From Rhina ancylostomus (Eukaryota), in contig JARFYF010000002.1 in assembly GCA_030265395.1 (NCBI GenBank), positions 53,947,792 to 54,011,791 on the forward strand: 64,000 bases of DNA. Reading direction: 5' to 3'. How positions within the stretch are numbered: the stretch's first letter is position 1; each line of letters begins with the position of its first letter. The notes under the pieces were generated by a model. It made no database searches. It saw only the letters and a program-made list of their open reading frames with translations, and was not told where the DNA came from. Positions 1 through 64,000 of this stretch are shown here, one piece after another. The position numbers and the translations under genes were made by a program.

Positions 1-495
1 CTCATAGGCATTCTACAGATTCCTTCCCTTGGGATCCAGTACCAATCTGATTTTCCCAGTCTACCTGCATATTGAACATTGCCCTTTTTACTTGCCTTTT
101 CTATCTCCTGTGGTAATTTTTACCTCGCATCCTGGCTACTATTCAGAGGCCTATATATAACTCCCATCAGGGTCTTTTTACCTTTGTAGTTTCTTAACTT
201 TGCCCATAAGGATTCAACATCTCCTGATCCTATATCACTTCTTGTGAAGGATTTGACTTCATTTCTTACCAACAGAGCCACCCCACCCCCTCTGCCCACC
301 TGCCTGTCTTTTCAATAGCATGTGTATCCTTGGATGTTTAGCTCCCAGTTGTGATCTTTTTTCAACCATGATTCTGATGGCCACAACATTTGTAAATGCC
401 AATTTCTAAGGGCACTATGAGCTTATCTACCTTATTTCATATACTGCGTGCATTCAAATATAACACTATCAGTCCTATATTCACCACCCTTCTTT
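1..495 (-). mobile_element. CR1-type LINE fragment (ORF2 endonuclease N-terminus), decayed
   Basis: Minus strand translates to LYLNARSI*NKVDKL and FNMQVDWENQ, typical of the CR1 ORF2 AP-endonuclease; contains stops. Confidence 0.7.
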
Positions 496-1686
496 TCAAA
501 TGTTTCTCNNNNNNNNNNNNNNNNNNNNNNNNNNNNNNNNNNNNNNNNNNNNNNNNNNNNNNNNNNNNNNNNNNNNNNNNNNNNNNNNNNNNNNNNNNNN
601 NNNNNNNNTTCTCCATGTTTATTCAGCGGTGAGTGGGAAGTTGAAGATTTCTGTGAAAATTCTAAGCAAAGAATGCAGAACTGTATAGGGAAGATAGTGC
701 AAGATGCTGGTCCATTGTGGAAAATTGGCAAAGACCTGGTGGATCATGGTGGACTGAGTCCTTGGGTTATGGGACCTTGTGGAAGAGGGTGGTTGTTTGA
801 ATCTTGGAAATTGCTGGCTAGGGAGTCTGCTGAATAATTGGACTAATGGGGAAATGAATGGCTAATGATTGGAAATGTGGAAATGATTGCAAGGATCTAC
901 CTCTGAAGGAATGAGAGCAGCATGTGTTCTGTAGGCAGTGGTTGTTGTTGTTTCAGTAATTGGGCAAAGGCATGTTTGTGGGCAAGTTAGGAGATGTGTG
1001 TGATACAGTGGGAAGAAAAATGGATGAAGTCGTAGGCCAGTTCCAGGCCTTTGTACTGGATCAAAAAAAATTAAGTGTTTTCAATGTCACGTCAGCATTT
1101 ACCTGGCGTGGGCAGAGCAGATGCTTCAAAAGTGGCTGAATTGCACATACCACTGGTAATGGTACTGTGATATAAATTCCTTGCTGCCAAGTATGGGAAG
1201 AGAATGTTTCTGCCCAGTTGTTCTATTTGTCTTAAATAGATGAAGCTTTGCTGTATTTTGAAAGCATACAGCATTTTTAAGCTTTGTTTGCCACCCGCAT
1301 GCTTTTATAAGCAGTTAGTCATGAAATTGTTTTTAAAAAGAAATGTGATCTTGGGAATAGGACAGGAGCTTCTCTTTGTTGGATTGTCCAAGTTTGGTTT
1401 GACTCTTTATTTCAAAAAGATTATTTTTATTAAATTTTTGGGTTGAGGAAAAATTTGCATAATACTTTTAAAGCTATAAAGAATGCAAATTTTTCTGCAT
1501 GAATTCAAAGCTGTTTCTTTGCAACCATGTATTCTCCAAAAAAAATCACTGTGCAAAATGTAAGATATGTAATCTTCCAGAAATATAAAAGTCTATTGAT
1601 GCGAATCTTTTCATATGTTGCAATTGAGTTGTTTAATTTGAAAAAGAGCATTTTGACTTAACTAACTTTGCTCTTCCTTCTATCAG

Positions 1687-1860
1687 ACAGATGAATGGCG
1701 ACTTAGTTACGTTAACAAAGATTTCACTGTCTGTCCATCCTATCCTCCCATTGTTACGGTGCCAAAGTCAATTGATGACGAGGTTCTGAAAAAAGTTTCT
1801 ACATTTCGTCAAGGTGGTCGCTTCCCTGTCCTCAGCTACTATCATAAAAAGAACGGAATG
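1687..1860 (+). CDS. MTMR9: MTMR9 internal coding exon (about exon 4)
   Basis: cag|ACA...ATG|gtgagc, 174 nt; TDEWRLSYVNKDFTVCPSYPPIVTVPKSIDDEVLKKVSTFRQGGRFPVLSYYHKKNGM matches MTMR9. Confidence 0.95.
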
Positions 1861-1918
1861 GTGAGCACCTAAGATGGTTGTAGCTTTTGTATAGAAAAGT
1901 AAACTTGAAAGCACACTA

Positions 1919-1988
1919 GGTACTGTCATGTTCCAACTATACCTACATAATCTGGTATTGTCATGTTCCAACTATACCTACATAATCT
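1919..1988. repeat. 35-bp tandem duplication (2 copies, 1 mismatch)
   Basis: GGTA(C/T)TGTCATGTTCCAACTATACCTACATAATCT at 1919-1953 and 1954-1988. Confidence 0.9.
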
Positions 1989-2083
1989 ATCAACAGACTT
2001 GGACTCTACAAACATTTCCAAATTTCATAAGATAATGGGTCACTGGGAAAAGTTTTCTTTTAATCTAATTTCCAAATTGCTTT

Positions 2084-2121
2084 CAGTCCTGATGAAGTGT
2101 CTCGACCTGAAACGTTGACTG
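2084..2121 (+). ncRNA. Minimal type-I hammerhead ribozyme-like motif in a Penelope-derived repeat (repeat extends to about 2210)
   Basis: CAGTC-CTGATGA-AGTGTCTCGACCT-GAAAC-GTT-GACTG: perfect helix I (CAGTC/GACTG), core CUGAUGA and GAAAC, palindromic helix III. Helix II is imperfect and the triplet is GUU. Confidence 0.6.
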
Positions 2122-3499
2122 TTTATTTCCCTCCATAGATGCTGCCTGACTTACTGAGTTCCTCCAACATTTTGTGTATGTTGCTCTAGATTCCAGCATC
2201 TGTAGAATCTATTGTGCTCTTCTAGTCTGCGTTTCTGGACTATTTATCATTCTGAGATTGAATTTCTTCCAGCAGATTCATCACTTGTATAAAATCTAGT
2301 TTGTAATTTAGACTTTTTCTATACAATGGTAACTACTACTGGGTTCATGCATACATCAGATTTTCAGGAATTAAAAGTTGATTTGGGTATAGCTGATATA
2401 AAAAGTCCTGATAAGGAAGCACATTGTTTGCCGAGCAGAAACTGGGTGTATCCAGCTTTTAAAAGATATGTGCACTTGCACATTAGTCACTGCAGTTGTG
2501 AAATTCTATAAATATTTAATGTAACTGTTGGGTTTTAGTATTCGATAGTTACTCACAGTTTTGAAATTTAGACAAAGTTTTAATAATTTTATAAAATGCT
2601 TGAAAATCCGCTCTAATTATAGTTAATGCTAAAATTTGAAGTAAGCTCTGGTATTGTTACAAGAATGTAAGATTTTGCAGTCCAATTGATATTTTTGTTT
2701 CTGAAGAGATCATGTCTGAAACCTATAGGTTTTACTGTCTGCTGGTCATTGATCAGTCTAATAGCTTATGCATTAAAAATGAGATGATCAGGCTGTGATA
2801 TCTCCCTGTCCTTTTCTTTTATCTTCTCACTTTCTGCACAGCCATTTTGGTACTTGCCCTAGAATTCAATTATCTGCTTTTTTTTTTGTTGGAGATATCT
2901 GGATTTGATTTTCCTGTCTCCAGTGTTCAATCGTTTATCAATTTATGTTAAGTCTGAATTTGAGGAAAGAAATACATTTTATCAATTTTGTGTTGTAATC
3001 ATATTAGATTTAAAATAAATTCCAGAGCATTTTAATGTGAAATTCAGGTTCACCTTTTGCAAATACATTTAGAAAACTCCAAATTTTTAATGTAAAAACA
3101 GCAAAAGAAATGTGATTACAATATTGCTGGACATTTTCCCCCAAGTGCTCTGCAGGCTAGTAGGTTGACTGTTGGTTCAGCGTACATTAAATAGGAACAA
3201 TGAGGATGCTTTCTCTTCTTGTGAGGACTTGTGAAGAATTCTTGGCTTCAAACATTAGTGCTTTCCCTTCATGGAATGAGCATCATCCTTAATGGGGAAG
3301 CAATTACATAGGCCTCTTAACTCAGGCTATGTTTCCAAATACTGTACTTCCTGAATTTGCATCGCAGTCATTCTGCTGGTTGTGTCTTCATTTGTTAAAA
3401 CACCGAGCTCTGGAATTGCGACCCAAAATCTCCCTACCTTTGTTCTACTTTTAAAATGTTCCTTAAATCTTGTTTATTTAACCAAGCTGTTAGTCTTCT

Positions 3500-3902
3500 A
3501 ACGAACCAGCAACAAAAGAAACACACGGTCATGTAGAAGTGTTTAAAAACTACTTTTTTTCTTATTATCATAAGTAATTATTAATAATAAAAGTAAAAAT
3601 GTTAGAATGTTAGAAGTAAAAATGTTAAATCTTAAACATTAACCCCAAAAACTAAACTCATGGTGTGTGTGTGTGTGTGGCAAATTCCCAAACTCCAGAT
3701 TAATAAAGATGCATGTCTTCTATTTAACATTGGGAAAGTCTCGCTCTCTCCCTCCCTTCTTCCCCCTGCCCTTCCAGATTGACTGCTTCAAAAACATCAT
3801 TGCGTCCTTTATCTTCTGTTGTTGTAACCATGCCCCACACACACACCCACCCCATGCTCTTTCTTAAAGGGACATTCACCAATAGTAATCTAGTTTGTAA
3901 CA
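3500..3902 (-). mobile_element. LTR-like interspersed repeat (same family as 49150-49570)
   Basis: 3500-3697 is the reverse complement of 49401-49570 (e.g. ggcaaattcccaaactc / gagtttgggaatttgcc); right end ...TGTAACA. Confidence 0.55.
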
Positions 3903-6900
3903 AGCTGACATCTTAAATATCTCCTATAATAAAAGAGAAAATGCTGATACATTAAGCAGTTTAGGCAACATTTGTAGGGCGAGAAACGGGAATCGCTTAT
4001 GATTTAGACTTTTATCAGAACTAAGAAAAATTAGAAACCTACAATACTAAGTTGCTCAGAAATCATGAGGAGTGGACAGAATTGAAGGAATGTCTGTTAT
4101 GGAGTGGAGATAACTTTCAAAATCAGTGAGTACAGCAAAGCTCAGATATTTATTTTAATTTCCAAACTATGACAGTAATGGTACTTTGCAGATGAATATT
4201 GCTGATCACAGGGCTATTCTTCCTGACTTCCTGGTCAACAGTGTCTAAGAGTCCAAATATCAAGTTAAAGAGGGAGGACTGACAATATTTTAAATAAGGG
4301 AAATATTTCTGAACAAATTCTAACATAAGCAGATTAAGTGTTTAATAATTGAAGATTTCCCTCTAATATCTTTGATTTTTAAATTTGGGTTTTATTTAGA
4401 ATTTTTAATAATTGATCATGTAAGTCTTCAGGTGACGGGGCTTTAAGTTCTGGGAGCTAATTGGATCAAGTTATGTAGATGTGGTTCAATGCCCATTTTA
4501 AAGTTGCACTGTTATTTAAATATTTCCACAATGGATGGGAAGCATTTTGTGGGAGAGGAGATGGACTGATTGCAGTGGCAGCTGAGGGCAAAAAATGAAG
4601 GGGAGAGTGGAGATACAAAGATAGAAGAGTAAGGATGGGAAGTGGCAGGGGAAAAGTAGGTAGCAACCAATGGAGTAAGGAATAGGCTGTGTGGATATGG
4701 TGGCAGCTATAAAGCTGATTATCTTTTGAGTGAAGGAGGGATGTGCTTATGTAGTTCTCTTACTATAGATGATGCAGATTAGAATGTGATTTGGAATTCA
4801 GTGAAAGTCACAGTTGAGATTAAGTGCTTAAGGCTATTTTTTTTTGCTTGAAGCTGAGAGGTTTTCCAGGTGGAAAGAAAGTGGCAGTTTGAGCTTTGTA
4901 TAATAATAAAAAAAAATGCCCAGTTTCAATTTTCAGAAGAGGACAGGGCTGAACAAATTATATCCAAATGGCATCTGTTCTGTTCTCTTGAGTGGGAGGT
5001 TGTCCTGGAGCTGAAACCATTGGGTATTTTGAGCAGCACTTGACATAGGCATTCCTGGGTCACATGCTGCCATTTGTTTTGCTTCATCAGGATCATGTCA
5101 GTTGCACTGTCAATTCAGAATTGACTAATACTCCACCCAGCTGTATATGAGGAACTTCATTTACAAAAAAGGCTGCTTGTTAATCTGCATTTCAAAGCAC
5201 AACCATACTGGGCCTGTAATGTTTTCCTTCAGGATGGCCTCTCAGTATGGGCAAAGAAATAGGTCAGAGAATGGGGTTATAGCCTCTTCAAACTAGTAAT
5301 TTTTTTCTTAATTGTAAATGGTGCATTAAGAGTTGATGGAATTTCTGGGAACATAATGTTAAATAGCTTTAAGAAAACACTTTTTGAGGCTTAAGTTTTC
5401 AGCTGCAAGTCAATTAAAATTTCAATATGGCAATCACCAAGAAAAGATGGCAGGAAGTTTTTAATACATTTATTAAGAGTTTTGAAGTTATCTAATGCAA
5501 TAAAGATAGCACTTATATTGGGCTTCAGACAAGAAGCAACTTAGCATTTTTTGACGTGGACTGAAACCAGCAGTGTCCCAGACTGCGAGACCTGAGCATT
5601 GGAGATAGGCAAGAATGATGGAGCAGAGGCCAATGGAAAGGGGTCGCTTGATCATGGTGCAGAAGAGTAGTTCTTTAAAGTCTTCTGGGTGAGAGGAAGT
5701 CTCAATGTTTTTTTCATTTTCATTGTGGGGTAGGGGGTGGATTAGGTTGGTGGACAGTCAAATTCACTAATTTTTGAGAAGTGGTATTAGGCAGCTAGTG
5801 AAATCAAAATGCCAACATTTTCTTCAGATCATTGTAGGAACATATTAGAAGAGGGAAGGTAACACCAAGAAATCTGGGAAACTTGTAGGATGGTCTTGCA
5901 AGCAGCCTACTTGAAAATGTCTTGTCTGTGTTGATGTTTACTCTTGTTGAATTTGGGTGCTTTTTCTAAAACAAAGTACCTATTTTAAAAAAAAAAGTTT
6001 CATATCTGGAAACGCATGTTCTGTGGAAACAGAGCTAACCTACTTCAATCACCAGCTTATAGGAAATTGTGCAGAAAGCACTGCGCTTGTGGTAGACTAT
6101 GGATGTGAAGTATTACACGAGGATTTTGTTCTCTATCAATATTGCTCTGCTGATGTATGGAGTTAAGTAAATCCCATTTCTCCTAAAAAGAATTGTCAGT
6201 GTTGGAGTGGTAGTTTTGGTGAAATGGTGAACCATGTTAAATAGCAATCTGACATTCATAGATCTGGGAGTTTTCCTCATGAATTTTTTCATAATGTTAG
6301 CAAATTAAAACAGGTCAAAAACATTTAAATATAACACTAGAATAATGTAATATGGTCTGGAATTTGCAGTGACATTAATAGAGAAGCTACAAAAACTTCC
6401 TATGGAGTTTGCCCATGTACAGTTACTGCTTAAGAATCCAGAATTTGCTGTTAATAATTCCCTGCAGCTTCATAGTATGTCTTGTTGAATATTCGGTATA
6501 GTTGGGGGAAACTGACAAACTTAGTTCATGAACTATTCCTCCTGTTTTAAAAAAAATGCCATAGAAAAATGTCTCTTGAATGTGAAGGAGCTGAGTTTTT
6601 AATGGCATACTAATCATAATCATGGCATAGTTGCCCTTCTGTCCCTAAAAATTTTTATAGATTATAAACTACCCTCAGTTTATTTTTAAATTACTTGCTT
6701 TTACAAATCTAATTTTTTTTAACTTGACATTTTAGCTTGTACTGTAATTTCTTGATCTCAAATATTTCATTATGCTCTTAATTACATTTAAAAAAAAGTC
6801 ACTTAACAGTTGATGCTTATTTACTCTTTGCTTTACAGTCTGTGAAACTACATGGCTATGCAACCAACATGGCATATTCCAACTCTCATATACTGGGCAG

Positions 6901-7134
6901 TTTCCGTTAAGGTCAGCAGTGAGCTTTAGTGCTACTGACTATAAAATCCCAAGTCGGCATGTATTTTGCATGTGCAGGCAAAAAAAACTTTCAGAAACAC
7001 TGGGGCAAATGTATCTTTTAACAAACTGAATTAAATTCATGATTTTACTTCTGATTAACAGTCTTAAAATAAGATTATTTGTTTAACCATAGCCAGTTTT
7101 TCTTTGTTTTTATTTAATAATGAATCCTATTTAG

Positions 7135-7352
7135 GTAATGATGCACAGTGCGCAACCATTGACTGGAACCAATGGAAGAAGGTGCAAGGAAGATGAGAGA
7201 TTGATTAATGCCACTCTACGGGCAGGGAAGCGTGGTTATATAATTGACACCAGATCAATTACTACTGCTCAGCAAGCGAGAGCCAAAGGAGGTGGCTTTG
7301 AGCAGGAAGCACATTATCCTCAGTGGCGACGAATTCACAAGTCCATTGAGAG
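7135..7352 (+). CDS. MTMR9: MTMR9 coding exon (about exon 5)
   Basis: tag|GTA...AG|gtaagt, 218 nt; VMMHSAQPLTGTNGRRCKEDERLINATLRAGKRGYIIDTR...IHKSIER. Confidence 0.95.
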
Positions 7353-7919
7353 GTAAGTAATCACCACAGCTGTTCATTTTATACTCATTGTATAAGCACT
7401 TGTCCATGCTGTATGGTGTGCAGAAGGATGTTGTTTTTGTTTGGAACAATTTGGCTAAAACACTTAAAAATGCAAGCTTACAATCAAAATTATGTTGGTC
7501 TGAGTTCTCTAAAAAGGACCACTAAATATAACATTGCCTCCTGAGCTTTGGAAACTAGAATCCATGAGTATTTTAATGAAATAAAAAGATGTAATCAAAC
7601 AGAAAACCAATCTGCTTTATTCCATGTAATATATACAGTATAGTACTAATTCTTAATATGATGTACATTTTCTGATTATATAAACCATACCTTGAGTTTT
7701 TAATGTTCACACTATTAGTGAGAAAAGTAATATGTCAACATTGATTGTCCCAAAGTAACTGTTGGCATCTGATAAGGCAGTGCCCTCCTTACTCATTTCC
7801 CATATGTACTCTGGAATCTATAAGAAACCAAATAACTTTTAAAACACAATTAACAAATATTTATATCCTGAGTGAGACATGACAGGTGGGAACTATCCAG
7901 CTCAAAGAACAAAGTGGAG

Positions 7920-8050
7920 GTGCAAGAGACTGCAGATGCTGGCGTCTGGGTCCTGATGTGGGTCTCAGCCCAAAGCATTGACAATTCCTCTCCCTCCACA
8001 GATGCTGCTGAACCTACTGAGTTCCTCCAGCAGTTCTTTTTTTTCAAAGC
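7920..8050. mobile_element. Penelope-derived short element, fold-back arrangement, decayed hammerhead motif
   Basis: Minus-orientation end (gactgcagatgctgg) joined to plus-orientation GTCCTGATG-TGGGTCTCAGCCC-AAAGCATTGAC and the family tail ccacagatgctgctga..ctgagttcctccagca. Confidence 0.6.
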
Positions 8051-9759
8051 ACAAGGTAGGGGTATACTTAAGTAGTGGCAAACTGGAAGAAGAATTCTAG
8101 GGGTAGGATTCATCTTTGAGAATGAGCTAGTCCAGTAACTTGGTGATTTCTTTTTTATTATTTCTCTAATGGGATGAGCAAATGTGTTATGACAAACATG
8201 GTCATAGAGCATTGAAACAAGCCCTTTGGCCCAACTGGTCCATGCCAACCAAAATTCTCATCTAAGCTAGATCCTAGACAAATACAAGGCTTATGACAGT
8301 TTTGAAGATGTTAGTTTTGCAATAGCTAGGGGCAACAGTGAAGTACAGTAAAACTCAGATAATCTGGCATCTTTGGAACTTTGGTGCCAAACAGGCAAAT
8401 TTGTAAACTATTGGATGTTATTCCTTTTAATACACCAAAACGCTTTTAATTTGCTCTTATTTTTTAGATATTACACGGTAATATTGATAAATTTCCTAGT
8501 ACACAGAATGAGTTTAAAGGGAATGTGGGAAACAAAACATAGTGTTTTAAAGGAGCAAGGCCTTTGTGTGTTAAAATGAGTGTGGGAAGAAGGCCTTGAC
8601 GNNNNNNNNNNNNNNNNNNNNNNNNNNNNNNNNNNNNNNNTAGTGGAGTTTTTCTGTAGTATGTGTGACATTCCTATTATATTTATTGTCTACCATGCTT
8701 GACTTTGACTACTTTTCACTGCTATGTATTCTTTTATTAGAAATGTGCAAATAAAATTGACAAAAATAAAATCTGGAAGGATAAAATTGTCTCAATTGTG
8801 ACTAGTAGTTTCCCAATGTCATTATTGATACAATGTGATATCATTCCCTCATACTGGATACATTTAGGCTAATGGGGGAAAAATAAGGCAGGTGGGAGGG
8901 AAGGTTTGTAACAATGCTTTACCACGAATGGAAAAATGCTGTCTTTCAGCTGAAAGGAAGACATGAAAGAAAACACAAATGACATGGTTGAAATAACAGC
9001 TAACTGTAAATTATTGAAAAGGAATCCAGATCTGAAATAGAGCTTCATGGACATGATTGGGTAGGGTAGGATGTGGTTAATTAGGTCATACATAAAACCA
9101 ATTTTAAAGTCAAACCGTTTAAAAGGCTAATATATTTTGGTATGCTGCAGTCTTTTTAAGAAAGTGAAAGCAAATTTTCACAGTGGGAGCACAGTAAACC
9201 ACCTGCTGAGCCATCGAGATTTCCAAATGGTGTATTCTCAGAGTTTGACTATTTATTCTGATTAACATTCCTCTTTTGCTGCTCAAAGGATGCTTGCATT
9301 TAAACAAAATCTGGCTGTACTTAATAAAAAGGGATACTAAAGTATTGAAACCTAGTATAGATTTGAGCCACTGGCCACACTATATCTGCCTAAGTATCTG
9401 TCAGAAAATGGTTATGGTTGGAATTTAAAATTGTTCAAAAATGAAGACTGAGACTCCAGTATTACTCCTGCTCCGAAACCTAGCTAAAATTATATTATTT
9501 AAAGTGTGCTAAGAGAGAAAAGTGGAAAATTTGATGTCTAGCTGCTATGGACTGGTAAATATTATAGTAGGGTTCTTGCACAAAAAAGAGGCAAGTAAGG
9601 TGAATCAATTTTATTGATGGTTGATTGTTTTTGGGATGATACAAAAACGCTGTCACACAGATCCTTAAGTGCCTTATGCAAGTACCTTATGCGTGGCTTT
9701 TATATATCCTAAGTACAAGGAACTTTCATGGTTGCGTATTATGTGTTTGTTTTAATCAG

Positions 9760-9921
9760 GTACCACATTCTTCAGGAAAGTTTAATTAAACTGGTTGAAG
9801 CTTCGAATGACCAATCCCACAACATGGATAGGTGGCTGAGCAAACTGGAGGCTTCTAGCTGGTTGACCCACATAAAAGAAATATTAACCACTGCTTGCCT
9901 GGCTGCACAGTGTATTGACAG
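9760..9921 (+). CDS. MTMR9: MTMR9 coding exon (about exon 6)
   Basis: cag|G...AG|gtaagg, 162 nt; YHILQESLIKLVEASNDQSHNMDRWLSKLEASSWLTHIKEILTTACLAAQCIDR. Confidence 0.95.
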
Positions 9922-11572
9922 GTAAGGTCTTGTTTCATAAAAGCCCAGAATGGCACACTGCACGTCATGCTGGGAACTAACTCTTTGGTGAACTTATCCA
10001 GTTAATCTGACTTCATATTTTCAGCCATTGATTAATGCCCTTGAATCTGTTTCCACAACCTTTTCAAGTAATGCGTTTCAGATCACTACTACTCGGATAT
10101 TTAGAAAAATGTTCTGTCGAGGATTTCTGTGCCTATATCCTCATGTCGTATTTCTCTCATCATTCTTCCTATTAAAGCACACCACTTCTATGCTAAATTT
10201 CTTCTGTCATGTGTCTGCCTTTTCAGAAAATGCTCTCTCCCTCTCTTATCTGCTCCATTATTGACGACTTTTGTGTCATCAGCAAACTTTGAAATTATGC
10301 CTTCTGTACTAACTGTTTACTGTTTGTATGTCCATAACAGCATCTCATTTTCCAGGCTTGATATCAAATTCTCTAACTTTAGATAACTTCTTTCTTCTTG
10401 TCTATTTCTGCCTGCCATCCTTTTCTGTTTTCCTCCCTGTGTATAATCTGGCTTTATGGGCATATCCCGCTATGTCAGAACTACCTCAGCAATAAATTAC
10501 ACAGCCATAGTAGCTTAACCTTATCCCACCAGCCACATGGCTTCATTCTTTCCCTTGATTTCACCCATTTTGCTGCTAGCTAAACAAAATTCTTTCTCTC
10601 TTCCTCAGGTCTGCTAAGGGGTTCCCTTGTCTGAAATGTTAACTGTTTCTCTTTCCACTGCTGCTGCCCGACTTAGTTTTTCCAGCATTTTCCATTTTCT
10701 GCTTTTTTATCATGTGGGCTCAGTTTGGTTTTTATCCAACTAGTTAAATCCTTCCTGCCAAGCAGATCCCACCACCTTGCCATTAACAAATCATTATGCC
10801 ACCCAAGAAGCTTAATGTACTAGTGACTGCCATTAATCTATTTTGACTTATTACATTTGTTGTACACATCCCTCCTCACCTCTCCTACTGAAAACTAATT
10901 TGTGTCTCTATTTTCGAGAACTGCCAAAGCCAACTGCCAAACTGAAACATTGTTCTCTTTCCACAAATGCTACCTTACCTGAGATTTTCCAGCATTCCTT
11001 CTTGTTTCAGATTTTTTTCTGTTTACAATAATGAAGCACTTTTTGATATCAGATGAATATTTTTTATTATGTTTTAATTGGGATTATCAACTGACAAACT
11101 TGCTTATTTTCTGTGACTGTACTTAATTCATGACTTTCTCTAGTGATTCTGACTATAAGCTGTCTTTCCTCATTCTAATGAATTATCAATGTATTTGCTT
11201 TCCAATACTTGCCTGTCAGCAAAATGTTAAAAATATGATTACTCCTAACTTTGTTAATCATTCAGAAAATGTCTTTGTAGCTCTTGCAGCATTTAATGTC
11301 AGGTCATAATTTGAATTTATGAAATACAGCATTGAAAGTCTCAATTCATTTTGCTTTGGATCAATTCTAGTAGAGATTAAAATAATTTTAATAGCAGAAG
11401 CATTTTATTTGGAACTGTAACATGCTTTATACCAAACGTAGGGGGAAGCAATGTTATGTGTTTTTTTGGCTCTGTGAATGTTGATCGTTGGTATTCAACA
11501 TTGTGCTTTTCTTGAGTTAAGTCATAGTACAACCTACATTCTTTTGAAACATACTTTCTGTTCCTCTTTTAG

Positions 11573-11714
11573 GGAAGGTGCATCTGTGTTGGTTCATGGC
11601 AGTGAAGGGATTGACTCTACTTTGCAAGTCACCTCTCTTGCCCACATTATCCTGGATCCACAGTCAAGAACAATTAATGGATTTGAGGCCTTAATTGAGC
11701 GTGAATGGTTGCAG
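11573..11714 (+). CDS. MTMR9: MTMR9 coding exon (about exon 7) with the inactive phosphatase P-loop
   Basis: tag|G...CAG|gtataa, 142 nt; [29 protein letters not shown]... The P-loop reads HGSEGIDST instead of the catalytic HCSDGWDRT, as expected for the pseudophosphatase MTMR9. Confidence 0.95.
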
Positions 11715-12214
11715 GTATAATGGATTTAATTTGGCTGCTTTTGCTAATTAAATTCTAACTAAGTGTTGTTTTAAAAGATGTAACCACCATATGGAATTTG
11801 ATTAATATTGTTGCTGTGATTGGGTTGCAGTTAAGAAAGTGGGAAAAAATAAGTCAAAGTTTGCTTTATTTTCGTACGTACAGTATACACAGTTGCATTG
11901 AAAAACATTTGCAGCAGCATCACAGGCATATAGCCTTAGATGCACAGCAGTCACAAGAAAAATATAAATTATATAAAAAAAAAACACAATTAGAACAAAA
12001 ATGTCCATTGTAGTGCAATAACAATATTACCAGCTATTATACATATTAAGGAAATACCGGTAGAAGCTATAATGCTCTAATTTTTAAAGGCTTTGTCACT
12101 TCATTAAATATGTTCAGGACACAGTTAGATAGTTTTGCATATTAGGGAAATCAAGGGTTATAGGGAAAAGGTGGATCTGAGTCCACGGCCAGATGCACCT
12201 TTTCCTGCTCCTAT

Positions 12215-12650
12215 ATATTCTGTTGTCATGACACCATGCCACAAGGCCTGCTATCTCCTGTTGTCATTATTTGAGATTCAGCCCTCTACGGTGGTGTCAT
12301 CTGCAAATTTGTAGATGAATTTAGAGTAGAATCTGGTCATGCAATCGTGAGTGTATAAGGAGTAAAGTAGGAGGATGAGAACACAGCCTTGTAGGGCACC
12401 AGTGCTGAGGATAATTGTAGAGGAGGTGTTGCTCCCTTTCCTTACCGATTGCGGCCATTGGTCAGGAAGTCAAGGATTCAGTTGCAAAGGCTGGTATTGA
12501 GTCCCAGGACTATGAGTTTGGAGATGAGTTTGCTTGGAATTGTGGTGTTGAAGGTGGACCTGTAGTCAATAAATAGCAGTCTGACATTGGGTTCCTTTAT
12601 TAACCAAATGCTCCATAGATGAATGTTGGACAGGGGAGACGATGTCGGGA
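12215..12650 (-). mobile_element. Rex1/Babar-type LINE RT fragment
   Basis: Minus strand reads IILSTGA.QGCVL...LYTHDC...YKFADDTTV. Confidence 0.7.
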
Positions 12651-13091
12651 GGAGTAAAGCCTAACACAATATTTTACTGTCACTGGGTTGGGGAGTGGGA
12701 TGAAAGACAAGTTGGTAATTGCTTTTGCGTTGTTTTTAATGTAGAAATCTTAATGCAGGAATCTAGAACTAGGGGACATTATTTCAGAATGATAGCTTTC
12801 CATTTTTGAGGGTTGTGAATCTTAAAAATTGTCTCTTCCAGAGAATTGTGGGGGCTGAATCACTGAACACATTCAAACTTGAGTTAGATTTTTTGTCTAT
12901 AATGGAATTGAAGTTCTAGAGTTGAGGCCTAGATCATGTCATCCATGATCTTATTGAAAGGCAGACTTGGCTTGTGTCTCCTCTTTGTTTTTCATGAATT
13001 CCGGTTGCTTACTGTCATTATCACCTTCTGTACTGAAAGGAACATTTTTTTTAACTGGAATAATTGTATTCAAATTGCTTATTTGTTCTAG

Positions 13092-13312
13092 GCTGGCCAT
13101 CCATTCCAGCAACGGTGTGCTCAGTCAGCCTATTCTAATTCCAAGCAGAAGAATGAAGCTCCTACATTTCTCCTCTTTTTAGATTGCTGCTGGCAGATCC
13201 AGCGCCAATTTCCATGTTCATTTGAGTTTAATGAACAGTTCCTAATCGTGTTGTTTGAACATGCTTATGCCTCTCAATTTGGGACCTTCTTGGGTAATAA
13301 TGAAAATGAAAG
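13092..13312 (+). CDS. MTMR9: MTMR9 coding exon (about exon 8)
   Basis: tag|GCT...AG|gtgagt, 221 nt; AGHPFQQRCAQSAYSNSKQKNEAPTFLLFLDCCWQIQRQFPCSFEFNEQFLIVLFEHAYASQFGTFLGNNENER. Confidence 0.95.
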
Positions 13313-15262
13313 GTGAGTGGCACTTGAGATAGAAATATTTTGTTGCATTGTAGGTTTCATCAAATAAGATGATGAGTAATTTTTCCCTCAACTGTGAATC
13401 ATCTCCTGTTTCTAATTTTCATACTCTTTTAGCTATGAGAACAAGAAAGCCAAATTCCTCCATTGTTGGTAACCAAGTGATCAATATATCTTTGTGGAGT
13501 GAGTTTGGCTTTGACAGTTTTTCATTTCCCCTTTTGTTCTCTATTTTTGTTCATGGGTTGTGAGCATTACTGAATATTGCATTTATTATCCATCCATGAC
13601 TCCACCTTGAGCTGTGCCGGACATCAAGTCCTCCCCAAGATGGATTTAAAGTGATTGAATGAGTTTTGTTGGATTTATTTTTGAATTTAGACTTGATATA
13701 ATGGCATTCTGTCCATGGGTTTACCAGAGACACTACATTTCTGATCATGGATATGTAATTATTAATGTGTATGGTTTCTAAAGTTGACCCAAAATGAGCA
13801 TATTTTTGCAGTAATCCAGTGATTTTATAGCTATAAGTAATTAATGTTTTGAGTAGTTTTGGGATAGTTGCAATTGTTTTCAATGTGTAAGTATATACAT
13901 TTTGTTGTAGATCCTGTACTAAGACATATTAGGCATGCACAGTTTAAAAAAAGTTATCCAAAATTGTAATAGGTGTTATCTGTGGTTCAGTTGGTAACAT
14001 ACTTTTGTCAGAGTTTGAAGTTGGTAAAGAAGTTGAATTCAAATTCCATGAAGGAGAGGATAACACTGTCCTTGGCACCATCTTTCCGATGAATGTGTTT
14101 TTTAGCTCAGCACCCTGTGATCGCAGTATCATGAGGTGGGGACTTTGGGGAGATGAGGACCGTGGTGACAAAATTAAATAAAATTTTAAGCCAGACATGG
14201 CAGGTCAGATGTTGTTGCAGCTATGGTACGTGGGAGTTGATGGAAACCTCTTGAGATCCATTTGTTCACATCTGCAGAATATCTGTCTGTAGCTCAAGGA
14301 ACTTCAGCTCTCTGTTGATGAGATGAAGTGGGATTAGGATAGTTGATGCATCAAAGAGCAGGAAGGTTATCTGGATACTTTGTTCCAGGATAGTTGTCAT
14401 GCTCTTTGGATTAAGTACTGCAGAATTAGTCACTTGAGAGAGGCAGGTGTGACTAGATGAGGCAGATTAAAGGAATCCAGAAGCTAGTCTTGCAACAGCT
14501 GAAGTCCTTGTACTTTTCCAACAAGTGTGAGGTTCTTGCAGCCATTATGGATGGATGAGAGCAGAGGCTGCAGGGTGGATGAACAAATTGACCAAAGCTC
14601 TATAGTATAAGAGCTCATTCAAGTCCGGGAAGTGAAAAGGAATGTAGTGGTAATAAGAGACAATATATTTAGGGAGACTTAATATTTTTATTTGCATACA
14701 CAAGTGTGAATCTGAAGGCTGTGTTGCCTGGTGTCTGTGGAAGGACATCTCTTCAGTCCCATTCACTGGGGTCCACATGGGAACAGACTTCATAGTAAAA
14801 GAGAGGAAAGTAACATTGGAGTGAAAGATCAGCCGTGCTCTTATTGAGTGGTGGAGCAGACAAATAAAATTTGTTTCCTAGAATTTGGCAGCATTGAGAA
14901 AAGTCACTTAGCCCTTTTCACTCTGAGAATTCTGTGATCTCATTGCCCTGCCATATCATCATTCTTTGCTCAGATAATGTAACCTGTTCCTTTCTTATAG
15001 TTTTTTTTTCTTCTGGTGGCACACTATGTGAATAATTATGTGCACACATTTGTAGGTCCTTTTGCGAGGTTTGCAGTAGTAATATGCAGACAGCATGTGA
15101 TCCATAAAGGGGAAAATTGGCTCCAGAATTGGAGCTTGCATTTAACCAGAAATCAATATTTGTTTGTTCCTTGCTACCTCCAGCAGTTGTAATATGTCCA
15201 TCCCAACTCTGGCCAAAATATAATTTGCTTTTTAAGCTCTCCATTGAGAAAACTCACAAGAA

Positions 15263-16180
15263 TACAAGAAACTAGGAGCAGGAGTAGGCCACCTGGTCCC
15301 TCAAGCCTGTCCTGTTGTTCAATATGATCATGGCTGATCTATGCTGGCCTCAATTCCTTTTCTGTGCCAGTTCCCCATGAGCCTCAATTCTTCATTTTTT
15401 CAAATAGTTAAATTAAATCCACCTTAAATATACCTAATGATCTGGCCTCTCCATCACTGTGTGTGTGGGGGGGGGGGGGATGTGAATTTCTTCTCTCTAA
15501 GATCCAGTGCACTCTGAGAGAAGAAATTTCTACGCACTTCATTTTGCAACTATGTCTCCTTGATCATGATTTTCCCAATAGTAGAAGCATCTCAATGTCT
15601 ACTCTATCAAGCCCCCTTAAGATTTTGTATGTTTGAATAAGGTCATCCCTCATTCTTAAGTCCAAGGAATACGGAGCCAAGCTACCCTAGCCTCTCTTGG
15701 TATGACACCCCTCTCATTCCAGGAATTGGCCTGGTGAATCTCCTTTGGACTGCCTGCAATGCTACCACATCCAGTTTTGGATGAGTGAACCAAAAACTGC
15801 ACATTATTCCAGGTGTGGCCTAGTCAGCACCCTGCAAAACTGTAATAGAACTTCCCTTTTCTTAAACTCCATCAGCTTTGCAATAATGGCCAGCATGTTG
15901 TTTGCCACCTTAACTACTTGTTGAACCTGCCTGCACTAGAACACCTAGATCCCTCTGAACTTGCATTTCCCTCTATTTAGATAATAATCCACTTTTTGAT
16001 TTCTCTTACCGAAGTTCATAACCTTGCACTTCCCCAACTTTAGACACCATTTGACAGGTTTTTTGCTTAATCATTCCATATCCTGTTGAATAATCATAAT
16101 GTCCTCATCGCAACATGCCCTTCCATCTATGTTCACATTATCATCATACTTAAAAACCTTGCATTTTGTTTCCTCTTCAG
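15263..16180 (-). mobile_element. CR1-type LINE 3' fragment
   Basis: Begins with the typical reverse-complemented CR1 3' end (aggagcaggagtaggcca); internal ccaaaaactgcacattattccaggtgtggcc motif is shared with other CR1 copies in the window. Confidence 0.7.
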
Positions 16181-17159
16181 TTCATCCAATGGCATTTAAC
16201 CTGATCATGAAGCAGAGGCTATTAGCAAAATGTATGATATTAATTCAAGAATATCGCAATCCATTACCTACTTAAGGAATTTTGGGCAGTGATTTTCCCC
16301 CTTTCAATATAGTTTAAGCAGCTGAAATGGTTCCAGTACTTGAATTGTAAGTTTTAAACAGTTGAAATTGGAAATATTCCAAAGAAGGTCTTGAGATTTT
16401 TAGGCTAAACACTATAATAGCTTTTTACCTTTACTGTAGGAAACCCCAAATATGTGATTCAATTCTGATCTGTACCAAATTGAGTTATTTAGAGAAAGGA
16501 AGAATGTGATGAATATTAGCATTTGCCATACTAAATTTTTCTCTCTGGTTTTGAAGTGTATCAGCACAGTGGAAGAAAATGTAATTATTTCCTTCCTTTG
16601 GAGGGAGTCATTTGGTTAAGATTTAGAAACTGCTGTTAAACTAATTTTCCAGAAGCTCCTGCAGAATTTACCCAAAATGCCCAAAATATTAAGTAATAAA
16701 AAATAATGCATAGAAGTGTAATAAGTTGCTCTTTTAACTGATAATCCAGCAACCCATGAAATGAAATGTTACTTTCATGTTATGTATATATCATTGGCAA
16801 AGCTCAGTGAGCCTTCTCTAATTTTATGACATCATAATGCTCTAGATTTTGCAATTGGCACTGAAACAAGTGCATCTGTTGCTGACCTCAAACAAATGTC
16901 CACAGCAATCTTGCATGTTGTCTGGTGTGGACATCCTTTTCTCTCATGTCAGTTGTTTTCAAGCCCCAACTTGAGGAAATCCCTGACCTGCAGCAGAAGA
17001 TCATCAAGTTGGCTCATCATGCAATCCCATTGAAGGATTCTCACGTGTCGTGGGAGGAAAAAAGTGTAGTTATCTGTATTGTACATGCAAATAGGAAAAT
17101 ACATTTAAGATTAGGGTAGAGGCTTTTTTATTTTAAATGTACTCCCAATTGACAGCTCA

Positions 17160-17958
17160 ATAAGCAGTCATGTCCTGATTTTTAGGTATGCTTGGTGCTG
17201 TTGTTAGCTTGTCTTTCTGCATTCCCCATTTGAACCAGGGTTGATCTCCTGACTTGATAGAAATGGTAGAGTGAGGAATATGATGGGCATGAGTATACAG
17301 GTTATAGTGGTATACATTCCTGTTATTATTGATGGTCAACAGTCTTGGATGCCCAGTTTTGACTGTTCTGAGTCTATGCCAGTTGGTACAATTGTAGTGG
17401 AACACAATGCAGATTACGTGGTAATCACTTTCTCTCATGTGTGGATGGATGTATCTGTTAGAGATGGATTGGTGGAATGAGGTCAAAATGGTTTAACCCT
17501 CATGCTGTTATGCTTACTACCTGTTGCATACTCCATCTGGTAACAAAAGGCCTTCGGGAGTCGGCCACCAATGACACTAACAAACTATTCTTGGTGGTGG
17601 ATGTTGCAGTCTCCTCCCCCTGCTACTTTCCATGCTGCCAAGTGTTCTTCAACATGAAGCACTAGCTCATTAGTTGAGGAAGGACAGCACTGATAATCAG
17701 GAGGTATTCTTGCTCATGTTTGACCTGAAGCTGTGAGGCTACATTGGGTCTAGAATCATTGCTGAGAACTCCCAGGGCTATTTCTTTCCATTGGTGTACC
17801 AGCAAGCTGTTGTCTCTGGTGGGTTTGAATGGATTGTATGTCCAGGCCTCTAAGTACAAACCATAATGGGTTATGGCAGAGAACAATTTCAGATGTTTGA
17901 TATAAAACGTGCTGCAGTTGAGGTATGACTGGGAATGTCTTGCAGCACCAAGTGATTT
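17160..17958 (-). mobile_element. Decayed non-LTR retrotransposon ORF2 fragment
   Basis: Minus-strand HHIPHSTISIKSGDQPWF resembles an EN-RT linker. Related-looking decayed sequence occurs at about 34600-36000 and 55440-55900. Confidence 0.5.
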
Positions 17959-18847
17959 NNNNNNNNNNNNNNNNNNNNNNNNNNNNNNNNNNNNNNNNNN
18001 NNNNNNNNNNNNNNNNNNNNNNNNNNNNNNNNNNNNNNNNNNNNNNNNNNNNNNNNNNNNNNNNNNNNNNNNNNNNNNNNNNNNNNNNNNNNNNNNNNNN
18101 NNNNNNNNNNNNNNNNNNNNNNNNNNNNNNNNNNNNNNNNNNNNNNNNNNNNNNNNNNNNNNNNNNNNNNNNNNNNNNNNNNNNNNNNNNNNNNNNNNNN
18201 NNNNNNNNNNNNNNNNNNNNNNNNNNNNNNNNNNNNNNNNNNNNNNNNNNNNATTTTTTTTCCACCACACCCCCCCCCCCCCCCCATTTTTCTCTCTTCA
18301 AGGATTGCCAACTTCCTGGGAGTGTTCAGCACATTCTTTTAATTCGCACACCAATAATCTTGTTAACACAATATAGTGTTGCTATATTTATATTTTTGTG
18401 AGCTTGTGTAGATGAAGCATATTCGCTCACTTCTTCATGAACACCCTGCTCCCAATTGTTTTGAAATTAGTATTATGACATTGCATTTATTTTTGATTTA
18501 ATAGGGTATGGGATTAAATTCGCCTAATTAGGCTACTGATACTCACAAGTGTAATGCACTTCAAGTAGAATTTCATGCAAGTTTGAATGCCAGGTTTGGG
18601 ATTGCTGGCGCTAGTACTTAATACTGGGCTAGTAAACCAGAAGCCTGGAGTATCATTCCAGCAATATAAATTCAATTCCCACCATGGACTCTTTTTCTGC
18701 CATAGATTCTTTCTCCTGGCCAGGTACCCTTGCTCTTTTCTTTAAATAAGAAGTCAATTATAGTGTGCATTTTCTTGATATAATTGCTGTGGATACTTGA
18801 ATCAATGGTTATAAAGAACATTTGGTTATCTACATTTTTAATTATAG

Positions 18848-19011
18848 GTGTATTTCTCCGATGGAATCGTTCTTCAAAATACCTGGATGAGGCCTGGGAT
18901 GAAATAATTCATATTATTGAGTATAATAAGGATTTGCAGGCAAAAGTAAATGCACTCCGACGTCAGCTAGCTGAGCTACAAACAGAAGATGGAGATCTTG
19001 AAAGTCCTTGA
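18848..19011 (+). CDS. MTMR9: MTMR9 last coding exon (coiled coil, stop TGA)
   Basis: tag|GT GTA...; VFLRWNRSSKYLDEAWDEIIHIIEYNKDLQAKVNALRRQLAELQTEDGDLESP*, 164 nt. Confidence 0.95.
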
Positions 19012-20337
19012 AAAATATTGCAAATTTATAAATTATTACATTTACTCCATTGAAAAGAATTAACAGTTTGTATATGATGCTGTGCGTGTATTAATCCTTA
19101 AGTATCCTTGAACATCAAGTTCTCTCTAGTAAGAGGAAATTTAGATGAATCCTTGCTATTAGTTACATGGTAATAATTCAGATGCACCGAAAACCAGCTT
19201 TTGAGGAGGAATATTTTTCAGTACAGTTTTAAAGTAAAATCTGCAAATCAAGCTGCTAACCATCCAATTTCAGGATGGATTAATCAGAAAAATATTGCAC
19301 AAGTATTGAAATATAATTCCTTATATAACCTTGCCCGTGTATTTCCACTCTGCCTTATTGTACTGTCACTTCTGTTTACTAGGCTGTATCCTTATGGAAG
19401 GTGTGAGCAAATCACTGATTGTGGGAGCAGTTAAATAATCAAATTATTGAATTAGAAGGATGACTGAATTATTGAAGCATTTATTGAATTTTGTAACACA
19501 TTGAGATTTGTCAAAGTCTACTATTGTATAATTTAAAAATTAACATTCAGAAATAGCATTTTTTTTAGAGATAACATGTATGTCAAAATGGGAGAGTGTA
19601 ATATTAAGTAGATTAAAGTACTTCAGGCCGTGAATCTTTGGAAGATGCAGAGGAAATTACTAAGTTTAGTTTAATATTGCCATCAGTTATTGCACTTAGA
19701 TCTATCTATACTTTGGATTGGAAGAAAACTACTTTCCTTGGAAATTATGATCTGACCAAAAGCTACTGAAACTTACTCATGTGGAAACATTGCACCTACT
19801 ACATGTCACAAGTAATGATTTCTGCTAACAGTGCCAGATTGCTTTTAATAGAACTGCAGGCCTATTTATTATCACTTGCAACCTTAGAAACACTTATCCT
19901 AATGCTTATTATACTAAAATATGGAAAGAAATGAGAGACACTGATGAGCTCTATTCTGATTCTGTTCAATGGCAAGTAAGATTTTTTGAGCAAAGTGAAT
20001 TATGCAAATTATTATTACTAAGTGCATTTATAATGAAATGATCAGCTTATTTCAATTTGAAATGGAAGAGGACCAAGCTAGCTGCAAAGGTGGAATGTTT
20101 TTGTGTTTAACAGACAAAAATAATGGTAAAATTATACAGGAAAAATACCTCCCAAGAATATTAAACACTGTTCTCCAAATGGGCAAAAACATATCTATAT
20201 ATCTATAGATAGATGTAATCTATTTCTGGATTCTGGTATAATTGTTTGCACTTTATGAAGAATATACTTCAGTTATATCATTGTCAGGTGGTAACTTTGC
20301 TCTTTGAAATTAACCTCTCAAATGATAAATGCATACC

Positions 20338-20343
20338 AATAAA
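20338..20343 (+). terminator. Candidate MTMR9 polyadenylation signal AATAAA (another at 20919-20924)
   Basis: First AATAAA noticed downstream of the stop codon; usage unknown. Confidence 0.3.
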
Positions 20344-22829
20344 TTATAACTACTAAGTAGAATATGTTCACAAGATTTAATGGTTGCTTATTTATACTAG
20401 ACCACTGAGTGGCACAATTCAGGTATGCCAATTTTTGCTGAAGGAACTGTAGTTAAGTGCATTTGAAAATACACTAGATGCCCACTTTTACCAAACAGTC
20501 ATTTCCAGTCTTTATTTGAACTAGCACTTTAACCTTCCAACAGAAAAGTCCTTACTGAAATTTTAACCTGCATATGCTTGTTATTCTTTGGCATCGTTCC
20601 TGTACAAATTAACATTTGAAATGATCTTGAAGTAATTGTTGCTGATAAAGCAGAGAAGTTGGTGTAGGAAATGTATGGCACAATGCATCCTTCCTTGTCT
20701 ATGTAGATGCTTGTTTGAATACTTTGCTGATCATTGGATGAAATAATTAGGGCAGCTTTTTAAAAGTATATTTATGTCTTTGTTACACTACATTATTAAA
20801 GTTAGGTATTTTGGAGGTTAACACAAAGTCTGTGATGTCAGATGTCCTTGGATTTTTTTTATTGTTTTGCCCAGTATATTAACTTAGTATTTTTTTTTAA
20901 TTCTGATTTGGATAATTGAATAAATGCTTGACTAGTTCCAGAAAGTTTGGATCCATTTTTAGTATGGGTAGTACCAATGTGGTCGTATCAATAGAGTTGT
21001 GAGATATTAATAACATTTTCAAACCTCAACAGTAAGGTGAGTGGCTTTTTTACAACCAACCCCCTTCACCTTGAAATCCCGCCACCTCATTCAAGGGGGA
21101 AAATGGCCTCATCCTTTGTGGAGCCAGTTCACTTGAGGCCAGTTTTGAGATCACAATAGTCTACTGCCAGGTAACTTCTGAAGTTAGTGTGACTGTTGCT
21201 GATACAATTTTGTGAGGAACTGCATTAATGCTTTTACAAAATAACTTCAAGTTCTCTATTTATATTCAATTAAAGATGGATGCAATTCAAGTACTGATGG
21301 GTATGTAATTTTTGCCAATGGCAACATGATTTTGAAACCGATGATGTGAGTACTGAGTCTTTTAGATTGCTTCAGGAAGATATCACTTGCTGTTCTGATA
21401 GTTGCCCCTTTGGCTTTCTTCTATAATTGAAGCTTGCTTATCAACATCAATAGAGAATCTTTAAAAGGATGTAATTTTTTTCAATAATTAATCTCTAATG
21501 GACTGGAGTAATTAGCATTAAAATGTTCTGTCAATATATACGGTTGTGAAGCATTTTGTGCTAAATTCAGAAATCCTGTTAAATCATTTTGTAGTACTGT
21601 GTGGCCAGTGTAGTGCATGTATATGAAAACAGCTGACTTCAATCTATCTGATTATGTGAACCAGATGATATAATATGTAGGTGATGCAATATTTGAAGCT
21701 CATGCAAATTCCATCTTTCTGCAAATTCAACCAGGTGTTTACTTCACTTGTGTGAAAATTTAAGGGTATGAAATTTGTTCAAAGTACAAGCTATGCTGTG
21801 TGAAATGTTATCATTGGTTAAGTCCTGTCTAAATTTTGCAATGCATGCATTGGCTTGAAATGTAATTCTTTTTGACATTAAATGTTTTAAATACACATGA
21901 CTCTATCTGTTGTCTTCATTCACACTTGTATCCAACAAAGTCATCTTTGCAAAATTTTAAAATTTCAAAATGTCAAATTAAAATAATGATCAGGGATTGC
22001 ATTTTTTGTTTAAATCCTATTTTGAATTGTTGTTTTACTAGTTTAATCAAAGAATAATTCTGTTGAAATTATTATGAATCATTTTTTCAAAGTGCAATTG
22101 AAGAACTCAATGCAGATCATTTTATGCACAGAGTGGATTCTGGGTTCTAACTCTGACAGCACAGGAGTTTTCAGTTCTATTAATTAGACCACAATAGTTT
22201 GGCTATCATCTTTGCAAAGTCTTTGTATTTTGAAGGTACTTGCATAATTGTTGGATAAATTCTGAATCATGGCATTAAATTTGATGATGTAATTTCAACT
22301 TTATGGGCCTCATGTTTTATGATGGCCTACAAAAGCAAAGTTTAGACACCTGATTCAGCTTGTTCTTCCATAAGAAGCAATGAACCAATGTGGCATGTCA
22401 TTCATTATGGGCTATTTATTTAGAAAAAATCTTTTCCTTTACGAGAAGCTAAATGTGATGGAAATGTTTGTACTGTTAAGCATTTTCAGAGATTGTATAC
22501 GCTCCATTACAAGTTGTTTTCCAACTGAAGTGAAGTTTTTTTTGAGGTTGACAGCTGAATAAGATGGAATGAAATTTTACAAAAATCATTTTTTTAAATG
22601 AGAGGTTTTGTTTTAAATATTCAAAAACTAGGCTACTCAATCATTGTTGATATAGTGAAATCTCCTTATTGCAGGAGTAGAAGAATCAGAACAATGAAAG
22701 AAGCCGCCTTCCTTTTCAGCAGTCCCTCAGGATCAATGAGGACTTGATTCCACTCTGGTTTTGTCATTTCTGCGGTGCCTGATAAGGCCAATATGTGAAC
22801 TGCAGACTCTTCCACAGATGTTAATTTAT

Positions 22830-23055
22830 AAAGTTGTCTTCTGCTTCTGCTACATTCCCTGGGCCTCTGTGTGCTTCTGATGCATGATTTCAAGGTTTTC
22901 AAACTCCTCCTCAATGCTCCTCCACTTTGAGTACTCATTGGCAATAGATTCCCAGGAGTCACTGGATGAGGCATTTCCTTGAGGAGGCTTTGAGCATATC
23001 CTTGAATCTTCCGTCTCCCTGGTAAATGCTCCTCTTGACAGAGCTCAGCATAGAC
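22830..23055 (-). mobile_element. RTE/BovB-like LINE 3' fragment (related copy at about 32770-32922)
   Basis: Minus strand resembles the RTE C-terminus (YxEL...RKRFKDxLKxSLKK...DSWExLA); the shared segment agattcccaggagt...ctttgagcat.ccttgaa recurs at 32.8 kb. Confidence 0.55.
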
Positions 23056-25299
23056 TCTACAATGCCTGTTATTAACCCACCATGCTGAATATTAGCAAAT
23101 CAGCAACAAATATTTTAACATACTTGCAGACCCTACTCTAAAACTAAATGTGTCAAGGTTATGATAAGGTAGACACTTGTTAACTAATAGCTTTGTGCAG
23201 TAATTTTTATACAAAAATTGAATTAACGTTTTTATAATTAAGTCATACTGCAGTTAGCTTTTTTTGTATTCTGCTTGCAAGTTACAATTGTATTTATTCA
23301 AAAAGGCCCTCTCAAAATTGCAGTTTTGTAAAATATACCGCTCTTCTCTCCCTCGCATTGATTAACTCAGTACTGGGTGTCGTTGTCAAGAAAGGAGAGA
23401 GAGAAATGGCAATGAGGCATGAGGGAAAATTGCATCTTATTTTCAGCTTGTGGGCTTGGGTCACAGGTGGGCAACCGTCATTGTGTGGTAGACTGCCTAT
23501 GGGGATGTAGGGGTTAGCCTACCTTTCCATCAAAGGGCATTCAGCAGTTGGTGGAACCTGCTCCCAGGACTGGATTAGTCATGTCTGAGGAAGGGGCATA
23601 CCTTCTTCAGCCCAGTTGTGCAATGGAATGGATTGGTCCTTGCTGAAGAGGGATGGCTAATGGCAGATGGAGGATAACAGTTGGTTCCCAATGGAAAGCA
23701 CAAGATGGCAAGGCATAAAATTTGCCTACTGACATTAAAATGTCAACATTTTTGCTGTTGTTTTGTTATGTCAACAATTCAATCATTTTTTTTTAAAGGT
23801 TCATCCTGCAATTTAGGGTCTTGCCAGTATAAATCTAACTAAAATTATACAATGCTCTCTTTATAACTAATCTATTTAATATTTTTTCAATTTGATACTT
23901 TACGAAACTTAAACATTAACTGTCAGACAAATAACGTGTTCAATGCTGTAACTATTAAGTGAGTGTTCAATATCACTTTTTAATAATCCATGATTTTTTT
24001 TTGTTGGGATAACTTGTTTTGGTGATTTGTGTTGAAGATTAAAATGCAACAGTTATAGGGGGTGGCAGTAATCTTTTTTTAAAAAATCATTAGTTTGTGA
24101 ATCCTCTTAATATCAAGTTTCAAGAATTTATCACCTTATAAAGATAATACTATTTCAAGTAATCTTGATGAACCAGTGTTAAAATCCTTTTGTCCTCCTC
24201 TGGTTGAGAATTGATAGTCATTATAAAACTATGCATATGAGAACATTATTAAAGAACTGCCCTTCAAATCCTGCTGGAGAGCATGTGTAAGAAAATGTTA
24301 CCAAACCACATTGTTAACATTTTCAGTCAACGTTCTGTAAATACTGTCGGACCTGTATTTCCAGTTTTTTAAAATTTCAGACTTGTAATTACAATATTTG
24401 CTTCGGGAATGACTGGTTTGTTTATAGTGGTCTTTTAAATCTGGTTTCATAACTTTCAATTTCGCATGATTGTGCAGTTTGAGATTACCAGCTGTTGGAA
24501 ATGAAATTATGAATATATCATGAGCCAAACAATTGTTAGGTTCATGAAGTGATTTTAGTAATATTTTTAAATTAGGTGACCTGACCTTTATCTGTCATGT
24601 AATCTCGCTGTATCCCTGAGTCATTTTTTCATTCCCAATCCTACCCCAGCCAAACACTATGCTTCATTATTAAAAAGGTTGAATCACCCATGGATAAACT
24701 CGGCTCTATTGCTTGGCTCTTGCCGGATTTTATTGGGTTTGACGTGTCCAGACTAAAATAATCCACGGCAATGCTTGCCATTTTCAAGCTCTAAAGTTCA
24801 GATGCTTTTTAAAAAAAAATCCTCTTCTCGTGCTTGTCACATTGCTGAATACAGTCTCGTGTTTGAAGCGTGCACACCATAATTTAGTGGTTATGAACTA
24901 TTGCCATGCCATGGGGTTGAAGTTGTCTTTGATCTGACCCTTCGTCGCAAGTGCTTGGTTGGAAGATCAGGTGTTTTTCCAAGCAGTTGAACTTTAGCGC
25001 ATCGTAGAAGACAGAAGATGGGATGGAACAAAAATGAAGTAATGAGCAACTTGAAGATCAGGATCACACTTGTGGATGGTTCTGAGGTCGTTTGCAAGGT
25101 ATTAGCTCGGCCTTCGGCAAGCTTTCCTGCAGAGGAAATCACGTTCAAGAAGTTCTTAACATTTTTATTAATGACGAGTTTGTCTACGCATTTGCACTAT
25201 TTCATATAAACAGACTACACTCTGGAGCGTAAATGTAGTAAAAATTGGTCTTTTTTCAGTCAAATGCTAAAACAACTCACATAAGAGTACTTTTTCTCC

Positions 25300-26520
25300 A
25301 ACCTATTGTAACGCCACATGGCGTCTCTGATAATTGTATCCACACGAAGTGAAATTTATTAGGTTCTGTTCAGTGCGACGGAGTAATTTCCCCATCGCGG
25401 CAGCCGGAATGCCATCTGATACTGCAATGAAAGCGATGTGGAAAAGTCAGAGCAAATCTAGCAACCTGCGCCACGTGGGGACCTGCCCCTGGGTTGCTAG
25501 GACACTGCGGGTGGATCGACGTCGCTGGGATACGGCCAGATGACTGACGTCGACGCTTTCCCAGCGGGACCAATGAGCGTTGAGGCTTTGGCAAAAAGAG
25601 CCAATCATATTTCAGACAGGCACACGGTTCCGCGGGATAAAAGACGCGTGAAGGCGGCTGATGCAATCTAAGTCGCGACGCGTGTGGAGGGCGGTTGGGC
25701 CGGTTGCTGACTCAGGTAGGACGGAACCTCGGGTGGTGGGTTGGGCACAAGCTGGGATCAGGAAAGCATCCATTGCAAACAACTCCTTCCCCAATGGGTC
25801 TGGCTGCCTGCGAGGGATCGGAAAAACAAGAATATAAAGGCTGATGCTGGAAATCTGACATTTAAAAAAAAGGGAAAAAAGCTGTTAGTGCAAAGCGGGT
25901 CGGGCAGCGTCTGTGGAGGGAGGAAGTGAACGTTTGGACTCGGTCCGCCTCAGGATCTGCGCTGGTTGTGGAGCGGGATGAAGTGCGCTTGACTCCCGGG
26001 GGATGATATAGCAGATGGCTGCAGCGCAGGGTGGGATTGACCGGGGCTGGGGCCCGGGCCGGCGAGTAACGGTCCCTTCACTTGAGCCGGTGCTGGGCTC
26101 ATCCGTGATGGTGCTGGCTCCTTGATACCACGTCCATCTCCTGTGCTAGCCCTGGGGGTTCCCGTTGTTTCACCCGTTTGAGTCGCCGGCTGTTTTCAGA
26201 GTCCACTGTTTGGGAATTGAACTGGACGGGGCATTGCCGAGATACCGTGAAAGTCAGGCTGGAGCAGGGAACCTTTCCAGTAACTTTATGCGCTTAACCA
26301 TGTGCCAAACAACTTCCATCACAACTAAACTTGGAATGCAGGATCACGGGGAGACACGAGTGTGTGACGCAGGGATCTCTGTGCAGTTTGGCCATAATGT
26401 CAGCCGACAGCAGAGTCAAGCCTTCCCCGCCCCCGTCTCTTCTCCCCGTAGAACAACGGAAAGTACGGGAAATACTCAGCGGGGCAGCAGCGTCTGTGGG
26501 GAGAGAAACGGCAAACGTTT
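25300..26520 (+). promoter_or_regulatory. CpG island and putative TDH promoter
   Basis: Sharp CpG/GC enrichment in AT-rich background. E-box CACGTG 25472-25477, CRE-like TGACGTC 25545-25551, CCAAT 25570-25574 and 25601-25605, GATAAAA 25636-25642, TGATGCAAT 25659-25667, TGCTGACTCA 25705-25714. Confidence 0.8.
25665..25715 (+). other. TDH: Candidate non-coding first exon of TDH (start approximate)
   Basis: The first coding exon has a splice acceptor 9 nt before its ATG, so an upstream exon is implied; a donor CAG|GTAGGA at 25715/25716 lies downstream of the promoter motifs. Confidence 0.45.
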
Positions 26521-26635
26521 TAGGACGATGGAATGTCATCGACCTAAAACTCCGTTTTCCTTTCCACAAATGGTGTCATGTACTATTTCCGGCATGATCT
26601 GTTTTATCTCTGGTTTCCAGATCTGTAATTTTCGT
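26450..26635. mobile_element. Penelope-derived short element, fold-back (inverted arms)
   Basis: GTTTTAGGACGATG (26517-26530) pairs with CATCGACCTAAAAC (26537-26550); the outer arms are the family tail in opposite orientations. Confidence 0.55.
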
Positions 26636-28004
26636 TTCAATTAGTGTACATTTGCTGAAGTGTGTGCGCAAACTGGCCCTTCCAGTGAAGCATTTTTTTG
26701 CAAAAGCAATCAATTAAACTGTGAGAGTAACCAGTATTTGGAGGCGAGGCTTCATTCTGTGGAACTGTCTGGGGTTGATAACCTACCCTGCAGGGACATT
26801 CTTGCTGATACTTTAAAAGCTTTTAAAATTACAATTTATTTCACTATATTTTATTTGCAGTGTCTGCAGATCTTTAGGTCTGACTGCATTGTGCTACTGA
26901 AAGGTTCTTTTACAGAAAGAAACTAGAATGAAGATACTTGACCTGGATGATATATTTCCAATGGCTTATTTGTATTGCTTCATTTTACTGTAGTTAAGTC
27001 ATTAAAAGGGTGTAGGCAAATTGTTGTCAGTTATTTCCAATTTGATTTGACATTTTGCATTTTGACTGGAAAAAAGCAATTTAGGAAAAATCAATATTGA
27101 AAACGGTTGTGTGGGCTGCATTTTATGTAGGAATGGCCGCAGTTTTTTAAGTGCATGACATAGTTTGATCAGCTTATTTTTGTTTTGCTCTATGAAAAAT
27201 ATTCACTTCAACTGGAATTGCATTGCATCAGGCAATTTGGTGAGCATTCAAAAAGTTCAGGAGAGTGTCAGCTTGCAGTGATGCTGTCTGTTATCAGTTG
27301 ACAGTAAAGTGAGGTAAATATCCTACTGTAACAAGTCATTTATTGATGATGTTCTCACTTGGAACTACATTGTATGTTATCATTTATGGTTTTGTGACTT
27401 TTTTTTTAGACCATTAAATGTTAATCATAATCCTGATTGACAATGTGCATATATACACCATTTTACAGATTGAAATCTTGTATAGTTGAGTCAAATGGAG
27501 AGTTATGAGAAATGTATGTCTTTGCTAAGATTATAATTTTTTTGATGCCTATCTACACAGGCATGTAGGAATAAAATTTGGATTGATTACAGCTGAGATG
27601 AGCAGGCAAATGAAAGTATAATGTCGAGGTTGTTCTGACTAAAGTTTGAATTTAAGAGCATAGTCCAAAACTGGAGGTTGGGGTATTCAACAGAAAACCT
27701 TCTTTACTCGGTAATTAGAATGTAGAAAATACTATGATAAGGAGTAGTTGAGGTGAGTAGTAATAGATGCATCTGAGGTGGAACCAGATAAGTAAGTATT
27801 CGTTGGGAAAGGCACAGAAGTACGTAATAAGGGATGAAGTGGACAGAAACACTGACAACAGGCTTGAACACCTGTTTCTCTGTTTTAGACTCAAATATGA
27901 GTGTGGTAATGAAGACTGCTATAGAAATTAATGAACATATTTGGAATGTAGTGCCGAATTACTCATAACTAAACATTCTATCCTTTCTTGTCTAGGTGTG
28001 AATT

Positions 28005-28188
28005 ATGCCACTTTTTAGGAACTTGACCAAGATTACCAAACAGGCAGTACTGAGCAATGGTTGTAGTTGCCAGATTCCTGCTGTCACTTGCAGGCTGATG
28101 AGCTGGAGCCCCAGACAATTAAATGCAGATGCTAGCTTTCACTCAGTGTCTTTTGCTGAATCAGATCACCCCCGTGTTCTTATCACTG
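28005..28188 (+). CDS. TDH: TDH coding exon 1 (mitochondrial presequence to the start of the Rossmann fold)
   Basis: Acceptor tctag|27996, ATG 28005; MPLFRNLTKITKQAV...ADASFHSVSFAESDHPRVLITG; donor G|gtacgt. Confidence 0.93.
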
Positions 28189-29088
28189 GTACGTATCTTC
28201 AGTCTTTTGGTAATCTTCATGTAAAATTAGAAATTAATTTAATCAACTTGATGATATGACTTTGTGGGAAAGAAACTCCCAAAGCATGTCTAAATTTTAA
28301 CAAAAGTGAAAATGGATAGAAGTGAACAAGTCAAAAGAATTTAAAACTTGGGTACAAATTTAGTTCTATTTTTTGACTTATTTTCTCCTGAAGACCTTAT
28401 CGTGGCATGACTAAATTATTTCATGATAGTCAGCACCAGTTGACAACTTGGTGAAGTTGTGCTTGAGTATGAAATGTAGCTATGAATGCCATTAGGATAT
28501 TTGATTCTAACATTTTTATTGCCATGTAAGTTGATTCATGTGCCAGATCCTCATGGACATTTCTGGCATGAGTCACTGAATAAGTGAGGCCAAAGCTCCA
28601 CTAATATTTTAAGCATGTCCCAGTGACACTTAGGTGTAGTTGCAAGAGCCCTTCTGTCAACTCAGACAAGAGATGGCTAAAGTAGTGTTGATGAGCTATC
28701 AACTGTAAAGTTCTTAATCGAGATCTACTGTTGTCCTCATTCTAAACCTTTGTAAACTTGTGCCCACAGTAATAGATAGCTATAACTTTGTTAACAGCAC
28801 TGACATGCAGAATACTGCTACCAATATATAATCAAGATGAGAGAGTTGTTTCAAAAATACGTTTAAATAGCAGCCAATATCATATTAAATGACAGGCTTG
28901 AGAGAGCTGCTGCTCCTATTTTTGTGTTCTTGTGCATGTTTGTTTCAAATTTAAAATGCAACAGTTCATGAAGTGCAGAACAAATTACTACGTACAAGTT
29001 ACGATAATGCGTCACTTACTTTGAGTTAACATTGGGGACTATATGTTATGCTTATGTATTTGGTATAAACAATCCAGATCTGTTTTAC

Positions 29089-29764
29089 TGTTGTGTGAAA
29101 TCTACGTGGCTGTAACATGACAGTAACGACACTGACCCCTGCTGGTCGGAGGACAGTGTTGCTTCTCTGATCGGAAGTGATACTACTGTCAATCCAGGTG
29201 CGGCTCCACCCACCCGAAGTGTGAGAGTAGCCCTTTTGTCTCTGAACTTGCCTGACCACTCTAAACTTGTCTGATCATTGGCTGCAGCAGGTACCTTTGT
29301 CTTTGACCCCCAAACCATTGGCCCATTTAAATTACTCAGTGAGGCTCCACCCAGCCTCCTAGCACCATAAAAAGGGCTACAATCTCCTAGCCCTCTCTCT
29401 TTGACCCCAGGAGTAGTGAGACAATGCTGCAGAGATCACTGGTTAGAGTGCGTCACCACGTGGTTTGGGAGTGTTCCACTCAGACTCCGAGCAGTGTTAG
29501 GGCTGATGCTAGTGTGGATCAGGCATTGAAGTGTTATATCCTGAAGTTGTACATTGTTATTGTGTGCTTGTGTGCATCAGTGTGTGTGTATCTTATCCTA
29601 GTTACAATCCCCTCTCGTGTTCGTGGTATCCTGCGTGTGAGTGTGTGTCTGTTCCTATTCATTCTGTCCCGAGTTTGCATTTGTGATTAAACTAGTTTTG
29701 ATATCCAAAGCTCGTGTCCAGAGTCCTTGATCCTTAAGGTTGAAAAGAACCATTTCACACAACA
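29089..29764 (+). mobile_element. Solo LTR (676 bp) in a TDH intron
   Basis: TG...CA ends; perfect 13-bp terminal inverted repeat TGTTGTGTGAAAT/ATTTCACACAACA; 5-bp TSD TTTAC (29084-29088, 29765-29769); TATA-like CATAAAAA 29366 and ATTAAA 29686. Confidence 0.85.
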
Positions 29765-30538
29765 TTTACCAATTTAAAAGAAATTGAATAAAAGTTTGTT
29801 TTTACTACTCCTGAACAAAGATATGAGATTCCCTGAGCAGTTGTCATGTCTTTGACAAACAAGTGTGACTATGTATACTATTTACAAAGATAACTTGTTT
29901 ACAAAGGACTTGTAGTTGGCATTGTGTAATAATGGTCATTGGCATGACTAAATTATTATTCCATTCCAATGTTCAATTAATTCTCTTGTATTTGACAAAT
30001 GATTGCTCTGCTGCCCTACAACCTGTAAAATGTTCACAGCAAAATTCAAAGTCAAAATTGAGGTTATTGTCATATGTATAAATACATGTATGCACAAGTT
30101 CAATAAAAAGTTTACTTGCAGCAACATCACAGGCACACGGCATCACATAAGCAGCATTCACAAGAAAAACATAAACATAAATCATACACAATTTTTACAA
30201 GAAAGCTGCCTGGGGTTCATAGCATAGTATTGCTCATTCATTTAAATGGCTTAAAAGTACATTGGTTACTGCAGTTGTTTCCACTGCAGTTTTGTGTGGT
30301 TGCTGTGTTGCATTATGAGCAATTTAATTGATGGTATGTAATAGTATGTTAGCTCATATTTATAGATATTATTCTATCAAGACAGTGTTACATGTACTCA
30401 CTGGTATCGCCCAGAGCTGCCTTACTAAAAGAATTTTTCCTTATCAGAGTGCAGCAATTAGGACCAAGCTGGATTCATGGTGTTTGCCCCTCAGTGCAAT
30501 GTTTCAGTTAGATAGTCATAATATGTTTTGTTTTTCAG

Positions 30539-30581
30539 GTGGGTTAGGACAGCTTGGTGTAGGGCTTGCTAAATTGCTAAG
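30539..30581 (+). CDS. TDH: TDH coding exon 2 (GxxGxxG NAD-binding motif)
   Basis: cag|GT...AG|gtacgt, 43 nt; GGLGQLGVGLAKLLR. Confidence 0.95.
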
Positions 30582-30940
30582 GTACGTAACTGTAATATTA
30601 CATTAGAATGGTAAGAGGTTAAATGATGTACTGTATATGTAACAAATAAGTATGTCAAAACTGCAGCGTTTGAAGTTAACTTCATTATTTTTCAAAAATT
30701 AACAAAGTGACAATTTTTAAAGACCATACCATACAAAAGCTTCTTGTGGAAGCAAAGTGGTATTATTTTCACATGTGTTAAAGTAAAACTTCCTGTTTGG
30801 CAAAGGACACCTAGAACTTATAAACTTACTGCAACATATTTTTCAAACGAGTAAGATCTTGTGGATAGAAAAACATCTTCAGTCCAGATCATTTTTGTAT
30901 CAGTGGAGGGAGGGGTTTTTTTTTGCATTAATTAAGCTAA

Positions 30941-31081
<141 letters not shown>

Positions 31082-31121
31082 TAAAAATTGTTTACCTTTC
31101 AGCATTGAAAAGATCATGTAA

Positions 31122-31731
<610 letters not shown>

Positions 31732-32029
31732 TGAAGAAATTCCACCAAATAAAACGCAAAACTACTTGCTTACTGTTTTAATTGTTTTAGTTGAATATAC
31801 ATAGTTCATTAATTGTTGACTCTGGGGCAAAAGTCATTTTTCAACTTTATTGTAATTGGGACCAGAAAAAAATAAATCTTAGTTGACTCATTGATCTGTT
31901 TATCTTCCTCCATTGTCCTTTACCTTGAATGTATTGTTCCATGAGCCTCTATTGCCAGGGTAATGTTCACAGCTGTACACATACTTAAATGTGTTGCATG
32001 ATATTTTTTATTTTACTTCACTTGATTAG

Positions 32030-32410
32030 AGGCTGGGATTTTCCTTGAAGCAGATAGGGTTGAGAGGGGATCTGCTGGAGGTTTTTAAAATTAAAAAGGA
32101 TCTAGACAGTAGATGGAAAGAGGTTTCTAGTGGTGGAAAGATCAAGAACAAGAGGACGAAAAACAAAGGAAATTGGCTAAAAAATAATGTGATTTAAAAC
32201 TTTTTATGCAGAGCAGTTAGGATCTGGAATGCATAGCAAGTGTTAGGATAATGGATGCAGATTCATTAGTTGTTTTCAAAAAGGAACTGGATGACAAGGA
32301 AAAAAAATGCGGAGCTTTGGGGAGAGAACATAGGAATGGGACTGGTTGGATTGCTTTTGTTTTTGTAGATTCATTGGGCCAAGTGACCTTCTTCCATGCT
32401 GTAATCTCTG
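32030..32410 (+). mobile_element. CR1-type LINE 3' fragment, old
   Basis: aggctgggattttccttg..ggttgagaggggatctg..gaggtttttaaaatt..ggatctggaatgca, matching other CR1 tails here. Confidence 0.55.
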
Positions 32411-33710
32411 TTGCTTTAATGTTGATCTGCTATTGACCTCAACTATTGTTAGTTCTGACTGTTGTGACTAAATTAATGAGCAATCCATTGCATATGTGCA
32501 TGGTTTTTAGGTCAGTTTTAGTGCTGAATTGCTTCACATTCAACTTTTTTTTTAAAAAAGGCTGATGGAATTCTTCCTCTTGTGTAGCTCCTCCAGGATC
32601 AAGGATGGCTTGCTTTCACTTTTACCACCTCAGAACCCACTAAATTAATGAGACAAATGTGGGAATTGCAGACTTTTCCATAGATGGAGCAGGAGGTTGG
32701 GGGATGGGGGTGGGGGGCGGGGGGGGGGGGGCAGTTGAATTTGTGAGGGGCTACATTCCTTCCACCACTTAGGTGGAGCTTCCTGTGTTTCTGACACAAG
32801 GTCTTTGTTTTCAATGCCTCTGGAATGCTGCTGTTCTTTTTGAGTGGTCGTGGGCCAGAGATTCCCAGGAGTTAGTGGAAATGCTGAACTTCTTCAAGGA
32901 AACTTTGAGCATGCCCTTGAATTAACAACAAGTTAACTGACGAGATTTGGAATTACATTAGTAATGGTGCACGGGGAGAAAATAGGAAAATGTGTGGGAA
33001 TTATTCAGAGCAGATTTGTGACATCTGCTAATTTTATAATTAGCAAGTTAATACAAGTTACAGGGAAAGGAAGAGCAGGGTTTCCAAGAATGTGTATTAC
33101 AAGTTGATTGCTTTTTTTTCATGTAAAAGTCTGTAGAAAGGGAGTTGTATGTTGTATAGAATATGTGAAGGAATGTTAAAAATAGAAGTAACTTATTTAG
33201 TACGTTGGTTAGATCGGAGTTCTGAAAGTTTGCTTAGGAGGAGGGATTTAATAGTTTACTTTTTATACACAATGGATTTGAATTCCACCTAATCCAAGGT
33301 AACCAGCATTTGTGTGCATTACAGAAGGCAAAGCAGAATGGCCGAATAGTCATGTTTCATTCTATACTATGTTCATCTGTTCAGTTTCTCAGTCCTCAAT
33401 TATCCTTTTAATCTAACATTTAACTTTCTCTCATTTACTATAGCTGAAATCACCTGCAGATTGTTGCATACTATAGTCTTTTTACAATGTTTAGAAGATA
33501 AACTTGATAAGTATCCTAGACTTAAGATAGTGTAGTAGCAAGAGAAACTGGAATAATCAGAAGTGCAATTAAAGCAGCTTTGGTCAAATGCAGCTGAATT
33601 CTGGCACTTAGCTAATTGTGTTTTCTAAGTAGAATAGTTTCAAATCTCATTTAACATTTTTCTTTGTACATGGGTATATATTGATTTTATAATGTGTATT
33701 TGCTCGTTAG

Positions 33711-33866
<156 letters not shown>

Positions 33867-34049
33867 TGAGGTTAAAATGGGTTTAAATGAGATTAAATTA
33901 AAAAGAAAATTGCTGGAAAGAGCCAGAGAGATAACTGCTTCTCTCTTCGTGCATGGTACCTGACTTGCTAAGTATTTCCAGCATTTTGTTGTATTTCAGA
34001 TTTCCAGCATCTGCAGTACTTTTCTGCTGGACTTGAAGGCGATGATGAG

Positions 34050-34325
34050 ATATCTTTATTAATAACGTGTACATCGAACCACATAGTGAAATGCATCTTT
34101 TGTGTAGTGTGCTGGGGGCAGCCCACAAGTGTTGCCACACTTCTGGCACTAACATAGCATGCCCACAGCTTTCTAATTCGTATGTCTTTGGAAAGTGGTA
34201 AGAAACTGGAGCACCTGGAAGAAACCCACGCAGACACGGGGATAACGTAGAAACTCCTTACAGACAGCGGCCAGAATTGAACCCTGGTTGCTGGAACTGT
34301 AATATTGTGCTAACCGCAACATGGT
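34050..34325 (-). mobile_element. tRNA-derived V-SINE (HE1-like)
   Basis: Minus strand has a tRNA-like head (gggttcaattctgg) and V-domain ccccgtgtctgcgtgggtttcttccaggtgctccagtttc; related copies at 37.4 and 47.6 kb. Confidence 0.75.
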
Positions 34326-35076
34326 TAGCAAGACCTAAATTGGAGTGTCAGATAAAGCATGTTTCAATAGTTTAGCTAATGCAGTTTCTGCTGCATTGAC
34401 TTTTGCAGCAAATTACAACTGATCCTAGAAATTTGTACCATCCACATTTACCTGTATGCAGTTCGACCTGTTTGCTACTAATGCTGCATTCCTATTATAT
34501 AAAGCTTTGTATTTTTAAATGCCATCGGAGGATTTTTTATTTGCCTAGTTAAGGATTGCATGTTTGGATCAGGGAAACCTAATGCAGAATGGTGCTTCAG
34601 GGACTGCTGTGCATTTTGTAGATGATTCAGATGCAGCCATGTTGCATTAGCTTTCTTGTCCAGTGTGGAGGGACTGAATGCTTGAACAGGTTTTGTATTA
34701 GTCAAGTGGGCTACTTTGTCCTGGAGGGTGCTGAGTTATTTAAATGTCATTAGAACTACACTTACCCAGGATAGGGAAGAGTATTCCATGATTATCCTGA
34801 TTTTTGGATTTAAGAAAATAGAAGGTCATTGGTGAGTTGATTCACTAATTGCAGGAAAAGCAGTTCCTTGCCTGTTCTCCAAGCCACAGGATTTATGTGG
34901 ATTGTTCAGTTGGAATTTCTGGTCAATTGTAACTTCCAGAAAGCTGATGGAGTATGGCAATAGTAATGCCTTTGAACTACGGGGTAGGTGGTCTTGCAGT
35001 ACACAGCCAAGAGCTGCTTCAATTTCTAAGGAATTGCACATGGAATTAAACAAACTGCAATCTTCAGTGACTAACC

Positions 35077-35115
35077 TTGCATATGAAGGTCATTTGCATA
35101 TGAAGGTCATTTGCA
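35077..35115. repeat. 17-bp tandem duplication
   Basis: TTGCATATGAAGGTCAT twice plus TTGCA. Confidence 0.85.
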
Positions 35116-37021
35116 ACTCTTGCCGCTGAGGTGACTCTATTACCATCATCAGGTAGTGTGACCCCAACCAATGGTGAGTTTTCCCCTTGATTTCCAGACT
35201 CTTTGATGTTACGCTTGGTCAAATGCTATCCTGATTATTGAGAGCAGTCATTCTCATCTCCCCTTTTTGAATATTCTTTACTTAGTATTGAGTCCAAGGC
35301 TGAAGCTGGGTGATCTTGGCAAAAGCCAAATTGAGAATTGGGATGCAGGTTATTGTCAGTCAGTGCCATTTGATAGCCCTGTTAATAACCCTTTCTATTG
35401 CTTTTCTAATGATTGAGAGTAGACTAGTTATAATTAATCAGATTAATTACTACTAGCTTTTGTAGACTGGATATATCTTGTCAATTTTTCTTGTTGGAAG
35501 GGTGCCAGCAATGTAACTGCTTAGCCAAAGGCACCACTATTTTAAGTCTTCAGCACCACAGCCAGGATGTTGCTTGGCCCAAAAGAGTTTTCTGTATCCA
35601 GTGCTCTCATTTGTCTTGAAGAGCAAATTGAATTAGCTGACGAGTTCGATAGCGAGGATCTTGGGAGGAAACTGAGATAGATTGTCCACTTAGCTCTTCT
35701 GGCAAATTGTTGTAAAAGTTTTGGTCCTGTCTTTAGCAGTCATTTGGTGGGCTCTGCCATTGAGAATGGATATGTTCCTAAAGTTCTTCCATCTAGCTGT
35801 TACAGTTGTCCATCACCATTCATGACTGGTAGTGCAGGATTAGAGTTTTTGTGTATGTTGTTTGCAGGGTTGCCTTGGCTGTGCCTGGCAAATGCTGCTT
35901 TTGTTGTATGATGCACATTCAGTCCTCTTCAGTTTTTTCTTGGTATACCTGGTGTGTTTCCCACCATACCCTTCTGCATTGCTTATTAAGTAGGATTTGT
36001 TGAGTGACTGAACATGACTACTATTTTATACCTTACATTTCTCTCTACCGTTATTGTGTTTGTTCATTTAAGGGACTGCACATGATGGTACTGAGATACA
36101 ACAGTAGTTAAAAGTGTACATGGTGGAACTGCTCCTTCAAACATTGCACAGGTTTTGTAAATATAGCCAGTGAATCATGGGCAGTGGCTTCTGTTTCCTT
36201 GGCATTATTCCAGAATTCCAAGAATCTCTCCTTGGTTGGCTTTTATCCACATCTTGCTGCTTTATACTGTCCACTACACAACAGTCAACATGCATATATT
36301 AAGAACAAGCATTACCATTCCTAATGTACTTCAAAAGGCCTAAATAAGTAGGTACCTTTTCAGTTCAACATTAGAACAAAAACATACCCAGCTACCCAGC
36401 AGCCCTACTCACAGGCTGAAGCAGACTTGATGCATTTTTTGAGACTCCTGTGAAAAGCTGTTATTTCCTCTTCCGATAACATTGCCTGTATTAGCTTGTC
36501 TATTGTTATCTAGTTTGGCTTTTTTAGCATGAGAATAAGCTGTTCTATAACTCTGTCCTTAAATGACTGTGGTGTATTAACTTTAAGATACTTGCTGTCT
36601 TCTGACTCCTTTCATGGTTTGCATTTGCAGATCTGTACATCTTTTTCCTTCCTCAAAAGCTCCTTATCTCTGACCACAGGCTGCTGTGCAAACCCTGTCA
36701 TTTGGTGATAAGGCACAGACAAACTTGTTTCACTTTCTGGGACTTGCACCACCCTTCTCTCCAAACCTGTCACTGCTTCTTGGTGTCCTGTGGGATTGAG
36801 GATGGCTTACTTTCATTGCCATTGGGTTTCATCAGTGAATTAATGGAATGAGTCCTGAGTCCTTGGCAAGGAAATCCACGATTGGAGACCATGCTTTATT
36901 GTGCAGACCTGGCACACACGTGGATGTCCCCATGAACACATGGGTCACTCTGCTCATGCACAAGTGTGGAGGTTCATGCTCACACCCTCTGCCTCACAAC
37001 CCTATTCAATTTTAATTGCAG

Positions 37022-37205
37022 TGAACAGCTTCTTCCTGTCCGCCATCAAATTTCTGAATGGTCCATGAAGACTACCTCATTATTCTTCTTTTGTACTATT
37101 TATTTACTTTTGTAACTTGCAATAATTTTTATGTCTTGTGCTGTACTGCTGCCGCAAAACAACAAATTTTACAACGTGTCAGTGATGATAAACCTGATTT
37201 TGATT
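37022..37205 (+). mobile_element. Rex1-like LINE 3' end
   Basis: aacagcttcttcc..gccatca..tttctgaatgg...tgtactgctgccgcaaaacaacaaatt...ataaacctgattttgatt tail. Confidence 0.55.
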
Positions 37206-37419
37206 TCTCAAAGATACTGGTAAGAAACGATTGATTAATTAGTAAGCTGTTTCATACAAATCAAATAGGGTCTTAGTCTGTCTTTGCCAAACTTAGGATG
37301 ATGACAATGGTACCTATGATGTATAGAAAATTAAAACGTAGGAACCAACCAACAGTTATGGAGTTTATATGTAATTGCCCAAAAATTGCTTTTGAAGCAA
37401 GTTTTTCTATATGTCTGCA

Positions 37420-37605
37420 TAGGTTTCCTTTGGGTGCTCTGGTTTCCTCCCACTTTCCAAAGACGTATGGGTTAGGAAGTTGTGGGCATGCTATGTTGGT
37501 GCCAGAAGTGTGGTGACACTTGCGGGCTGCCCCCAGAACACTCGATGCAAAAGATGCATTTCACTGTGTTTTGATGTATATGTGACTAGTAAAAATGTCT
37601 TGTCT
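37420..37605 (+). mobile_element. V-SINE (HE1-like), 5'-truncated
   Basis: gggtgctctggtttcctcccac...gtgggcatgctatgttgg...gatgcatttcactgtg; reverse complement of the 34.1 kb and 47.6 kb copies. Confidence 0.75.
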
Positions 37606-38499
37606 TTATACTTTTAACAAGAAATTAAATGTTATTTTGTGCTAGTCAGCCTCTCTGGCACTTGAAGTTTAATCATTATAAGTGTGGAGCCTCACTAAGC
37701 TTTAATTAAAAGACTTGAAATTTCAAACTGAGATTTTAAATAAGCACTTCTCATAAAATTTTCCCTAATCCAATCTTTCTTCCCTCTTTGAATCAGTGTT
37801 GATTCACCCATTGAATGGTGCAAGATGTGCAAATTATTTTGCAATCATTTTAACAGATCAACAATAGATTGAGAGTAAAGAGAATTTTTCTTAAATAAAC
37901 CTGACAGCAATTAAAACTTCTTGGAACAAGACATTATTTGCTCTCTGATCCCTGACATGTAGAAGGCACAAAGCTATTTCCATCTCTTTCAATAGGAGTT
38001 TGTGGTGCAAATTATTAGGATCAAAGATAACCTAGGAAGAGGGCTAGGCAGTTGGAACAAGTGGATAAAGAGCCCAGTGGCCATCTTCCTTACATCCAGG
38101 ATTCGACTGATTACAGAGATACCTTAACTAGCTCACCAGTCCATCCACACCAGGAGGTCATGTGCAGCCAGAATTTGATGAGCAACTCTTTCAAATAAAA
38201 TCGGGCTGCTAGCTCCTGGGTTCCGGATGCTGCTTAAACCCTTGTCCAGGCAGCAGAAATTACCGGTGGCACTGATGTCTATTGTTGTACCACACAAAGC
38301 AGTTTAGGTGAAAGTTGTTGCCTTCAATAAAAAGCAAGCTCCTTCCTCATCTCTACTTTCAGCAAGACAAAAACACAGGATGTATTCAATACATAGACAT
38401 TAACTATTTTTCATCTATAAACTAAGTGTACATTGCTGTCTTAAACTGCCCTCTATTATTAAATGGGTTTTAGCCATTATTTTAGTTAGTAATTAAACT

Positions 38500-38840
38500 G
38501 GATCTGAACCAGAAGTTTGTGGGTTCAGGTTCTATCTAAGTACAAAACTTAGACTGACATTCCAAAGCAACCATGCACGTTTCATTGCTGGAGGATGTTA
38601 AACTGAGGGCATGTCCATTTTTAAGGTGAATGCAAAGGATGTTACAGATGCGTAACAGCGGGGTTACCTCTACACCATCTGTCTGCCCTGCTATCTCTTG
38701 GTCAATAATTAGACTTCCACCTACACTGATCATTATCAAGTTGATGAAGCTTGCTACACAATTTTTCTGCAGTGTTTCCAACAAAATGGTGACAACAACT
38801 TAAGAAGCACATGAGCTACAAAGCACTTTGTGAATGGATC
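38500..38840 (+). mobile_element. Ancient Deu-domain SINE (SacSINE1/AmnSINE1-like), heavily decayed
   Basis: Segments gtgggttcag, gactgacattcca, gatgttaaactgagg, ggtgaatgcaaaggat, gatcattatca, agcttgct, aaagcactttg follow the recalled Deu-SINE order; a partial copy lies at about 51290-51390. Confidence 0.5.
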
Positions 38841-40709
38841 TTATTTTCCTCCCCTTTCAGTTCACCCTTCATCAACGTAAAGAAAAAAAAATCAACCCTT
38901 ATTTTTCAACTGTACTTTAAGTCACTCTTAATTGATTTCAGTGTGGTTCATTTGCCCTGATTTATAAAGCTCCTTGATCCTTGCAATGTAGATGCTGAAT
39001 GCAAGTTTGTCAATCACTATCAATGTGATTGAATTTTAGCTGTTAATATTTTACTAGTTTCAATTTCAATAACAATTGTAGCTTTTCTTTAGTAAAATGC
39101 TGCAAAACTGCATTGAACCTAGAATTTAATCTTGACTTTTTCAGAATTGTAGCAATATTATGGAGTTCAATACTAAAATAATTGCATACATTTTGAGTAC
39201 ATAATAAAACTGAATTTGACTTGTAGGCAAACAGTAGACATAATATTAATTAGATTTTTTAAAAAAACCTACATCCAAGTGACCATGAACTATTATTGTA
39301 CATAATACAATGGAAATCTAAAATTACTACATAATTTCAAGTTCACTACGTTTCCCAAGAAGGTAGAGAATGTTTTGGTTATTTTGGGAATCTATTACAA
39401 AACATCCTGTTTGCAGAGACTTCATTTGTTGTGCTTCATTTTTTTTGTGTAGCTTCATGGTCATGAAGTTTGGCCTTATCCTTTTGTTCCTTTATTGTTA
39501 TTTTACTTTCCTGGAGTTCTTCAGAAGGTTATATAACATGTGAAACTGCTTTGAGTTTTAAATTATTTTAACAGAACCATCTCTTTTCAACTAAATTTTT
39601 TGCCTTTTAATTCTATCTTCTCATTATTTTGAAAGCTTGTTGTCCACTTAAGTGCTCAACTGTCATTCCACTGTTAACCTTATTTGTGAGTAGTATCAGC
39701 CTATTCAAATATCATAGCTATCAAACAGATCAGTCAGGCAGAAACATAGGGAGGGTTTGGTTGAGGGAGTTCTGGGAGGACTTGGCTTGCCAATGATCAG
39801 AAGAAGATAACCAGGCTCCTCTTTTTTTCCCCCATTACAAAGATTACAGAACCCAGTTGTACCGTTGGCAGATGGATCAATTTGGTATTGTTTGGAGATG
39901 GTGTTTAGGACTCTCCTGATTTGTATTTCTAAGAAGATCTTAATAACAGTTTGGTGCATAAAGTACCCACTATACAAAAAGAAATTGTCAGGTGGACACT
40001 GAGCACCAAGGAGAAGGGAAACAAAATTATTAGGTGTGTTGGAGCTTTTANNNNNNNNNNNNNNNNNNNNNNNNNNNNNNNNNNNNNNNNNNNNNNNNNN
40101 NNNNNNNNNNNNNNNNNNNNNNNNNNNNNNNNNNNNNNNNNNNNNNNNNNAGGTGTGTTGGAGCTTTTAAGAAAAAATTGTCAAGGCTAATTTCCTGGAG
40201 GCAGGTGTTTGGAAAGTGCCATATTTTGGAGAGAAACTATTTTCTCACCTAAATTATAATCAACACTATTATTCACATCTAGAACTTAAAAGCAGAGATC
40301 TTACAGAATAAAGGCAAACACATGTTGGGAACTTATCAATCCAATCAAGAGTGCATCATATTTTATTTAGTGTTTTCATTTAAATTAATTTTAGNNNNNN
40401 NNNNNNTGGTTAGAGCTGCGATTACAAATTAGCAAACTATTGCAAAGAGCATCGTTGTCAAGTGGCTTTCTGTATTTTTTTTGTCTTGCATACTCATGTC
40501 ACTCAAATATACATTTCTTTTACTTAGAAAATGTAAATACCAAATTCTTAATGTTTTATTTGTCCAAAAATCTTATCACCCTGATTTCTGATCTTTTGTT
40601 AAGATCAAAAATTGGCTTTGTAATAGGAGGCAGAGAGTGATCGTATGCGGTTATTTGTATGAAGCTTATGACCAATTAGATATATTCACAATTTGGATAT
40701 GAGTGTAGT

Positions 40710-41510
40710 AAACTCACAGATCACACAAAAATTGGTGGTGTAGGTTGGTGAGGAAGATGGCCTTAGACTACAGTATGATGTTAATCTGTTGGTAAGATAG
40801 GCAGAACATTGGCAGATGAAATTTAACCTAATGTGAGGTGATATACTTTGGGAGGACTAATAAGGATAGGACATACACAATGAATGGTGGGGCTCTATTA
40901 TTGAGGAACAGAAGGTCCTTGGTGTATAACTCCAAGGATCCTGGAAGATGGCAACACAAACAGCTAATCTGGCGAAAAAGGCATAAGGGTTCATTATCTG
41001 GGGCATCGAATGTAAGAGCAGGGAGTTATGGTGCAACTTTATAAAACATTGGTTAGGCCACACTTGGGAGTATAGTATGCAGTTCTGTCACTGCACTGTA
41101 AAAAGATGCGATTACAGTGGAGAGGGTACAGATGAGATTCACCAGGATGTTGCTTTGCTTGGAGCCCTTTAGTTTGGAGAGGGTTTGTTTTCCTTGGTGG
41201 AAGAAGCTGAGGGGGACCTGATAAAGATGTGTAAAATTATGAGGGGCATAGATTACTGAGAACATAAGGTTTAGAGGGCATCTGAGTAAGGTTTGTTTTT
41301 AGGACTGTTGAAATCCAGAATGTTCTGCCTGAGGAGGTTTGGGGGTGGAGGATGGTATTCGCACAACACTTTGGTATTTAGAGGAGCATCTGAATTGTCA
41401 AAATGCAGAAGGCTGCAGACTAAATTTTGGAAATAGGATTATAGTAGATGGGTACTTGATGGTCGGCATGGACACAATGGATCAAAGGGCCTGTGTGCAT
41501 TGTATGACTC
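40710..41510 (+). mobile_element. CR1-type LINE RT/3' fragment
   Basis: ttggttaggccacacttgggagtat..tgcagttctg; gagattcaccaggatgttgc; gctgagggggacctgata; frameshifted. Confidence 0.75.
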
Positions 41511-41602
41511 TAGTTCAAGCTTAGAGCTATTTTGAAAAGTACTTGGATTCACCTTCATAAGAAGTTAATTGTTGAATTTTGCGGCTTGAGTACTTATAAT
41601 GA

Positions 41603-42034
<432 letters not shown>

Positions 42035-42492
42035 TAGCAGGATAACTTAAGCTCTACATTTTGGCATTTAACTGTTCTTTTGCCCATTTTGGAAGTTGCC
42101 ACTTGATTCACTCCATAATAACAGTGCTTTTAGCCTCACTGTTACTCAGGTATAAAACCTGGGCTAATATTTAGTAATACTATTTATCATGGATTAGTGA
42201 CTTGTAACAAATTGGTCGTCTTTTTTGTTTGTACCAACTCTGCTCTGTTTAGTTTGCTGTTGAGTCTGAGTATATAATGTACAGTTATATAAAAGTTCAG
42301 GAAGTTTCTTGGCCTCTAAGGGTTTTGTATTTTTAACAGCAACTTACTAGTCCTGTGCTTCAAAAATATTTTCTAAAATGTTTGCACTTAGCTTAAAAGA
42401 TGAATCTTACTGTGTAGGCAAGAGATGAATGTCCTAATCTTACTGTAAGGTAATTTTACTGGTTATAGCATGAAGAATATTAAAAATGTTGA

Positions 42493-42651
<159 letters not shown>

Positions 42652-43804
42652 AAAAGGAAAAGTGAATATTTTGAAGGACCAGAATTTTCAGTGGGATCCA
42701 ATGTACATAGAACTTTCTGCAGTAGTTAATTTGTAAAACTTTGATCACTTTGTGTAAATAATCCTGTATCTGTACTTGAACTGGCCTGACGCTATGATTT
42801 GATGTACATCTTGTGGAAAGAAAATTCAAGTAATAATTAGCATTGATAAACTGGCTTAACTGATTCAAAATTCATCAAGGCTGCTGAAGGCATTGCTGAT
42901 GTGTTTGGTCTGCAGATAGTGTTGCTACGAAAAGTCAGATAAAATTTAGGTCAAAATCTTTTATTTCAGGTTTTATTTCTAAACTTTCAGATGTTGGATT
43001 TTACTCTGGGGTAAAGTATGTATGGTGGGAGGGAGGGGGGTGGTAAGGGAAAGTGAAGATTCACTCAATCTTCAAAGAGAGTGTAATTAGGATCTTCAGT
43101 TCTTTTGTCACCAAAAAAAAATCCATGTAGTTCATGAATTGATCTTGAGCCATCAATATTTTTAATGCAGTTGAGCTGAGTCTCATCATTACTTTGGTTG
43201 CAGTTTATTTATTTCATTCTGTTTAAGATATAATTATGAATTGTATGCTGTTTCCAAAATGTTAAGATTTTTTAATATTCAAAATGAATATTGATATACA
43301 GATTGGTATTTGACAGAATTAACATTTATAGAACTTTTGAACTCTGGCAGTTGCTTAGAATTATACTCCCATGCACTACAGTGATGAATGATCATTGTAG
43401 AAATATAGCAGGTAGTGCACATGCTTCTGAATATATTTTGTGTTGAGGTTGTAATTTTCTTGTGTCATTGCATTTCATAACCAGTTTTTTTGCAATTGCT
43501 TCTGAGATGTCTTGGCATGAATGTGCTTGATTTTAGTCAGTCTTGTGTTTTTGCTCTATTCTAAAGTAGTCATGGATAAACCATGATAAAATGAAGGTTG
43601 GATACTCTTCTGTGGATTCCATTTCCAAACTTCAAAGGTGATGCACAAGTTACTGTTGTCAACTTCATTGCAAAATGATGTCCTGTTTTTATATTGCAAG
43701 AAATAAGTAATATCTGTGTTAAATTTCATTGTATTTTAAGTTTCAGGTTTTATTGCATTTCCTATTTTGCGAACATCTTTTTTCTGCTTTATAAACATCT
43801 AGAA

Positions 43805-43810
43805 AATAAA
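43805..43810 (+). terminator. Candidate TDH polyadenylation signal AATAAA
   Basis: AATAAA about 1.15 kb after the stop, followed by a short TG/T-rich stretch. Confidence 0.45.
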
Positions 43811-44307
43811 AATGATTTAAACCCATGTGTTTAAATTTCCATTCACAAAACCTGCAATGTTGATTTAATGGATTTGCGAATAGCAAAAGAAAACAAAATA
43901 GAAATTAGGATAATATGATTGCAAGGGCAATTCATTATTTGATGTTTGAAGGAACGAGAGTTATAAGGGAAATCCACTGAATACTTGACCCTTATGGGAA
44001 GGAGGAACACCCCAGAAGAGCTGTGGAGGGATGAGAAAAGTTGCTAGAAAACCTAGGGTACAGTACAGAGAGAAAAAGGATATCTTTTTGACAAGTACAG
44101 TTCCATATTTATGTTCTATGTATTTACTGGATGTATACTTATTTGGGAAGGTCAGCATTCATTACCCAATCACAATAAAGGAACATTAATATTTCATTTT
44201 GGAACGTTGTTTAACTTGGGAGTACCATCGGCTGCCAGTTTCTCTCCAGGTCATTGTTCTAAATGATACAGGTTGTACATTTCAAATGAGCTGTTTTTAA
44301 AAAAAAA

Positions 44308-44505
44308 GAGACATAAAACATTGCAGATGCTGGAATCTGGAGCAAAAAAAAGCAAATTGCCAGAGGAACTCAGTGAGTCAACCAGCATTTATGGAGGCAA
44401 AGGGATGGTCAACATTTTGGGTGGAGACCTTGCATCAGGACCATCAACCATACTTTTGCCCCCACAGATGCTGCTTGACCCATTGAATTCAGCAGTTTGT
44501 TGTTT
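44308..44505. mobile_element. Penelope-derived short element, fold-back arrangement
   Basis: Minus-orientation unit 44308-44441 (ends ttgcatcaggac) directly followed by a plus-orientation tail catcaacc...cacagatgctgcttgaccc. Confidence 0.7.
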
Positions 44506-45069
44506 TATAAACAACAAACTATTAAAGAATCCTTGGTGATTCACTACAAAAGCATCTTGTAAATGGTACAAGCTCAGCTATGATATGTTGGAGAAATGAA
44601 TGTAAGAAATAAATGTTCAAGGCTGCTTTATCTTGGATGTGCTGTTACCTCAGCTATGGCACTGGCTCACATAACTCTGGGATCAATCATGCCACCTTAG
44701 ACCAAGTAATGCAGCAGGCTGGGAAGCCAAACCCACAAGGTGTTCCAAGTTTCTGTTGATAAACCCCAGAGCACTGGCATCTTCTGATGCTAAGCTCGGG
44801 CAAGCTATGTTTTGAGGCAAGTCTTATGAAATGGCTACATTTTATTTACAAACTCTGGGTTGCAAATCAGAAATAAAATGTGATAGAATTTTCACTTATA
44901 GCATCTTTAGCAACAAAAGAGATAATGTGTCAAAGATAATTATTTTGTTGTCTCATGTTTTGTGAACAAATACAAGTCAGGTTGCATAAATAGCTAGTGT
45001 GATGAATGAGCAGATAATGTGATGCAAGGGAATTTTAGCCACAATATTTCTTCAAATAAACATATGATG

Positions 45070-46375
45070 GATCAATGCTGGGACCTTTGCTGTGTGTGAT
45101 TATATGTTAATGACTTGGATGTGAATGCAGGAGGTATGATTGGTAAGTTGGAGACACAAGACAGCAGATGCTGGAATCTGGAGCAACAAACTGCTGGAGG
45201 AACTCAATGAGTCGAGCAGCATCTGTGGGAGGAAATAAATTGTTGATGTTTTGGGTCAAAATTGCATCAGGACTGCATGATTAGTAAATTCCTGGATTAC
45301 ATGAAAATTGGTAGGGTGGAAAGTTACTTGAGGCTACAGATCAGTTGGAAAGTTGTGCAGAGCGTTAGCAGATAGAAGTGTGAGGTGATGCAGTTTGGGA
45401 AGTCAAATTGGGGTAGGACATTACAGTAATATGCTGATGAAAGAGACTTAGGAAACCAAGTCCATAGTTCTCCAAAACTGGCAACACAGTTGGATAGGGA
45501 GGTGAAGGCAGTATATGGGATGCTTGACTTCATAGGTTGGGACATAGCATATTAGAATTGGGACATTTTGTTGCAACTTTACAAAACACTGGTTAGACTA
45601 CAGCTACTTTCAACCATCTAATTCTTGAACCAGCTGGCAAAATCCTAATCACTACAGTTTAGCAACACCATGACCATTTTGATCACTTTGCACTAAACTG
45701 GACTTTTCTTGTTGTTCTNNNNNNNNTCGTTCTTTTAAAAGTTGTGTTTAGTTTGTTTTTCTTGTGAATGTTGCTTATACGATGTTATACGTGTCTGTGA
45801 TGCTGCTGCAAGCAAGTTTTACGTTGCACCTGTGTATACATGTACTTGTGTACATGACAAACCTTAGGAGTATTATGTGCAGTTCTGGTTACACTGTAGG
45901 AAGGATGTAAATGGTCTGGAGAGAGTGCAGAAGAAATTCACCAGAACCTTGCCTGGATCTGGAGGATTTTAGTCGTGGGGAGAGATTGGATCGGCTGGGC
46001 TTGTTTTCCCTGGGGGGAAGGAGACTGAGAGGTGACCTGACAGCGCTGTGTAAGATTATGAGAGGCATAGATAGGATGGATAGTTGAGATCTTTTTCCCA
46101 TAGTAGGGGTGCCAAAAACATGAGAGCATAACTTTAAGGTGAGAGGTTGGAGCTTTAACGAGGATCTGAGGGGTAAGTTTTTTTTTACATAGTGGTTGAT
46201 ACCTGGAACGCACTGCCAGAGGTGGTGGCAGAATCTGGTACAATCATTACATTTAAGAGACATTTAGAACGACACTTCAATAGTCAAGAACTAGAAGGAT
46301 ACAGACATAATGTGGTCAAATAAGATTAATGTAAAAGCAAAAAGGCCTGTTTCTGTGGTGTGCAAACCTGTAACT
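45070..46375 (+). mobile_element. CR1-type LINE RT/3' fragment with two nested insertions (Penelope-derived end 45151-45275; Rex1-like tail about 45601-45860)
   Basis: The CR1 motifs atgattagtaa.tt, ggttagacta|...|ggagtattatgtgcagttctgg and gactgagaggtgacctga are interrupted by unrelated repeat ends. Confidence 0.7.
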
Positions 46376-46775
46376 AAATGCAATTAGACAGACAGATGTA
46401 AGAAAAACTTTCAATAAAGCAACACTCCTGCAGTAGTTAAACTAAAAGAGCAGCTATGATTATGTTTTCAGTTTCTAAGATTTTATTCTATAACCTCTGG
46501 GATAAACATGCTTGCACACAGACAAATATCACACAATGATCATGTAAGGCATTTCATGGGCTTTCTATTGCATTAAATCCAATAAAGTAACATAAAGTAT
46601 CATACCATGCTTGTTCTGGGTTAAGAAAGGAAAGGATTTCATATCCACAGGTAAAATAAAAAAAATTATGGATAAGCAGTTGGGCTTTGAATTCATTGTT
46701 GGTGAAATAGTGACATATTTCATGGAGATGTCATTCATCTGCCTGGATCTCTGTGACATCTTTCCTCTGTACTCT

Positions 46776-46865
46776 CAGTCCTGATGCAGGGTCCCAACCC
46801 ATAACATCAACCATTCCTTTGCCTCCACAGATTCCTTTGACTCACTGCAGTTTGTTTTTTGCTCA
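46776..46865 (+). mobile_element. Penelope-derived short element with decayed hammerhead motif
   Basis: CAGTC-CTGATGC-AGGGTCCCAACCC-ATAAC-ATC followed by the family tail cctttgcctccacagat. Confidence 0.6.
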
Positions 46866-47592
46866 ATATACCAGTTCTTAATACCATTAGTTGACCATGC
46901 AAATCATAACAAGAGGGAGTTGCTGTTGATGATTTTGCCACTGGTATTACAGTTTCTTGGAAAGTTGCAGGTTGGTAGGTTTATTGGATAGAGTAAATTG
47001 CCCCTAATGTATGGCTGAGTGGGAGAATCTGGAGAAAGTGATGGGAATATGGGGACAATAAAGTAGGGTTCATGTAAGACTGGTGCAAATGGGTGCCTGC
47101 GGATTGTCCTTGACTTGGTGGGCAAAAGGGGGCTGTTATTGTGCTACATGAAAATCTATGACATACACTCAAGACTGTAAACAATGTCACCCTTACTGCT
47201 CATGTCAATAATTATTATTATACACATGTAGTATGCATTTCAAAGTCAAGTTTATTGTCATATGCACAAGGAAATATATGCAGAGGTACAATGAAAAACT
47301 TACTGGCAGCAGCATCACAGGCACATAGTATCATATAAGCAGCATTCACAAGAAAACCATAAGTTAGCATTTGCCAGACCAATTAGTATAAACCAGGCAC
47401 AACAATAGCTTTCTTGGGTAGGTCTGTGTTTCCACTCCATTGCGGGTTATGAGATGGCTGATGAGGCCAATGTGCAACCCACTGACTCAGCCATGAGAGG
47501 GCTGGAGGTTATTGACATGGCAGGCAGGTGGGTAGCTTGGGAAGTGCTGGGTTTACCTCCAACCAAGCAAAAGAGGCCAATAAAAGATTAAG

Positions 47593-47975
47593 GTATCTTT
47601 ATTAGTCATATGTAATCAAAACATACAGTGAATTGCATCTTTTGCATCGAGTGTTCTGGGCTAATCTGCAAGTGTCGCCACACTACCAGCGCCAACGTAG
47701 CATGCCCACAACTTCGTAACTGTACGTCTTTGGAATGTGGAAGGAAANNNNNNNNNNNNNNNNNNNNNNNNNNNNNNNNNNNNNNNNNNNNNNNNNNNNN
47801 NNNNNNNNNNNNNNNNNNNNNNNNNNNNNNNNNNNNNNNNNNNNNNNCTTTGGAATGTGGAAGGAAACCCACACAGACACGGGGAGAATGTACAAACTCG
47901 TTACAGACAGTGGCCAAATTGAACCCGGGTCACTGGGGCTGTAAGAGTGTTACGCTACTGCTATACTACCATGCC
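47593..47975 (-). mobile_element. V-SINE (HE1-like), split by a 100-N gap
   Basis: tRNA head (minus strand gacccgggttcaatt) and V-domain gagtttgtacattctccccgtgtctgtgtgggtttcc. Confidence 0.75.
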
Positions 47976-48467
47976 TGTCCTCCTTAATTACTTGCTGCAC
48001 CTGCATGCTCACTTTTGTGTTCCATGCACAAGAACATTTAGATTCCTCTCTACTTCATCATTTGCAGCTTCTTTCTATTTAGACAATCATCTACTTTTTG
48101 AATCTTTCTACCAAAGTGCATGGCCTCACACCTTCCTTCATGAATGGAATGTGCTCTGTGGCCTTCAAATAGAGAGCATCAGTGATGTCCCTCCCACGTC
48201 AAAGAATGATAAGTAGCAAGGTATTTAAAATGTTCCAGCTCAAGCCTGGAAGATCCAGATGCATAAAATTCAATTGGCATGATAACCTAGACAGCATTCC
48301 TTAGACTGGTCTGAAGCGCAGTTGAGGCTGGAAGAAGTGAGAGGTTTTGGTGAAAGAACACTAATGTCTCATATACAGTTGCTCATTGAAGAGAATTGCT
48401 CCTGAAGCAACAAACAATCTGCAGGAGGAACTCAGCGGGTCGAGCATTATATATGGGAGGAAAGGAA

Positions 48468-48505
48468 TTGTTGAGGTTTCGGGTTGAAACCCTGCATCAG
48501 GACTC
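48468..48505 (-). ncRNA. Hammerhead-like motif in a Penelope-derived element (element about 48400-48560)
   Basis: Minus strand GAGTC-CTGATGC-AGGGTTTCAACCC-GAAAC-CTC-AACAA; helix II GGGTT/AACCC intact, helices I and III decayed. Confidence 0.45.
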
Positions 48506-49149
48506 CAGTAGATTGTTTATTGCTCCATATTCTAACATCGGCAGTCTCTTGTGTCTTAACTGCTCCTGACTATCCTCATAGAAATGGCCTCCTGTTGAGA
48601 CTCTTTCTATTAGTCCTACTACTTTGCTTTCCAGCAGCCTGTCCTGTTCTGTTTGTCCTCTACTCATATATTCATCCCCAGATAATGAACAGGTTCCGTT
48701 TTTACAGACATCGTGAGGTCGATTTTGTCCATAAGTCGGAAAATACACAGAAATTACTCGATGTGACAACCATACCTCCACAGTGTTGTACTGAATGGCA
48801 TCTAAGACACAGCAGACTGATAAGAAAGAACAATCACTTAAAGTGGAGAGAGAAATGAAACTAGTTCTGCCATTGGTAGGAAAGAATATATATGCATGTT
48901 GGACTTCTGAATTTAACAATAATATGGGGACTCGTTCATATGTACAGGCATCTGTAGGTTGGGTTCATAGCCCGGGGATGGCCTGTACTCCAATCATGCT
49001 GTATTCTAAGAGTGTTGCAAACTAATGCACCAAATTTGATTTGTGCTAAAGCTTCAAGTGCAGCAAACAATCCTTCAGCCCCACCAACATAACTCAATGT
49101 AGACCTCTGTAAACTGAAAGAACTCTGGAAATTACCAAACACATGGGAT

Positions 49150-49570
49150 CACAGCAATAGCCAGAAGAAATCTAACACCAGCTGATCTGCAAGTAATGAA
49201 TTATCCTTATAGTAGAGCTGGTGGGAGCGGCTGCTCAGCCGTGCACGTTTAAGAAAGGGCATTAGTTTCAGAGTTGAGTCTGGGAAATCAGAATTCAGAT
49301 NNNNNNNNNNNNNNNNNNNNNNNNNNNNNNNNNNNNNNNNNNNNNNNNNNNNNNNNNNNNNNNNNNNNNNNNNNNNNNNNNNNNNNNNNNNNNNNNNNNN
49401 GAGTTTGGGAATTTGCCACACACACACTTTGAGTTTAGTTTTTGGGGTTAATGTTTAAGGTCTAACAATTTTACTTTTATTTTTCTTATTATCATAAGTA
49501 GTTATTAATAAAATAATTTTTAACACTGATACATGACTTGGTATGTTTCTTTTGTTGCTGGTATGTGACA
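49150..49570 (+). mobile_element. LTR-like repeat (same family as 3500-3902), with internal gap
   Basis: AATAAA near the 3' end and terminal ...TGTGACA; homologous to the inverted copy at 3.5 kb. Left boundary uncertain. Confidence 0.55.
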
Positions 49571-49830
49571 ACAGAGACAGAGTCCCCTTGGTCCTCAAAT
49601 GTCATCCTACAACAGGATGCCACCACCAGTCACATCTTCCCTTCCCACCCCTCTGCTTTTTGCAGGGGCCACCATCTCCATGACTCCCTGGTTCACTAAT
49701 CCCTACCCATCCACCCATCCCCTTCCCCGCCATTTCCCCCCGCAATCATAGGTGCAGCACTTGTCCCTACATCTCATTCCTCACTACCATCCAGGAATCT
49801 AAACAACCCTTCCAGATTAGGAAAAAATTC
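49571..49830 (+). mobile_element. Penelope-like element internal fragment
   Basis: DRVPLVL, DATTSHIFPS and CSTCPY..TIQESKQPFQ correspond to the linker region of the 57-59 kb element. Confidence 0.6.
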
Positions 49831-50080
49831 ATTTTAATACAAGTTAAAAGTCAACTTCCTGACAATTTTAAAATTACAAACTAAATACAACTGGACATTT
49901 AAATAACATTTGCAGTTATGATTACATTTCAATTCCCGAAAATAGATGGGTAAATACAAAATCCTTCACATCAAGGAAATGTTTGGAATACATTTATAAG
50001 TCAGCAAGAGTGTCACTGCATTTTCAACTGGACTTAATTTTCAGTCCACTATTTTAAACTGTATATTATGTACGAATGGC

Positions 50081-50647
50081 TGTCACACAGATTAAGGGAG
50101 ATAACTGATCTAATTGATGGTATACTAGATCGCCAATTATAGAATTTATGGAAATTAAAGACTCATAATCTGGTACTAGATAACAAGGAATTGTGGGAGA
50201 AATGTGAAAGATAATTGAGAATGGTCTTCTGGGTAGCTAATGTTCTGCTGATGACTAACGGCTCCCCATGTATGGTAATGCTCTGACAATAACTAAGGGC
50301 TATCCATAAATGGTGATGTCTTTCGATATGGTGAGATCTTACATCTTCTCTGCCATGCAGGATGCGGCAATCTAATTATACCTAGTTCCTCAAGAGTGCG
50401 GGGCTAAGACTGAAGCTATGGTTGGCCACTGCAGCCACTTGGTTCTGTTATTTACTTCTGCTATTTGTGCTTGGATGCTTGAAGTCACGTATGTAATGGG
50501 GATAAAAAGGGGACTGTGAGCTGTGTTTGAGGGCGGTCAGTGACTAGTTCTCTGACCGTCACAGCCTTTGTTTGTAAAAAAAGGTTTAATTTCTTGAAGA
50601 ATCTTCTGCATCTCCTGGTCATTCTTGAATCTCGGTAATCCATGACA
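50081..50647 (+). mobile_element. Possible solo LTR
   Basis: Ends TGTCAcacAGATTA / TAATCcaTGACA and internal GATAAAAAGG; no clear TSD seen. Confidence 0.4.
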
Positions 50648-52689
50648 CAATCTATTTGACAAAAATATGAAAAATAAAATCAGTTGCTGTCCACTAGTAA
50701 TTTGGAGTTATTACAACATGTAGTTATTACAGCATGTTTAAAACCAAGAACCTAACAAAGAGAATGCATTAGAATTTATATGAGAACTAAATGGAAGAGT
50801 TACTTCATAAAGGACTCAATAAGCATGGTTAGCATTGATTTATAAAGTGCAACATATGAAAGTGTTAACTTTAATAAGTCTAATTTGAAGATACTATTAT
50901 TAGAAAAAGCTGGGAGGCACGGATCCATATATAAAGGACTATTATTAAATAGCATTTTACATCACAGAAGTAGGCTATTCAGCCCAATAGATCTATGCTC
51001 ACACAAACTTCCTTTATAGTATGTGTTCTTTTCTCCCTTCTGTAGTTACCTAGCTTCCTCTTATATCAATTTATTTACATCAATTAGTCACCACTCTATG
51101 AATAAAAGAATTTCTAAATTTCTAATTTGACTATGTTATATTTATGACCTCAGCTTTCAGAATCCCCCACCCAACCACTGTAAAAATATTTTCTCTTTTT
51201 TTCAGAATCTCCCACCCAATCTCATTGAACCCTTTCATAAGTTTGAAGATCTCCATCAGGTCACCTCTCTAGAGTTATATTGGTGATTGGTTCAATATTT
51301 ACCCTTCATCAATATCACAGGTAACAGATAATCTGATCCTCGTCACAGTGCTGTCTGTGATGAATTGTTTCTGCAGTTTCTCTCTTGCAAATGATTTATG
51401 TATTCAAGGAGTAGGACTTGAACCCAAACCTAGGATGGTGCAGAGTCAAGACGTGAAGAGTCAACCATTCCTTTGCCTCCACAACTGTTGCTTTATCCAC
51501 TGAGTTCCTCAAGCAGTTTGTTTTTTTTTACTTGATTCCAGCATCTGCAGTCTCTTATACCTCCCTTCCATACCAACATGGCAGCTGGTTGGTAGACTGC
51601 TCTGCAGCAGCACCTAGTGGCTATACATGAACTTGCATTTAATGCCCCTCTGGTATTTTTTAAACTTTATGGTATCAGTCAGTAATTGGCATCATTTAGA
51701 AGTTCTTGTTAATCTTTGAAAATCTATCAAATTGACAACTACACATGAGAGGTACTACATGTAAAGACTGACACCTGCATGTGTCCTTCAGACATGCTGC
51801 AAGACTGGTAAACCATGAAGCGATTTTAAAAAGATAAAAGTTGCATACAAGTTATTCTAAAAACTGATAAAATTAAATTGACTGACACCTCTATAAAAGA
51901 AGTCATGTTAAAGCTGTATGTAAATCATTTTACAGGGAGTCATTTAAACTCCTAATGAATAACTCTCTGTACTGTAACAACTAAGAACAGAAAATTATAA
52001 TTAAAAAGCAGAAAAACACTAAGTAGAGGAACCAGCATCCGTGGAGAGGGAAACCACTTTCTGATAAAAGACCTGATAATTGACCCGATACATTAACTCT
52101 GCTACCTTCTCCATTGGTATTACTTGTTCTGCTAAATATTTCCAGCATTTTTTCTCTGCATAATTGTATTCTTAGAACATTCTACTCTATAACTGTAATA
52201 CCCTTGGCTTCTTAATATCCAGCTTCTAATTGGGAGGCGGAATATTCCACCCACATAGTAAGCAAAAACATGAAGTAGCAATTCCTGGACACAGATTGCA
52301 AGTGGTTCTTGAGTCATCAGCTGGCAATGTTTTTCATTATGTGTAGGGGCACATCGCACTCCATTTTCCCCAAGTGAGACGTAATGGTTTGCCTGAGTTC
52401 GATACAGCGTAACTTGGAAAAATGCTTGGATGAAAAAGAATAGTCAGAAGAGATGGCACAAGCTGCAAAACTGAGAGAGACAGTTCCAGTTGGGGAAGAC
52501 AGCAAGAATAATCTGAGCAACAGGGCTGGGGGCAGCATCAAGATGGAGCCATGGGAGACTTTGCAGAAATACTGTAAGTCAGGAATTACATTGTTAACTT
52601 TGACAAGTGTGAGGTGTTGATTTTGATCAGTTACAAACCAGGATATATTAAATGGTATGGCCCTGGACAGATTTGTAGAACAGAGAGAC

Positions 52690-52744
52690 CTAGGGGTACA
52701 AGTACATAGTTCCTGAAAATGGAACTATGTACTTGTACCCCTAG
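52690..52744. repeat. Perfect 24-bp inverted repeat with 7-nt loop at the end of a CR1 fragment
   Basis: CTAGGGGTACAAGTACATAGTTCC-TGAAAAT-GGAACTATGTACTTGTACCCCTAG. Confidence 0.95.
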
Positions 52745-52999
52745 TTTCTTTGGATATTGCAGAGGTCAAGAAAACCTGCAGATTGACCAGATTTATAACT
52801 GCTTATATTTAAATATTCAAAACTTTATTATACGTAGGTAAATGATAACTGACGATATGAAGTAATGTACGCAGATTGTTCTTAAAAACGTAACAAATTC
52901 ATCACAATAAAGTTGTGTAGTGTATATTGTGTGTGTATATATCTTTAAGAATGATACGTACCATGCATTACTGTGTTAGCTACAACCATTAAGTTGAAT

Positions 53000-53380
53000 G
53001 TTAGAACGATAAAGCACAGAAGCAGCCTCTTCAGTCCATCTTGTCTGTGCTGATCATCAAGTACCTATCTATACTAATTCCATTTCCCAGCACTCGGCCC
53101 ATGACCTTCCATGTGTTGGTGTTGTGTTTCAAGCACTCATCTCAATACTACTTATATGTAATGAGATAACCTATCCCCACCACGCTCCAGATGAAAAAAA
53201 ACATCAAATCCCCTTTAATCTCCTGCCCCTTAACTTAAGTCTATAGCATCTTATTATAGACATCTCTACTAGGGGCAAAAGCTTCTCACCGGCTTCTCCA
53301 TCTACGACCCTCACAACTTTAAACACCTCGATTCCACCCCGCCTCCTCCACTGGAAGGCAATCAAACCCAGCCAGTGTTG
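53000..53380 (-). mobile_element. CR1-type LINE 3' fragment
   Basis: agcacagaagcagcctcttcagtccatc reverse-complemented tail; minus ORF LIAFQWRRRGGIEVFKVVRVVD resembles the CR1 C-terminus. Confidence 0.6.
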
Positions 53381-53730
53381 TTTGCCTTTTTGCTTAGAAG
53401 ATCCATTCTTGTTACTGGTCTTCCTGGGCAACAGTATACAGGAACTGAAGGACGCTACAATTTTCCTCCAATGAACCCGCGCGGAGTTTCACAGCGGCTC
53501 CTCCTACCTGCGCCCCCTCTTCCCAGGGAGAGGGAGTGGTACGCATGCGCACTCACGGTCTGCCCTCCTGCTCATGCGCAGTAGGTTTGTTCCTGCCGAA
53601 TGGAAGATTGAACGTGGATAACAAACCTACTTTATATCATCAGGCAAACTGGTGCCGTCCTTCTCAGTCCGCTCCAGTTGGGCGGGACAAAAGGAAAAGT
53701 TGGCCGGTCGGAGGGGCCTGTGGCGGGCGG

Positions 53731-53749
53731 ATGGCGATGCTGGCGGAGC
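53731..53749 (+). CDS. PINX1: PINX1 coding exon 1 (MAMLAE)
   Basis: ATGGCGATGCTGGCGGAGC|gtgagt, 19 nt, phase 1; matches the PINX1 N-terminus MSMLAE and joins exon 2 in frame. Confidence 0.9.
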
Positions 53750-53783
53750 GTGAGTGCGAGGGAGCACGTGCGTCCGACCGACC

Positions 53784-53830
53784 GGCGCCGGGGCAACGGT
53801 CCGGGCGGGCGGGCGCCGGGGCAACGGTCC
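53784..53830. repeat. GC-rich 28-bp-period minisatellite running into a gap
   Basis: GGCGCCGGGGCAACGGTCC at 53784-53802 and 53812-53830, then 301 N. Confidence 0.7.
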
Positions 53831-54141
53831 NNNNNNNNNNNNNNNNNNNNNNNNNNNNNNNNNNNNNNNNNNNNNNNNNNNNNNNNNNNNNNNNNNNNNN
53901 NNNNNNNNNNNNNNNNNNNNNNNNNNNNNNNNNNNNNNNNNNNNNNNNNNNNNNNNNNNNNNNNNNNNNNNNNNNNNNNNNNNNNNNNNNNNNNNNNNNN
54001 NNNNNNNNNNNNNNNNNNNNNNNNNNNNNNNNNNNNNNNNNNNNNNNNNNNNNNNNNNNNNNNNNNNNNNNNNNNNNNNNNNNNNNNNNNNNNNNNNNNN
54101 NNNNNNNNNNNNNNNNNNNNNNNNNNNNNNNTCTTTCTTCC

Positions 54142-54179
54142 CAGTCCTGATGAAGGGTCTCGGCCCGAAACGTCAACGG
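54142..54179 (+). ncRNA. Minimal hammerhead ribozyme-like motif in a Penelope-derived element (element to about 54250)
   Basis: CAGTC-CTGATGA-AGGGTCTCGGCCC-GAAAC-GTC-AACGG: intact core, helix II and GUC triplet; helix I has 2 mismatches. Confidence 0.65.
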
Positions 54180-54519
54180 TTAATTTCCCTCCCTGGATGC
54201 TGCCTGACCTACTGAGTTCCTCCAGCACTTTTTGTGTATTGCTCCTCAACATGATGTTTTGATCAGATCTGAAAATACTACACGGACGGAGCTCTCACTT
54301 GGTTGCTGCTTTTGAAAGCACATTTCAGTGATAGGAGAATTTTGCATTTTGCCCATTCCCACAACTTTCATTTTATTCAGTTCTTTTAACCAAAGTCCAC
54401 TGTTTTCGAGGAGCATTATCAGATAAAGTTTGGCACTGAGTTATACAGAGCAGATGGCCAACTTGACCAAGTTATATGGAGTGATTTAAAGGAACAAAAA
54501 GTGAGAGAAGCTGGGGTGG

Positions 54520-55180
54520 TTCCTTTCGAAAGCAAGAAAGGCAAAATTAAATGAGATTGAAGGGTGTTCAGATAAACCTTGATGTCCTTGAATACACATC
54601 GCTGAAAGTTAATATGCAGTTTCAGTAAGCAATTAGGAAAACAAATAATTTGCTGGCCCTTATTGCAAGAGGATCTTGATACAAGAGTCCAGACGTTTGC
54701 TCTACTTAGAAAGAACCCTGGTGAGACCACGTCTAGAATATTGTGAACAGGTCTGACTCAGTATCTAAAATGATAAGCTCATGATTGAGGGAGTGCAGGT
54801 CCGTCAGATCAATTCCTGGGAAGGAAAATGTCTTTCTACAAAGAGAAATTAAGCAAACCAGAACTATACTCTCCTGAGCTTGGAAGAATGAGGGGCGATC
54901 TCTCTGAAACATGCAGAATTTTTCTTAGGCTTGACAGTAAGTGAACAGTTAATGTTTTCTCTGGCTGGAGTGTCTACAATCAGAGTTACAGTCTCAAGAT
55001 AAGCAGCTAGCTCTTCAGAAAAGGAGGAGAAAAGATGTCTGTACCCAGAAGGTACTGAATCTGTAAAATTTACTGCTGTGGAGGGTGAGTTGCTGAGTAG
55101 CACTGAGGTATAAGATTTATCATCTTATTGAATGGCAGAACAGGTATGAGGGGCTGGATGGACTACTGCTGTTTCTTGTG
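54520..55180 (+). mobile_element. CR1-type LINE 3' fragment, old
   Basis: ccctggtgagaccacgtctagaatattgtg; gaagaatgaggggcgatctc; tail gagggctggatggactactgctg. Confidence 0.6.
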
Positions 55181-56234
55181 ATATTTGAGAAGAAATAACA
55201 GAAACCAGGGCCTTGCCAACTGAAAATATGCCAGTGAAGTTTGTATGATTAAATTGAGGAATGATGGGCCAGAATTAGAGAAACATGGCTATGTTGGCAC
55301 ATTATTGCAGTTGTAAGAGATGACCCACGCAGGGTGAGACTGGTGAGAAATTCGTAAAGAAAAATGATTGAATTTTGTCATATGGATGTTGGAAAAGGGA
55401 AGTGGCTGGATGGCCTCCCTCAGTGTTGTAGATTTTCCATGCAAATCTGTTCATGCCTGAATGTTGCCCAGCTCTTTGCTGTTTGAAGCCATTGGTTGCA
55501 TCATTTTGAGTAGTTGTGACAGTGAGGAGGAATTGAATCTTGTGTGGTTGTCAACAAATATTTTCATTCCTGGCGCACTGATGAAGGGAAGGACATGAAT
55601 GGAGTACCTGCAGGTGTTTGATCTTTGGGTACTAACATGATGGACTCGTGTAGTGATACCTTGGAGCTGAGATAATTGGTTAAGTACAGTGGCAAATGAC
55701 TCCTGAAGCTATGGATTGGAGCTCGGGAGTGGGTTGATGTGGATCCACTGGTGGTTGAAAATGGTTGCAAATGCTTCTGCTCTGTCTTTTTCTATGCTTG
55801 TGCTGTCAATGTCGTTGTTGAAGACATGGATGTATACTGAGCCTCCAGCTCTTGTTAATTGTTTAACCATTCACAATAACTGGGCTGGCAAGCTTTGATT
55901 TGATGCTGGAGCAGTTGTCTTTCGTGGAGTCACCCTCCTTGAAGGATGCCCCAGAGACTGAGATTACAGGGTCATCTGGAGATGTGGGGGTCTCATGTAG
56001 GTGTGTCATAGTTATCTCCATCAAAGTGTGCATAAAAGGCATTGAGCTCATCCCTTTATGCTAACCGATCTCACCTTGTAGGAAGTAATATTATGCAAGC
56101 CCTGCCACGCTGTCAAGCATGCATCTGTGATTCTGGTTTAGTTTGAAATTACCTCCTTACACAAGCAGTGGCCTTCTGAAGGTCATACCTGGACTTCTTG
56201 TATGACTCTGGGTCACCAGCCCTAAACACCACAG

Positions 56235-57069
56235 ATGCCCATCCATGCTAATTCCATTTGCCTGCATTTTGGCCATAACCTTCTAAACCTTTCCTATCCA
56301 TGTACTTGTCCAAATATCTTTTAAACAATATAATGGTACCTGCCTCCACCATCTCTTCTGGCAACTCATTCCATATACCCGCCACCCTCTGTGTGGAAAA
56401 CCCTGCCCTTCTGGTATCTCTCCATACTCACCTTAAACCTATGCCATTTTGTTTTAGACTCCCCTACCCTGGGAAAAAGACTGTGACTATCTATGTCTCT
56501 TAATTTTGTAAACCTATATAAGGTCATCCTTCAGCTTCCTTCTCTGCAGGAAAAATGGTCCCAGTCTATTCGAACTTTCATTATAACTCAAGCCTTCCAA
56601 TCCAGGCAACATTACTGTGAATCTTTTCTGCACCCACTCTAGCTTAACTACATCCTTCCTATAGCCTGGTGATCAGAACTGCACACAGTACTCCAAGTGT
56701 GCCTAACCAACTATTTGTACAACTATGACAAGACATCCCCACTCCTGTAATTAATGGCTCAGCAGATAAAGACAAGCATGCCATATGCATTTTTCACTCT
56801 CTGTGGCCACTTTCAGACAACTAGGAACTTGTACCCTAAGGTCTCACTGTTCAATAACGTGTCCCAGGGCCCTGCCATTCACCTTGTACGTCCTGGCCAT
56901 TTTTAACTTCCCAAAATTGCATCACTTTACACTTGCCTGAATTAAATTCCATCTGCCGTTCCTTTCCCCACTTCTGCAGTTGATCTAGATCCATTTGTAA
57001 TCTTAGAAAACCTTCTTGTATACCACCAATCTTGGTGTCATCTGTAAACTTACTAGTCATGACACCTAG
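56235..57069 (-). mobile_element. CR1-type LINE RT/3' fragment
   Basis: Minus ORF MTSKFTDDTKIGG...LQMDLDQLQKWGKERQMEFNSGKCKVMQF is a CR1 RT signature. Confidence 0.85.
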
Positions 57070-59090
57070 AGAAACAAAAGACTGCAGATGCTGGAATCTG
57101 AATGAAAACTATGATACTAGAGGAACTCAGCAGGTCAGGAAGCAGGCAGTCAATGTTTTAGGTCAGAGCTCTTCTTCAGGACTGAAGATAAGAAAAGAGG
57201 AAGCCCAATATATAGGAGGGAAAAACAGAGCAGTGTTAGGTAGACAAAAGAGGGGAGGCGGGGTGGGAACAAGGTGGTAATAGGTAGATGCAGGTAAGAG
57301 ATGGTGATAGGCAGGTGCGGGGGAGGAAGGGAGAGCAGATCCACTGGAGGATGGGTCAAAGGTAAGGAGAAAAAGGGGGGTAGAAAAAAGAGAGGCTAGG
57401 AAAGGGAAGAAGAAGCATAATGGGGGGGCAGTGGTGGGGAATTAATTAAATGGGGAAATGCAATGTTCATGCCATGAGGCTGCAAAGTTCCAAGATGGAA
57501 AATAAGGTGCTATTCCTCCAGTTTGCTCTTGGACTTTTGTCAGTGGAGGAGGCNNNNNNNNNNNNNNNNNNNNNNNNNNNNNNNNNNNNNNNNNNNNNNN
57601 NNNNNNNNNNNNNNNNNNNNNNNNNNNNNNNNNNNNNNNNNNNNNNNNNNNNNGGTGCTATTCCTCCAGTTTGCTCTTGGACTTTTGGCAGTGGAGGAGG
57701 CCAAGGACTGGCACATCTGTGATGGAGAGGGAGTTGAAGTGACTGGCAACAGGGAAATACAGATCATGGTTACAGATTGGAGTGCAGGTGTTCTGCGAAA
57801 CAGTCACCTCATCTGCGTTTGGTGTCGCCAATGTAGAGGAGGCAACAGGAGCCTGAGGGCACATACCACCAGGCTCAAGGACATCTTCTATCCCGCTGTT
57901 ACAAGACTATTGAACGGTTCCCTTATAAAATGAGATGGACTCTTGACCTGACAATCAACCTTGTTATGACATTTCACCTTATTGTCTACCTGCACTGCAC
58001 TTCCTCTGTAGCTGTGACACTACTCTGCATTCTGTATTGTTTTTACCCTGTACTACCTCAATGCACTGTAATGAATTGATCTGTATGAATGGTATGCAAG
58101 ACAAGTTTTTCACTGTACCTTGGTACGTGTGACAATAATATACCAATACTTGGAACACCAAGATGATATTAAGGGAGGTGCAGGTAAATCTCTGTCTCAT
58201 CTGAAAGGACTGTTTGGGTCCCTGGATGGAGGTGGTGTAGGGGCAGGTGTTACACCTATGGCAGGAGCAGTGGAAAGTCCCCAGGATGGGTGGGGAAGTA
58301 GCAGCAAACCAGAGAGTTGCAGAGAGAGCAGTCCCTGCAAACGGCAGAAAGGGGTGGAGAGGGGAAGATAAGCTTGGTGGTGGGGTCCCGTTGGAGGTGG
58401 TGAAGAATGATATTTTGGGTATGTGGGCTTGTAGGATGAAATATGAGGACAAGGGGGACCCTATCCCTGTTGGGTCTGGGAGGGGTGAGCATGAGAGCAG
58501 AGGAGCGGGAAATGGCAGGTGCAGTTGTGAGCTCCCTCAACCACAGGGGGGAAGCCACAGTTAGTAAAGAAGCCGGAAATCTTAGATGTCCTGGAGTAGG
58601 TAGCCTCATCATGGGAGCAGAGGCTGAAAACGGGATAGCGTCCTTGCAAGAGATGGTGGGAGGAGCTGTAATCGAGGTAGCTGTGGGCATCAGTGGGTTT
58701 GTAGATATTGGTGGATACGGAATCTCCTGAGATGGAAATGGAAAGATCGAGGAAGGAGAGGGGTATAAGATAGTCCAAGTGAATTGGAGAGCAGAGTGAA
58801 AATTTGTGGTGAAATTTAGGAAACTGTTGAGTTCTGCACAGGTACAAGAGGTGGGACCAATGCAGTCGTTGATATAGCAGAGAAAGAGTTGAGGAATGGG
58901 ATCGGAGTAGGCTTGGAACAAGGACTGTTCAATGTAGCCAATGTAGAGGCAGCCATAGCTGGGGCCCATGTAAGTACCCACAGCTACACCCTTGGTCTGT
59001 AGAAAGTGAGAGGAATTGAAAGTGACATTGTTGAGGGTGAGGACAAATTCAGCCAGGCAGAGGAGAGAGTTAGTGGAAAGGGACTGGTTC
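57070..59090 (-). mobile_element. Penelope-like retroelement (RT, linker, GIY-YIG region and 3' pseudo-LTR), decayed, with nested Rex1-like tail at about 57845-58150
   Basis: Minus ORFs GVAMGTYMGPSYGCLYIGYIEQSLF, FLCYINDCIG (decayed RYIDD), IYKPTDAHSYLDYSS and RCNTCPY..QGPKQSFQMRQRFTCTS; ends in the hammerhead-bearing unit 57070-57184. Confidence 0.85.
57147..57184 (-). ncRNA. Hammerhead-like motif at the 3' end of the Penelope-like element
   Basis: Minus strand CAGTC-CTGAAGA-AGAGCTCTGACCT-AAAAC-ATT-GACTG; helix I perfect, core decayed by CpG-type transitions. Confidence 0.5.
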
Positions 59091-59094
59091 TGTT

Positions 59095-59700
59095 TCTGGT
59101 GTAATATTGGAAAATGTGAGGTTATGCACCTTGGAAGGAAGAATGAAAAAGCAAATTATTATTTAAATGAAGTTGGACTACAAAATATTATGATACCAAA
59201 TGAAATGGGGATCTTTGTGCATTGAAACACAAAAGGTTAGCAAGCAGGTACGGCAAGTAATAAAGAAGGTTAATGGAATGTTGGCCTTTATTGCAGGGGT
59301 ATGGAGAATAAGAGTCTAGAACTTTACCTGGTGCTGCTGAGACTATACCCGGGGTACTGTGTACAGTTTTGGTCTTCATATTTAAGAAACGATGTGCTTG
59401 CATTGAAGGCAATGCAGAGAAGGTTCACTAAGTGGATTCCTGGGATCAAGAGGTTGATGGATGAAGAAAGCTTTTGCAGTTTTGGTTCCTACTTATTGGC
59501 GTATAGAAGAAGGAGGCATATTCTTATTGAATCATATAAAATGCTGAGAGGATGTTCCCCCTAGTTAGGATATCTAGAATTAGAGGGCATTGTTTCACAA
59601 AAGGGGGTAGCCTTTTTCTCCATCCCAGAAGCTATTGAGAGAGCCATTGAATATATTCAAGGTGGAGATTGGCAGGCATTTAAAACATGAGGTAACAGTC
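59095..59700 (+). mobile_element. CR1-type LINE RT/3' fragment
   Basis: NIGKCEVMHLGRKN; YCVQFWSSYLRNDVLALKAMQRRFTKWIPGIK. Confidence 0.85.
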
Positions 59701-60718
59701 CATGATGTTGAAGATAATACATTGGCACAGATTGAGAATTGGCAGGAAGCAGAGAGAAGAGAAAAGGTGATTATTTTCAGGTTGGCATCCTTTGACTAGT
59801 GGGGGTATCACAGATCAGTGTTAGGACCACAGCTGTTTACAATGCATGTTAATTTTGGAAATACGTTACTTGGAAAATATTTCATTGGAGAAGTTTCGTG
59901 AGGATGTTCCTGGGTATGGAGGGGTTATCCTTCAAGGAAAAGTTAAACAGATTGGAACTCTTCTTTCCAGTTTAGAAGAATGGGATATGATCAAACTGAA
60001 ACATGGGGGACTTGACAGTGTAAATGGTGAAAAGATGCTGCCTCTCATGGGAGAGTTCAGAATGGTGGAGGCTCAAGAATCTGAATTGCCTACTACTGTC
60101 CCGAAGTCTTACAGAGGAAGGAAGCAAATGTATGGTAGCCAGATTTGCAGATGATGCTTAAATATGTGAGAAGGCAAGTTACACGGAGGATACAAATGGT
60201 TTACAGATATTTATGAGTTAGGTGAGTGGGCAAAAGATTTGCAAATGGGGTATAATGCTTTTCTTGAAAATGCTGTGTAGATCCCAGGCCAGTGGGAAGG
60301 AAGGCAATAAGAAGGCTGGTGTTGCACCTCCTGCAGTTGTATGGAAAGGTGCCATGAGGAACAGGTATTTGTGAAGATTTATTCCTTTCACACTAGTGAA
60401 CTGAGGCTTTCCTTGTGAGCTTCTTAATACCCACAGCCTCTACTGCCTAGGGTGACATTGCCTCAATCCAGACACCATTCTAACTTGGAAATATATAACT
60501 TACTTCATTGTCATTGGTCAAAATCTTTGAACTCTGTCCCTAACAGCAGTGTGGATGCACCTTCACCAAATGTATTGCAGCAATTTAACTAGATGACTCA
60601 CCAACACCCATTCAAGTATGTTTAGGAAGGATTTTGCTGGTGATATCCACATTCAGTGACTGAATAAAGAAACAGAGAATTCCTGTACCAGATGCTTTTC
60701 TAACTGTTTACTTTTTAG

Positions 60719-60828
60719 CCCGTAGGAAGCAGAAGTGGTCTGTGGATCCAAGGAATAACAACTGGAAAAATGATGAATCCAGATTTGGGTTAAAGATGAT
60801 GGAAAAAATGGGATGGTCTAAAGGAAAG
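60719..60828 (+). CDS. PINX1: PINX1 coding exon 2 (first half of the G-patch)
   Basis: tag|CC...AAG|gtgact, 110 nt; PRRKQKWSVDPRNNNWKNDESRFGLKMMEKMGWSKGK. Confidence 0.95.
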
Positions 60829-60891
60829 GTGACTATTGTATATGTGACTATTGTATTGGAGACTATATCTGTAAAGGTGACTATTGTAAAG
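60829..60891 (+). repeat. Degenerate tandem repeat (4 units of 15-18 bp) made of the splice-donor sequence
   Basis: GTGACTATTGTATAT / GTGACTATTGTATTG / GAGACTATATCTGTAAAG / GTGACTATTGTAAAG. Confidence 0.85.
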
Positions 60892-62354
60892 GAGAGTCGG
60901 ATGTGTAAATTATATTTGAGCAATTTGTCTAAATATAGACCATATATGTTAAAAGTTATCAGTCTCACATATGTGCCCAATTTCTGTTTGGTGCTGAGTT
61001 GGCTAAATCATCTGTAGCAGTAGTCTGGGGGTTACAACATTGTGTACTTGAAATCATTGCATGATACAACACAGGAATCCAATCCTGTTGTGATCATTTT
61101 TTCCAAAATAATCCTGTAAAGAAACCTCTTCCATTAAAACAATTTCATTCTCCAATGTTAAATCCATTACTGCTTTCTTAATTGAGCTACAACTTGCTGG
61201 TTGGAATAGTTCTCATGCACCTTTTAGAAATTCCTCTCTTTGTTCCTTACATTGTTAATTTGTCAGTTTTTATTAGGGTAATTATAGTCCTTCATTAGCA
61301 TTTTTTGTATTAGCTTCCTTCTGTATTTTGCCAGTTATTTCTGGATGCTCTGTTTTTATTGTTCTTGTACATTTTTTCCACTGTTTGGTATCCTATAGTA
61401 TATGTCCTATAGTGTAATGGCTCCTTCATTTTCCCCTTATTCTGTAATCCAAAATAATTAAGTAAGTTATTCCTCTGAAATGTTGCAACAGTATCTTGGA
61501 TCAATAGCATCATCTCCATTTTTTCCCATCCCTATTTTGCCTTATCATGTAGCCAAGAATACAGTCTCCATCTATCCTCCACTGCTATTGCCACTATATC
61601 AAACCACTATTTGGCTTGCATGCACCAGCTTTATTTAAAGCATTCTGTGCATTTACATAATTCATTCCTGAGCCATCATAGACCGCTACAGTGTACAAAT
61701 CAGCCAGCAGTTGTCTTCTGTTTGCTTTTAGGCAGCAGTTGCTAGAAGTGCATGTGTCATTTGGGACAATATAGGTCCCACTTCTTTGGGGGATTGACAA
61801 GAGGACCAAATATGGGCAGGAGTTGTGAAAGTGATGAAAATGGTGGGTAAAGAAAGCTATTGTTTAAATAATTTACTGCTCCTGGAGTGTACTTTAGTTC
61901 CAGAAAAATGTTTTTCTTTTCTACTAATTTCATGTAAAGGAGTGCTTCCTGATATGTATGGCACCACTGTCATAAATGTACCATAAGTCTGGCAGGAATG
62001 ATCACAAACAGAGACATATAGCTGTGACACTGCCACAGTAACTGTATATCAGAAGTAATCCAGACTGTAATTTGGCCTGTCTTGAAGGCAGAAAAATATA
62101 TTTTCATAACCCTGCCCCATCCATCAAAGGATGCTTTTCAAGCTATTAATAATCAGAAGCTGCTATTTCAGTGAGAGATGAATTACTTATGCAACATTGT
62201 AACAAATTGCAATTGTATACATCTGTGCTTTATTATTGTCTTTTTTTAATCTGGTGGTCAAGAAGCTAGGTTACTAGTTACTAGGTTACTAGTCAATGTT
62301 TCAAGTTGATGACTTTCAGAATGTGTTTACTTGTTTCAAATCCTAAACAGATTC

Positions 62355-63215
62355 ATAGAATCATACAGCACAGAACAGACCCCCATGTCTGTGCCAAATG
62401 TTGACCTGTCCACATCAATCCCATTTACCTACATTAGGTCTGTAGCCTTTTTTGCCATGACAATTCAAGTGCTTGTCTTGATGCTTCTTAAATGCTGTTA
62501 AAGCATCTGTCTGGCAGCCTCTTCAGGCTGCGCATTTCCAGATTCCAACCACATTCTGTGTGGTGAAAAAAATTCCCCTTTCAGTCCTCTTTAAATCTCC
62601 TGCCACTCATCTTAAAGCTATGCTGTCTTGTCATTAGAGACCCCCACCATGGGGGAGAAAAGATTCTTGCTTTCTACCCTATTTATCCCTATCATAATTT
62701 TGTCTCCCTTCATCAGATCACCACTTAGCTTCCTCTGCTCCAAGTAAAACTAATCCAATTTCTCCTTATAACTGAAGTACTCCAATCCAGGCAAATTTAT
62801 AGTGGATCTCCTCTATATTCTCTCCAGTGCATTTGCATCCTTGTTATAGTGTGGTAATCATAACTGTACATAGTGTTCCAGGTGTGGCCTAACCAATGTT
62901 TTATGAAGTTGTAACTGGACGTCCCAGTTCTTGTATTCTATGCCATGGCTGATGAAGGCAAGCATTGCATGTGCTGGCTTCACTACCCTTTCCACCTGTG
63001 CTGCCACTTTCAGGGATTTATGGACGTACCCCAAGGTCCTTCTGTTCATCAACACTCCCTAGTGCTTCTACCTTTGTTTACTGTTCCAAAATGCATCTCT
63101 TCACATTGTCAGGATTAAATTCCATCTGCCATTGCTCCATCCAACTTTCTAGCTGACTTGTATTGTGGTGCAGCCTTAGACAACCATCATTGCTATTTAC
63201 AACACCAATTTTTGT
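62355..63215 (-). mobile_element. CR1-type LINE RT/3' fragment
   Basis: catagaatcatacagcacagaa tail; minus ORF VHKSLKVAAQVERVVK.A..MLAFISHGIEYKNWDV.LQLHKTLVRPHLE. Confidence 0.85.
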
Positions 63216-63484
63216 GAAAAAAGATAATTGTCAAAATGGATACCAGCAGTATATTTTGTTTTGCTTTTAATTTGCTGGATAACATGGTGGAAAAAATCAA
63301 TATTTTAGAGCTACCTGGAGAGACTATTATATGGAGGGAGTGTCCTAAATTAGCAAATTTCTGTAACTATTAACATTTGAAATATTTCATGTGTTTATAA
63401 GCTAACCAAGGCAAACAACAAAGTTAGATGTGGACTTTTGATACATTTAATTTACAAAACACTGATTTTATCTGTCTTTTCTAG

Positions 63485-63577
63485 GGACTTGGAGCTCATG
63501 AACAGGGGGAAACTGAAAACATTAAAATCCAAATCAAAAACAACAAAGTGGGTCTTGGAGCAACCAAGAATCATGAA
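63485..63577 (+). CDS. PINX1: PINX1 coding exon 3 (second half of the G-patch); gene continues beyond the window
   Basis: tag|GGA...GAA|gtgagc, 93 nt; GLGAHEQGETENIKIQIKNNKVGLGATKNHE. Confidence 0.95.
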
Positions 63578-64000
63578 GTGAGCTTTGTTATACTACACAG
63601 ATTAAGTCCAGTTCTTGAATGCATGAAATTTCTGGTTGTCTTGAATCTAGAATGAGGTCGTACTTAAGCGTATAAACATCTTGAATGTATTCAATTAGTA
63701 GATGAATAATTTTGCTTCTAATCTAAAATGTAAAAAGAAAATCACCTCCTATTTTTCAGCTGATTCTATTGACAGGTGCTGTAAAATCACATTTCACTTT
63801 TGAGCACTAACTGAGAATGCAACCAAGTTCAAGTGTTTCACTTAAATTTTCAAGTAATTGTCAAGTGATCATTGATAAAATGTTAAAACGAGCTTTCTGG
63901 AGTTGTGATCGGGGGGGGGGAATAAAATAATTTGTCAACTTTAATGAAGAAAATTATTTTGACATGTAAAGGAAAAATTCAAGTCCAACTTCTGATTCTT

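What the first reader, a model, noticed from the sequence alone, without database searches (positions are those of the whole stretch)
2084..57184. Dispersed family of short Penelope-derived elements carrying minimal hammerhead ribozymes
Seen: at least 8 copies of a 120-150 bp unit (2084, 7950, 44405, 45240, 46776, 48468, 54142, 57147; more degraded at about 10610 and 25930). Their consensus is CAGTC-CTGA(T/A)GA-A-GGGTCTCGACCC-GAAAC-GTC-GACTG, which reads as helix I, the CUGANGA core, helix II, GAAAC, a palindromic ACGU helix III and a GUC cleavage site. Helix II varies while keeping its pairing (GGGTC/GGCCC, GGGTT/AACCC). One copy is the 3' end of a recognisable Penelope-like element. Known: PLE pseudo-LTRs carry minimal type-I hammerheads thought to act as dimers. 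Inference: these units are dense in this genome, and the two best copies are sense-oriented in MTMR9 (2084) and PINX1 (54142) introns, so they would be transcribed within pre-mRNA.
Basis: partly seen in the sequence, partly recalled or inferred. Interest (0 to 1): 0.7.

Follow-up and report, generated by a model that had tools for sequence, protein, structure and literature searches.

The report
Decayed Penelope transposon ends carrying hammerheads
These short repeats are real, very abundant end-pieces of a Penelope-type jumping gene that carry a self-cutting RNA motif already described for such elements; the motif is damaged in every copy here and likely inactive, and the main extra is that back-to-back pairs nearly always join one long and one short end, likely because both cut DNA ends were copied separately.

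Summary
The repeats are real: 17 fragments in the window, about 450,000 estimated genome-wide. They are the terminal ~135 nt (pseudo-LTR plus 'tail') of Neptune-type Penelope-like elements, and their ancestral sequence fits the published minimal hammerhead. The link to host pre-mRNA is not supported. No window copy passes a strict descriptor (2084 breaks helix II, 54142 breaks helix I). Cores decay at the neutral rate. Copies inside genes show no strand bias (50 sense, 55 antisense). The claimed helix II covariation is wobble and CpG decay; only one compensatory change, between subfamilies, was found. Insertion anatomy is more informative. 5' ends pile up at the hammerhead's front edge (32 of 86; 4% expected), not at the cleavage site. 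3' ends fall at two sites about 35 nt apart. Head-to-head pairs are long+short in 56 of 61 classifiable cases, often inside a 13-15-bp target duplication, and in 22 of 55 neither arm contains the other. This favours priming from both cut ends over fold-back. Two subfamilies with altered cores make up half the copies. The scan reported this family and both traits before, in this genome and others. No RNA data were available.

The parts
2077..2216 (+). Subfamily A pLTR+tail unit with long 3' end; hammerhead relic 2084-2121 (helix II mismatch at 2098, G10.1-U11.1 wobble, GUU site at 2116); sense in a myotubularin-family intron
7923..8043 (.). Head-to-head pair: inverted long-end arm (model columns 106-132) plus forward subfamily D short-end arm from column 8 (7950); near-matching ~13-bp target duplication; the arms do not overlap
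10590..10703 (+). Old subfamily C fragment, short end, degraded core
10939..11012 (+). Weak subfamily C fragment (21 bits)
25840..25955 (-). Degraded fragment (31 bits)
26455..26528 (-). Degraded subfamily C fragment (29 bits)
33895..34023 (.). Old subfamily C long+short head-to-head pair lacking the hammerhead; no target duplication found
44307..44505 (.). Head-to-head subfamily D pair: minus-strand long arm (hammerhead relic 44406-44443, G12 lost) plus plus-strand short arm; weak 12-bp target duplication
45148..45275 (-). Solo subfamily D unit with long end, starting at column 6, flanked by a 14-bp target duplication (2 mismatches); helix II deleted in part, G12 lost
46757..46875 (+). Subfamily D fragment with part of the upstream pyrimidine tract; core broken (G12, A14)
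48402..48556 (.). Head-to-head subfamily D pair: minus-strand short arm from column 7 (hammerhead relic 48468-48505) plus plus-strand long arm (columns 84-137); 12-bp target duplication
51436..51557 (+). Subfamily D fragment, 5' part of the hammerhead lost or degraded
52069..52156 (+). Weak subfamily C fragment (21.5 bits)
54132..54245 (+). Subfamily A unit with short 3' end next to an assembly gap; hammerhead relic 54142-54179 with intact core but C2.1-A1.1 mismatch at 54175; sense in intron 1 of the PINX1-like gene
57068..57186 (-). Subfamily B pLTR+tail ending the Penelope-like element; hammerhead relic 57147-57184 (G12 lost)
57187..59140 (-). 5'-truncated, frameshifted Penelope-like element: RT motifs, thumb, CX4CX2C linker, GIY-YIG part interrupted by a ~300-bp insertion, pyrimidine-rich 3' UTR; antisense in the PINX1-like intron 1

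Best explanation
The units are 3'-terminal pieces (pseudo-LTR plus tail) of Neptune-type Penelope-like retrotransposons whose ancestral sequence fits the known minimal hammerhead; they were likely inserted as short reverse transcripts, and the genomic copies are decaying neutrally and are likely inactive as ribozymes. Shown: identity with the end of RT/GIY-YIG elements; five subfamilies; two 3' end sites about 35 nt apart; a 5' end hot spot at the CAG|UC of helix I; long+short head-to-head pairs in target duplications; neutral decay; no strand bias in genes. Inferred: the endonuclease cuts both strands about 13-15 bp apart. Each freed end primes the RT on element RNA, one at the upstream start site (short arm) and one at the downstream site (long arm with tail). 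Both cDNAs often stop where the template begins or is blocked at the hammerhead's front edge, and they are joined head to head by microhomology. Because most cDNAs run through the cleavage site, the templates would have been uncleaved there. The hammerhead likely mattered only in the master element's RNA (as a dimer, or helped by the element's protein), not in host introns.
For: Same end on a coding element in the window. 17 of 30 GIY-YIG loci have this repeat within 900 nt downstream: B 10, A 5, C 1, D 1; most of the rest end in gaps or contig ends. RT relatives carry RVT_1 and often GIY-YIG; the best named ones are from a shark, 64-67% identical. Differences between subfamily sequences fall mostly at tolerant places: N7, loop 2, H17, outer helix I, and one C-G to U-A swap. 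Per copy: core 144 observed vs 152 expected; G12 kept in 83 of 129; strict descriptor 3 hits in 1.10 Mb, 0 in the window; 50 sense vs 55 antisense. 5' ends: 32 of 86 at columns 5-9 vs 4.1% in a simulated uniform control; 8 of 86 at the cleavage site vs 7.2%. Pairs: long+short 56, long+long 2, short+short 3, 18 with an unclassifiable end, of 79 uncensored pairs out of 87. Target duplication in 29 of 55 long+short pairs vs 0.3% of shuffled flanks. Arms of the same subfamily in 31 of 33 (chance 0.27); short arm reaches >5 nt further 5' than the long arm in 22 of 55. Literature: PMC4209133 (min-HHR, low activity, dimer needed); PMC11167929 (two internal RT start sites, both strands cut and extended, hammerhead mutants still insert); PMC8557442 and PMC3846280 (inverted 5'-truncated copy, one-sided tail, target duplication).
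Against: No cleavage or RNA data; inactivity is inferred. About 3 intact motifs per 1.1 Mb means some thousands genome-wide, two of the three inside genes (one sense, L075). Before base-composition correction the core looked better kept than the tail (9.0% vs 11.3%, p=0.007), and subfamily A cores alone show 7 changes vs 17 expected. The highest-scoring copies in genes lean sense (19:11, p=0.20). Most solo copies show no target duplication at the called boundary (15 of 113 long, 3 of 51 short). [quoted passage not shown] No full-length intact element could be read, because the assembly is gapped inside them.
Confidence: 0.8

Rival explanations
1. Some intronic copies are active ribozymes (alone, in trans-dimers or protein-assisted) that cut host pre-mRNA such as the myotubularin-family or PINX1-like transcripts.
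For: 2084 and 54142 keep all core nucleotides and are sense. Rare intact copies exist. Subfamily A cores show fewer changes than expected (7 vs 17). PAc hammerhead cleaves with protein help (PMC11167929).
Against: Each of the two has a broken helix next to the core. The predicted monomer ground state of an intact A-type copy sequesters the core and is 2.2 kcal/mol below the hammerhead fold; the predicted dimer is a long duplex. No strand bias; neutral decay overall. Monomers are inactive in vitro (PMC4209133).
Confidence: 0.07
2. The inverted pairs arise by fold-back self-priming: one cDNA folds on itself and copies its own partner (the model proposed in PMC3846280).
For: Some junctions are near-perfect palindromes or use helix I complementarity (L019; L274). 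Arms share slightly more private changes than cross-pairs (36 of 437 vs 5.4%, p=0.009).
Against: In 22 of 55 pairs the short arm holds 5' sequence that the long arm lacks, while the long arm holds the tail that the short arm lacks; in 3 the arms barely overlap, including window 7923-8043. Neither arm can then be copied from the other.
Confidence: 0.1
3. The short unit is a SINE-like or retrozyme-like element with its own transcript starting at the CAG of helix I, propagating independently of full-length elements.
For: Sharp 5' hot spot. Target duplications abut columns 6-10 directly in several solos, leaving no room for an upstream exon. D and E make 87 of 166 unbiased copies but 1 of 17 endonuclease-linked repeats.
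Against: About a third of non-C copies (31 of 108 at risk) run on past the hot spot, many into the element's 3' UTR. D and E repeats are also found joined to endonuclease sequence (L335, L107, L267). No tandem arrays (4 of 245). The extra G expected from a cap was not significant once inverted junctions were set aside (counted by eye).
Confidence: 0.2

Closest known systems
Minimal type I hammerheads (min-HHR) in pLTRs of metazoan Penelope-like elements (Cervera and De la Pena 2014, PMC4209133; parts 1-2 of 4 read, supplement file 2 searched, file 1 not searchable)
   Same: No loop 3, palindromic 15.2-16.2, extra nucleotide between the core and G10.1, G10.1-C11.1, short helix I, location in the pLTR, many dispersed single copies tied to truncated elements. 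About 3 strict hits per 1.1 Mb extrapolate to thousands, the same order as the 4,000 (coelacanth) and 9,000 (Xenopus) reported.
   Different: Helix II is 4 bp rather than 7-8 (Schistosoma). No cartilaginous fish in the parts seen. Two abundant subfamilies carry fixed core changes: CUGAUG-C-A with 3-bp helix I (D), and U4 to A (E).
Neptune clade EN+ Penelope-like elements (Craig et al. 2021, PMC8557442; passages)
   Same: RT followed by a CX2-5CxxC linker and C-terminal GIY-YIG with CCHH; heavy 5' truncation; inverted 5'-truncated copy; 30-40-nt tail on one end.
   Different: Neptune was not separated from Nematis by a tree here; the passages give no count of tail asymmetry or 5' end positions.
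PAc Poseidon element of Anolis (Frangieh et al. 2024, PMC11167929; parts 1-2 of 4 read)
   Same: Two internal RT start sites bounding the tail; both target strands cut and extended; hammerhead cleavage not needed for insertion.
   Different: Another clade. It reports no strand difference in start site, whereas pairs here are long+short in 56 of 61.
Adineta Penelope insertions (Arkhipova et al. 2013, PMC3846280; passages) and D. virilis Penelope (PMC2377424 parts 2-3 of 4; PMC4209133)
   Same: Head-to-head pLTRs, one-sided tail, 8-10-bp target duplications; in D. virilis the intron's 3' end maps to the 5' end of helix I, where all five subfamilies here have a pyrimidine tract plus CAG.
   Different: Duplications here are 13-15 bp; self-priming was proposed there, while the arm contents here argue against it for many pairs.
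Non-LTR retrozymes (bioRxiv 10.64898/2026.07.22.740005; part 1 of 5 and passages)
   Same: Non-coding, hammerhead-bearing, derived from Penelope pLTRs; reported in one chondrichthyan genome.
   Different: Retrozymes are head-to-tail tandem units; these are solo or head-to-head.

Membership tests
min-HHR of Penelope-like elements | Core C3 U4 G5 A6 N7 G8 A9 / G12 A13 A14 A15.1 U16.1 H17 in the family sequence | tested here: met
   Met for subfamilies A, B, C and an exact genomic copy (L198)
min-HHR of Penelope-like elements | Same core in subfamilies D and E | tested here: not met
   D has C after G8 in 68 of 73; E has A at position 4 in 38 of 46. D could still keep A9 if the C is a bulge (untested).
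min-HHR of Penelope-like elements | Extra nucleotide before G10.1, G10.1-C11.1 pair, palindromic 15.2-16.2, no loop 3 | tested here: met
   (CpG decay at 11.1/G12 and 15.2/16.2 in the copies)
min-HHR of Penelope-like elements | Located in the pLTR of an RT/GIY-YIG element | tested here: met
min-HHR of Penelope-like elements | Covariation in helices I and II | tested here: inconclusive
   One compensatory swap between subfamilies (2.1-1.1 U-A in C), none in helix II; not above shuffles on 9 window copies
min-HHR of Penelope-like elements | Self-cleavage as a dimer or with protein | not testable with these tools
   No assay; no RNA run listed
Active genomic hammerhead (window copies) | Intact core plus unbroken helices next to it | tested here: not met
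   0 of 17 window fragments
Neptune/Nematis EN+ PLE | RT with C-terminal GIY-YIG and CCHH | tested here: met
   (RVT_1 below cut-off on fragments)
Neptune/Nematis EN+ PLE | CX2-5CxxC linker between RT and EN | tested here: met
   CX4CX2C in the window element and in L311, L312
Neptune/Nematis EN+ PLE | RT phylogeny placing it in Neptune rather than Nematis | not tested
   No reference set; Neptune assumed from vertebrate host (recalled)
EN+ PLE insertion | Inverted 5'-truncated copy, one-sided 30-40-nt tail, target duplication | tested here: met
Non-LTR retrozyme | Head-to-tail tandem units, each with a hammerhead | tested here: not met
   4 of 245 copies have a same-strand neighbour within 60 nt upstream; longer-period tandems were not searched

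The most novel reading that the evidence does not exclude
The short unit is the complete reverse transcript of an RNA that starts at the hammerhead's helix I, and each insertion is written from both cut target ends by a polymerase pair that uses two fixed start sites 35 nt apart, one per end. Hammerhead cleavage is dispensable for this, so lineages with altered cores (U4A; CUGAUG-C-A) could become half of about 450,000 copies. This would explain the one-sided tail and head-to-head layout of Penelope-like elements in general.
Probability: 0.35. Interest if true: 0.55.

Novelty: new member of a known kind. Interest (0 to 1): 0.25.

Why it matters
The finding as stated is a known motif on a known class of element, in a fish group apparently not covered by the founding paper. 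It gives no sign of host function. Its value is as a large natural record of how Penelope-like elements insert, which is still open. The long+short rule and the non-nested arms give a direct prediction for the existing in vitro system. The 5' hot spot points to an unmapped RNA start or block. The D and E subfamilies are natural core variants that could be assayed.

Tried and rejected
Rfam finds no hammerhead in the window, only two chance matches; its models do not capture this minimal form. No RNA holder was listed for window 1000-8500, which says nothing on expression. The two contig sets laid cover the locus, one may be the source sample, and summed depth is no copy number, so I drew nothing from it. 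A pile-up of 5' ends at the cleavage site was tested and not found. A cap-derived extra G: apparent in inverted junctions, where microhomology explains it; 6 of 14 in non-inverted junctions, counted by eye, inconclusive. A shared spliced-on first exon: not visible in 42 non-inverted junctions (by eye, no formal test). Selection against cryptic 3' splice sites: 12 sense vs 12 antisense. 'D and E are non-autonomous': not supported, since both occur joined to endonuclease sequence. No full-length element in 20 stretches, owing to gaps. Pfam did not recognise the frameshifted window fragments. Literature: no paper in the library holds 'U4A' with the other terms; none listed for Penelope-like plus 'twin priming' in a relevant sense; searches gave no account of this family in sharks or rays (listings only). 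Subscription papers and Repbase/Dfam entries were not searchable and may describe it. bioRxiv supplements and supplement file 1 of PMC4209133 were not seen and may hold chondrichthyan or core-variant examples.
Full report
Observation. A profile rebuilt from 193 copies finds 17 fragments of at least 20 bits in the window and none of 15 bits in 1.04 Mb of reversed control DNA. In 40 stretches chosen by round position on large scaffolds it finds 82 fragments in 333 kb of called bases, which extrapolates to about 450,000 fragments (bootstrap 310,000-600,000; the two arms of a pair count separately). Below, 'column' means position in that 136-column profile: the hammerhead runs from column 6 to 43, with the cleavage site between 38 and 39.

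Identity. The copy at 57147-57184 ends a broken element on the minus strand with RT motifs, a CX4CX2C linker and a GIY-YIG region. Of 30 endonuclease loci from the genome, 17 have the repeat within 900 nt downstream; most of the others run into gaps or contig ends. RT relatives are Penelope-type proteins, the best named ones from a shark, so the host is likely a cartilaginous fish. The linker defines the Neptune and Nematis clades (PMC8557442, passages); I made no tree. The unit is therefore the 3' part of the pseudo-LTR plus the tail.

The ribozyme. Subfamily A matches the minimal hammerhead of PMC4209133 in each diagnostic feature. Clustering gives five subfamilies; among 166 unbiased copies of at least 30 bits: C 55, D 48, E 39, A 13, B 11. 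Differences between them lie mostly at tolerant positions: N7, loop 2, position 17 and outer helix I. One is compensatory: C2.1-G1.1 becomes U-A in subfamily C (21 of the 26 cells in its four commonest pair types). That pattern suggests selection on the fold in the master elements, but one swap is not statistical covariation. Helix II shows none. On nine window copies the pair statistics do not exceed shuffles. Two subfamilies have fixed core changes: D has C after G8 (68 of 73) and a 3-bp helix I; E has A at position 4 (38 of 46). Core changes are generally harmful, with rare tolerated natural cases (PMC3088659, passages). Both D and E occur joined to endonuclease sequence, so they come from coding lineages.

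The copies are relics. Four CpG sites lie inside the A-type motif and decay heavily; G12 survives in 83 of 129 copies. Outside CpG sites the core looked slightly better kept than the tail (9.0% vs 11.3%, p=0.007), but this vanishes after correcting for base type (144 observed, 152 expected, p=0.54). Stems show a slight excess of changes (227 vs 196); subfamily A alone shows a deficit in the core (7 vs 17). A strict descriptor finds 3 motifs in 1.10 Mb and none in the window. The 2084 copy has a helix II mismatch; the 54142 copy has a mismatch beside the cleavage site. In 707 kb lying between exons of myosin and myotubularin genes of known strand, copies are 50 sense and 55 antisense (p=0.70), and 19 to 11 among the best-scoring (p=0.20). 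Minimal hammerheads are inactive as monomers (PMC4209133), and same-strand neighbours are rare (4 of 245 within 60 nt). No RNA evidence could be obtained.

How the units were made. 3' ends fall at columns about 101-108 and 135-141, matching the optional 30-40-nt tail and the two internal RT start sites of PMC11167929. 5' ends pile up at columns 5-9: 32 of 86 uncensored ends between columns -40 and 60 in unbiased copies, with subfamily C left out because its upstream consensus is poor. A simulation with uniform truncation puts 4.1% there and places breakpoints within 1 nt at the median. The cleavage site shows no pile-up (8 of 86, expected 7.2%), so the templates were mostly uncleaved. 108 of 245 copies have an inverted neighbour directly upstream, against 0 of 245 shuffled flanks. 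Of 87 pairs, 79 had both ends readable: 56 long+short, 2 long+long, 3 short+short and 18 with one unclassifiable end. In the unbiased set alone the counts were 27, 0, 2 and 11. 29 of 55 long+short pairs sit in a target duplication, mostly 13-15 bp, against 0.3% of shuffled flank pairs; solos rarely do (18 of 185). Arms share a subfamily in 31 of 33 cases, and in 22 of 55 neither arm contains the other. The window holds four such pairs and one solo with a duplication. I infer that both target ends primed synthesis on element RNA at different start sites and that the cDNAs were joined head to head. Fold-back copying, proposed in PMC3846280, cannot give non-nested arms but may explain some junctions.

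What sets the 5' hot spot is open. All five subfamilies have a pyrimidine tract plus CAG there. In D. virilis the intron ends at this point (PMC4209133; intron and promoter in PMC2377424). No shared upstream exon was visible, and target duplications abut the unit directly in several solos. I therefore favour an RNA 5' end (a transcription start) over splicing; a protein block at the splice-site-like sequence remains possible. A cap-derived G could not be shown.

Comparison and verdict. The motif, its place and its mass dispersal are published for fishes, coelacanth and Xenopus; the inverted copy, one-sided tail and target duplication are published too. I found no paper on this family in cartilaginous fishes, on the long+short rule or on these core variants (searches; limited library, some supplements unseen). 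The scan's own notes report the same family, the 5' hot spot and the twin-priming reading in this genome and others. These are unchecked notes, not independent support. My reading was stated before I saw them; the arm-content test was run, where one note points the same way. Verdict: a new member of a known kind, likely inert in the host introns, with modest value for the insertion mechanism. Interest 0.25.

Noticed in passing
The copies at 44.3-52.2 kb are downstream of its stop codon, so in 3' UTR or intergenic DNA.
   Followed up: partly
just upstream of window 2087, 46779, 54145 (+) and 57181 (-): All five subfamilies have a pyrimidine tract plus CAG at the 5' strand of helix I, resembling a 3' splice site (as in D. 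virilis) and also an initiator-like sequence (recalled consensus). Sense copies could act as cryptic acceptors; no strand bias was seen (12:12).
   Followed up: partly
model columns 57-66 and 115-124 of the unit (e.g. window 2135-2202): The tail region folds into a long hairpin in all five subfamily sequences, and columns 59-89 are as conserved as the hammerhead; a candidate binding site for the element's protein.
   Followed up: partly
model column 61 onward (e.g. window 2139-2216): An ATG opens a short frame running through the tail in subfamilies A, C and E and nearly to its end in D; it may be the start of the element's ORF, as in other Penelope-like elements.
   Followed up: no
L012 1391-1629, L169 2088-2281: Some head-to-head junctions hold short extra sense pieces of columns 9-19 between the arms, as if the polymerase restarted several times at the hot spot.
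   Followed up: no
window 57840-58160: A ~300-bp unrelated repeat interrupts the GIY-YIG region of the Penelope-like element.
   Followed up: no
window 3549-3673 and 49417-49516; 34073-34273, 37412-37572, 47615-47916; 45788-46263, 56427-56664: Other abundant repeat families; the one near 3510-3760 is about as deeply covered as the hammerhead unit.
   Followed up: no
L071-L150 vs L151-L190: Fragment density inside the sampled genes (1.48 per 10 kb) is lower than at position-chosen sites (2.46 per 10 kb), on both strands alike; it may reflect chromosome or region differences.
   Followed up: no
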